Shown here: positions 1 through 64,000 of the stretch, in pieces | Position numbering within the stretch: position 1 is the stretch's first letter | How the letters are laid out: each line of letters begins with the position of its first letter | Assembly (NCBI GenBank): GCA_965287045.1 | Contig: OZ336876.1 | Coordinates: forward strand, 2,356,001 to 2,420,000 | Direction of reading: 5' to 3' | Length of the DNA: 64,000 nucleotides | DNA from: Carcharhinus amblyrhynchos | Taxonomy: Eukaryota | The notes under the pieces: generated by a model | Databases searched by the model: none | What the model saw: the letters and a program-made list of their open reading frames with translations, nothing else | Told to the model about the DNA's origin: nothing | Program-made: the position numbers and the translations under genes

Positions 1-282
1 CAATAGTTAATCAGTTATTTAAGATTTAATGAAGTCACAAATGAATCAATTTGTGCAGGCGAGCTTAAACATGCCATAATACATTTTTATTTGGTAAGGT
101 TCAACAAAACTTTGGCAGCAAAAACACATTTTGTTCAAGCTGTCATGAGGTGATATCTATTTTTTCTCCGCCTGGGTCGAGTGGCTCTGACCTGAAACCG
201 CAACTTTCCACTCAGACGCGTGGTCACTTTAACCATCGAGCAGATATGCGATCAGATGTTATTGTCTATTAATAACATGTTG

Positions 283-1089
283 TTCCACTGCCCATTTGCG
301 TCACCCCCGAATCTTGGCATTACTAAATGTTATTATTATCCTATTTGTTACGGAAATGAAAATGTTATGCACTTCTCATTAATTAGATGCCACATCCTCC
401 GTTATTCTCAAGGAGATTTGCACAGCAGCATTGAGATGGAGACCTGCTCATCCGAGGAGAATAATGTGCATTAACAAACAATTCGGCAAATGTGCAATGT
501 GTTCAGTATTTAACACGTGAGCTATCCATTTTCCAATTTAAAACCCTATTATTAGTACAGTGCATATTAAAAATAAAACGGCCAGAAACAAAGAGGCACA
601 TAGACTGAGATAGATAGAGACATCGAGACTGCCATACGGAGACTGACGTAAATACAAACATATCGAAAGAAGCAGAGGCTTAGCCAGCTACAAACGCAAT
701 CTGAGACTACCGTTTGACAAACAGAGATGGCGGTAAAAATACAGCGATAGACAATGACAGAAGTGGACACAGAGGCTGAGACAGTCTGTTACAAGCCCAA
801 TGACAGAACAGAGATGCACGGATGGACTCAGGGCTTTAAATTGGAAAATGTATACCTCACTTGTTAAATATTGAACACATTGCACACGTGCCGAATTGTT
901 TATTAATGTACATTATCCTCCTCGGAATGTGCAGGTCTCCATCTCAATGCCGCTGCACAAAACTTGAGAATGATGGAAGATGCGGCATCTAACTAATGAG
1001 AAGTGCATAACAATTCCATTTCCGTAACAAATAGGAGAATGACATTTAGTAATGTCAGGATTAGGGTATGACGTAAATGGGCAGTGGAA
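283..1089. repeat. Long inverted repeat (arms about 283-547 and 830-1089) around an AG/AC-rich spacer; foldback/MITE-like
   Basis: ttccactgcccatttgcgtca...ttccaatttaaaaccct is the reverse complement, with scattered mismatches, of agggctttaaattggaaaa...tgacgtaaatgggcagtggaa. Confidence 0.9.
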
Positions 1090-1099
1090 AGGTTTTCAA

Positions 1100-2750
1100 A
1101 TGAGTCTTTGTGAGTAGAACTTAGAAGTGTTAAGAGGCCAGCAACATCATAAGAAGTGTACTACAGGCCCCAGCAAGACAGTGGGTAAAAGAAGAGCAGG
1201 TCTGTAGACTGCTCACAGAGTTGTGTAAGAATAATAATTGAGTCATTGTATCAGGGGACTGCAACCTACTGAACATAAATTGCGACAGTCACAGTGATAA
1301 GTGTTTAGAGGCGACTGATTTATTTAAATGTATACAAGGGAGCTTTTTGTATTAATATGTATGACGCCCAATGAGGGATGGGACAGTGATGGATCTAGTT
1401 TTGGTGACCAAAGCTGGATAGGTGTTCAAACTGGCAGTGGTGGAGCTTTTCAGTGATAGGGACCACAGCATAGTATGCTTCAAATTTGTTATGGACAGGG
1501 AGAAAGATGGCCGTCACCAGACACATTTTCTTTTATGTAAGGTAGGTTTAATTAAGATAAAGCAGGACCTGGCAAAAAGTCAAGTGGGGAATCAGCGGAA
1601 GGCATTCACAACAAAAAACTGGGGAGAGTACAGTCCGAGCACATAGCATTTAAGGAGGAAATGAGAGGGCAATGAGTTCAACGAACTCAGGAGTCTTGGA
1701 ACAATCCAGAACTGTATGACGAAGATGTGAAACGCACTTAGCATGTCGACATGAAAAATAAACAGCTGCGGCATTAGGAGGTAAATAGGAAGTGCAAGAC
1801 GGAACTTAAGAAAACAATTAGAAGATCAAAAAAAGGGCATCAAGAAAGGACCTGTGAACAGGATTACGGAGAATCCTAAGAAATATTATGAATAGATTAA
1901 TGGAAAGAGTTTAACCAGGGAAGCAGTAGGGCCCATGGGAGACGAGGGGAGCAATCTGTGTGCGAAGCCACATGAATTTCGGAGGGTGTTAAATGAATAA
2001 TGCACTTTGGTCGTCATTCTTGAAAAGGAGAACATAGGAACGGAATTTATTAAAATAGGCTATAAGGAAGTTGTTCAATTTGGCAGAGGAAATGGTGTGG
2101 ATCGGGGGATTTGATGGATTTAAATATAGGCAAATCCCATACCCGCGTAAAAAGCAGCCCAGCTGCTACAGCAGGCGAGGCAGGAGATTGCAGTTTTTCT
2201 AACACACTCTTTCATTCCACTCTGGCCACGGAGAAGGGCTATCGAGGATTGGAGGATTGTCACTGTAGTTGCAGTTTTCAGGAAGATTCGTAGGGATCAA
2301 TCAGGAAATGACAGAACTCAAATCTCGATTCAGCGGTCGGAAAACTATTGGGCAAATTTCTGAAGGAGAGAATTAATATTCACATGGAAAGGTATGAGTT
2401 AATTAGGGATAGCAAACATGGCTGTGTCTGAATAGTGTCATGCCTAACCATTTTGGCAGAAGTGTTTTTCGAAAATGAGGACGAGGGAAGTTAATTTGAT
2501 GTTGTTGAATTGATTTGGAAAAAAAATAACAATGTACCTCATGGGAGACTGATTGAGAAGGGTAAAGTATACTTAATTCACACAAACTTAGTGAGACGGA
2601 ACAGAAATTGGCTTAGTAATAGGACACAAAACGTACTGGCAAGAAGGCTCGTACGACAGACTGTGGACCGATCTCCAGTGATGCCCAATAACGATCTATA
2701 CTGGCATATTTATTCTTGTTTTATGTATCAGTGATACAGATGAAAATGTG
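1100..2750 (+). mobile_element. Decayed CR1 LINE ORF2 fragment (endonuclease to RT region)
   Basis: Residual motifs (VYYRP, DLV, FSDRDHSIVCFK, VPHGRLIEK...NWLSNRTQ) interrupted by stops and frameshifts. Confidence 0.75.
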
Positions 2751-3232
2751 GATAGCATCAGTCACGCCATTTATCGCTTGCTCTTGCCTTTTTATAACTA
2801 CAAATTTTATGAGTTTTGTTCATTGATTCCTCTGTCTCAGACGTTGTGCTGGCAGTTTTGGGGAAAATGGTAACCACTGAAGGGTACTTGTTGAGGGGTG
2901 AGGGGAAGAGTTTCCTGGGGGAAGGGTCATTTGTTGCATGACCTTCAGGTGTCTAAACATGGTTGGAGATCCATGTCAAACATGTGCAGAGTTCCAAGAG
3001 GGATGGTCACTCACTTTTGCTGCTCGCAGAATGTTGTTCTTTTTTTTGTGACATTGCCTATCAGAACACCGTTTCAGGCTCCTGACGTTCACCACTACTG
3101 CTATCTCCTCTCAAAATGCTGTGACAGAAGCACCTCTTAGGTTATTGCCATGGCGCGGAAACAGACAATAACACCCTCCTCCATGACACCTAGCTCCTGG
3201 TCTGCCTCCGAAAATCTATTTCCATGCAGCCA

Positions 3233-3555
3233 TCGGTACCACAGTGATTCGCACTGCTGCTTCACACCTCCAGGGACCATTATTCGATTCCTGGCTTCGG
3301 CCATTGTCTGTGCGGAGTTTGCACATTCTCCCCGTGTTTGCATGGGTTGCCTGCTCCTCCCACAGTCCAAAGATGGGCGGGTTACGTTGATTGGCCATGC
3401 CAAAAAAAAAAGTCCTTAAGAACCCTAAGAGGCGTAGGTTAGAGGGATTAGCGGGTTACTATGTAGGGCTATGGGGGTAGCGCCTGGGTGGGATTGTGGT
3501 CGATGCAGACTCGACAGGCCAAATGGCCACCTTCTGAACAGTAGGGTTTCTATGA
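3233..3555 (+). mobile_element. tRNA-derived SINE (HE1/V-SINE-like)
   Basis: gcactgctgcttcacac...gggacc...ttcgattcc head, core gtctgtgcggagtttgcacattctccccgtg, CR1-like tail ending ttctatga. Confidence 0.8.
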
Positions 3556-3794
3556 TCCTTGTAGTGCAACTGGCTGTGTGTCCTTTCCTGTAGTTGATAT
3601 ACAGCTCTGGCTTATTAGTGTAGTGCAGTTGCAGTGAATGGTGTTAGTGAAGGGTCAGTTGGCAACAAATACCTGAGAGATACTGTGAAGGCTGCATTCA
3701 GTTGAGTGCAGTGTCATTCATCCCTCAGAGTGCAGAGTGACTGTCATTCAATAGGCTGCTGTGTCCGAGGCTGGGGGGTTGGGAGGGGGGTTAG

Positions 3795-4120
3795 TGAACA
3801 AAGAACAAAATCAGCCCGGGAAACAGGCCCTTCGGCCCTACGAGCCCGCGCTGCCATCTCAACACCACCAGCCCACCTCTCTACCCATGACCCCTATCTA
3901 ATGTTTTATGGCCATCCAGATTGAGGGAAAACTGATTTAGGGACAATTTATTCCTGCCAATCAGCCTAACAGCACATCTTTGGGGTGTGGGAGGAAACCG
4001 GAGCACCCGGAGAAAACCCACGCAAGCACGGGGAGAGTGCGCAAACTCCCACAGACACCGGCCCAAATCCATGCGTCTGCACAGCAATCAGCGATAGTCA
4101 CTGAACTGTCGTCTTGCCCA
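3795..4120 (-). mobile_element. SINE (HE1/V-SINE-like), reverse orientation
   Basis: gggaggaaaccggagcacccggagaaaacccacgca...gcaaactcccacagaca is the reverse complement of the SINE core. Confidence 0.75.
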
Positions 4121-4309
4121 GTATCTTGTCCAGTTTAGGCACACACTAACGGCATGAAGCACTCGGCCAATCTCGAACAACCAAGAGCAGCCCCAGTACG
4201 ACCCATCACTTGTATGCCCCTCGTTGGACACGAGGTGGACCGACTTAAAACCTGTGAATGAAAAGAGAAAAACATTATTATCATACTATACTCATTTACA
4301 TTTCCAGAG

Positions 4310-4680
4310 ACGCCCCAATGCTAATGACCTTTATTTAAAAGGTTCTCCTATATCCACCCATCTCCAACTCAGTCATCTACCTGTCTAGGTTACTCTTAAA
4401 GGACTCTAGCGTGTTTGCCTCCACCACCTTACTTGGCAGAGCATTCCATACCCCCACCACCCTCTGTGTGAAAAACCTCCCTCTAATATCTGTGTTGTAC
4501 CGCTCCCCCCTCACCTGAAGTCCATGGCCCCTTGTCCGAGGTGTCTCTATTATAGGAAATAGCTTACCTCTGTTTACTCTATCTATACCCTTCATAATCT
4601 TATATACCTCTATTAGATCCCCCATCAGTCGACGTCTTTCAAGGGAAAAGAGCCCAAATTTATTCAATCTTTCCAGTGTG
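4310..4680 (-). mobile_element. CR1 LINE 3' end
   Basis: ORF 4377-4691 GLFSLERRRLMGDLIEVYKI...TRGH...FFTQRVVGVWNALP, the CR1 ORF2 C-terminus. Confidence 0.9.
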
Positions 4681-4879
4681 GGGGGTTGCAATACTCAAGG
4701 CTTCTACTCAAGAGATGGAATGAACACAAGTCAGGATTTTGCATGTCAGCACAATGCTAGCTCTCCACAGGGCAGCTGATGGGACAGTATGTTCAAGGGA
4801 TGGAGGGATTACATACTCAAATTATGCAGCTCCATGGGGGCATGACGTGAGCGGGGAGCCATATGTATGTGTGGGCGTA

Positions 4880-5460
4880 GACCGTATGCGTGTGTGTGTG
4901 GTTAGGGGGGGGGGGTGGGGGGGGGGAAGTATTGAGACCAGCACGGTCACATTCTGGGGGGTGTGGAGGGTATGTTGTGGGGACCAGCAGTGAGGTGAGT
5001 GATGTTTCTGTGTAGGGGACAGCAATAAGCCCAGCGATGTCTCAGGTTGCGGGGGGGTGGGGGGGGGGGGCGCGTTTAATGTGGTTCTGGGGGCCAACAA
5101 TGAAGTCAGCGATGTCTTTGTTGGAGAGTTCTGGGCGCCAGCGATGTGTGTGTGTGTGTGTGTGTGGTGTAGAGGGGGCGGGTGCTTTGTTTATTGGACA
5201 AGCGATGAGGCCAGCGACATGTGTGTGAGGTGGTTGTGGGTGCTTTGTTTATTGGCCAAGTAATGAAGCCAGGGAGGTGTGTGTGGGGTTTGGATGGCAG
5301 TGACCTGGATGTTGGGGGCGGGGGTCTTTTCAACGAACTTCCAGCGTTGTGCCCATGCTTGGGTTCCCGCCCATTCCGCTGATTTCAGGCTATTTGGCGC
5401 GAATAGGCACAACCATTTCCCCACCCCCCACCGCCCCTCCAGCCCCACCCCCGAGCGGTT
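4880..5460. repeat. G-rich/GT-rich low-complexity region with long G runs and (GT)n
   Basis: G-runs near 4905-4927 and 5051-5070, (GT)n near 5145-5166, C-runs 5418-5452. Confidence 0.7.
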
Positions 5461-6544
5461 TAGTGATATTTACCTCTGGGATCTCTGCAGTGCACAGAGT
5501 GCCGAAATTCGGACGAGAAGCTGAACTGCGAAAACAGTTGGGATTTAGTACAGTCCTCCAACCAGTTCAGTAATTTTGAAAAAAAAATGCGGACTTTGTC
5601 TCTATTGTGCTTCGAAATGCTCATGACAAGAAGAAGACAAAATTAAAGAGCCATACTGTAAAAAGTGATTGCTTAGCAACGAGGGGCACATTTCGAATAG
5701 TAAAGCTTTTTTTTTGTGATTTTGTCTTTGACCTTAATTCATAGCATCTGATTATTGGAAGCTACCGCGGCAATATCTCTCTCAGTTTCATGGGATGAAA
5801 ATGTACATTGTGGGATAAGTATTAATGAAAAAAAAAGATAGTTAAAGAACAACTCGTAATGAAAACTAGAGAAAGGTAGAGAAGTTGTCAAACCGCCTGA
5901 AGTTTAAAGAATAGAGGGGAGTTTGTGTTTACCTTTATGCCTTCACCGTTCAAAAATCTGTGCTGGTTCTCTGTTTAGATAATACTTTGTCCTTTTATCT
6001 TTGCTGCCAAAAGAAAAGGCACTTCACGTGTTCACGTTTTATATTCCATCCATCACTCACTCAATCTCTCTTTCTGCGCCTGCAAACTGCTTATGTTTCT
6101 TCGCAACGTGCTTACCTATGTACCATTGCATCATCAGCATCGTAATCTGAGGACTCAAACGTTAAAAATTATTGCTAAAGAACTAAAGAGGACGCGAAGA
6201 GGGGAAGAATCATTGGGCTATGTGTCGTCATCTGGAATGCAATGCCTCAATGCATGTTGTAAACGGCATCAGTACAACGTTTCTAAATAAACGTGGATAA
6301 TTGTGGAATAGTGTAGAAATGCAAGAACGGGGCTGAAATTTATTACAATGTTCAATGAAGCGATGTTCTAAACGGACAATGAGTCACATGGTGAATGAAG
6401 GGACTGTTCAAGCTGTGCAGGTCCTTTCATAGTAAAGATACGGTGTAGAAGGACAGCATTTTTGTCGATCAAACAGCCAGAGACAGATGGGCCCAGTGGG
6501 AATTGAGGATGAATCCTTTCATACAGATCACTGGAGAGTCCCGT

Positions 6545-6890
6545 GGTTTTTTTTGCACAGTGTTACGGCGGCATATCACTGCTCCCTCACAACGACAGGG
6601 ACCCGGCTTCATTTCTAGCCTTCCTTGATTGCATTCGTGGAGTCTGCATTTTCTCTCTGTGCTTGTCAGAGTTTCCTCTGAGATCTAGTTTCTCCTGCTG
6701 TCCAAAGGTGGGCAAGATATGTGGATTGGCCATTCTAGATTGTCCACTACTGTCTAAAGATATATATTTCGGTGGATTGTTCATCGTAAATGGGATTTAG
6801 GTAAAATGCTGTGCTGGAGAGCCGCTGCAGGCACGGTGGGCTGAATGGTCCCCTCTGCACTGTAGAGATTCTAAGATTCTATGATTCTAT
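6545..6890 (+). mobile_element. Decayed SINE (HE1-like) ending in GATTCTA(A/T) repeats
   Basis: cagggacccggcttcatt, ggagtctgcattttctct, tail gggctgaatggtcccctctgcactgtagagattctaagattctatgattctat. Confidence 0.7.
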
Positions 6891-6944
6891 ATAAACAAGG
6901 AGCTTTTGGCTTCAGTTTGCTTTTGAGCAGTCTGTTCACTCCTG
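6881..6944 (+). CDS. Candidate leader exon 1 (MILYKQGAFGFSLLLSSLFTP, phase 1)
   Basis: ATG at 6881, hydrophobic run, strong donor CTG|GTGAGT in phase 1 compatible with the next exons; the ATG lies in a SINE tail, so the assignment is uncertain. Confidence 0.4.
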
Positions 6945-9900
6945 GTGAGTGGCCAATGTAACTGAAATTGGATCTAAACACCTTATTGAAAATGTCAATC
7001 ATTTTGTTGGCCTTGTCACAGTTGATGAGGTCCTTTCGTTGATACTTGTTGTCACATTTCGACAAAGTTTGTCTGTCAACTGTCAGTTATGTTTCCATGG
7101 GTGTATTTTTCATGGCAATGCTCCTGCCAATCAAATTCCACTTGCCAAACTGGCATTCCTCTCTTTTCATACAATCTAAATTGGTGTTGCTTTTACATGT
7201 GGCATTTTTTCCAAATCATATGGATGAGTGCAAGAGGGAAAGCCTCGGTAGCACATGCATTTTTTTTTTCCCCAGCGTTTGATCTTGACACACAGCAACG
7301 CAAAATATTTCCTGACGAGATCAATAGCACATTTCAGACTTCAATGTAATAAGTTAATGCTTCAAGAGTATGTTGAAAGTTAGAGGATCAGTGGACGTAA
7401 AAGATCAGCAACGTTTAACGTTTTTCTTTCTGTTGAGGGTGTTAAAAGGGGAACCCCACACTTCATTATTTTAATTTATGTTAACAGTACAAGAAACAAA
7501 GTAAGCCCTTCAAACTCCTGCAGCTCCTCTGCCATTCAAAACAGATACAACTGATTTGTATCTGCTGTATGTTTACAAGCCCTGTTTCCACATGCTAAAG
7601 GATGTACGTCAAATGACTATCGGAACATAATGACATAAGAACTAGGAGAAACAATAGGTCATTTAGCCCTTCGAGTTTACTCGACCTTTCAGTAAGATCA
7701 TGGCTAATCTTTTTATGGGCTCTAGTCCCTTTACCCGCCCTCTCACCATAGCTCTTAATGTATTTACTGATCAAGAACCTGCCTATGTTTGCCTTAAAAA
7801 AAGAAGATTCAAAGAAGTACCTCAACTGCTCACCAGGCAGGGATTTGCACGGATTCACAAGACTTTGAGAGAAGAGGCTCCTCCTAAACTCAGCCCTAAA
7901 TCTGCCACCCCCTCTTATTTTGATGACATGCTCCTTAGTTCTGTTTTCATTGGACATTTGAAACAACCTCCCTGTTTCTTTCTTATCTATTTCCTTCGTA
8001 ATTTAAAATGTTTTTTTTTCATATAAGATTTCCCCTCACCCTCGCAAATTCCAAAGAGGTTAGTCCCAATCAACTCAGCCTCTCCTCATTAGCCAACCCT
8101 CTCAACTCCGGAATCAACCTCGTGAATCCCCCTCTATTGCCAGTATATCTGTGATGGCTGGGTTGAATGACTGAAACTATTGAAGAGATTGAGGGGCCTC
8201 CTTTATTTGAAATGCCTCATTTTAGGTCATGGGTTGTATTAAAATCAGTAGTATCATTCTAGAATTGTCGGCAGCATCTCGTTGCTGTTTAAGTAATTCA
8301 TATTATCTCCTTTCAGTGGCTTTTGCAATTCGGCGGAGCGTTTCTAACAGTAAGTGTTAACATTTCTCTCTAAAATCATGACTGTAAGTATTGAATTTCC
8401 GGTCCTGATGAATGAGTTAGTTTGCGTCGCTTGAAATACATTCTTTTGCTGTGCACAATCCCGTTGTAATGAATCTCGTAAATCAGAACACTATTTTAGC
8501 ATGCCAGTGCCGTGATGTTTGAGGAAATGCCCGCATTTATTGACAGTTCATTTTTAATTCTGTTGAGGACGTAAAAAGAGCAACCCCGCACTTCACTATT
8601 CTACTTAATACCAACGACACAAAAAGTAAAATAAGCTCTTCAAACTCCTGCAAGTAAGTCTGATTTGTATCTGCTGTGCCTTTACAAGCCCTGCTTCCAC
8701 ATGTTTTTATAAACTTATCGAAGACAGAAGTTATGACTTAATAGTCTGAAAAATTCAATTTCCACAGCAACAGAAAAGCTTTTTTTTTTCTGCATTTGGT
8801 GTCAGATTTAATCTAACCATTGTTAGAGCGTGTTCGTTATAACTTCCCTTTGAATAACCTACCCAGATTTTCTCTCCTGCAGAGAACTATGAAATGGGAG
8901 GAATTAACACGTCTTTTCTTTGCGAAAAACGTGTCTCATCGAAATCAAATAACTCTATAACTGAGGACCTCTATACGGAATATAGCCCATGAAATTGGTT
9001 GCAAATATTCACCCTAACATTATTTAAGTGTGCAACTGCTGCATTCCACTCAAGAACAATAAGTCATCCTGAGTTGTTCTATCCAGTACTGAATTTCATA
9101 AAAGGTCTAGTCTAACAAGAGATCAATAGAGCAAGAATGCAGATTGAACCACATATTTATTCAACGGACCTTGAAAGGAAGTTGCTACCCCATTACCCGC
9201 TTACATTCCATGCAAATACTTCTACTACCATTGAACCACTTTGTCTGCTTTCTTGTGATGAGGATGTGTCTGTGTTTATTTGTTATTCCATTGAATAGGG
9301 GCTTCCCTGAAAATATTTGTTGTGAATCCTCCAAAATCCCTGTGAAGTGAATCCCTCATTCGGCTATTTCATAGGGAATTTAAGAGTCAACTCCAATACT
9401 GTGCATCTGAGTCAAATGTCGGCCAGATAAGGTAATAGTTTCCTTCTTTAAGCGACATTCGAAATTCAGAAGACTTTCTTTTAACAATCGATAATGATTT
9501 CATGGTCACCATAACTGATACAATCTTTAACTTCCAGATGTACTCATTTAATTCAAATTTTACCAACTGCCTTGGTGGAATTCGAACATGCATCCATAGA
9601 AAATTAGCTTAGGCGCCCAAATTCCTAATCCATTTCCCATTGCCTTCAATTGCTCCCAGCTTCTCAACTCTTAAACAATAAGGAATCTAACCATCCCCCT
9701 CCCGCAAGAAAAAACAAACTCTTTCAATATTTAAAAAATTCCCCCACACTGATTGCCTTAACTCAACATTACTTTTCCACGTTATTCTCTCATCTACGAA
9801 ATGTGATATACTATAAATCTTAGTGGCATAACCAAGTTAATATAAGCAAACCTACAGCTTCAGCAAAGTAGTTTACGAATACTGTAAATTTCTGCGAACC

Positions 9901-12900
9901 TAATACAGATCATTGACTGACAAGTCCATACAATCCTGTCAATTAGTGTACATAGTCATTACTCCTGACCTCTGCCGCTAATTTGAAATTAATTTCCCAC
10001 CCTTTTCGAAACCCAAACATGGAACAGCCGGAGTAGGCCATCATTCTCTCCAGCCTGCTCCGTCATGTGATAAATTCATAGCTGATTTAAAAATAACATC
10101 AAATCTACGTTCTGTCGAACCAAATATGCTGCCACACCATTTGCGTAACAATAATCTATCTAGCTCTGCATTAAATATGTTCAAAGACTGCTACTATGAC
10201 ATTTTCAAGGAGAGATTTCCTGAGATTCATCATACTCTGAGAGAAAAAAATATATTCATTCGACTCATTATTTTTAAACAGCACGAGTTCAAGATTATCC
10301 CAAAGAGGGACATCCTCTTGAAATGGATACTGACAGGAACCCTCAGGGTGCTTTATGTTTGAATAAATCACTTATAACTCTTCTACACTCCGGTGGATAC
10401 GAAACTAGCCTTCTCAGCCTTTCGTCTTTAGACATCCGGCCCATTCCTGGCATTAGCCTTGTCAAACTTCTCTGAACTGCTTCCAATACAGTTACGTGCT
10501 TCTTGAAGTAAGGAGAGAGCAGCTACACACAGGACTGCAGGTCTGCCTATCTCCTGGACAACTGAAGGAAAATCTCCCCATTGCATTCAATTTCCTTCTG
10601 AGTCAATGATAAACCTGTTCAATGTATAATGTCTAATTACATATATTTGCACAGTGCATTTCCCAGGATAAAAAGTACCTTTTTCCAACATTTTCCTGAT
10701 GAGATTGTTTTTTTCCATGCAAACACCAAGCACAGCGTCTGGAATTAGCATGTCATTGGGTAAGTGTATTTATAGGTAACTATATCACCAACTCCAGTTT
10801 TGCTTCTTTTTCTCGAAGCCCTTAATTTTCCTCTCTGGTGTTGGACCTCGAAACATTCGCCGTAAAAAAAAAACAAAACAATGTCATTCAAGTACTTCGA
10901 ATTTCGACTTTCCCAAGTTGTGTTTCGTCGTGACAGAGGCAACCACTGCAATTAATGCATGCTGAGTATCATTGGGAAGATGAAGAAGGAGTTACATCCC
11001 CCAGATCAGGGGAGGGGAGAAGGCCAAATGCAATTCTGAGCGGACAGTCATAATATGGAACAATTTGTTCCTCGTTCCCACTGACGGATGAAGGCATAGT
11101 TTGAAAGTGACTCACTGTGATTTGATGTTATAACATCATCCGCAAACACAACTCACGAACCAATTTGAGTGGAGCATGCTGAATCACCCAATCATATTCA
11201 CAGAGCCATCGAGGTTTACAGCATGGGATCAGGCCCTTTTGTCCAACTAGCCCATGTCACCTAATATTTACCACTAAGCTAACCTCAATTGTCCACGTTT
11301 AGCACATATCCCACCATAACAATCTTACCCATGCAATTGTCTGAATGCGCTTTAAATACGAAATTGTTTCCGCCTGTACTGCTACCTTTGGCAGCTCGTT
11401 CCAGGCACTTACCACCATCTCTGTGAAAAAAGCGCCCATTAGTATCTTTAATCTTAAAACTGCCCTCTATGTTTGGACTCCTCTACCCTTGGGAAAAAAA
11501 AAGTTGACTAAAAAATGTTGACGATTTGACGACCTCACTTATCTGTGTCTCTCACAATTTTACAGACCTCTGTAAGATCTTCCGTAAGCCTCCTACGTTC
11601 CAGGGGAAGAAACCCCAGTATGTCTAGCCTCTCCTTAGAACTCAAACCATCAATTCGTATTCTCGTATATTTTCTGCACTCTTTCGAGTTTAAACATATT
11701 CTTTCTATAATTTAATGACTAGAATTGTACAGATTGTTCCAAGTGTGATCTTTCCGATGTGTTGTGCAACTTCAACAAGATGTCCCAGCTCATGCATTCA
11801 TGTTCTCACCAATGAAACCAAGCATGCCAAATGCCTTCTTCAACACCATCGTTCTCATTCGTTGTTACATATTAGTTTTCCACCCGCAATGAGGTGCGAG
11901 CGCTATTTCCCCATCTGCTGCTCTATCTCAATTCAAAATAACTAAATAACTGATAGAAATGCCTTCTGATACAGAATGCAGAGTGTTAAAATACGACTTC
12001 GGCGAAAACTTGCCTCCACCAAGTAATCCAGGCCGGCAGTTACCGTGTTCCAGTACTGAGGCACTGCTGCGCCGTCGGAGGCAGATGAATACATAATAGT
12101 ACTGCAGACTGACACCAACAACCGTGTCCATAAACCCCCTTCACTCACCCGTTGCCAGCGCCGAGGGAAAGCCTCACTGTCAGAGGTAGACGTATATCCT
12201 GCAAGATTTGTGAATAATTGTCCAGAGTCAGCAGTGCTCGGGGAGGGCCGCATTGTCACTGCAGATGTATAATCTAGGTTTTCAACTTTCCATAACCCAG
12301 TCCGACACCCCTCCTTTCACCAACCACCCCACCCCCCCCCCCCCAAACACGCACGCACACACACACACACGCACACACACACACAAACACACGCACAAGC
12401 TGCTCGCTGAGGCAGTATTGTACTGTTGAAGCTAGATGCATGCATTCTGGGATTTAAATCTCATAATCCAGGCCGGCACTCCTCCAGTATCAGTACTGAG
12501 GGAGTGCACCACTGTCGGAGGCAGATGTTCATGCTCGATGTTCCATTTCCTCGAAATATTGGTCAGTAACCTTACTGTTGCAATGTCTGCAAAGGTTATT
12601 TTTAACAACGGCCTCAAACCATAAGTAGATCCTGCGAACAATTGTATCTGAAATTAATGGCGATGCCATCTTTACTGAAACACGCACATGCTCAGAATAG
12701 TTTATCACATTTCTATGACAAAGTATCTGCATTTTTCCAAATTCATACCAATTCCTTTGCTTATCCGTAGCTCCCCATCTCATATCCAGCCAGTTCTTGC
12801 AGTCCAGATTCTTTCACCTTATCAATAAAAATCAGCACTTCTCTTGCTTATTTTGCCCTCCAACTTTTTCCAAGACTGAGCATATTTCACAAAAACTTAA

Positions 12901-15900
12901 TTTGCTCGGAAACACTTTGGGGCACAGCGATTTTTGGCAGCTTGTTTTATAACGTCATCTTCGTGTCTGTGTATTTTTAATCGAACATGTATGATTTTTT
13001 CTTTTGCAGAATCTTCACGAATGAATTTAATGAAATCACATCAAAACAATGCAATCGGTGTTGAGCTACCCTATTGCAACGTGCATGGAAAACCAAGGAT
13101 CCAATATTAATTTGTCTTGCATTCGATTATTCGCAGATCAACTAAAGCCAGAGATACAGCTTGATCAATCAACTGGGGTTTATGTTCCAGGAGAGACAAT
13201 CACTATGACTTGCACTGCACCTTCAATTTATCAGCGGGAGACATTTCAGTTTTACAGAGGGGGCAAACGACTTGCCTATCCACAGATTTCCAAAAGCGGA
13301 GGGATTGGAACCGTTCGGGTTCTTACTCCAGAGCAAGGAGGGCAGTACCAATGTAACTATCACATTACTTCTTATTTCGTGATGTCCCCGATGAGCGAAG
13401 CCGTCTCTGTCACAGTAACAGGTATGTGACGGAAATAACACGATAACATTTAAAAAGGGGTGAAATTTGTCTTGGAGGAAAAGTGGGCTAAGATTAATGT
13501 ATCACTCTGTCCACATTCCAATGGCATTACTGCATCGAAAACAATATGAGTAGGAATCCCGTAATGTTGTAAGCAATCTGCACACATTCTGTGACTATAT
13601 TCAGGCCTTTTGTCAAGAAGAATCCATGCACCATTGGGTGCGAATGCTATGAATAAAATCCGGACTGACGAAATCAGTGCGTCAAACGGGGGTTATTGAA
13701 AACATCACTCATATATTTAAGATAAAATAAATTAGCGTTTGGTGATGATTGCTGGATCATTTCATTCAGCTCATTGAATGACCCAATTCACTGAAATGTG
13801 TTTTTTTTAAAAATCAACTTGATCCATTTTTCCTTCTGTTTCTCTAGTCGAAATGTTAGCAGTAAAGCCGGAGTTTTGCAACATATTGCAGTCTAATATA
13901 TTGTCTGTAGATTTGTCGTTTCATTATGCTAAGTATATTTAACACTACCTTCCTGTAGAATGCCAAATCTATCCGCAAAGCTGTTAAACTTCCTTGACGG
14001 ATTGTCCGAGATTTATTTGAGTTTGTTTTTACAAATTTCACCGCAGAACCACTCGCACGTCCCAACATATCACTCGATCAACAGACTGGTGTGTATATAG
14101 AAGGAGAGACAGTCAATCTCACGTGCACAGTTAATGGGAGGAATCCTGATCGAATCCAAATTTTCAGAGATAGTCAATTGTTGTCCTCTGATCAAATCAT
14201 CACACACGAGAACATTGGAACATTTACTGTGACCCATACAAACCAAGGAGGGTTGTACCGATGCAAATGTAAAACTTCTGTAAATGGAAGGTGGTTTGAA
14301 TCTAAGTTGAGCACGCCTGTCAATGTCATAGTAGCAGGTGAGTGAAGGAGCAGAAATGGTTAATATGCATAATAATTCTCTCAGACACCCTGAATTTCTG
14401 CATTTCAAATGAAATTTCACTGGTTTCATGAGAATGTTTAAAGGATTTCGTCCAGCCGATGGTTGTTTGCACGATGTAATGGGAGATTGATCTCGCTGGC
14501 ATGGCAACAATTAATATGATGTGGAGATGCCGGCGTCAGACTGGGGTAAACACAATAAGAAGTCACGCAACATCAGGTTAAAGTCCAACAGGTTTATATG
14601 ATAGCAAAAATCCACTAGCATTCAAAACGCTCGCAGGCCCCTTCGTCAGGTGAGTGGGGTAGGGCACATAAAGATGCGCACTTAATTTCCAAAATAATCG
14701 TTGTAATGCGAGTTCTTTTGCACGTAATCAAGTCTCAAAGTTACAGAAAATGTGAGTGGAGAGACCGTTAACCACAGACTAATGAGATATTATTGTTTCC
14801 AGACAGGACTGTTAGTAAGATTTTGCAAGCCCAGGCAAGTCGTAGGGATTACAGATAGTGTGACATGAACTCAAGAAGCTGGGGGGTTGAGGCCGCCGTC
14901 ATGTGTGTGGAAAATGGCTACCAGTCTCTGCTGAGCGACTCTGCACTGTGAGGTGTCGTGAAGACCGCGTTGGAGAACGGTTACCAGATTGTACGTGACC
15001 GCCGAAATGTGCCCCAACATGAAAAGAACACTCTTGCCTGGTGATTGTCGAGCGGTGTTCATTCGTCCGTTGTCGTAGCGTCTGCACGGTCTCTCCTGTG
15101 TGCCATGCATTGAAACATATAAGATGATTAGAGGTTTAGATAGGGTGGACAGTGATAGCCTTTTTCCTCGGATGGAGAAAGCTAGCACGAGGGGGCATAG
15201 CTTTAAATTATGGGGTGGTAGTTATAGGACGGATGTCAGGAGTAGGTTCTTTACCCAGAGGGTGGTGAGGTATTGGAATGCCCTGCCTGCTGCAGTTGTA
15301 AATGCGCCGAGTTTGGGGGCGTTTAAGAGATCTGTGGATAGGTTTATGGATGGAAAGGGTTTGGCTTAGGTTAGAGGGTCATTGCTTTTTAACTGGTCGG
15401 CGCAACATCGTGGGCCGAAGGGCCTGTTCTGCGCTGTAATGTTCTATGTTCTATGCCTCGGGACATACTTTGCTGCAGCGAATCGGGGAGACAACGTGGA
15501 CCCACATCTCCCACTCACCTGCCGAAAGCGCAGCGAACGTTCAGAAAGGTTTAGCTAACGTGGCGTTGTGAGACGTCTTACAACAATTAATATTCCAGCA
15601 ATAATTGTACCATGCGAATATGTTAGTGAGTTGCCTTATTGAACCGCTGCAGTGCCTGAGGAGTAGCTAAGCCTGTGCTTTTCGGGAGAGTATTCCAGGA
15701 TTCCGGCCAAAGGACAGTGAAAAACCACCGATACATTTCTACGTTAGCGTGGTATATGGTTTGGGGATAGATGTGTTGGTGGTGGCGGCGGGGGCTGGGG
15801 GGTGGTGTGCTACTTGCAGGTGGCGCAGTTCCCAGGAAACTGTTGTTCTTATCGTTGTAGTGTGTTGAGGTTGCTAGTTTGGATGATGCTGACTAATGAA

Positions 15901-18900
15901 CTTTGCTGAGTTCCTGCAGCACATCTGTTAGATAGTACACATCACTACCTCGGTGAGTCAATGGTGAAAAGTGTGACCATTTCTGATTCGGGTAGCAGTG
16001 ACGTTAGCCTGTTTCGTTGTCGATTGTATAGAGCTTCTCTAGTACTGTTGGATCCACACTCATGTAGGTAACTAGAGAATTTTCCATCACACCCCTGACC
16101 TGCGTTCTTGTAGCTCGTGGACAGGACATTGGAGGTCAGGATGTGAACGCCAAACATGTGATTTTCAACGCAACCCATTCCCCTTGATATTTCAGGTTGA
16201 AATCTGAGCGATGAAGTATTTGTTTTGAAATATCCCATCTGATTTGCTGCACTTTACTTTTTGACTCCCTTAGTTCACTGTGCTTTGCTTAATTTCAACG
16301 GCCTCTGAAAAATTCCCATTAACACCAGAGACTTCAGACTGCATTATCTCAGTTACCCGTGCAAAATGTTTCACGTTCGATTTCTATTTAATGTTCATTA
16401 ATTTTACCACAGAACCGCTCGCATCCCCCAGAATATCAGTTGATAAAGAGGCTGGTGTGTATTTAGTTGGAGAGACTGTCGTTATGGAATGCACAGTAGA
16501 CAGAACAAAACCTGATCTAATCTTCTATTACAAAGATAATCAACCGTTGTCCTCTTTCCAAATCGTCACAATGGGCAACTTTGAAGCATTCACTGTGAAC
16601 AATACCAACGATGGAGGGAGGTACCAATGTAAATATACAAAGTCCATCAATGGAAGGGACTTGCAGTCCGAGCTCAGCGATCCTGTGGATGTCGTGATAG
16701 CAGGCGCGTAAAGATGGAGTGTTAACATCTTGATTTACTGGCTTTTTTGTTGATCGTATGCTTTATTGCATCGGACGTTNNNNNNNNNNNNNNNNNNNNN
16801 NNNNNNNNNNNNNNNNNNNNNNNNNNNNNNNNNNNNNNNNNNNNNNNNNNNNNNNNNNNNNNNNNNNNNNNNNNNNNNNNNNNNNNNNNNNNNNNNNNNN
16901 NNNNNNNNNNNNNNNNNNNNNNNNNNNNNNNNNNNNNNNNNNNNNNNNNNNNNNNNNNNNNNGGGTCGTCTTTTCTTCATGACTGGTCCAGAATAGTTGT
17001 CCATTTATTCTAATTAGATAATCTGAATATCATTATCGCCTTTGTCACCATTAATCACAGGGTCAAATGATTCAACGATCCAAACAGAAACCGCTCACCC
17101 CCATCTGCCACAGCGGCTCTTTAAAGAAGTATGCACTTTTAATGTACTGATATATTCGGGATCTGGGCGGAGCTGGAAAGGGCACTATTTAAATCTCCAT
17201 CCAGACTTACATTTAAGAAAGCAGAATAATCCCTTACAAGTGCCTTTATTTAAGTATTAAGTAGTTTTCCTGGTGTGTATTTAAACATTTCATTTCGCTA
17301 TGTTGCAATATGTTTCCATCACACTTCTAGAGAAAACACTCTAAATCCTAACAATTTGTTTCATTAAGGCAAGCCTCCTAATCTCAGTCCAGTTTCTTTC
17401 GCCAGTAAACTTAGATCTATTTTACTTGGTAAAATGCATATTGTAATATCGACTTCCATTGCTTTGTACTTAGTTGATTAAAACCCTTCCTAATTTTGAA
17501 AACCTCGACGAAGTATTCCGTTCCATGACCGTGAGGCACAGAGAAGTTGCATGCTCCCCGCGCCTTTCCAAGTAAGGGAGATTCGTCTTCCCTGATACCA
17601 TTCTGATGGGTGTTTTCTAAAACGTTTTCAATTAATGGTTTTCCTCTCCAGACTATAGAGCCCATTAATATTCCAAAATTTCAGGTCTGGCCTAATCTGT
17701 GTTTTTAGTGGATGCATTTGTTCATGAAACTCTTAAAAAAAACTCATCCCTTTGTCCTGCCAACTGGAAAGATTTGCCTTCACGTAACTCCAATCGTCCT
17801 CTGTTCCAGCATCCCATTGATACTTGTGCCCTTTTGTTCATGCTATTTGTCCCCTCATTCTTCCAACCAAATACCCCTTTCATGCTCGTTATTGCAATAA
17901 ACCGAATCTTCCTGAATAAACTCAATCTGCCTGTACATCCGGAATGGGTGTTATCTTCATTTTCACTTCCCAATAATTTTGAAGTTTTCTCGTCAACTGC
18001 AAATGTCTTTAATGCATCCTGCCTATCCAAGTTCACAGCTTTAATCATGTGTTCCGCTACTGAATTTGAATATATCGTTTCTAATCGTTGCCTTCCAAAT
18101 ACAGATTTCCCCAAACCAAATATGACAGTGGATTTTGGGATTGTTGCTGATTCTGGAGAAGTCGTATTGAAATGTTGCAGTCCAGGTGGCATATCCGGAG
18201 CAACATTTTTTTTGCACAGGCAAGGAGAAACAAATTATTCAGATGTGCAGTCTGCTGCTCACGGGGACGATTGGGTCAATTTCATCATTAAGGTAACCGA
18301 CAACAGAAAAGAAGGAAATTACAGCTGTTGGTATGAAATGGATGTGAATGGGAGGAAGATATCCTCAGGTGCGAGTGATCCTGTGCACGCCACTGTAAGA
18401 CGTGAGTGAGATTTACAGTCGTTTTATTGAACTCACTTTGTTAAAAGCTGCTCCTGTTTTAGTGTTATCCTGTATCCCTATTCTAGTTGAACTAACCAGA
18501 ATACTTTGTAATTCGAATGATTGTGAACACGAGATCAGAATGTTTTCTCCACCCATGTGCGGTATTGATTCAGGACTGAAAGAGTTAGAAATTCATACAT
18601 GATCTCACCAGCTGGGATTCATGGTACATTTGTCTGGACCGAGCTTTAAGGCTGTTGGGGAGAAGATCAGAAATTGCAAGTAATATTGTGAACTTAACTT
18701 AGACCTCAAGCTTTTTAATTGTTTGGATTTTGGCACGAGGGTGAGCCGAAGTTATTTCGCTCCAGATGCGACTTCATTGAATCCTGAAGCCGCCTTTATT
18801 TTACAAACCTAATATTTCTAACAAAACAGTTACAGTATAACAAAACGATTGGCGTAACTCTTACCAGTTGAACATATTTGAACATTGCAATTTGTAGTTC

Positions 18901-21900
18901 TTAAAAGTTAACTCTCTCCATAGTTCCAATTAAAACGGAATCCGCATAGACATGAATCAATTTGCTGAATCAAAAACAAAAAGGAGCTTTCTCACGTCGG
19001 TTCTGCCTCAAGCCTTTTAAGCTCATTGGAGACAAAGACATCCCTCTTCTGACTCAAATACATTCATCTCCAGAGAAAGATCCACTCCTGAACGGCAGCA
19101 CATCAGAGAAAAAAAAACGTATGTTTTACAGAACACATTCTCCAAATCCAGGGGCAGAAAGTGACGCACTGCTCTCTAAAAATTCCAAGCAAAATTCGAA
19201 TTTGATTTTTCTGAGTAAGCTTAGTTCCACTCAATCAACTGATTTTTATTTCATTCAGCAGAATCATGTCCAAGTGTGCAAAACCCAAGTGGAAAACAAT
19301 AAAAGAACATAGCAGTATTAGTCTAGAAAAGAACAAATATTCTAACATTTGGTAGCAATCACATCGCTGCAATAACAACATAAGCTGCCAATTATCAGTC
19401 AAGTGACACAATGGCTGGAACAGACAGTTAAATAATTCGCACAGAAACATGACTCTAATACAATTCTTAAAGGCAGAGTATCGTTACGTGCCTAATGTCC
19501 AATGCATGAATTAATTAATTAACAATGCAGTTCGTAATATTCCTAATAGAAATTTATAGTTAGGTTAATCAAAAGTAGCAGGTAAAGAGTGACACCGTCC
19601 TCCTCACAGCAAGTTTACAACTACAGTCTGGAAAAGGTTACTTGATGCAAAGTTTTCATGCGAACCACCTATAGAGAGGACAGAATGTGGCTATCAAATA
19701 ATGTCGCAAGTTACCAAAACAATGACAATCTGAAAAGAAAACAGAACAATGTAAACGTCTCACAAGTGTGGAAAATGGTCTGCCATGTTGCGCAGAGATG
19801 CAAGAATGTTAATGGGTGACTGGAGACCTGTTGAAAATACGAGCACAATGTTGTTCCTTAGATAGGGATAAGCAGGGGGGACCGATTAAATATAATTGGC
19901 AAAAAATAACGAGAGATTACTTTTATTTGAGTGAAGGTTTTTTTTGTAATCTGCGGCACATGACCATAAACCGTAATGTAAACATATTCAGTGACTTTCA
20001 AAAGGAAACTGAATAATTTGAAACAAGTAACAGAAGATTGCGGAAAACAAGCAAGTGAGTTCGACTAGAGAGAGTAATTGGGTATAACTGAATCGTTCGT
20101 TCAAATGGTCAGCACGGGCACAATGGGTTAAAATAACTTTGCCTGTGCTGCATATCTACATCATGTTCAAACGGCACGTACCTCCATCTTTCTGTCCCTC
20201 TCTTTGTCTTTCTGTTTCAGATGATACTTTGTTCTCTGTTCTTGGAATACTGTATACAGTTCTTTTCACCCTATTGCAGAAAGGATATTATTAAGCTGGA
20301 AAAAGTGCAATAATGATTTACTAGGATGTTTCTAGGTCTTGATGGTTTTAGTTATAAGGAGAGGTTGGCTACACTGGGACTTTTTTTTCTCTGGAACGTA
20401 GAAGGCTGAGGAGTAATCTTATACAGGTCTATAAAATAATGAGGGACATAGCTCAGCGAGATAGTCAATATATTTTTCCAAATGTAGGAGAGTCTAAACC
20501 TAGAGGGCATAGGTTTAAGGTGAGAGGGGAGAGATACAAACGAGGGACATTTATTTTTCACACAGAGTGTGGTGAGTGTGAACAAGCTGCCAGAGGTAAT
20601 AGTAGAGGTGGGTGCAGTTTTGTGTTAAAAAATAAACATTTAGACAATTACATCAATAAGATGGGTATCGAGGGATATGCGCCAAATGTGGGCAACTGGG
20701 GCTAGCTTCGGGTTTTAGGAAAAAGAGCGGCATGGAAAATTTGGGCCGAAGAGCCTGTTTCCATGCTTTAAACCTCTACGACTCTCTGACTCTACAGTAT
20801 TGCAGTCTCAGATGATTTGCTGCTTTAAGCATTATCTATCTTGTGCAGTAACTGTCCGTTAACATTGTTCTTCTCTCTGTGTTCATCTCATTTAGCTAGG
20901 GGAGCCGTTGTTCTAATAATGGCTGGTGTTCGTTCTGCTGTGGTTCCGATTCTTAGCCTTACTCTGTTGGGTGCGTGCCTCTGCATGAAAGGTAGGAACA
21001 CGATGGATAACAACAGATCATTAAAGATGGCAGGTTAATGTGACTGTCCGCTCCTTTGGTCAATATATCCCAAATGCCTCATCCACCTATTCATTCATCT
21101 CTGATAGTAGAGATAGATACGAAAGCATAAATGGCCAATTACGCATTTCAAGTAAACCTCAGTAGAAATAAAACTTGCACGGAATGGGCATTATATAGAA
21201 TTTCAAATCGACCACCCGCTACAAGTTCAGAGGAGTGGAATAAAACCGTAGTAGGAGAAGGTCATTTGGTCTTTCGATTATGCTCAAACATTCAATCAGA
21301 AACTGATTGATCTGGTTATTGTGTCAAATCATTTGTTGTGAAGTTATATATGTAAAGTTAAAAATGTGTTGCTTGACAAATGCAAATTGTGAAAAGAAAC
21401 ACTAAAACCAAAAAAAAAACTATACATATATATGCCATCATACCTTTTACAATCGCGTATCTTTATGATTGGATTTTAAATTGCACAGTGCAGGCTGCAG
21501 AAGCAGGTTTTTGCAACATTTGCACCAAAGCATAGTAACCAGTGTTCCAACCGAACCAAAAGAGGTTTTTGAATTGCACTGATGAGTTTAAAGGAAGAAC
21601 GCAGAGACAGAGAAACAATGACATTCCGATGCAAGGGATTTTGATATGCCCAGGCCATTCAGATCGCAGAAACACTGCGAGGTGTATGAACCCAGACAAG
21701 GGAGGATAACGGTCAGAGTACGTTTGCAGCTTCTTGAGTCAGAAGGAGGACAAGCAAAACATATCAATACAGCAGTTTCATGTATGTCTTTGTAATATCA
21801 GAATCTAAACAGGGAGAGAGGCATCAACTCAGAAAGTGTTCAGACGAGAGCATCACTGGAGAATGCTAAACTTATAAGATATTCCCGTTTGTACACTAGT

Positions 21901-24900
21901 TGAGATTAATTCAATTGTGTCATGATTTGTTTCATTGTTCCTGAAGGAGTCTTGCAATATTTCAGCAGCATTCTAGGGATTTTATTCAACTGTTAATTGT
22001 TTGAGTAAGCTGTCACCAATTTTAAAATGAAGGCCAGTTAACTGTTCATGATAGAGAGTGTCAAATACTCCTATAATTTACAAAAAAAGTAACTTCCCAC
22101 GACCTCGCACATACGCGTACACGATTACAAGGCAAGGTTATATCCCTCTGGATGGTTCCAAAGTTGAGCAGAGGGAGAATTAACCTCTGTGTCTTAAGAT
22201 CTCCCCTGTCTACCTCCTCCATCATCCCATATCCCATCCCTCTCCTCCCGCCCCACTCCTCCCCACCCATCCCCGCCCCCCCGCCCACCCCGCCACACAC
22301 ACACACGTAACCTTTGATTGTGTTGCCTGACATAAAATCGAAATGACTCCACGTTAAATAATTTGAAAACCCAGTACCCAGACTCCACCACTTCGTAGTG
22401 AAGAGAAGGAGACACGCCAATAGGTTTTCCATCATTTTCGTTTAAATGATAGGCAACTTATTTTAATATCTGTGCCTCGTTTCAGGTGTTGTCACTTCAT
22501 CCATTATTTAGCAACATAGATTTTTTTTAAGGGGTTAAAAAATGCCTGGACATATGTGGAGGACTTCAGCCCAAGGTTTAGAAGCCTTACAGAACTAGTC
22601 ACTGATAAAAACAATAATAAATTTGCCTAATCTGTCCTTAGAACAGGAGTTATCAAATAGATAGAAGCAATAAATTGACATGCCTACTCCGATGAAGTCA
22701 ATTTATGAATAATAAAGCTGGAGCTCTGAAAGTGTTTTTAAAAAGATTGTTCAATTCTGGGAAGTGACAGGAAATGGGCATTAGACAAGTGCAAGCAGCG
22801 CCAAGCTTCTCAAATGCACCATGTGCAGATATAGTAAATACCGTCAAGCAGTGGTGAGGCGAGCGAATCAAATCAACTATTATACTGGAATAAAAGCATA
22901 TTGGACAATGATGGTACAATGTCATGGGACTTCTTAGCCTCCTTCTGAGGGACGTGTGGAAAATTTAAGGATGTATTTCCTTTTTTGCAGGACATTTCCT
23001 TTTGAAAGTCCAAACAAATCCAGTTCTCACGTGACTTGTCTCTCCACTCTGCTTGCAGACCTTTCCATCCTCCTTGGGCAATTGTCGTCACATAAATCGT
23101 GCATTTTAATCGAAAACCCCTCTGTTATCATTGCTGAACTTATTCCTTCCATGACCTGTACTAACTGTTCATGGAACATTTTATCTGTTGAATTTTCTCC
23201 ACACTAAAATTCCTTACTCCCATTCCAAGGGTCAGCATGTTGTTATTTTTGTGACTCAGTCGATGGACTGGCCCATTTTGCTGTTTTGATGAATGAATTT
23301 CTTTTCTTCTCGTTTCCCTCTTCTATAGATTGCATTGCTTACACAAGTTTTGAATGTGATTGTCCTCTCATCTTCTCTCCGATTATTCTCAGCATGCCCA
23401 GTCGATCTTCCATTGCCCAACAGTCAATATACCATCAACAAAAACAGAAAAATGCTGGAAAATCTCAACAACGCTGACAGCATCTGTAGAGACAGAGAGA
23501 GAGAGAGCCAACATCTCCAGTCTAGATTTTTGCTATCTATTAATTTGTGGGACATGGGAGCCTCTGGCTGACCGGCATATATTGTCCCTTCTTAGTTGAC
23601 CTTGAGAAGGTGGTAGTGAACTGCTTTCTCGAATTTCTGCAGTCCATGTTTTGTGGGTTGAGCCACAATGACGTTTGGGAGGGAATTCTAGGATTTTGTC
23701 CCAGCGACTGCGAAGGAAAAGCAGTGTATTTCCAAGCCAGGAGGGTTGGTAAATTAGAAAGTAACTCGCAAGTGTTGGCCTTCCCCTTTATCAATTGCCT
23801 TTGTCCTTCTAGATGGAAGTGACAGTGGGTTTGGACGATTCTGTCGAGGGGGATGTGGTGAATTGCTGCAGTGCATCGAGTAGATAGTACACAGTGTTAC
23901 GACAGAGGTTCGGTGGTGGAGGGAATGGGTGTTTGTAGATGTACTGCCAAACACGCGAGCTGTTTTACCTAGATGTTGTCAAGTTTCATGAGTGTTTTTG
24001 GGGCTGCACCGATCCGGGCAAATGGGGAGTATTCAATTACATCCCTGACTTCTTCCCTGTAGATGGTGGATAGGCTTTGGGGAATGAGGAACTGAGTTAC
24101 TTGCTGCAGTATTCCTAACCTCTGACCTGGTCTTGTCGCCACTATGTTGATGTCCTGAGCCCAGTTGAGTTCCAAGTCAACGGTAAACCCCATTGGCGGG
24201 GGGCGCGGGGGGGGGGGTGTGGTGCTGGTTCAGTGATGATTACACCATTGAATTTTAATAGTGATGACAATGTCCCTTACTGGTGATACTCGTTCTCTGG
24301 CATTTCTGTGGTGCTGATGTTGCTTACGGCCCATCAGCCGAAGCCTGGGTAATGCCCAGATTTTGTTGCTATTGAACATCCACTGCTTCCGTCTCTGAGA
24401 AGTCGGGAATGGCGCTGAACAAAGTGCAATCATTGGCGAACATCCCCACTTCTGTCCTTCTGACGGATGGAAGCTTGTTGCTCTAAGAGCTGAAGATCGT
24501 TGGGCCTTGATCAATACCTGAAAGGAGCCCGCAGAAATGTCCAGGGGCTGACATGACTGGTATTCCACAACTACAACCATCTTCCCATGTACCAAATATG
24601 ACTGCAACCTGCGGAGAGTTTGTCCCTGATATCAGGTCCACGAAGGCTCCTTGATGCCACACTCGGTCGAATGTGGCCTTTATGTCAAGGGATGACTCCT
24701 GATGGCACTTCGTTAGGGCTGTGTTGAAGAGAAGAGCAGTCCTTCCGCAGGAAAGGCATTCATAGAAGAGGATTGATAGTGAGTTAAAAACAAGATAAAT
24801 GCAAAACAAAACTGCGGATGCTGGAATTTGAAAATCAGAAAAATGCTACAAAATTTCAGCAAGTTTGACAACATCTTTGGAGACCCTTCGTCAGAGCTCT

Positions 24901-27900
24901 AAAGCTAGACTCGAAACCTTGACTCCATTGTCTCTCCACAGATGCTATGAGACCTGCTGAGACTTCCCAGCGTTTTTGTTTTCTATTTTTGATTCATATT
25001 CTGGTATCCACAATACTTTGCGATTAACTAATGTACCGGGTTCCCCTTAGCTGAATGCAGGCGTGCCTTGTCAAGGTGTTTCACCTTCTTGCATCTCTCC
25101 ACTTCGTTCACCCTCTACACATTTTTCAGATCGCTGTACTTTACAGACATCTTCCCGTGAACCGGTCTCTCCTTTTACCACTTGAAACTATGGTATCCCA
25201 GTCGTGCCATTCAGTCCAAAGGCTTCGTCTCCATTGGCTGCACTCCCACATCTGCCACACTCTGAATTTTCTCATTTCACACGTTCGATCTCCATTACCC
25301 CAAACCATATGTTGAAGACATTTTTGCGAAATATAGCACAGTATTTATCTTCATAATTTCCACGTAAGACCCTATTAATGGCACTTCAGAGATCTTAATT
25401 TCACCGGCGAACAGTGATTGATGTTTCGTGATGCGAATTCACAGGCATCTTTTCAGGCCCTGAAACATGTGTGTGCCTACTAGAAATGAGCCATCAAGAT
25501 GTTCTAAACAACCATAAACAATTGACACCTGAAAAAAAAACTTCTGTTGCTGTTCATAGAATTTGCTTTCTGTGGTGTCGGGGTAAAGTGGGTCAGGGAA
25601 ATTGTGGGTTATCATTTCAGATCAGTTTTGATCTCATTGAAAGTCGGAGCAGACTCCATGGATCGAATGAACGAATTCTGTTCCTCCGCCTTCTGGTCGT
25701 ATGTTTTCATAGTATCTATTCCAACGCAAACATATACTTGCCATTGTTCTTGCATGTAAAAGCACCTCAGACAGTACTAAAGATTCCAGGTCATCACTAT
25801 GTGACCTGCAGTTACACATCACAAAGACACGGCAGCCGGTGAAGTATTCTGAAATACTTTGTAAACTAAACAGTTTATGTTCGACCATCTGGCAATCTTT
25901 TGTTATTAGTACTACCAAGGGCTATTATTTAAACGTCCAATATTATTGACTAATTGAATTTAATTTCCTGGAGAATGGGGTGGACTTTTTACACATGTTT
26001 CAAGTTTCGCAGTCCGGCGTTCTGTAATATTAGCCCAGTCAACCAATAACTAATCCGTTATTCACATGTTTTTGTTTATTAATGGCCACAAAGATATTTC
26101 TTGCATGTTAGTCTTCTCCAGCTCAGTCCTGTGACCGAAAAAATGTTTTTTTTTCGATTTCTGATGTTTATGTTTCCTTCTTAGGGAAGAGGAGAAGGAA
26201 CACAGAATCAAGGTAAAATCTTTAAGCGTTGAATATAAACGACATGTAGCGAACACGCTTTTCTGAAACCAATGTTCAGATAATTTGTATTATTTACACA
26301 TATTGCGTGTTTTGAATTAAGTATTGGGTCTCCAAATTCACACGCACAATTGCACAAGCTATAGAGGAATGGAGACGTAAATAACACGCTCAGAAAATTG
26401 TGCATGCGCTCCAGTAAACACAAACACAACGGTCATGCATTACCCACATCAAATAGGTATTCATGCCAGAAAACAAACGCAGGCGATCAAACATACACGA
26501 TTTCACAATCATAGACGCTCAAATTCAGAGTCACGCACATGCACTGAAACACGTCTACGCTTTCACGCACAGGTAGACAGAGACACTCACATAGGCACCC
26601 AAACACACACATTAATACACATAGATATCAAAACACTCACATAAGCTCGCTCACTCATGCAGGCACAGACACTGAAAGAGGCAACCACTCAGGCCACAAT
26701 TACGCATACGCACACAAACTTCGAAACACATTCGTAAAACACTCACAAAAAAACACATATATAAACATTCAAAGACAACACATGCGCACATACACATATA
26801 TAACATGTACTCAAATACACAAATACTCAAATGCACTGGTAAATATGTGTTGATTAAGAAAAACATAAGCATAGGCTTTTACACAAAGTTACTGACACAC
26901 ACAATCATGTATATTTGGTTTCTTTTTCTCTAACATGCACAGTACTTCCGTCCCGTGTGGGTGGCATTCCCTCCAATAATTTTGTTTTCAACCTTCGCTA
27001 TAAGTGTCGGCTCGATCCAATCGCACAGAAACATATTGCCAGTCATGCAAACAAGAAGAATTTTATACATGACACCGGAATCACATCTTCAGTCCTTTCG
27101 AAAATTGTTCTGTTATGTATATGTCCGAGATTTATCGGACAATCTAATCAGCTGAACATTTCTCTTATTTGTAGGAACATGGTGCTCTTCCACAAAGAAA
27201 GTGATGACAACGTTACATGTGAGTTAATTTCAACATTCCAGCAGCTGGGATCATCATTTATGTTTAGAAATCTGTCTGAAACATAAATAAAAATGAACAG
27301 AGAATTTCGCATTATCTGCTATCAATTTGCAAGATATTCGGAGATGAGCACTCAAGAAATACATACGCACGTGCACACAAACGCCGGAAAACATTCACAA
27401 GGCACACACAAAAACGTTTTCTGATGCATTGAAAGACAGACACCCGCATACATAGCGCGCACTCAAACACACAAATACTCAAATACACTCAAAAGCATGC
27501 GTTGGCACAAAAACACAACGACACATTTGGCGCAAACGTACTAACAACCACGATCACAATGTCTCTCTCTCTCTCTCACTCTCGCTACACACACAGTTTT
27601 AATGAAACAGTTGTAAGTGACGTCGAACATTAGCCATTCTGTCACATTTTGACTCGGAAGCAGATGTTAGGGTTTATTTTTGTTTCCGGTCCAGTATCAG
27701 CCCATAACTTGCAGCCCATTTTTGTTTTGTCAATTGCTTTGCTCTTAATGGGTGGAATAGGTAGTGCCATTTAGAATGGGCGGCTGTTTACGTACGACCG
27801 CTCCTTTCGTTAAAGCGAATGCTTGAGATACATTTCTTTTACCTCAGATACAGTTAACTGCTGAAGGAAATGGCGTAAAATTCATAATAATGTTTTGCGC

Positions 27901-30900
27901 AAAGAGGTAATCCAATCGCAATCTCCCCACTCCGATTTTAATTCGTCCTGTCTGGGCATACACAGTGAAAAGCCAATGCTTGTCATAGCCAGGTTGTACA
28001 ACGCCACTGCTTGTATCTGGTTGTAATGACATCACGGTAAAGAACGACGGATGTTTATCTTAAAATTGCTTTCTGGGCACGAATTTACTTTAGATCACGT
28101 GCCAAGCACGCCTTATTACCAGAAGGAAGATTGCAAAAGCATACGATTATTTCTGCATCATTGAATGAAATTTGGGTGGATATAGAAGGTTGCAGTGTCC
28201 TGTTGACGCGACGAATATTTGCAGGACAATTTAGAGCACGGAGAGGCTGTATAGATATTAATGAATCTCGTTTTCTTTGAAGTAACTTCAGGACGTCGTG
28301 CCCAATGCATCACTTTTTCTTTACTGCTAGACAATTTAAATAATTGGGCTGGCCAGTGATGGGGGTCATTAACCCAAACACGTTTCCAGAGATTCAGAAC
28401 AGTGCTCCTATGCTGAATGTAAAAACTCATATTAAAAAAGTGAGATTAAATATGCAAATTAAATGAGATAAGGCAATAATTATTGATTAAGTTGAAATGA
28501 TTTATGGAGTCTAGAGTGGAGTATAACAACACTGTCATGCACTAGGGAATGAAAGGCCTATTTCTCTCCTGTACATCACATGGGCGATCTAATGGCTGAC
28601 GTCATCCATAATGATTTTGGGCGTTCAGCTGAACGGTGGATGCTGGACACGTGGATGATGTGCAGTTATACTTAGCTGTAACATGGTTTTGACGGTGTCG
28701 GTCCATGTGTCTTTTTTTTCATTGTTATGTACTGTTCAGTAGCAAATCATACGGCCATTCATCATTCGGAATAGATAGGCCATTCAGCTCCTCTGTGTGT
28801 GCTGATCTGATTATGACTTCAAATTGGCTTTCTGATCTGTCTTTCCCAATAATTTCCTTGTCAGTCAATAATTCACGAAACTCGGCCTTGATTATTTTCA
28901 ATCACGATTTACTGGAAAAAATACCAAACACTAATGAGACTTGAGGAGAAATAAACAATCTTCTAATCCAGGTCGTAAATGGATTGCTGTATTTTAAAGT
29001 AAAAAGGTGTGACATAATTCGAGCTTCCAATACAAATGGTAACATCCCCCGAGCATCTACCGGCCAATTTCCCTCAGGAGCTATTGTGTTTCAATTATAT
29101 CACCTACAGTTATTAAAAAAAAATCAAGTCCAACCTGTCCAACATCTGCTTTGAAATAGAAAATCTCTTGCATCCCAGAATCAGCCGTGTGAAATGTTTA
29201 CTAATTTATGGAGCAAAATGTTCGAAACCAGTGGAAACTAAACCTACCTGTAAATTGTATTTAATTAATTTAATTGTATTGATTAATTTAAGTAGTGAGG
29301 CAGTGTAAACAATGTAACTAAATTATAGAGATAGTTGCCAGATTAAGTGGATAGGCAGTGAAGATACAATGTTTTACTGAAGCACGGTTGATCCATATGT
29401 GATACAGATATTGCAGAGCAGCTTCACCTTGTACAAATAAAAATATCATCGCGTGGTTTCAAAACATTTAAGCCAATACAAATATTTCAGAACCAATTCG
29501 CTCCTGATCCAAATTCACAGTTCTAGATCAATTTGACGATTATGCGTTGCCATAGAAATTGTTACAGTCAAACAAGCATGGTGAGAACTGTCCATTCAAG
29601 GTAAAAGAAAATCCCATAATCACAGCAGCAAGGGACGAAACAATTTGGTCCACAGTGTCTTCACGGGCTCTCCAAATGTGCAGCACAGGTGTTGCATTTT
29701 TCAACTTTGTGACGCTAACAAGTCCAACAGTTTAAATCGATTACATAATCCCGAGGAAATCTTCCATCTATTTCCTGGATCACAGAAAATAATGGGAACG
29801 GAGGGTCAATGTAGGAGTAATCTTCGCTTCCACATGAGCAACCAAATACATCGAAACATGTTATTCCCAACTCATTAATATTAAGTTATTTAACGATACA
29901 TCCTCGAGGAAATTGGCCTATCATTGGCATTAAACACTTAAATTAAGGTATCAATGTTGTCAGTTGTTAAACATTAGTCTGATTTTGCTCCCCTTTGTTT
30001 ATGTTGCTATTTAGACGCTGTTCTTATCCTACAAAAACAATCGAAGAAGGATCATTAAGTTATAACTTGCACCTGTTGGAGCATGCTTTTGTGTGCGTGT
30101 GCCGTTTTAGGCTTTAATATTATCTTTCATTTCACTCATTCATGCTGTGGAATTATTTTTTGTGAAAATATTAGGCTGTGCTTACTCACTGACCTCTTCT
30201 CCTTATCTCTCATATCATGATTCTCATTCCATAAGAGTATATTTGCCACAAGAATGTTTTAAAGTTCAGCATTTTCAGGCAGGTACCTATCTGTATGGAA
30301 CGCATACAGCTCAGATGATGGGTAGCAGAATGTTTACTAAGCTTAGCCTTGCATTTTGTTATGTTAAGTAGAGTTATTGGATTGTTTAAACGTAACTCCT
30401 CTTGGGATCTCAGAGTAGAATGATTAGCAGGGTTATGTGATATTGTGGGCTATGGGCAGTCCAGTTTCTGGAGTAAAATAAATCAGACTTTTTGCTGTAT
30501 GGAGTTGGAGTTTGGCTGTTCTGACAGAATGCATGAGAATTTTGGAGGATCCTGAAAGCTTTATATCTTTCTGAAACCTCCAAAGCTGCTTGCTCATTGC
30601 AGCAAACTTTTTCTTTGCGTACTCCCGTTAAAGGTGGTTATGAGCCTGTCGATGATTATTGCTTGTTTTGAATCGAAATAGAGGTGAGGACATTTTTTAC
30701 TTGTTTCAACTATTAAGAGTTAAGATGATTCAATATTTTAGAGTCGAGCTTAAACTGTGTTACGAATGAAAATCATTTTGATAACATATCCTCAATTTGT
30801 CCGTGGAATTACTCCTGCAGCAAGGAATCATTTTATGCCAAGAACAGAGAATGTGCTGGAGCCTTAGTTTACAGTATGTCATGAGGTTTTGATGCGGAAC

Positions 30901-33900
30901 TCTGACAAATACGCAGGTTCTTGCCATAATTAAACAGTTATGGTTCCTAGTTTACCTTGGAATTATTATATTGTGGATGCTGGGCGTTAAGGAAAGGATG
31001 TATTTTTTTACAGGTGTGAATTTGGTTTGCTTACCTATAACCTGCCGTTGAAAATGGTTTGTTCCTTGCTTCCTGGTTATGGAAGTATCACTCGGCGAGG
31101 TTGACAAGTATTGTTTAAAACAACGTTATTTAGAGCTGGCGCCAAGTTACAGTTCAGTGCAGCTGAAGAGACGAGGGAGACAGAGATAATTTCAGTGATA
31201 TATCAGCATTCAATTTTGACATAGATACAGCTTAAAACATCGGAACCAGCTGAAATTCAATTCAAATGCAACAGTTGTACAGGTCAATGAAATGAGACAG
31301 GTTGAATTCGTAGGAAAGGAGACAGAGAGAGAGGATGGCAATGACAAAGTACAAAGAAACAGAGATAGCATTTGGACTTCGGAAAGTGGAACTTCAAACA
31401 AAACATTAACTTCAAATGGTGAAGGCAAAGTCAGACATTGAGGAAAGTCGCAACGAAAACATAACCCTACCTAGTCAGAGGCCGTGGGTATCTCCTGAGA
31501 TATCCCCTAGCACTGACTTTGCTTAACGAGAAGGACATATGAACTATTTTCATTTCATTTGAGAAAGTAGATAAACAATAAAAATTGTCACAAACTATCT
31601 GGCTATCCCCGATTCAAATGAAGCTCGTCGGTAGAGTTTGTAAAGTATTTGCGTCAGTGGCAGAGCAGGAATTTTGGAATGATGAAAAACCATCTAAAGT
31701 GTATATGAACTAGTCCCAGAAACCGGTAGGTAGAAGTTTAGAAATCAAAACGATCCACGTTAGACATATATATATATATAAAAAGAACTAAACAAAATAA
31801 CTTTGAAAAGTGAATACGAGAATTGGAAATAAACCAGAGATATGATGCAGATTTTGGATGATTTTTTTTTTAATCACGTTTCCCCTTGCACTCCCATCTC
31901 CCCCCGCCCCGAATTAAGATCTATGCGAAAGAACAGAAGTGTGAAACCGGCAAAAAGGCAAAAGAAATGGCAGGTGTGTTTAATTCGATCATCCATCAGC
32001 ATTTGGTTTTCGAGATGAAAATCAATCGAAAAGGGACCTAAGCTGGGAAAAGAATTGAGGTCCGCGGGTTTGCAAAGCAAAAAGAGGTATCAGTGGAGCA
32101 GAAGGGACAGTTTTCCTCAGTAAAAAAAAAACGGTAACGTGCAAAGCCGGAGGGGAAACAGGGAATGTTAGACGTTCTTATGACGTAAACTTAGGCACAT
32201 GAAAATGCATTTCTGGTGACTTAAGAAACATTTTGGGGAGTCAGAAGGATAGGATAAGCCAGTGGGATTTTTAACATTGGAAAACGAAACCATAATTGAA
32301 GCTGAGGAGGTCTAAAAGAATATATACTATGTTCAGAAGTTGTTTCGAAACCAAGTGTCAGAGCGTTTTACATTTTTTTTTATTTGTGTGGGTAAGGTTT
32401 ATTCATAGTTACAAGATGGTGGATGTAAGGAGGGTAGCATGCTCTGAGATACAATATAAATTAATCTTTCATGGAGAAAGACAAGGATAAATATATTTTT
32501 CAAGGTATCCTTTTGCCAGAAAAAAAAAACAGCCATAATAAGTGGGATTAGTAATGAAAGACGCAGTGTTCTGTTATGGAAGATTCATTTAGGGAGTGCA
32601 GCGCAAATTGGTGATTTGGTGGTAGGAGCGACAGAAATTGTATTTTTCAGGCAAACAACTTGTCCTGGATAACGATATAGGTGTATCATACTGGAGTGAG
32701 ACGACGGTAAATAATCAACAACTGAGGTGTTGAAGGAAGCATGTGCCCTGACCTCACCCGACTCTGTGGTATTAAGGTCGGAGAGCAACAGAATGAGTCA
32801 GGGGGAGGTGAATTGAAGGAGTCGAGATATGGAAGCCAAGATTGTAGTATCACACACCATTGTTGATCACATAGTGGAGGAAAGTAAAAGGATATCATTT
32901 GATCAGGAGATTTGGCGGAATAACAACAGGAAGATGCAGAGATAAATAGTTATGTCAGAAAGCATACAGAGAAGATGAAACTGAGCGCATAATGAAGACG
33001 TATGCCACTAGAAACATCTGAAAAAAAAAGTAGTGGAGAAATGTCCATAATCAGACATGCAAAAGATGGGCAGAAGTTCACCAAGTTGTATTGCCGGCGC
33101 ATTATAGAATGGAGGAGCTGTGGGTAGCGCTTGGGTTTCCAGTAGGGCATCAAAACTCAAGCGAAGAATAAATAAAAATAAAATAATGGCCTAGACTCTA
33201 AATTAATGTGACTCAGTTTTGACTCATGTTGAACACATGTCAGGTGGTAAGAAAACCTCAAGCAGTAATCAAACCACTGCAATTAATACTCATTCTGAAA
33301 ACCGTTTGCTGGAGTCAATTTGTGTGGTGCACCTGCTTAAAATGAGATGTGGGCATCAATACTTGGTCACCATAATGGGCAGGTGTGAAAGGTGAAGTCG
33401 GCAAGGTCCCAGAGGACCATAAGCTGTTCCCCACTTTGAGAGGAAGAACTGGCAGCGGGTGATTTAAACTGAGTTAGCATACGTCAGGGGATGTGTAAAA
33501 TTGAGAAGGCTGGCCTTCAGGAACAATGTCAGCTGCTGTCCGGATTGAATCTCTGCACGATATGTCACGCTGCATTTCTTATCAGCCGTCCAGTCCACTG
33601 AACTAAACGACATTTTGAAACGGAAACTAAACAGAAGCATGAGTTAGTTCTTACATCTCAGCGTGAAGAAATTAATCCAAATGATTCTGAATTTGAAATT
33701 CCTCAAACCACATTGGACAAAGAGGAACAAACAGATGTTGGGATAAAGGACAGCGTTACCTTCCAGACTGAAATCAAAATAATCTGCAAATGGCCTGCAA
33801 ATGATCCGGAGGAGGGAACCGAGTGTAGGGTGTCGAAATTTGCTGATGACACCAAAATTGGTGGAAAGGCAAATTGTGCGGAGGGTGGGGAGAGTCTGCA

Positions 33901-36900
33901 GAAGGATCTAGATAGGCTGGGCGAATGGGCCAGGAAATGGCAAATGGAATTTAATGTTGGCAAGTGCGAGGTGGTCCACTTTGGTAGGAATAATGGTAGG
34001 AAGGATTATTACTTACGTGGAGAAAAACTGCAGCAGGCGACGGTGCAGAGGGACCTCGGGGTCCTTGTGCATGAGTCGCAAAAACCCAGTTTGCAGGTGC
34101 AGCAAGTGGTCAGGAAGGCGAATGGGATGCTGGCCTTCATCGCGAGGGGGATTGAATATAAAAGTAGGGAGGTCTTGTTGCGGCTGTATGGGGCATTGGT
34201 GAGGCCGCAGCTGGAGTACTGTGTGCAGTTTTGGGCGCCGTACTTACGCAAGGATATTTTAGCCTTGGAGGGAGTGCAGAGGAGGTTTACTAGGCTGATG
34301 CCGGAGTTGAGGGGGTTGAGCTATGAGGAGAGGCTGAATAGATTAGGCTTGTACTCGTTAGAGTTTAGAAGAATGAGGGGAAATCTCATTGAGACGTATA
34401 CGATGATGAATGGGATGGATAGGATAGAGGTGGAGAGACTCTTCCCGCTCAGAAAGGATAGTAGGACTAGGGGGCATAGCCTCAAGATAAAGGAGGGGAG
34501 GTTTAGAACAGAGTTGAGGAGGAACTTCTTCACTCAAAGGGTGGTGAATCTCTGGAATTCTCTGCCCGTTGAAGTGGTGGAGGCTGCCTCGCTAAATATT
34601 TTTAAGACGCGGGTTGATGGGTTTTTGATGAGAGAGGGGATTAAGGGTTATGGGGAGAGGGCGGGAATGTGGAACTGAGCCACGACAGATCAGCCATGAT
34701 CTTATTGAATGGCGGGGCAGGCTCGAAGAGCTAGTTGGCCTACTCCTGCTCCTATTTCTTATGTTCTTATGTTCTTATGGCCATCAGACAGAGCCATATA
34801 ACAGAAAACCAGGGAAGTAGCAATGCAGTACTGCATGATGAAGCTGTAGGAAATGTTGACCCGATTAAGCAATATCTAAATTAATCCAGTAATTTTGAAA
34901 ATGGTTCAAAAAGTGATGAAATGTATGATTAAGAATGCTATAATTGAAGGCAGTTGCACAGAATGGAGCTCAAGACGAAAAAAAAGGTCAAAAAAATCAT
35001 CCAATCTTGATTTAATAAAGGGATACTTGAATCATAGCACGAAACAGTGCAGAAGGAGGCCATTCTGCCCATCGAATCTGCACCGACCACAATCTTACCC
35101 AGGCCCAATCTCCATTACCACAGGTATGTATTTAGCTTATGTAGTCCCACTAACATTAAGGTGCATTTTAACATTGTCAATCGATCGAACCCACGAATGT
35201 TTGACTATGCGAGGAACGTGCAACACCCACAGGAAACCCATGCAGACACTGAGATAACGTGCAGACTTTGTAAAGGCAGTGACAGAAGCTAGAATCGAAC
35301 GCGGGTCCCTGGCGCTGTGAGACACCACTGCTAACCACTATGCCACCTTCCCGCCCATTGGCAAGTACGTTCATCAGAAATGGTGAAGGAGATTTTTGCT
35401 CTTGTAACGCAAAATGGTCTATACCATTTTCAAGTCACGCAGTTTGCAATGTAGAATTTACCCACACTTTCATTTCTGGACTAATTGATTTGGCAGTGTA
35501 CATGGACAATCTGCTGGTGTTCAGTCAGACATGGCAGCAACATTTGGACATCTAAATTAATTGTTTATTCAACTACAGCAGGCAGTCATAGTACACATGA
35601 CTAATAGTGAAATTGCAACAGAATGAGTCCCGTTCTTAAACCATACAATTGGACACATAGACAAATGGTCCAGAGGAATGCAAAAACGAAATTTATTGCG
35701 CAAATCCCAAAATGTTCAACAAGATGAGAAATATAGGGAATCCGAGACACAGTGAACTGTACGGGAAATTTGTATCAAATGTCAGCAGCAGGTTGCTCCA
35801 CCCATTAAGTCGTTAAAAAATTGTTACAAATGTCAGTGGACGTCCAATACCAGGAGCACTTGACAATCTGAACACTGTGACAGACAGCACATCAGTTTTG
35901 CGAGATGAACTTATGCAAAGGAATTCAACGTGTCCTTTGGTGCACGTGTTGTGGACATTGACGCTGTGCTGTTACAAGAAGTTGACAAAAGTATATCCAT
36001 ATCTACAGGCTATTTTCCGGGAAAATTAAATATTCATTAAACGAAATATTCAAACATTGTGGTGGTGGCATTGACTTCGATCTTGGTAGTGCAACTTTTT
36101 AACATTGATGTTTCCAGCAGTACATCAGTGACGACTTTTTTTCACTGACCACAGTCCATTAGATGTGTGGATAAGTGCATGGATAAAATGTTTCGATAAA
36201 ACTTATAGTTACAGCCATTTAACGTGAAGATTGTACACGTGGCAAGAAACGAGAAATTGATTGCAGATGTTGTATTACGATTTTACTATAAGAGGATGGA
36301 ATCTTCAACATTGGAAAGGAACGGGCTATACCACTGCTAAAATGTTCATGCTTAAACATTATGAGTTACAAATTGTATTGATCACTAACTGCATGTGGGA
36401 AAAGTGAAAGCTTTAGAAAAAAATAGCTATATGTTTACATTGTTGGTCTGTTCTTAAAGAGAGGCGTGATGAAAGTGTGCAAATTCTTTGTGCATTCAAC
36501 CTTGCAAGTGGTTTCGTAAAATACACTCATTGGGTGTGTGTTTGTTTAAATTCCCCTGGGATTTCAGAGCTGAGCAATTGACTGGTGCATGCGAGTTTGT
36601 GATTTTGTGCAGTCCGTTATCGTCGGAAAAAAAAGAAACAGGCTGTTTTTTTGTAGAATTTTTTGAAGACAAAGTTGGACTTTGTCTATTCTGGCTGAGG
36701 TTTGTAGGTTTTCTGAATATTCTTTACCCCTCTGAAATCCCAAAGACGTATACGCTGATGATACTAAGTGTATCTGTGAATGCCAGCGATATTTAAAGGT
36801 TATTTCAAGCCTGGAGGAAAGATGATGCTTATTTTAACAGAACAAGAGAAAAATTAAATCTGTATTGTTTGTTTTCAAGTTTAACGATCGTTCAACTGTT

Positions 36901-38914
36901 ACATGTTCAGCTGCTTCATTCTGTTAGATTTAGACTTGAACAAAGTTTTGAAAATACAATCTTAATTTTCAGTGGATTTACTCCTGCACCAAAATATCCT
37001 TCTCTCAGATGAATACCAAAATAGGCAACTTGTCTTTGGGTCGAGTTTGCTGTCACTGCATATCTCGGGTCTCTGTTTTAATCTATCTCGATCATGTCAC
37101 TGAAATGTCTGTATGAAAGATATTCCAGTGGATCTTTATCAGCTGAGATAGATTGAACAGCCGCTTCTTCATAGAATATGAATCTGTGAGTATTAAAATT
37201 GGGAACGTGGCATTGGAGTATGCTTTTCACTGACTTATGAAGTCAGTTATGCAGGCTAATATCCCAGCGACCTGGGTTTTAACCCTGCAAAGGTAGATGG
37301 TGCAAATTAAATGCAAAATATGAATTTAAGCCACTATCATGGGCCGAAAAAATCTGACTCGGTATGGTCCATTATGAAAGGAGAACAAACATTGTTACGT
37401 GCTCTGGTCTACAAAGGACACAACAACCACATGTCGTTGATTGTTATACGTCCTTTGAATAGCCGAACAAGTGGCTCATTTCAAGTGCTATCAGCGATGG
37501 ACCACAAATATTGGCTCATCCAGCGAGTTCTACATTCAATGATTTAAAATATAGAAACAAAAATCTGCTCCACCTACAGTATTAGAAGTAAACGAAAAGT
37601 TAATTTCCAATTACTGTAGATTAGCATGTTAAATAGACTCATAAAGTTGCGATGTATACTCCTATAAAATTGGTACTCTATAGGTACTCTGCAGCAACAC
37701 ATTACAAGAAGCTTGTTTTAAATGTGCAATCATATTTGTTAGCGACGAAGCTCCAGCTTAGCATATCTACAGCTGCCATCATTACATGTTATCTTTCGTG
37801 TTATGTTGCCCCTTCTATTTAATGATGAATTGCATTGTTCTGTACTTTTTTTTCCTCTCGGGGTGAAATTGTAATTGCAAAGGACATTGGTGAACTCACC
37901 CATGTAACGTTTTATTACCATAATTAAGGTGGGTTATGCGGGCATTGAAAGTAGTTCAAAAAATGCTCTCTGGGATGATTTCTGAGATGAATTAGTAACC
38001 TTTTTGGGAATAGTTGAGCAGGGCAGAATTTTGCTCACTAGAGTTCAGAATAACGACAAATGTACTTTTAGTAACTGGTAAGACCACGCATTGACAGTGA
38101 GATGTTTGAGAGGCTGATCCCTGTTGTGAGATTTTAAAGCACGGGTACATCTTTTAAAATGTGCCGTCCTTATCGTTAGACGAAGATAGTAAGAAGTATC
38201 AAAACATCGGGTCAAAGTCCAACAGGTTTATTTGGAATCAAGAGCTTTCAGAGAGCTGCTGCTTTGTGACGAAGGGATGAAGTGTCAGCGCTCCAAAGGC
38301 TTGTGATTCCAAATAAACCTATTGGACTTTAAATGCGTGTTGTGAGACTTTGTTATGTGCCCACCACAGTCCAAAGCTAGTGTCTCCGCCTGAAGGCAAA
38401 GATTAGTAAGGACCTTTCCACTCACTTTTGGTTCGTCATTTTATTTCTCTTTCCCAGATGACAGTGATTTATCTGCCATTGAACATATTCAAAGCTAACT
38501 TACATGTTTCATTGAAAAGGGATTGATGGCTTACCATTTGACTAAATAAGGAAAATAGAACCAGTTTGGGAATTGTTTGCTTGACATAGGTTAATTATGT
38601 TCGTAAATTGCAAAAATGATCGTAATTCGACGTTCAATGTACATCTCACACGGTTTTCCATCCCATTCAGATGTCAATAAGGTTTTCCGAGTGGAAAAGA
38701 ATCACTAGTCATCTGCGATATCATTGAAAACTCGTATCAAACGTTTGCCTCTTTCTGCCACCATTCGCATACGGATAGAATTTCGCTGACATGTTATCAA
38801 ATTTCAAGACAATTTCTTTTTTTTTACCAATTTCCGAATTTGTTTCAGGGTTGCCGAAATACAGCCCAATCCCAGGAAGAGGACATCATCATCTACGGAG
38901 TGGTGAAGCTGTAG
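6881..38914 (+). CDS. Multi-exon type I Ig-superfamily leukocyte receptor gene (4 C2-type Ig domains, TM with Arg, cytoplasmic ITIM(s)); LRC-family-like (LILR/CHIR/LITR-like); possibly partly decayed
   Basis: Exons 6881-6944, 8317-8349, 13137-13421, 14047-14337, 16413-16703, 18105-18401, 20896-20991, 26185-26212, 27175-27218 and 30015-30058 join in one frame (1473 nt, 490 aa + stop). All splice phases are compatible. An additional ITIM terminal exon lies at 38849-38914. Confidence 0.8.
7623..8150 (-). mobile_element. Decayed CR1 3' fragment
   Basis: ORF 7595-7966 RFRAEFRRSLFSQSLVNP..., tail cataagaactaggag. Confidence 0.75.
8317..8349 (+). CDS. Candidate 33-nt leader mini-exon (xAFAIRRSVSN, phase 1-1)
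   Basis: Acceptor tattatctcctttcag| and donor |gtaagt, open frame; a split leader with a mini-exon is typical of LRC/FcR genes. Confidence 0.6.
10020..10620 (-). mobile_element. Decayed CR1 3' fragment
   Basis: ggagtaggccatcattc tail, gagagatttcctgagattcatcatactctgagagaaaaa, cttgtcaaacttctctgaactgcttccaat (reverse CR1 ORF2). Confidence 0.6.
11190..11860 (-). mobile_element. Decayed CR1 3' fragment
   Basis: ggcagctcgttccaggcacttaccaccatctctgtgaaaaa, cctctgtaagatcttccgtaagcctcctacgttccaggg, aagcatgccaaatgccttc. Confidence 0.7.
12346..12397. repeat. Imperfect (CA)n microsatellite preceded by a C-run
   Basis: acacgcacgcacacacacacacacgcacacac... Confidence 0.9.
13137..13421 (+). CDS. Ig domain exon 1 (C2-type)
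   Basis: ttcgcag|...ACAG|gtatgt, 285 nt, phase 1-1; QLKPEIQLDQSTGVYVPGETITMTC...FQFYR...GGQYQCNY...SEAVSVTVT. Confidence 0.92.
14047..14337 (+). CDS. Ig domain exon 2 (C2-type)
   Basis: ccgcag|...GCAG|gtgagt, 291 nt, phase 1-1; EPLARPNISLDQQTGVYIEGETVNLTC...GGLYRCKC...STPVNVIVA. Confidence 0.92.
14519..15590 (-). mobile_element. Penelope-like retroelement remnant (GIY-YIG endonuclease region) interrupted by a CR1
   Basis: Minus-strand IRCSKVCPEA...GETVQTLRQRTNEHRSTITRQ...VGAHF; terminal segment caggttaaagtccaacaggtttat also present near 38210. Confidence 0.7.
15110..15455 (+). mobile_element. CR1 3' end nested in the Penelope remnant
   Basis: IETYKMIRGLDRVD...TRGHSFKL...FFTQRVVRYWNALP and tail gttctatgttctatg. 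Confidence 0.9.
16413..16703 (+). CDS. Ig domain exon 3 (C2-type, paralog of Ig2); non-canonical donor
   Basis: ttaccacag|, 291 nt; EPLASPRISVDKEAGVYLVGETVVMEC...DGGRYQCKY...SELSDPVDVVIA; donor position reads GCAG|gcgcgt. Confidence 0.88.
16780..16962. other. Assembly gap
   Basis: Run of N. Confidence 1.
18105..18401 (+). CDS. Ig domain exon 4 (membrane-proximal, LRC-like C2)
   Basis: aatacag|...AGAC|gtgagt, 297 nt, phase 1-1; DFPKPNMTV...VVLKCCS...ATFFLHRQG...VNFII...EGNYSCWY...SGASDPVHATVR. Confidence 0.92.
20240..20800 (+). mobile_element. Decayed CR1 3' fragment
   Basis: aggatattattaagctggaaaaagtgc, KPRGHRFKVRGERYK, tail gggccgaagagcctgtttccatgc. Confidence 0.75.
20896..20991 (+). CDS. 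Transmembrane exon
   Basis: catctcatttag|...AAAG|gtagga, 96 nt, phase 1-1; PRGAVVLIMAGVRSAVVPILSLTLLGACLCMK. Confidence 0.8.
23530..24720 (-). mobile_element. Decayed LINE (CR1/L2-clade) RT and 3' end
   Basis: Minus-strand LDIKATFDRVWHQG, QGPTIFSS, GQRLGILQQV...YREEVRDVIEYSP. Confidence 0.75.
26185..26212 (+). CDS. Cytoplasmic exon 1 (GKRRRNTES, stop-transfer)
   Basis: tgtttccttcttag|...AG|gtaaaa; phase 1-2, basic cluster directly after the TM. Confidence 0.75.
27175..27218 (+). CDS. Cytoplasmic exon 2 (RNMVLFHKESDDNVT + first base of Tyr)
   Basis: tttctcttatttgtag|...ACAT|gtgagt; phase 2-1. Confidence 0.75.
30015..30058 (+). CDS. Cytoplasmic exon 3 (YAVLILQKQSKKDH*), completes ITIM VTYAVL
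   Basis: ccctttgtttatgttgctatttag|AC GCT GTT CTT; T+AC gives Tyr; TAA at 30056-30058. Confidence 0.7.
33799..34779 (+). mobile_element. Young 5'-truncated CR1 LINE with uninterrupted RT C-terminal ORF
   Basis: ORF KFADDTK...WQMEFNVGKCEV...RPQLEYCVQFW...FFTQRVVNLWNSLP; tail (ttcttatg)3. Confidence 0.95.
35030..35355 (-). mobile_element. SINE (HE1-like), inserted in the Gypsy RT
   Basis: aggaaacccatgcagacac...aatcgaacgcgggtccctggcgctgtgagac...ctaaccactatgccacc. Confidence 0.8.
38205..38390. mobile_element. Short palindromic Penelope-derived fragment
   Basis: aaagtccaacaggtttatttggaatca ... tgattccaaataaacctattggacttt inverted arms. Confidence 0.65.
38849..38914 (+). CDS. Candidate terminal cytoplasmic exon GCRNTAQSQEEDIIIYGVVKL* with ITIM IIYGVV
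   Basis: Long pyrimidine tract and tgtttcag| acceptor, phase 0, acidic residues before the Tyr, TAG at 38912-38914. Confidence 0.65.
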   Translation, partial: GCRNTAQSQEEDIIIYGVVKL

Positions 38915-39006
38915 AACATTTGCAGACCTTCGAGACACAAAATGCATTCATTTGATAAGACGTCCAGTGCTGAGCAACGCAATGTGCTGTGTGTGTGTAT
39001 TATTAG

Positions 39007-39012
39007 AATAAA
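39007..39012 (+). terminator. Candidate polyadenylation signal AATAAA
   Basis: About 90 nt after the stop of the terminal ITIM exon. Confidence 0.45.
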
Positions 39013-39369
39013 ACGGTCGTATGCAGATTCCTGCCGATGTGTTCAGTGACTCTCCTCCACATTTTCGAGACAAAAGATTAGGATCTATAAAGCCAAGTTC
39101 CTCTCGGCATTTGTCTTGAAAAAAAAATCAGGTGGAATTGTAAAACACCTTACGCATATGTAATGCAGGTGAGAGATTTTTCAAAGTGGAACCTGTGCTG
39201 CCGTTAAGTAGCTTGTATGTCGTCAAACTTCAATTATCTGCCGTTGTCCTATTTTGGTTAATAGGAAGAGAGGTTCATTTTTTGAGGGGGGAATACACTG
39301 ACGAAAGCCATTTTAAAGGAGAACACCATTCTTGGCAAGAGAGAATTGTTAACAAATAAAATAACATTG

Positions 39370-40600
39370 AAGATTTGAAGGAAATATGGATGCTCTGCAA
39401 CTTGGTCAGAATAGATTAAAGGGAACAGCTAGATCTATCTCGTAATATTTGATTTTTTTTTTTTACGGAGTGCACACCATTGATGAAGGACAGCATTGAA
39501 TCAATATGATTAAAAGAGACGTGACAGTTAGTGTTTAAGTGACCAGCATCCTTAATGGGAGAATAAAGCTTCTAATTTTCCAACAATTCAAAGTGAGTGA
39601 TTTTCTGTTTTTTTTTAGTTGTTGTTACTTAGCAATAATAAATATATTCTGGAGTGGATATACATTAGCGTGGATGGTGTCACGTGCATGTAAGTAGTTT
39701 ACTGATGTTGCCACAACAAGATCCCCGAGGTGATTCCAAAGGGTATAAATTAAGGCGTTGGGAATGCATCAACTCAGAGTTTAACACAAAGACATTGCAG
39801 GCAACAGGAAAGAACACAACCTTTCATACTGAAAATGCTTATTAAACTTCAAAAAACAAAGACAATATTCTACACAGTCTTGCCATTGTCAGCGTATCTG
39901 CTAAATTACTAGAATCATTAAATTAGTGTAAATCTGTGAAACTTCTCGTTTCACACTCTGCTTTGTAATTTGATATGCTGATCTAGTGGACAGCAGTAGA
40001 CAGTCACCCAAATAATGACATTATTTTCTGATGACAAATGTCTTGAATTATGGCTTTTTTTATTTCTCAAATGATAATAAACTTGTTTGTAACTCGCAGA
40101 ATCCGAATTATCAATGACTTGCTCTTATGAAAGAGTATGTAATCTAAATGAAACGCTTGTGAAATTTCTCGAGGAATGCATTAGATGATGACACAGTAAA
40201 ATCAGATTTAAACATTTCTTCGTGTTGAAATTTTACGGATTGAGTGTCAGTGATCACGGTGCAATACCTGATCCCAATCACTATTTATTAATGGAATACC
40301 TGCCAGTGTGGAATACTATTTTGAGTGGGTCAAGCACCAAAGCGCAATATCTGAGGCACTGAACCTATGTTTCTGGAAATATCTGTTAGGATAGAGTTAC
40401 ATTGCACATGGGGCACTCACGAGTGGAATAATTGACCCCAGTGGTCATGCATTACTGGAAGTATCTGTCAGCACACATTTCTGTTGCAAGGGTGAATCAC
40501 CACTGGACCACAAATGACTGGAAATATCTCTCAATGGAGAATTGAATTGTGTGCGCATCAGTCACAAGTTTGAATAGTTGAATATTTCACCCCAGCAACC
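39370..40600 (+). repeat. Copy A of a ~1.2 kb segment duplicated at ~61920-63135
   Basis: Colinear blocks, e.g. gatgttgccaca...ccccgaggtgat.ccaaaggg...tgggaatgcat...cagagtttaacacaaagacattgc. Confidence 0.85.
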
Positions 40601-40689
40601 ATCCAACCGAGTGACAGCGTAGGTTCGAATGGCTGAATGGTCAATGCCTGTTTTTATATTCCTACAGCATACTGCTACTGACAAGGGCC

Positions 40690-41030
40690 GCATGGTAGCA
40701 CAATGGTTAGGACTGCTACTTCACTACTCTCGGGACCTGAGTTCGATTCTCAGCTTGGGTCACTGCCTGGGCGGAGTTTGCACATTCTCCTCGTGCCTTC
40801 GTGAGTTTCCTCCACTTGCTCCGGTTTACTGCCATACTCACAAAGATGTGCGGGTAGTTTGAGTGACCGTACTAAAATTACTACTTAGAGTCTTGAGATG
40901 CGTAGGTTGGAGGTATCAATGGGTAAATATGTAGATATATGGAGATAGAGACTGGGTGAGACTGTGGTCGGTGCAGACTCGAGGGGCCAAATGGCCTCTT
41001 TATGCTCTGTACGATTTCTATGATTGTAGG
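40690..41030 (+). mobile_element. SINE (HE1-like)
   Basis: catggtagcacaatggttaggactgct...gggacctgagttcgattc...ggagtttgcacattctcc...gggccaaatggcctc. Confidence 0.8.
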
Positions 41031-42504
41031 TCCTTACAACATTGGACCTATGGCCCAGAAATACATGCACCAATTGCTTGGCATTTACGATATGTAAACA
41101 GAACGATTGAAAATAGGGCCCGGCGTTTTGGACGCCCTGCCATCCGTATTGATAATGGTTGATTATCGAATTGAAATCCTTAATCGTGCTATAACATGGG
41201 TATCTCCTTCGTCCTGGGAGCTATATCCGTTTTGCAAATATGCGATGTTTTGGCCTCAGCGCTGGCCATGCAACCTCGGACTGTGACCCCTCGCTCCCCA
41301 CTATGGGGAACATCCTCTTTTAGAAGGCATGATATGGTAGTGTCTTCGTATGTTCTGTTCTTGCTTAAACACACATAAATACAAGAACACAAACACGCAC
41401 AGTCACACACATATTCACACACACACAAACACACACACACCCCCCAAACATTGATCTATTCTAATTTTGAAAATTGTATTTTAATTCCACTAGCTTTAAC
41501 TGTTCGATGTGAACCATGCCATGATGCTGACCTGAATCTGTGTTTTTTTAGAGTAGAGATATTATTACTGTTTTCGTCTCTCCGAATGAGAAGACATTCC
41601 CTCACTAGGTGGGAGGAGGCGTCCGCTTGAATAACGGAACCAAAATCCGAATGTTCAATTGCTGAGAGAGAGCTGCCTATACCATGGGGAGGCTGTAGTC
41701 TCTTCCCGCACCCCCCGAGCCCAACACAGAACACCTACATTTTCCCTTACCCTCCCCCTGAGGAGGAAGGGTCGGGTGAGGTGTGCAGTTTGTAAACCCC
41801 TAAAATCTACCCTCAAAACCTATCTGCCTTCACATGCATTCTTTAAATCCATGATATGGTTTGAATGATCAGTTACACATAAAATTCCAATTGCTGGTTA
41901 AGATTCCCCTGCAGTTCTAATACAGTTGACTATGATGCTTCGCGTTCTAATACATCAGTCCTTTATTTGTGTGGTTAAAAATTACATTCTCATCCAGGTG
42001 GGAATAACAGTCCTGCATTCCGCAAAGAAACCAAATCACAAAGCCTGCGACGTCGGTGAAAACAGTGCTTATATCTGTGGAATAAAATGGCCACATTTAA
42101 TTTCTGAAAAAAAAAAGTTTTTTTTTCGTGAGCTGATAGTTAAATTAACAATTAAGTTCTGCCAGCCTAATTTGCAATCGGCATTATGTTTCAATCGAAC
42201 GAAGTAAATGATATAAAATCGGGGGCGTCCAAATTAAAGGACCAGAAGCAATGAGAGGGGAGACTGGTAGTCGGCACCTGCGCGCGCCCGAGCGGCCGAA
42301 GAGCAAAAAAATTTACTCCTGTTTTCTTCCACAGGGATTTCAGGTACAGTTTCGGAAAATGGATCCACTCATATATTTTTGATAGCAAATATACCCCTTT
42401 ATTGTTTCAAAGGACTAGCACACAGGGTCGTTTTCATATTCTATAACCTACAAACAAATTAAGAACAGAGGCTGACTCGTTGTGATGTGAGAGATCTGGC
42501 AGTG

Positions 42505-42730
42505 CTGGAGCAGTGGTTAGCACGGCCCCCTCACCGCGCCGGGTACCCGGATTCGATATCTGGCTTGTATCTCAGTGTGGAACGTGCACATTCGCCCGTG
42601 TTTGCGTGTGATCCCTCTACTATCCGAAAAAAAAGTATAGGTTAATGCATTGGCCATGCCTAAGTCCTCCTTCCGTGTAACCCGAACAGGCGCCAGATTG
42701 TGGCGAATAGGGAGTTTTCAGGCATAAAAT
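42505..42730 (+). mobile_element. Decayed tRNA-derived SINE
   Basis: gcagtggttagcac...cccggattcgat...ccgaacaggcgccagattgtggcga. Confidence 0.6.
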
Positions 42731-43430
42731 AAAACAAAATATTTAACTCTAGCGGCTAACGTCAATGTCAATAATACAAAAAAAACAAGTGATTTGAAAT
42801 TCAAAGTTGCCCTGTTGGCTTATAAATTGACGGAACATGATGATGAAAGGATCTATTTCACCTGGGAGGAAGAAAATGACCCGTATTAATAGTTATTTCA
42901 TTTGATTTGATACTTATTTCATGTGATTTAAATTAGGAAAATGACTTATCATTTGCAATTTGCTTTTCTAAATAACTTTCTCTTGACTATATATGTAGTA
43001 TGCACAGGCTCGCCGTGTCAGCGTGGATTTCCTCCGGGTGCTCAGGTTCCCTCCCACCGTCCAAAGATGTGCGGGTTCGTTCGACTGGCCATGCTAAATT
43101 GCCCCTTAGTGTTAGGAGGGCTATCTGGAGTAAATGCTTCCATGGGGGAGACAATGAGGTAGTGCTACTGTCACTATCCTAGTAACCCAGAGGCCCAGGT
43201 TAATACTCGGGTTTAAATCGAAACGCGATGATGTTGAAATTTGGTTCAGTCCAAAAACAACCTTACTGCTCCTTATTCGCAATTTTCCAATACGGTTTGC
43301 AGGTTTTCCAATTCTAGTTGAATAGTGCGCAACTGTCCCTACTGACATCCATCTTCATAAGCTTCCTGGTTGTGGGGAAGGTCTGAGTAGACAGATGGGA
43401 ATGAGTCACACAACCTTCGTTTATACACAC

Positions 43431-43735
43431 GTCAATGGAGGGCAATCCGTGTCAGATCGTAAACTATGCCTTGAAGCCCATCGAAGCTAACAGAAATCAA
43501 TGCATGCAGCTGTTCCAAGTAAATCGGCATTTCTATTCTCCTGCGTTCTTTACTGGCGATGTTAACGGAAAAGAAATGCTAGAGAGACCTGTTTGTAAAA
43601 CACTTGTCCACCCATTTTCCAACATCCTAATATTTAAAACATAGACCGATTGTGTTGCACCTGCAAGTGTAGAAACCGAATGTTTCCATTAAAAAAACCC
43701 TGATAATAATTATTTTGCCAGCCATTGACGTTATT
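43431..43735 (-). pseudogene. Degenerate Ig-domain pseudo-exon
   Basis: Minus strand: ttcctaattccactag| acceptor, SGFF...SVS.TC (frameshifted), ISFPLTSPVKNAGE*KCRF, |gtgtgt donor; Cys spacing about 46 codons as in Ig2. Confidence 0.5.
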
Positions 43736-46700
43736 CTAGTGGAATTAGGAAATGTCGTGTGTACCAAGATGCATGTGTATTTACCTGCCTATAATCATAA
43801 CTCTATATCAGATGCAGTGGTGAGGAAGAAAAACAACAGAATCTCGGAAAATGTCAGATTGTTATGACGAAGACTATTCATACAGTCGTAAATATATTGA
43901 TAAAAGTTCATGTATTCGCGTTACAAGTAGGCTTAGAGTAACACTGCAATGACACTGTTGTGAAAATTCCGTAGTCGACACACTTCGGTACCTGTTTGCT
44001 TACACTGAGGGAGAATTCAGCTTGGCCAATTCACCGAACCAGCACGTCTTTCGCACGTCCTTTAGATGCTATCATGGAGTTGGGATCCATTTGCATTCCC
44101 GTATCAGCACTGATTTTCTACAAGCGTAACACCGTTGACCAATTCCGCCCGTCCTTTCCCCTAATGATCACTATGCACACCCCACAGTTCCTTGTATGAA
44201 TATTATATTGTATTTGAAGACAACGATTGAAAATGCACCCACCACACTGCTAAACAATTAGTTGAAGTCGTTAAGCAAACACTGCACGAAAACAAAACAA
44301 ACGTTTCTGTGTTTTCCCACATGTTCCCCTTCCATCTGTTATCATTGAGCACTGGATAAAACTTATGTATATCTGCACTGTCTGGGCCAGCTAATCATTT
44401 CAAAGATTTCCAACAAATATCCTTTGAATCTCAACATCTCGAAAGGACATCAAAACTTGATTTTCCAAAGCATTCGCTTAAATGAATCTCCCAACAGCCT
44501 TGGTACAATTCAGTCTCACCTTTCCAGAAATATATTTATAGTGATTTGGACATAAGCGTGCTCAATGCTCCACTGACTTCAAGTAAGAGCATGTCGTATA
44601 AATGTTACCATCATGTAACTGTTAGCAACTGTGTTTCAATTATGAAATCTTCCAAACACGTATGTTTTGGTTTTTTTCATCACCCATTCTATCTCTCTTG
44701 TCCCTTTCAATATCCAGTGACAAACACGATCAGTTCGTTATGTGATTTGACTCCCAGTAGAATTTCATCTTTTTATGTTGTCTCGCATTTTTCTTGGAAA
44801 TAAATTGCTCTTCGCGTTCTTCTGCATCGGTTTAAATCTGCTCAGTTCCTTTGGGATCAGCAAATGGTTGTCCTCACAAACAGAAAACCTATTTCATTAT
44901 CGTTCACATTGCCTCCAACTTTAATGTTGCAGAAATTATTTCGCATAAGTTATTCATGCAAACAACAATCACATAGGTAATGAATCTGCGCACGCTCGGG
45001 ACAGTACCACAATTCCAGACTGTTGCTTTTTCCTAATGGTTTGGAGAAGTTGATGTTGGGCTGTGAGCGAAATGTGACACCAAATAAAAACAAAACAGAG
45101 AAAGTTCGTTGTAAGGCTTATTTTAAGAATGTCCCCATCCTGATAAGACCGGAACTCGTTTCAAAACCCTTCCATTATGAATGTAATCAGCCAGGGAACT
45201 TTGAGCTACTTAAGCTAGTAGAAGCACGTTGGTATAGGAATTATTTCAAGTCACTTCCCACATCCAGTGGTGCACAATGGTTGATTGCTGATTCCATAGT
45301 TATTAGTTCACGCAGCAGTGTCGCGAGGCTGCAGCCAGGAACTGATAGCTTGAGGGACATCAATCCTCGTCCAGTCGTACTGACAAGCAATTTCTCCCGG
45401 GGCTCTTGTCTGCAGCCATTGGTGGACTTGGAGGGATAACAGACTGACATGCTTAAAGTGGGAACAAAACAACCATTGCGTCAGGGGATAGATCGGAAAA
45501 AAGCACGAGAAAAATAATTTTAAAAAACTCGTGCATTCTATTAACCGGCTGGAATGATCGTTATTGTTCTTCTTAGAGTTCGAGCACACATATGACATGA
45601 TGACGTTCACCGATACATGCACAGATTCACATGACTGTTTGACAAGGCGTCAATCGACCATATAAATCACCATAAAATAGCACTGCGTCTATTTCAGCTC
45701 CTATATCCGTTGATGTTATTTCTCAGATCCTCTGTGGTTACTAAACATCTGTTTTCGAATCTCGCTCAAAACTGTATCAATGTATTTTATATATATCATT
45801 TCTCTCGATTTCAAAATGGTGACGTTTCCAAGTACCAGATAATTCTCTTCGCCTAGGTGTTGAATCTAAACCGCTCGTGTGATACGTTTATCTCGTCTTG
45901 TGTCCTATATCATTCCTTATACAAACCAATGTAAGTTAATATCTTGGTAATGAAGGCTGAGGAAAACAACAGAACATGCCAATCCTTACGGGGATGAGTC
46001 TGTCGTCTTGTATGTGCAGATGGGATGGTCCACATAACCGAGCCCAAATGAAGACATTTCTTCCTGCATCCTATTAACATTTAACTGTCAGATTGAACTG
46101 TCAGTTCATCTGCGCCCATTCAATAAATATAACTGAAAGCAGACAACTTTTTTTGAATATTTATTCATGGGGTGTTGCTGCCGTTTGGCTAGACCAGCAT
46201 TTATTGCCTACCCTAGTTGCCAATGAGAAGGTGGTGGTGATTTGTCTTCTTGAACCGTTGCAGTGCACAAAGTGTAGGAAATATTATGACTGTGTGACGA
46301 ACACAATTTTTAATTTCTTTACTGTATTACTTTATTTTCAATGTTGCACTTTTGATTGTTTGAGGGAGTGTGTATTATTATGCCCGTGTTTCTCCTCTCT
46401 GCAATAGTTGTTCTATTGCTATTTTTCACACAAATGATACTGAATCAGTATCAATCCCGCAGGCATCACTTGATCTGAATTTGAGCGGATCACACATCTA
46501 ATCGCTGCCTCACTTCTTGTTTAATTAATATAAAAAATGTTTGAAAATTCCTCATTCTGTGTTAACTATACTAAGGGCTATCAGTGAGACTTCATGAGGC
46601 GCTTTTGAGATAACTATCATTATTTTCTGATGCTCCCAACGGTTAATTCGGTTTAGTCACCCGGCACTGAGCCCTGAGTTAGAGCTGCGTCTCAAACAAG

Positions 46701-46990
46701 AATAGTGGTATGACAAGGTGATAGCTGCACTGTGTTCATTCCGCAACATGGTTAATCCTCACAATGTTAGAATGTTTAATCGAATTGCGACTGCAATACT
46801 TTTATTACATACGTTTGAAATGAAACACAAAAAGCCGTTATACCATTATGTGGAGCGAATGCCAAAAATGTCACGAGTAAAAATGACCACAAGTTTTTTC
46901 TTTGCCTAAGCTGTATTGGAAGAACACCTAATGTTTGTTGCTAAGTGAAATGCAGGATGCGGTTTGATTTTAGTGGTAACGCAAACGTGA

Positions 46991-47840
46991 ACATAAGAAC
47001 ATAAGAAATAGGAGCAGGAGTAGGCCATCTAGCCCTTCGAGCCTGCCCCGCCATTCAATAAGATCATGGCTGATCTGTCGTGGCTCAGTTCCACTTTCCC
47101 GCCCTCTCCCCATAACCCTTAATCCCCTCTCTTATCAAGAACCCATCAACCTGCTTCTTAAAAATATTTAGCGAGGCAGCCTCCACCACTTCAACGGGCA
47201 GAGAATTCCAGAGATTCACCACCCTTTGAGTGAAGAAGTTCCTCCTCAACTCCGTTCTAAACCGCCTCCCCTTTATCTTGAGGCTGTGCCCCCTAGTCCT
47301 ACTGTCTTTTTTGAGCGGGAAGAGTCTCTCCACCTCTATCCTATCCATCCCATTCATCATCTTATACGTCTCAATGAGATCTCCCCTCATTCTTCTAAAC
47401 TCTAACGAGTACAAGCCTAGTTTATTCAGCCTCTCCTCATAACTCAATCCCCTCAACTCCGGTATCAGCCTAGTAAACCTCCTTTGCACTCCCTCCAGGG
47501 CCAAAATATCCTTGCGTAAGTACGGCGCCCAAAACTGCACACAGTACTCCAGCTGCGGCCTCACCAATGCCCTATACAGCTGCAGCAAGACCTCCCTACT
47601 TTTATATTCAATCCCCCTCGCTATGAAGGCCAGCATCCCATTCGCCTTCCTGACCACCTGCTGCACCTGCAAGCTGGGTTTTTGCGATTCATGCACAAGG
47701 ACCCCGAGGTCCCTCTGCACCGTCGCCTGCTGCAGTTTTTCGCCACGTAAGTAATAGTCCTTCCTACCATTCTTCCTACCAAAGTGGACCACCTCACACT
47801 TGCCAACATTAAATTCCATTTGCCATTTCCTGGCCATTCG
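46991..47840 (-). mobile_element. Young 5'-truncated CR1 LINE, close sibling of 33799-34779
   Basis: ORF 47085-47876 ARKWQMEFN...GKWN; tail acataagaacataagaa. Confidence 0.95.
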
Positions 47841-48229
47841 CAACATTTCACAATTCCAATAACGGCTCTTGTTCATAATGGTGCTTCATTGTGTTCATTA
47901 AAAATGAACTCGAACCCCTCATGTGAGAATTGTTACCGATCTTTCGATGTTTCATATTGGAGGTGCAGCTTTATACATGGCAAGAATGGACTAAGCCCGT
48001 CTGTCCGTTCGTCCATTCGTATGCATTCCTGTCTATCCCAACGTTAGTTCCCTTATTCAATAAATACTCCATGCAATCTTCATCAGTTAATCCACGTGCA
48101 ATTGTTCGCTAAAATATGCACCTATATTAAATCCTACGCAAAACCATGAACGTTTTAAATAAACTGACGAACTTTGGTTCTCACGGAATGTTTCATTTCA
48201 TATAGAATTCTCGAATGAACAAATCACAG

Positions 48230-48540
48230 AAACTCTACAGTAGGAGAAGAAGCTCATTCAGCCCATCGAGCCTGCACCGATAACAATCCATCCAGACCTG
48301 ATCCCACAAATCCCACGCAAATGCTCTGTCAATCCCCCTGACACAAAGAGTCAATTTAGCATGGCCAACGAACCTAACCATCATATCAATGGAGTGTGAG
48401 AGCAAATCGGAGCAGCAGGAGGAAACCCATGCAAATGCGGGGGCATTTGCAAAATCCAAACAGTTACCTAAGGCTGGAATTGAACTCGGATCTCTAGTGT
48501 TATGAAGCAACAGCGTTAAGCACTTTGCCACCGTGCTCCG
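48230..48540 (-). mobile_element. SINE (HE1-like)
   Basis: gtcaatttagcatggccaa...ggaggaaacccatgca...ggaattgaactcggatctct...tgccaccgtgc. Confidence 0.75.
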
Positions 48541-50102
48541 GGTAAACACATCGAACACATCTATCACATTTTCTTCTTAGGCTTCACTGTCCTCAGAAAA
48601 AAAAACTGCAACTTTGAAAAACTCTCCAACTAAATACCTCGCCTCACATTGGTACTCTTTCAGCTATCTGCAATCGCTTTCCTCTTCTAGCAGATGGGGA
48701 ATCCTTCAAAAAATATGATGTATGAAATTTAAGTCAATATTACAAACAGGTCTCAAATCGGGTTTAGAATTATTCAGGCCGCCACAACCTGACGCTTATG
48801 AGAATGCAGCAAAGCAGCTCTGAGTTACATTTAGACGCCTGTTAGTGTAAGCGCCTGGGCGTATGCAATCTAAAGACATTATATTTTTGAACCAACTTCC
48901 AGACATATACCAATTAAGTCATAGTTTCTCTCCACATTCTTCCTCAAGTTTACATATATCGTTTATTCCGTCTGTTTTAATGACATATATCTCCGTATGT
49001 CAAGAATGTTACTATGTTCTCCGATATCAGCCGCTACCCATCGCTTTACGGATTTCATTGCCCGGAAGCCTGTCATCTTCGGCACATGAAATGGTGTCCT
49101 GTGTGCAGATCTGAAGGTCAATAATGTTGAACTAAGGCACTAATATACTACTATTAACCACTGGAGAACATCTGCCTTCCGTCCTTTTAGCGAAATTCAT
49201 AAATTCCCAATATTTTTCAATTATGTTTCATAATCCGTCATGTGATACTTCCTACAGATCCTTTGAAGGTCTGTGTCCATGTTAAAAACACTAATCTCGT
49301 CGACATTGCATTAATATATCAACATAAATATAATTAATTCCGATTTTACGTTTAGTACAATGTAATGTCGTCAAAAAATGCCTTGTGCTTTTTTTTCATT
49401 CTTTCATGGGATGTGAACGTTGCTAGAATGCGCAGCATTTAGTGTCCATCCCTAAATACACTTGCACACTTGTTGCACGGTTTCAAAGGTAAGTTAAAAG
49501 CCATCTATATTGCTGTGATTCTCCGGCCAGATTAAGGCCAGGTCAACAAGAATGGCAAATTTCATTGTCAAAGTGCTTTGGTGAAACAGATTGATTTTTG
49601 CATCAAGACATAGACGCCTCACGATAACCATTATTGTGTCAAGATTTACATTTCAGATAGTTTATAAATTGAGTTTACATTCCAACCGGACCCCTGGTAA
49701 GTTTTGTAAGAATTCCCGAAAACCATATGCAGGACTTTCGGAAGGACCAGTTGTACTGCCAAATTGTCACCGTTTCAAATTGTCAGGAAATAATATTGGC
49801 TTTCTTTGTTTGGTATTTCCCATGCTAAATTCTGCCGTAATTGCGAATTGTTTTCAGGTTACTTCTGTTTTCATTTCTGCTTTTAAATTAGAACTGATCT
49901 TAACCACGCTGTAACCATCCACCACCGACCACCCCGCCCAAGCCAAAAGATACTCCAAAAAGTAAAGTAGGGTAGATATCAAAATTTGAGGAAGTAATAC
50001 AAATGAAATGAATTCTCACATTGTTTTACTTACCTAGCCCGGCGTGACACCCAGGCAGCTCGATCGAATTAAGATACAACAGGTTATGTTTTTCCCCTGC
50101 AG

Positions 50103-50402
50103 AAATTTGTTTGTGTTCTCATATGTTAAGTCAGAAGTGGACTAACGAGGAATTTGCAATTGGAAATCCGTTTTGGCTGTGGAGGCAAATTGACAACACC
50201 TGTTCGGCTACTAGTAAAATTCAGGGTTATTTTATTCAATTTCAAAGGGTGCACATCAAGACAAAAGCCAATGCAATATTAGTGGTATTTCCGGGCCATT
50301 ATAAATGGAGATCGCAAAGCATTTTAGTTACAAGAAACTCGTTGAATTCTGGAAATCTTTCCACCGGTACCTGTCGACGGAGGCCTTACGTGATAGAAAT
50401 GT
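50103..50402 (+). pseudogene. Divergent Ig-like exon (open, phase 1-1, second Cys replaced by Trp)
   Basis: gtttttcccctgcag| and |gtaagt, exactly 300 nt with no stop; NTCSATS...FIQFQR and PGHYKW resemble TMTCTAPS...FQFYR and GQYQC of Ig1. Confidence 0.45.
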
Positions 50403-51574
50403 GTAAGTTAATTGCAGCGACACATAATGGAACAAAGATAATGCCTCTCAGTTGTGGTTTTAGTCGAATGGATTATGAATCTGTGCCGATGAGCTGAATG
50501 CATTAATGTTTTATTTTTTTAAAATTCTCTGCCAACCAGAATAATACCGTGTTTGGGAGATATCCTCACAACCACCAGGTCGGTAACCAGTTCAAATATA
50601 ATTAACTATTCGCCATGCTTTCCGTGTACAGACCAAGCATGATAGGATATACAGACCATATCATAATAGCGTTATAATATTGTCAAATTAAATTGATATG
50701 TCATTTGTTTGTCGGTTCCAAACAAATCTACGATTATCATGTCAAAATGTGCTTGACTGTATCTTGCCCGAACTCAGAAATGTCTATTTCCTCATGGATT
50801 GTAACCAATCGCAAAGGTATTAAGGAAGAAAAATGAGCTCATCAGAAACAATCTGACACCATGGAGCCGTATGCTGAAGGTCGCATACATATTTCACTAA
50901 ATATTTGGTGTTCGAAGGAATTGCAAGTGTAATCACGTTATATTTCAATTTCAATATGGCCGTTCTTAAAAAAAAACTCTTAATGGGACTTATATAACTT
51001 CGATAATACAACGTAGCTATACAAGAAAGAATCATGTCGCTTATATATGTTTAATGCCACCTTGACAGTGCAGTGAAAGCTGTTCTCAGCTTGATCCGTG
51101 TTCCATTTTGGAGGAGCTGAAACTGGCCTTTGTTGTACTCAGTGAAATGAGCCGAAGAAAAGTTAATTCAAGGGTTTACCTGATACTTCATCCATCTAGC
51201 CAACTTGCTGTAGCAACTGAATGGCCCAGGCCAAGTAAGATCCGTTGCATCTTGTTTCGGAATGGTATTGGTGTATCATTTCATCAGCCTGAAAGCCGTC
51301 AGGACATACCTGTAGAATTAAAATGGATTATGATTGTAAGACGTTTAAAAACACACGTATAGCCAGTAGAAGAGTACAGAATTTTCGACAGGCCAGGTAT
51401 TAATGCGCTACACCACCACTCAGCTACCCCACCCCATCATCACTTCAAGAATCACAATGTTCATATTTACATTTACCTTCCCCATGTGCTTGTCTACTTT
51501 CGCTCATGGCAAGGAAAAATAAAGCATTACAACGCAAAAAAAGGGTAATCGTTCATTTGCCGTCTTTTTTATTT

Positions 51575-51865
51575 GTTATTTTATCGTCACAAGTAAGCTT
51601 ACAGTCACAATTAAATGAACGTACTGTGAAAATCTCCCCGCCACCACTCTCCGACGCCTGTTCAGGTGCACTGGGAGAAAATTTAGCATGGCCAATTCAC
51701 CTTAACTGCACATGTATGGACTGTGGGTGGAAAAGCATCCGAACGAACCCACGCAGACACAGCGAGAACGTGCAAACTCCACACAGACATTGACACAAGC
51801 AGGGAATCGAACTGACACCTCTGAAGCTGTGAAGCAGCAGTGCTAATTAGTGTGCCGTCGTGCCA
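51575..51865 (-). mobile_element. SINE (HE1-like)
   Basis: aatttagcatggccaattcacc...aacgtgcaaactccacacagaca...gggaatcgaac...gcagcagtgctaa. Confidence 0.8.
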
Positions 51866-51999
51866 TCCTGCCAGTGCTGAATATGTATATGTTTGTGTGC
51901 CAGGTCTGAATATAGTTACCTACTTAAATGCCAGACTGCAGCCTTCAGCCACAATGCTAATATACTTCGCTCCTTATTTGGCTATGCAATTTGTATTTG

Positions 52000-54900
52000 A
52001 AGGTAGACACAGAAGCCAATGCAACTGAGGGTTGCATTGCTCCTCCTGCGCCCTATGAAAGAACAAGGACTCTTCCTGCGTCCTTAGCTGAGCATTGGAA
52101 TGTAAACAATATGCATTTTGATGATGAAGCCTGAAGTGACCAATAATGCTATGGTTGGATTTGATTGGTGTAACCGAACGATGCAATTGGGGTCCTGATC
52201 AATCCATTAGTTGATTAGCAAGGAACTAATGCAAAGAACTTGTTCAGAAAGGCAGTGTGTAGAACCAGGAAGCCAAGCTCTTCAGAAGAGACAACTTCTG
52301 GAAAGAGAAGAGAAAAAAAGAACGGATTCCATATGGCAGGTAAACCCTGGCCAGGTAAGTGGAAATCAATCTAAAGTTAAGTAAAGTAACAAATATGAGC
52401 ATTTGGTTTATGCATTGTAAATATTTACTGTTGTTTAATCGCTACAAAATAAAAAAAACATTGTGTTTAAAGGTGTAAAGTCAACTGTGTCCCTTTATTC
52501 ACTGCAAAGGTTAAAACACACAGGTTTGGACAAGAGAAATGGCACCCCAGATGCGACCCGATACGTAGTCACTATAAAAATTGCTCTAGGTTGTAATGTT
52601 AAAATGTTTAAATAATTTAGAAGAAAAGTGACGTTTATTCCAGAGAATAAATGCAGTATAGGGGATCCTCGCTAAAACAGGGACTGTTGTAACTCTATAG
52701 CCGGCCGTGAGGCGGGATTGAAGACGTATCTTTTGATAGTTTTGTGGATTGATTCACGTTCCTGATACGTCGGGCGCAAGGAGAGTAGGAAAAAAATTCT
52801 AGCACAAAATAAGTTATTGGGCTATTTTGCCTGTCTTCCTCTCTTAGTTTAATCTAGAAGAAATGGGGAAAATGACCCGGTGTTCGAAATGGAGAGAAAT
52901 GTTCAGTGATTATCGCCATAAAAAATGGCTATGTTAGGTGGAATTTTGTATCTTCAGAGGGTAGGACATCAGTGGGTCACAAATGTTGGAATGTAGGGTG
53001 TCGAACGCAGGGGAAGGGAGCAGATAAAATAAGTGAAGTAACAGCATTTGCCAGTTGTTTGGGGCAGTTACAGGAAAAAAAAGGAAGTTAAGTGAATAAA
53101 TGATGAACTAGAGAATGCAAGTTTAAAAATGAAGCAACGGCGAATAACAATGAAGATGAGAAAGAATGAGTTACACCACGTTGTAGATAAAGAAATAAAG
53201 TGTAGGAGGGTGCTACAATTAAAACGGATAGTATGGAGAAAGAGATGGAATGGCTTCAAGTTAAAGTGGCAAGTTAAGAACAAAGAAATCAAGCAAATGC
53301 GCGGCACTTGGCTCAATTGCAGCTTCAGTGTGAAAAAGTTTATCATGAAAAGCAGCGAGCTATTATTGAAAGGGATGATGTAGAATAAAAAAAAAATCTG
53401 TGTCTTGTTAACAGAGAAATGCACATATCTGCAGGTAGCATTTAACGTTTCACACCAAGTCATTAATGAAAAATAGGTTTCCACAGCTGACCATTCTAAG
53501 TGCCAGCGAGTAATTGAAAAGTTGAAGTCACAATCATCAATGCAGGCATTTGAGAAAGTTGCGGTGAAGAATGAAGATGATGCAGTAGATTAGGGTGTCT
53601 TGCAAGTAGCAACAAATCAATATTTAGAACATCATCAAAATTGGGGACTTCCACATCCTTTACCTGTGGGGCGAACCCTTCAGCACCTCCAGAGCCATCT
53701 CCTGTTCCAATGAATCCGGTAACGACTCAAAGTAGCAGGGGCGATGAGTCTAAGGCAGTTACATATTCAACTCCATTCACGGTAGCACAGTTAGCTGAGA
53801 TAGCTAAGAAAGTTGCTGTATTTAAGTTAGCAGCAGATCCATTTGCGTTGCTCGAAAATATTTGACAGCAGTGAGCGCTTTATGTGTGGGATGAGGTAAA
53901 ACAGGTAAAATTATGTGTACGTTGACTTATTCCAGCTGTGCTGCTTGCATTCCCCGATCCTCAAAGTGTTGGAGTGGGAACTTTGGTGGAAGTAAAAGAA
54001 ACGAGTTTAACTGCAATTGGATATAATAAAGGTCACCCGTTGGAAGGATTGAAAAGCCTTTGCCAGTTGCTTATGAGTCAATTTTCACAATATTTTGGGG
54101 GAATTATAGAGACCGCAGAGAAGGCAAACAGTGCTAAATTGGTACGGATTGCCATAGTGCTCAAGGCCAATGTTTCTGAGGATACTTGTTACATGTTACA
54201 GTATCTTATAGATAGAACACAGTTTATCTTGACGCTCACAGTTTTGACACTTGTGTATCTTATGTCATCCAGATTTTCTCTAACTCTTCTTGGATGGATC
54301 TTTATCACTTTTGTCTTAGCAGTAGTTTCCTATTGTTGCTTCTCACCAGAATTCGTTCATACTTTTCCTTTTCATCTTGGGATATTTTGTTGTCATCTAT
54401 AGAGATGATAATGCTTAGTAAATGTTCCTAGTAGTAAAAACAGATCATTTGAAATATTTATCAATATTCCAATGTAAAAAACTAGGGTTAATTTCTATTT
54501 AAACCAAATCTGTTCCAACAGGAAGATAAATCCATTAGTCTCTAAATAAGAGCAGGATCTAATATAAACTGTATATAACAGTAGGTACTGCCTTGATCTG
54601 TTGGAGACGGAATGACTTTATTTCCGTGGGAATTGCACTTCTGATTTTGCTGAATGATGTGGAGTCGTCACAATCGGTATCTTACGACAGCTATAACGAA
54701 GGACAACTGGGAGACTTATTGTTTATTCCTTCGAATGCAGCATAGTGCGAAGATAGACATTTATGGGTGAATCAGATACAACAGTTACGTATGGATGTCT
54801 ATGCATGTTTAAATATGAGTTTACGGTGCAGTGGTGTAATTAAATCCATTGTGCTGTGTTTCCGTTTATAAGAGGCTTAATTATGTCACGGCGTGCAACA

Positions 54901-56950
54901 TATTTTAATGGCACCTGTGCCCTATTTACAATGTTATGTAGAATCTATACACCTCGAGATGAGATTAGTAGAATTAAAATACCAACACAATTTCTGATAA
55001 GCATGAACATGTGATTGTAATGGGGTTCATTATGCAGATAATGATCATTTTAAATATCAACTACGTTGGAGAGTTAAATCTACCTCTTCAGTATATTATT
55101 CGGCATGTGGTACACCTGAATTTGAACCTGAATTTTACTCAGCTACATCATATCCACCAGTGGTATACTCTTGTTCTGTGTCTCCTTTTGGGTCACAAAA
55201 TGGTTTAGTAATAATAGATAATAACCGAATATTGCACGATTATATTGACCAGTTGTATTGGATTTCAGCAAAATACATTTACCTGATTGGTGTTCCTCTC
55301 AACTTCGGGAGTTTCTTTTTTACTTAACACAGATATTATTCATTCAATAAGTGACAAATGGGGATCAGGGATAGCTTAGTGATTCAAAAGGTTGCCAGAA
55401 GGGGGAGTTAATGAATGATGTGTCAACTGCTTACAGTGCAGGAGTGTCCCCGGTTCAAATCAAGTCACTCCTGATTTGATAAATCTGGACTTTAAACTTC
55501 AAACATTAACATGGCAGGTTAAACAAGTAATGGATAAATTAATTAACAATAATCACAACTCTGTATCAGGACCATCGTTATTATAGAGTGCTAATAAATA
55601 TATGGTGACTGCTAGAAGGACATGCTAAAGCCATTATTCAAATTACTTAACATAAGGCGATTGACGAAAGGAAGCAGCAGAATAGAACTTTGTGTAGTGT
55701 TCATGAGAATCGGATCTCCAAGCAACTTAGGAAAAAAAAGAACAAGCTAATCAAGGGAAGGTCACTTCCTGGAATAGTAGTGTACAGTTAGATTATCTGA
55801 GTCACAGACGGGGACATCCTAATGTGTCCCGATGCCAATTTTGATAATTAGTTCATGCTTGGTTTGAGGAACACTGTGATGGAAAGTTAGCAAAATGTTA
55901 GGATTAATACCGGGGATGCCAATGATTGCAATGGGTTCAGTGGAATTGAAGTATTGGAGGTACAGAACATCGTTATCATTATGAATGGTAGGTGGATGGG
56001 ACATGATCGCGCTATATCTCCTGTTGTAGAAAAAGAGGGAAATTTGGTGGGTACTACTGTAAGGGAATGCCAACAATGGGGAAGTATAATTGTTCGTCCA
56101 TATCCCATTTATTCAAACAAAGAGGCTTCGTGAGGGTTTGAAGTTCATGACAAATTACGTTCTACAATGGACGTTAGGCGTCAAGATACAGGCATCACCA
56201 AAGTAGCTTAGCGACAAAAAAGTGAATATTCCATTACTTTCCCATTAGACCATTATCAGCCTCGAGATTTGGTTTGTAACATCACGCACTTGCTTTTGTG
56301 TTACTCCACAAATACCAGAGATAATAGGCTATTTTGAATTGGTTCAAATGCACCAAAGAAAAAAAAAATAAAACAGATGAACTAATACACACTTTAGGTG
56401 GATATCTTGAGCAATATAATGCAACTATCAACCCATAATCTGAACACTTGAAGTATATGAGAACACGCTTGGGCACTGCTTCTCAAATTTTCATTCAAGT
56501 GAAACAAAGTTCTAAAAAGTATTGTTCAGGATATCTTGAACTTAAAGGAAACGAGTTCGTAGGATGATTTCTGGAATTGAGGTTTGTTATCGGACAACAG
56601 ATTTTATGAAATTGGGTGCACAAAATGGAAGCAAACTAAAGCTATCCTCAGAGCCCTCCACTAAAATCACAAAGTAACAGACATTGATCAGGAGGCAAGA
56701 GCATGCTTTTAGAATGCAAATGAGGGCTAGCACATCAGGGAAATTGGACAGGATGGCACCTACAGGAACTAAATTAAAGAACACATCCCCACCCCATCAA
56801 AATCAGCACTTCTAAACCAGTCAAACAACCCATCGAGACACCTAAAATTAACACAGTTAAGGAAGTGTCCCTGGCCCCTCAAACCTCTAACACACCTATG
56901 GTTCAAACCTCAGAGATTCTACAACATTGATAACCAGCCTGACAAAAACG
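52000..56950 (+). mobile_element. Decayed env-bearing LTR element / endogenous retrovirus-like remnant (PBS, gag-like, env-like; no pol recognised)
   Basis: AATAAA near 52448 then PBS at 52540; coiled-coil and PSAPP...PFTVAQL...ADPF gag-like 52900-54150; env-like heptad and Cys-containing pieces 55380-56500. Confidence 0.55.
52540..52557 (+). promoter_or_regulatory. Primer binding site complementary to the tRNA-Arg(CCT) 3' end
   Basis: tggcaccccagatgcgac vs recalled consensus TGGCACCCCAGATGGGAC (17/18). Confidence 0.7.
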
Positions 56951-57811
56951 ATTAACACACACTTAAAACAATTGTTCCAACACTCGAAAACATTGAAACA
57001 GGATGGCTGAAGTCAAATATTGTAAATAAATGATTAGCATTTGAAACGTGAAGTTCAGGTATAACTGTAGCCCCTTGTGGGGGAGTCTTTAGAGGACTTT
57101 CGGGACAGTCCGATTGTATGTCCTGACTGTGCTTCTCCGTCGACGTAACGAAAATAAAGCTGTGCCGTTATTGAACTTCACCCTGAGTCCGTAGCGGTCG
57201 TTACGCCTACTCGCGCTAACACTGTCATTCCAGATGAGCTCAGAACACACAAGAGTTGGAGTGATAAGTGACTGGGTTTCTTGCTCCAGCTGGCGGTAGT
57301 TCAAATCAGGCTGGTTTGATTGAAGCAGAGGCATGGAGGAAATCAGCTGATTCCTCATAGTTAAAGCAATAACGTAGACGTTAATATGTCAGAGCCTAAA
57401 ATATGGATAAGTGCTTTGGCAGCTTAAACACAGCCATCTATTATTGTTAGACAGCAATAATATCACAAGGCGAAGGTTCGTGAGTATTAGTGCAACCAAA
57501 ATAACAGAGTAAAGAGTGCTTCAGGCTTCTCATTGTGATGATACTGTGGTATTTTGATATATTTTACGTTCAACTTGGAACAGCTTTAAGAGACAATATT
57601 GTGTTACAAGAGGCAACTTGTTTGGAAAAATATGCATCATAAATTCTGTGAATGCATGGAAGCGACTGATTTCAGCAAGGAATGTGTGATTTTGTAGAGT
57701 TACTTGATCCTGTATTTTCTTACATAGTCCTGGGATTTTCGATTAATGCGAGGAGCGAAGCTTTATGGAAAGAAGTTTCATTTGCATTTTACAATGTGGA
57801 CCATTTTTGAT

Positions 57812-57991
57812 NNNNNNNNNNNNNNNNNNNNNNNNNNNNNNNNNNNNNNNNNNNNNNNNNNNNNNNNNNNNNNNNNNNNNNNNNNNNNNNNNNNNNNNNN
57901 NNNNNNNNNNNNNNNNNNNNNNNNNNNNNNNNNNNNNNNNNNNNNNNNNNNNNNNNNNNNNNNNNNNNNNNNNNNNNNNNNNNNNNNNNNN
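57812..57991. other. Assembly gap
   Basis: Run of N. Confidence 1.
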
Positions 57992-58375
57992 GTTTCTTTC
58001 TTCCTCTCCATGACTTTGTCTGTCTCATGAGACTTGTTTTGAAAGCTCCAAAGCTGTTGACCTAAGTCAAAGCTCGTATGCCTCTGGCTAAAGACTTATA
58101 AGTAGTGCCCTAACTCTAAAGAGAAATGTTGCTCTATTGGAAGTAATAGTGATAGCTTCGCAGTTTATTTTATCGTGTCATGTTTAATTATTATCCAATT
58201 ATTAAAAGTTAAACCAGTTAGTTTGTTATGGTTAAATTAAGTTTTTCAGAACAATTGCGCCTGCAGTCGAATATCATATCCTTACACTAATGGGGCCAAA
58301 TCCGATTTCCTAATATGCCTTGGTGTTTCTGATTTGGAACCTTAACATTGTGTATATTTTTGTTTCCAATTTGTA

Positions 58376-58377
<2 letters not shown>

Positions 58378-58444
<67 letters not shown>
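58378..58444. repeat. (TG)n microsatellite
   Basis: Perfect GT repeat of about 33 units. Confidence 0.97.
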
Positions 58445-58446
<2 letters not shown>

Positions 58447-59977
58447 TTGTGGATATCAGTGAGTGGCTGCGTAAATTTGCTCGTGTGTGTATCTCGATGC
58501 GTGTCTGTTGAGCTCTGCCTGCATGGGTTTTTGTTTTGTGCCTGTGCGTGCGTCTATATGTGCCTGATTCCGTGTGTGTTTGAGTAGTCCATGCTTGGTC
58601 GCATTTAAGCATTTCTGTATTTGTTTGTTTGCTTCTCCGTGTGTGTGTTTGTGGTTAAATCATTTGGTCGAACAATGTTCAGTAAATCCAGTCCTGAGAA
58701 CTAATCTGCTTCCATTTCAATACCCTGGGGGTCACTTGCACAGGATAAAGTCATGCATCAACAAAATCACTGAACAAAAACCTAAAGAAGAGTGTTTCTT
58801 ATTGCACTGATACTTGTTTCACTGTTACTTATTTGGGACCTGGTCCTGGAAATTCAGACTACGAATCTGGAATCCATGCTGTCTCTGCCCAGAACAGACA
58901 CATCAGTCTCAGTCCACGGCTCAACGCTACAGCCTCGCAGAATTATTTCTTTCCCGCATCAATCAAACTTTCCATTTAAAATAGTCAATGCTTCCACTTC
59001 TGGCACCCACCCATGCAACTAATTCCGCATAATTTTTACTCACTGCCGAAGAGAAGTTCCTTCTTACATGCTGCACAAAACCGTCAATCCAACTAATCCT
59101 TGTCCCATTCGTAAATGGGAATAATTCTTCCTTGTTGACTTCATCGAAAAATATTATCATCTTGTCTAGCTTTATCAAACTCCCCTGAACCTCTTACGAA
59201 GGGTCATCTAAACTCCAAAATTTGGTTCTATTCCGTCCCCAAAGATGTTGTCAGACCTGCTAATATTTTTTAGGATTTTTTTTCTTTGGTCCCTTCAAAC
59301 CTCCTCGCTTCAAGGCGAACATCCCCGGCTTCTCTGATCCTAACGTTGTAACTGAAACAGCCTCATCACTGCAACCATTTTGTTATACGTCTATTCTAAT
59401 ATTTTTCTGTGCACTTCGGTTCAAATCTGGTTGGTAATCACTCCTGTGGATGTTTCTGTTGTGATTTTTTTTGTGTTCACAATGATTTTTAAATGCACGT
59501 TGTTGTTGTGGACAATTATTCAGCCACACATACTATGTATTATGCAGTGTTACTGCTCAACTGAACAGTTAGATTTACTCTCCAAATCCGAAACTCAACA
59601 AGAGGAATAAGAATTGTGCCCTAATATAACTTGTCTGAACTGCCTCTGTCCTGATGCATTTATTTTAATCTAACAAGGGAACTTTAGTCTTTGAATGTAA
59701 TCATATTTGATTTACAGTGATTTTTTTTTTTACTGCATTCATTTCAATCGGAAGTTCTCGTCTCTCCCTTCCTTCAGGTGATATTTGAGCTGTCAGTTAA
59801 ATATTGGAGATGGCAAACTAAGCCGTGTTTAGCTGTGCTGTTCCAGCTGAACGCGCTATCATCATCATTTCATTGACTATTCACTGTCCAGTGTTGGAAA
59901 TTTGACATTTTGGTGTCGAAACGTTCACATCAATATTTCACTCTGAGTTACACAAAACACAATTTTATTTCTTTAAC

Positions 59978-60000
59978 TGTGGTGACCAGCTCACTTCCTC
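59978..60000 (+). promoter_or_regulatory. Candidate hematopoietic promoter module: RUNX site TGTGGT and PU.1/ETS site CACTTCCTC
   Basis: Adjacent consensus motifs about 120-140 nt upstream of a Kozak ATG (gaaccATGG). Confidence 0.4.
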
Positions 60001-60120
60001 CCGATCTCGGTCTCCTCGCTTATTCAACGTTTCCTTAGATGAAACTTAGAGTTTTGACAGAAAAGACGCAGCTGCTGTCCCTTCCAGCTCTGATATCTCG
60101 AAGTGTCTTCAAATAGAACC

Positions 60121-60158
60121 ATGGAGACAGGCACCGTGTTACTGCTGTTTTATGAGTC
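60121..60158 (+). CDS. Candidate leader exon of a downstream gene (METGTVLLLFYES)
   Basis: Strong Kozak context, hydrophobic core, donor |gtaaga; possible partner mini-exon 60571-60615. Confidence 0.4.
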
Positions 60159-60281
60159 GTAAGAAAATATTTATCAATGAGCCACAATCCAGTGTCTGTG
60201 CTGTAACTGAACCGGCAATGAACAGGCAAAGAGATAATGGGAGGACGAGGAGAGACAGAGGGAGAAAAAAAGAGGCAGAGA

Positions 60282-60412
60282 NNNNNNNNNNNNNNNNNNN
60301 NNNNNNNNNNNNNNNNNNNNNNNNNNNNNNNNNNNNNNNNNNNNNNNNNNNNNNNNNNNNNNNNNNNNNNNNNNNNNNNNNNNNNNNNNNNNNNNNNNNN
60401 NNNNNNNNNNNN
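60282..60412. other. Assembly gap in an AG-rich repeat
   Basis: Run of N. Confidence 1.
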
Positions 60413-61919
60413 ATACAGAGAGAGAGGGTAATTTCACTTATTTCAGTGGATGGAAGCAACACCGAGTTTTCTGTGGAAAATATTCGATCGGATTGTGGGT
60501 GCAGAAATTTGACTGTTAGTTTCTGTATCAGCAACAGTGAGGGAGGGTTTTTCTTTCTCACTTTTTCAAGAGTTCAGGGGTTTGAGGACAGGAAGCAGAG
60601 AGAATTTCTAACGCTGTGAGTGAGCTCCTGCTCCATGTTGGAAATTGTTGATCAGTGGATGTGCACTGAGGCCAGCCCCAGCTTACAATTTGTTATAATA
60701 CTGTTTAGATCTCACACTCAAACATCAACATCTAATGATGTGGATTGCTGAAGGGCCGAGCGGGTGTACATCTTCTGGCGTGAAGGAGAGTCTTCAGGAG
60801 AATTGAAGAGAACTAAAGGAGATTCGACATATTAATAATCATTGAATATTGTTGTAAATAATCATTGTTCCGTTTCGACGTGGATACTGTGCTGACTGCA
60901 GGGGGTGGGCTTTTTAATTATGAAAACCACAATTCTGCCTAACTGGCCCTTCTTTGCAACGTGTTGCAGCCGTTGCTGTTCTCGACAATGGAAACTAATT
61001 ACTTTCTTTAGCCTATATGCCAATCCAATTTGAAAACCACGCCAAATTGCAGTTGTTTTCTGGCATTTCTTTCTGTGTGCAGCCAGGACACAGAAAGCTT
61101 TATGTTGAATAATTCACACATGCTGCAGATCTCAGAATTTAATTCAAATTAAAACACAAAATGCAACCTAAATATATACTGGTTACGTGAGTTGGTCACG
61201 CTAAATTCTCCCTCAGTGTACCTGAACAGGCGCCACAGTGTGGAGACTAGCGAATTTTCACAGCAACTTCACTGCATTGTGAACGTAAGCCTGCTTGTGA
61301 ATAATAAATCAAATTTGCTTTACTTTATTTCCATTGTGTCATCCTGTCGCTAGGCATGAGCAAAGTTGCACAGTTAATGTCTCAGATAAAAAAAAAATGT
61401 TTTTCGTGCTAACCCGCCAAAGGCCGTCAGTACAGTAAAAGATGGGGAAATGCAGAGTGTCTAGAATCCCGTTCCACATCCCCCACACCCGCACATGGAC
61501 ACACAAGATGTCCATTGGAATGTTTGTAGCTTTTGGAGGATCTGGATTGGATGAAGAAAATGATCAATTGTTGGCTCGGTATCCATTGGAGGGTTTGCAT
61601 CAGTTTGACTGTCTGTATGATTGCAGCATCTGTGACGCAGGACAGTCCATGCCGGCAGGAAGTTTGTTATATTTTGGGAGGGTCTGTGCTGCTGGAGGGG
61701 TGGGGGTGGGGGTATTATGATTCACGGAACTATGGATTGAACATACTGGTTGAAGTATTTGTGCTAAATTATATCAGTTTTAGGAGCATGTTTTTTTGCA
61801 TTCAATAGAGATGTCTCATCAGCTGGCCGTATTCAGTTTGCTTAAGAAACTACATACGTTGAATTCTGCAAATAAAAACAGTAAAAACAAATTCAGATCA
61901 AACACATCGCAGAATGTCC

Positions 61920-63135
61920 ACAGTTAAAGGGGATATGGATATCTCTGAGACCATAAGGGTAGCCCGGTTAGGGACATCCTTAATTTTTGAAGAAAGACAA
62001 TTGATGAAGGTCATGATAGAAACAATATGATCTCGAGATGCAACTACTAGTGTTTAAGTGGTCAGTACCTTTAGTAGAAAAATACCACTTCTAATTTTCC
62101 AGTATTCAAAGTGATTTTTCTTTTAGTCGTTTGAACTTGGCAATTAAATCTCAAAAATAAATATATTTTGCCACTTGTGTCATATGTCATATGTTTCCAT
62201 CATCTTTACAGATGTTGCCACATCAATGTCCCCGAGGTGATCCCAAAGGGAAATTGAGGCATTGGGAATGCATTAATTCAGAGTTTAACACAAAGACATT
62301 GCCTGCAATAAGAAAGGACACAGTCCTTCACAATGAAAACGCTTATGCAAATTCAAAAAGCAGAGAGAATACTCTGCACACTTCTTACCATTATTGGTGT
62401 ACCTGGTAAGTGACGAGAACCATTAAATTCATATAAATCTGTGATGCAGCTACTCTCGTTTAACTCTCTGGCTGGTAACTTGATATGCTGACGTATTGGA
62501 CAGCAGTAGACAGTCATCCAATTGATGATATTATTTCCTGATGAAAAATGTCTTGAATTATCGCTATAGATTTGTTCCATTTCCTCAAATGATAATAAAA
62601 TTGTTTGTAACTCGCAGGACCTACATTATCAAGTTCTTGCTTCATGTGGAAGATTATGTAAACTAAATGATACGATCGTGAAGTTTCTCAAGGAAGGCAT
62701 CAGGTGATGGGACAGTAAAATCACATTTAAGCATCACTTCGTGTTGATTTTTACGGGTTGAGTGTCAGTAACCAATATGGGATACCTAACCCCAGTTACT
62801 ATTTATTGTTGGAATTTTCTGTCAGTGTAGAATTGCAGATTGAGTGCGTCAGTCACCAAAGTGCAACATCTGACCGAAGGAACCTTTGTTTCTGGAAATA
62901 TCTGTCGGGGTAGAGTTACATTGCTAATGGAGCACTCACAAGTAGAATCATTGATCCCGGTGGCCTTGCGTCACTGGAAATATCTTTCAGCGCAAATTTC
63001 TGTTGTGGGGGTCAATCGTCACTGGAACATTTGACCCCAGTGACCGTAAATGATTGGATCTGTCAATGCAGAATTTTATTATGTGTGCGTCAGTCACAAG
63101 TTGAATATTCTACCCCAGTGACAATCCATTACTGG
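61920..63135 (+). repeat. Copy B of the duplicated ~1.2 kb segment
   Basis: Colinear with 39370-40600, including degenerate ctggaaatatct/gtcagtcac sub-repeats. Confidence 0.85.
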
Positions 63136-64000
63136 TTGTATATGTGTGGATTTTAATGTATATGGCTAACTAACCGAAATAAAATTAGTCCGTTTCTTTT
63201 TTTTTTGAAGTGATGTTTACATTGAAAAGTGGAAGAATGTTATTGTAGGAAGAAAATGATTTGTAATGAATGCACAAAGTGAAATGTCTCGAAATTCCCA
63301 CTGAACTCCTCCACTAGAAATTTCTGGTATTTCTGCAGCCGCTCAGGACAATCATGTATCCCTATCCTGACTATTTTTTTACTATTTTCAACTCATGGTC
63401 CTCTGGGAATGAACTTCAGTGATCCGTTTCTAACTACGAAGGTTAACCTGTGTGGCTGTTCCTAACATTTTCGGAATCTGTTTCCTAAACTCATCGATAA
63501 AGTTCAGGCACTATTTTTTTCCAAAAAAAAACAAAATAAACAAATTATTCTGAACAAAATGCAGCACCTGAAGCTTAACTATAGTAAGATTAGTTCTCTG
63601 TTGAAATTTTCACTATAAATGTCTATTAATTATTATTCATGTGTCTACATATGTTGTTTTAATCTTCGTCTCTTTTCGCTTTGCCTTCAGTTTAGGTTCG
63701 TCTGTTGATCTCATACGTTTTACATTTTCTAATCCCATACCGTATTTTTAATTCGTGAAACACAGGGACTCGGTGCCTGATCCCACTTGAACACAACTTC
63801 CCACCTTCCAGAAACCTTGTATATCCGTTAATCGATGCTGACACTTTTGTTTTGTTTTTGTACCCGTTTCCTGTCCATTCTTATGTTTCCCCCCGAAATC
63901 CACTTGTTTTTAGATTAGTCACGAGTCTGTTGTGTTGCACCATATCGAAAGCTTTAGAAAATCATGTCTCTTAGCATCTACTGTGTAAAAAAAATCGCTT

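Follow-up and report, generated by a model that had tools for sequence, protein, structure and literature searches.

The receptor gene in the 64,000-nucleotide stretch of Carcharhinus amblyrhynchos DNA analysed here (the window) is tentatively read as an inhibitory receptor of the leukocyte receptor complex (LRC) type that has turned into a receptor with a transmembrane (TM) arginine and a single ITIM, like KIR2DL4 or CHIR-AB, with a putative transcript and putative adaptor binding. It consists of four Ig exons, a TM exon and tail exons, and is one of four tandem copies (A to D, the window gene being copy A). The product predicted from the DNA, of 478 amino acids, carries a basic TM residue together with an ITIM. 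Because the arginine was gained and the second tail motif lost, the receptor is likely in transition from an "off" type to a mixed on/off type, if it is not in decay. The preliminary description of the window had placed the arginine and ITIMs in one protein, which stands for one ITIM and fails for the second motif. Every splice junction was inferred from DNA, and the runs compared were genomic, with contigs continuing through introns.

Exon layout and cytoplasmic tail

The features of the gene, in window positions, are as follows.

~6574–6884 (+), dispersed repeat, SINE-sized, with matches on many contigs covering query positions 15–325; its end supplies the ATG at 6881
8317–8349 (+), second leader exon, 33 nt, AG/GTAAGT
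13137–13421 (+), Ig domain 1 exon, which varies most among the copies
14047–14337 (+), Ig domain 2 exon
16413–16703 (+), Ig domain 3 exon, with a GC donor (CAG/GCGCGT)
18105–18401 (+), Ig domain 4 exon, membrane-proximal, LRC-type
20896–20991 (+), TM exon, inhibitory type
20931–20933 (+), codon CGT for Arg; copies B and D have GGT (Gly)
20946–20948 (+), Pro codon in mid-TM, unique to the window copy (Leu in B, C and D)
26185–26212 (+), tail exon 1, a basic stop-transfer stretch without differences among the four copies
27175–27218 (+), tail exon 2, which closes on V-T plus base 1 of the ITIM Tyr codon
30015–30058 (+), tail exon 3, completing VTYAVL; donor G lost, reads to the TAA at 30056–30058
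30280–30288 (+), candidate cryptic donor CAG/GTACCT, 224 nt past the stop, with 7 of 9 consensus matches
30477–30482 (+), first AATAAA past the stop, candidate new 3' end
38849–38914 (+), former last exon, unreachable in the window copy, where it reads IIYGVV; in B and D it is coding and reads TIYGVV

The split leader described earlier was borne out by the 33-nt second leader exon; the proposed gene start at 6881 was not. The exon at 6881–6945 is probably non-coding, as its ATG ends a dispersed repeat, for which a first look across the genome gave 2564 candidates, 40 of them scored, and as its reading frame is disturbed in copy B by an insertion of one base. No family-type first leader exon was found within positions 1–8316 of the window. 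A 28-nt exon encoding MDTSLLIIF with the donor GTGAGT, located 17 kb before the window (G000:C7:2338966-2338993), was found in all four copies and matches the leaders of homologues. It is likely the true first exon. The gene has a leader divided by a mini-exon, a separate exon for each Ig domain, and phase 1; this layout is typical of LRC and FcR genes alike and so is not LRC-specific. The GC donor after Ig3 is non-canonical and identical in all four copies; were it unused, Ig3 is predicted to be skipped with the frame kept. The earlier statement that the exons splice in frame thus holds only if this donor works, and does not extend to the start at 6881 or the last tail exon. An Ig2 search among longer proteins found no annotated product of the window gene and gave one match, from Scyliorhinus.

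The ITIM is real, although VTYAVL, the commonest ITIM form in the family, is contiguous in no frame; it is assembled across the junction 27218/30015, which splits the Tyr codon. The donor that follows is CAT/GTAAGT in copies B and D and CAT TAAGT in the window copy, one base (G) having been lost, which creates the TAA, so that IIYGVV cannot follow in frame. A distant paralogue retains a 41-nt exon 3 with GTAAGT. Between VTYAVL and the stop there is no GT or GC, and the last exon is out of frame whether one, two or three tail exons are skipped. The sole route to IIYGVV is a GT inside the exon that matches the consensus poorly (3 of 9) and whose use would remove VTYAVL. The second motif once counted for this tail is therefore out of reach, and the tail has one ITIM, not two. 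The cryptic donor stands ahead of the first AATAAA; if it were used, the transcript would become open to nonsense-mediated decay.

The transmembrane arginine and its distribution

The TM arginine noted in the preliminary description was confirmed. Sequencing error as the source of either the Arg codon or the donor loss was rejected because both are present in two separately assembled copies with introns differing by 1.4–3.8% from Ig1 onward. Among 17 distinct inhibitory-type TM segments of other sharks, 16 have Gly at the site, and on this comparison Gly is the ancestral state, Arg being derived. The inhibitory-type TM exons seen in the genome itself carry Gly (7 of 10), Arg (2) or Cys (1). 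NxxR together with an acidic residue at the inner end marks the TMs of LRC receptors coupled to FcR-gamma (PMC6557307). The window TM reads A-G-V-R and ends in Lys, with neither NxxR nor an inner acidic residue. In the best hydrophobic window of copies A and C, the Arg lies 8 residues within the helix, not at its outer edge. It stands 18 residues before the inner basic border, and the corresponding distance to the Glu in the family's activating TMs is 17. A complex prediction with the TM exon and two FcR-gamma-like TM chains scored 0.03 (mark 0.34), which counts neither way.

In organism C, a related species, one contig (depth 6.9 of 30.5) is without the C-to-G difference at 20931 and so carries the Arg type, which is therefore not private. 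This contig shares the Thr, the Met and two intron letters of the Arg copies and differs at 11 of 213 letters. In two further organisms (A and B), only Gly was found at the site. It had been suggested that the Arg might prove a private substitution in a pseudogene; it is indeed a derived change in an inhibitory-type TM rather than in the family's activating TM, but it is common to a second copy and to the related-species contig. Among the shark and ray homologues in NCBI, the Arg is shared only by XP_067835049.1 of the sevengill shark Heptranchias perlo, at the same site, where the first ITIM is kept and the last Tyr motif absent. This is one predicted protein that could reflect an assembly error, and its Arg sits right at the margin of the best hydrophobic window. 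A tree constraint uniting the Arg genes was rejected (p-AU 0.0001), and with it a single origin of all of them; both the gain of Arg and the loss of the distal motif therefore arose twice.

Tandem copies and competing readings

Copies A to D form their own clade (100/100). A and C have CGT (Arg), a lost donor and a short tail, and B and D have GGT (Gly), the donor, and VTYAAL and TIYGVV (ITIM and ITSM). A and C may be two haplotypes assembled as false duplicates; against this, B and D differ by 6–8% in their ectodomain introns. The reading frames are open and all other splice sites whole in both Arg copies, and the 1406 exon columns of the four copies contain no frame-breaking indel (8.6 expected). 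For the Arg copies alone, the missing-frameshift test carries little weight, with 2.1 indels expected and P 0.12, or P 0.03 if half of the inner branch is counted. Ratios of non-synonymous to synonymous changes were 8/1, 13/4 and 16/3 on the Arg branches and 23/9 and 25/7 on the Gly copies, and purifying selection is visible in neither set. Both Arg copies share a derived Tyr-to-Cys change in Ig2 (14268–14270, +), at a site with Tyr in 100 of 111 family domains and Cys in none.

Under the reading that we favour, the gene is a duplicate of an inhibitory shark Ig receptor that has gained the TM Arg and lost the donor to its last tail motif, and the transcript would now end with tail exon 3, at a nearby poly(A) signal. 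In its favour stand the contrast of copies A and C with B and D, the prevalence of Gly at the site, the Arg contig of organism C, the Heptranchias parallel, the open frames, the FcR-gamma-like exon and the precedents in CHIR and KIR. The 478-residue product with its one ITIM would probably dock on FcR-gamma, the Arg pairing with the Asp of the adaptor, and give a mixed or activating signal. With the ITSM gone from the ITIM–ITSM pair, recruitment of SHP-1/2 would be weaker. The Arg and Gly copies may recognise related ligands as paired receptors.

The main rival, which we consider possible but somewhat unlikely, is that the Arg copies are decaying duplicates in which donor loss came first or alongside and the transcript is degraded or the protein useless; within a birth-and-death cluster, all three substitutions (the Arg, the Cys of Ig2 and the Pro of the TM) would then be neutral. 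Coding divergence on the Arg branches is close to the intron rate with amino-acid changes not depleted, as decay would have it, although the codon pattern does not differ in the Gly copies. A conserved Ig2 site is altered, a cryptic donor precedes the poly(A) signal, broken Ig exons are present in the cluster and pseudogenes make up 41 of 103 chicken CHIR loci (PMC1458963). Decay sits less well with the intact frames and other splice sites of both Arg copies, the retained ITIM, the occurrence of the Arg type in a related species and the independent combination of Arg with distal-motif loss in Heptranchias.

It is quite unlikely, in our view, that the gene works solely as an inhibitory receptor or as a decoy, with the Arg tolerated near the outer membrane face without an adaptor and the single ITIM acting as a weaker brake. 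The missing NxxR and inner Glu would suit such a receptor, as would the edge position of the Heptranchias Arg and the common form of the ITIM. However, Gly is nearly invariant at the site, so Arg is not a commonly tolerated change, and in both lineages it accompanies loss of the last Tyr motif. Several observations count against the switch to an Arg-plus-ITIM receptor itself: the inhibitory type of the TM, without NxxR or an inner acidic residue, in a genome that already has eight activating-type TM exons; the Arg 8 residues inside the helix; the Ig2 Cys; the private mid-TM Pro; the cryptic donor; the codon counts without a sign of purifying selection, in the Gly copies as well; the low weight of the frameshift test on the Arg copies alone; the single predicted protein behind the Heptranchias case; and the Gly of organisms A and B.

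The combination of TM Arg and ITIM had been called rare, which was overstated, as both occur in 15 of 62 functional chicken CHIR genes (PMC1458963) and 5 of 26 rat Ly49 genes (PMC3210942). The chicken genes (CHIR-AB, CHIR1C and CHIR2C) likewise form a tandem LRC-type cluster that grew through block duplication and includes inhibitory, activating and mixed genes, in which Arg was gained independently in an inhibitory ancestor, the ITIM part was retained and former tail exons are now pseudo-exons (PMC1458963). The same inhibitory-to-Arg route has been described for hominoid KIR (PMC6557307). Unlike the shark gene with its three or four Ig domains, chicken CHIR have one or two; the shark gene is of another lineage, its Arg type makes up 2 of the 10 inhibitory-type TM exons seen, and its function is a prediction. 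KIR2DL4 has a single ITIM. Like the window gene, it joins a TM Arg to an ITIM and has been called a mixed receptor (PMC1458963), and a title cited in PMC4810170 links it to FcR-gamma; it is mammalian, and the shark gene is no orthologue.

Relationship to the leukocyte receptor complex

The replacement of the C-strand Trp (FQFYR, IQIFR, IFYYK, FFLHR) and the GxYxC motif were found as previously described, Pfam Ig_2 matched all four domains, and the SxPV ending was present in Ig2–4 but not in Ig1, which has SEAV. In a PDB search with Ig4, all 43 matches at E<=1 were PIR-B, LILR, FCAR-type, OSCAR, LAIR1, NKp46 or KIR chains, the E-values being those of whole chains and single-domain scores low. 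The Atlas neighbours of Ig4 were KIR3DX1, IGSF1-like, A1BG and LILRA6, with FCRL2 tenth. An Ig1–3-type domain profile ranked FCRL5 and Fc-gamma-RI above LILRB1, and in Ig1–3 comparisons LILRB2, CHIR-AB1, FCAR and Fc receptors were level. The predicted fold of Ig2 (pLDDT 93.8) matched LILRB2, Fc-gamma-RIIb, Fc-epsilon-RI and CHIR-AB1 equally well (Z 12.3–11.8, rmsd 2.1–2.5, 83–88 aligned), CHIR-AB1 thus being among its top structural matches.

High-scoring homologues come from sharks and rays only, which agrees with the shark origin first proposed. Those named FCRL5-like, IGSF1-like, LILR-like, KIR3DL1-like or OSCAR-like by NCBI belong to the same family and share its split leader, its TM and a tail with an ITIM plus TxYxxV; the names are automatic, and copies A to D form a clade separate from them.

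The genome contains 87 Ig-exon matches, most within C7:0.6-3.3 Mb, and TM exons of eight activating-type and eight inhibitory-type members are clustered on C7 as paired members. In the activating-type exons, Arg is found towards the outer end and Glu at the inner one, two features listed for the NxxR-type TMs of LILRA, OSCAR, GPVI, FCAR and NCR1 (PMC6557307), and the Asn of NxxR is absent; the window TM is of another type altogether. An FcR-gamma-like TM exon, with its Asp, is present at G000:C189. The cluster lies 1.7 Mb from TTYH1, LENG9-like and CDC42EP-like genes. TTYH1 (C7:4.14-4.17 Mb) was separated from TTYH2 (C21) and TTYH3 (C18) by PDB matches, and a CDC42EP-family gene lies at 4.09 Mb on C7. 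A gene at 4.095 Mb has a CCCH/MJ1316/2'5'-ligase architecture, which we take to be that of LENG9. TTYH1-LENG8-LENG9-CDC42EP5 is a marker group of the LRC (PMC6557307). LENG8 was not confirmed, the candidate exon having no Pfam or Atlas match. The suggested synteny was thus recovered for this group and not for NDUFA3-PRPF31-CNOT3-RPS9, as CNOT3 family matches were found on contig C35 only; family searches for PRPF31 and RPS9 gave no match anywhere in the genome and have no bearing on linkage.

The LRC-type assignment was upheld by the Ig4 matches and these neighbouring genes. That the family is instead FCRL/LITR-like, its LRC resemblance due to common ancestry of the domains, is very improbable: the Ig1–3-type profile, the Ig2 tie, the many FCRL5-like names and the separate CNOT3 contig would fit, but in the PDB Ig4 matches LRC receptors exclusively, the three LRC markers lie together near the cluster and automatic names for such receptors have been called misleading (PMC6557307).

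A wider proposal, which we hold doubtful, is that a genuine LRC exists in sharks. It would be a large cluster of paired receptors next to TTYH1-LENG9-CDC42EP5, would possess an activating TM of the FcR-gamma type, and would place this system at the base of jawed vertebrates. Within it, two recurring steps, a Gly-to-Arg change at one TM site and loss of the ITSM, would repeatedly convert inhibitory receptors into functional Arg-plus-one-ITIM receptors, in this shark lineage on one occasion and in the sevengill shark on another, giving a second, NxxR-free route to FcR-gamma coupling. A 2014 survey found neither LRC homologues nor FcR-gamma in sharks (PMC4016189), and in a 2019 study the LRC's counterparts in fish stayed uncertain (PMC6557307). 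With an LRC-linked paired-receptor cluster and an FcR-gamma-like exon in one genome, the age of the LRC becomes directly testable.

No publication describing this shark family or cluster was found in the main texts of the non-subscription literature; the kind of receptor is already known and the shark lineage is new. CHIR, KIR and Ly49 already provide well-known cases of the switch from inhibitory to activating. The window gene, which may be decaying, would add a dated example with unchanged sister copies alongside. The copies form a clean Arg/Gly pair for asking if one TM change suffices to recruit an adaptor.

Exons, leader and start of the window gene

The window gene is an LRC-type paired shark receptor, caught after a Gly-to-Arg change and the loss of its second tail motif. 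The four Ig exons, the 33-nt leader mini-exon and the TM exon of the preliminary description were re-located at the same places, and the C-strand Trp is, as it had noted, absent from all four Ig domains. The TM Arg also stood, as did VTYAVL, which is assembled across the last small-tail-exon junction (27218/30015); the start ATG and second tail motif did not. The three small tail exons were placed by means of splice signals that the paralogues conserve.

Features of the window gene (window positions)
8317-8349, leader mini-exon, 33 nt
13137-13421, Ig exon 1
14047-14337, Ig exon 2
16413-16703, Ig exon 3
18105-18401, Ig exon 4
20896-20991, TM exon
20931-20933, Arg codon CGT, within the TM exon
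26185-26212, small tail exon
27175-27218, small tail exon
from 30015, third small tail exon

The ATG at 6881, formerly taken as the start, belongs to the tail end of a dispersed repeat, and one paralogue has an interrupted frame there; it is probably non-coding. A 28-nt exon encoding MDTSLLIIF (G000:C7:2338966, 17 kb upstream of the window), the likely first exon, was found in all four tandem copies of the gene and resembles the leaders of homologues. The donor after Ig3 (16704-16709, CAG/GCGCGT) is a GC donor in weak context, retained in all four copies with the exon frame open, so the protein would have four or three Ig domains; a GT five bases beyond it would be out of frame. Copy A, the window gene, has a single degenerate Ig4-type exon (G000:C7:2328801-2329052) ahead of its first leader exon. 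An ATG at 62345 (G000:C7:2418345) accompanied by a hydrophobic run and a G/GTAAGT donor, also present upstream of copy C, is possibly chance or another leader exon.

Tandem copies and the lost tail donor

The window corresponds to G000:C7:2356001-2420000, and the copies lie in the order A, B, C, D, spaced by about 100 kb. A and C have in common Arg, the donor loss, three further changes in the TM exon (Pro-to-Leu, Ala-to-Thr, Ile-to-Met) and one in Ig2 (Tyr-to-Cys). Gly takes the place of Arg in B and D, and a mid-TM Pro is found in A alone. A and C cluster together from Ig1 onward (e.g. in the intron from the TM exon to tail exon 1, at 186 of 189 informative sites), which argues that an Arg/Gly gene pair was probably duplicated as one block.

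The VTYAxL exon of B and D measures 41 nt, ends CAT/GTAAGT and is followed in frame by a last exon carrying TIYGVV, a motif of the ITSM type. The window copy has lost the G of this donor, its frame reads on into TAA at 30056-30058, and the predicted protein has 478 aa with one ITIM (501 aa in B, 499 aa in D). With that loss the proposed second motif, IIYGVV, is out of reach, and skipping of tail exons did not restore it. The old last exon differs from that of B and D by four non-synonymous and no synonymous changes, its 6.1% divergence equalling that of the adjoining intron, as expected were it non-coding in the window copy. Identity of this exon between B and D is not proof of constraint, because their introns from tail exon 1 through to the last exon hardly differ either, at 0.7-2.2% against 6-8% for ectodomain introns; gene conversion keeping the two inhibitory tails alike is suggested.

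A 1.7-kb stretch (30188-31907), without counterpart in B and D and present in a contig of a related organism (organism A), contains a candidate cryptic donor at 30283 and, downstream of it, the first AATAAA past the new stop (30477). Two inverted fragments, 96% identical, of a very high-copy LINE (33801-34779 and 46989-47841) carry a reverse-transcriptase piece and occur in some copies only.

Family and genomic neighbourhood

The homologues came from sharks and rays and carry automatic names, NCBI already assigning LILR-like names to some. The nearest were from Mustelus asterias, with 91% over one inhibitory TM exon and near-identity at an activating TM, so that the genome is probably that of a ground shark. 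Two kinds of TM occur in the family. Inhibitory TMs go with a tail of the ITIM plus TxYxxV type; activating TMs carry I-R-L towards the outside and a Glu at their inner end, and their tail is short. All eight matches to activating-type exons lay within C7:0.58-1.57 Mb (loci L026-L033), in subtypes I-R-L-A-V and I-R-L-C-L, and not all are necessarily intact: a short deletion affects one, and another shows a frameshift past the TM. Each has the inner Glu and none the Asn of the NxxR motif. Two more multi-Ig genes of the family, both with Gly-type TMs, were found outside the C7 cluster at G000:C29:35.40-35.47 Mb and C31:23.92-23.97 Mb; the 25-35 kb downstream of them yielded no ITIM exon of the usual kind.

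All 43 PDB matches of Ig4 were LRC receptors, while Ig1-3-type domains did not discriminate between LRC and Fc receptors. TTYH1 was located at C7:4.14-4.17 Mb, adjoined on its cluster-facing side by LENG9-like and CDC42EP-family genes, a group that frames the mammalian LRC according to the available text of PMC6557307. The closest Ig match to it is at 3.31 Mb on C7, and CNOT3, which belongs to the second LRC marker group, maps to C35. Loci L083-L087 beside TTYH1 (C7:4.08-4.13 Mb) include the CDC42EP-family gene, the LENG9-like ORF, a Maf-type bZIP exon and an unconfirmed LENG8 candidate. Two zeta-family TM exons were found in the genome, on C15 (L066) and C189, the latter best matching FcR-gamma (45.7 bits vs 37.9 for CD3-zeta).

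Features outside the window (locus positions)
L084:4239-6263 and from L084:8786, LENG9-like ORF, apparent tandem duplicate
L085:8964-9392, Maf-type bZIP exon
L067:1504-1599 (G000:C189), FcR-gamma-like TM exon

This genome contradicts a 2014 survey (PMC4016189), whose available text reports neither LRC homologues nor FcR-gamma in sharks. The LRC region has been placed on a proto-gnathostome microchromosome (PMC8302630), shark receptors being undescribed in the accessible part of that paper. The accessible parts of PMC4536121, PMC4810170 and PMC6795676 hold nothing on the family, and no description was found in the openly accessible main texts searched.

Direction of change and function

An inhibitory-type TM pattern, which leaves ray and activating TMs unmatched and uncounted, gave 17 distinct segments among stored homologues P0001-P0072, 16 with Gly and one with Arg; the 10 such exons seen in this genome comprise seven Gly, two Arg and one Cys. 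A distant paralogue retains the 41-nt tail exon with GTAAGT. Both Gly-to-Arg and the donor loss are, on this evidence, derived. DNA contigs of the related organisms A (one) and B (seven and five, from two runs of one sample), compared over the TM exon, all have Gly. Organism C, apparently another species from a word share of 0.24, gave one contig with Gly (depth 23.6) and a second (depth 6.9) with Thr, Met and two intron letters as in the Arg copies and 11 of 213 letters off the window, its Arg being read from the absent C-to-G difference row in this single contig. In Heptranchias perlo one predicted protein, read at protein level (XP_067835049.1), has Arg at the equivalent site, retains the first ITIM, lacks the last Tyr motif and pairs with a same-species Gly paralogue (87/81) in a tree built on 22 rows that span Ig4, the TM and the proximal part of the tail. 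A tree uniting all Arg genes was rejected (p-AU 0.0001).

An Arg in the TM links LRC receptors to FcR-gamma, and activating and mixed forms arise repeatedly out of inhibitory ancestors (available text of PMC6557307 and PMC1458963, respectively). The leading reading, held tentatively, is that the window gene encodes a working mixed receptor. From its predicted Arg to the inner basic border the distance is 18 residues, against 17 from Arg to Glu in activating TMs of the family; at this near-equal spacing the Arg could come within reach of the Asp of the adaptor. The tail would have retained one ITIM and lost the ITSM. The product, paired with B and D, would resemble KIR2DL4 or CHIR-AB in joining a TM Arg with an ITIM, as predicted from DNA. 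Against coupling, the NxxR motif and inner Glu are absent, and in A and C the hydrophobic window begins earlier, burying Arg deeper. That the gene is a weak inhibitor or decoy, keeping the ITIM, is improbable. A decaying copy is somewhat less doubtful, though still unlikely: use of the 30283 donor would expose the stop to decay, pairwise pN/pS among the copies is 0.8-1.2, and branch codon counts gave no signal of purifying selection in either the Arg or the Gly copies. On the other side, no frame-breaking indels were observed across the four copies against 8.6 expected, a test that is weak for the Arg copies alone (P 0.12 to 0.03).

The preliminary description had called Arg plus ITIM rare; the available texts do not bear this out for expanded families, where such mixed receptors make up 15 of 62 functional CHIR genes (PMC1458963) and five of 26 rat Ly49 genes (PMC3210942). 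The latter also describes ectodomain homogenisation in paired receptors. Ig4 of A and D differs by 0.7%, with no synonymous change and flanking introns at about 5%, which may hint at such homogenisation; constraint alone could also explain it.
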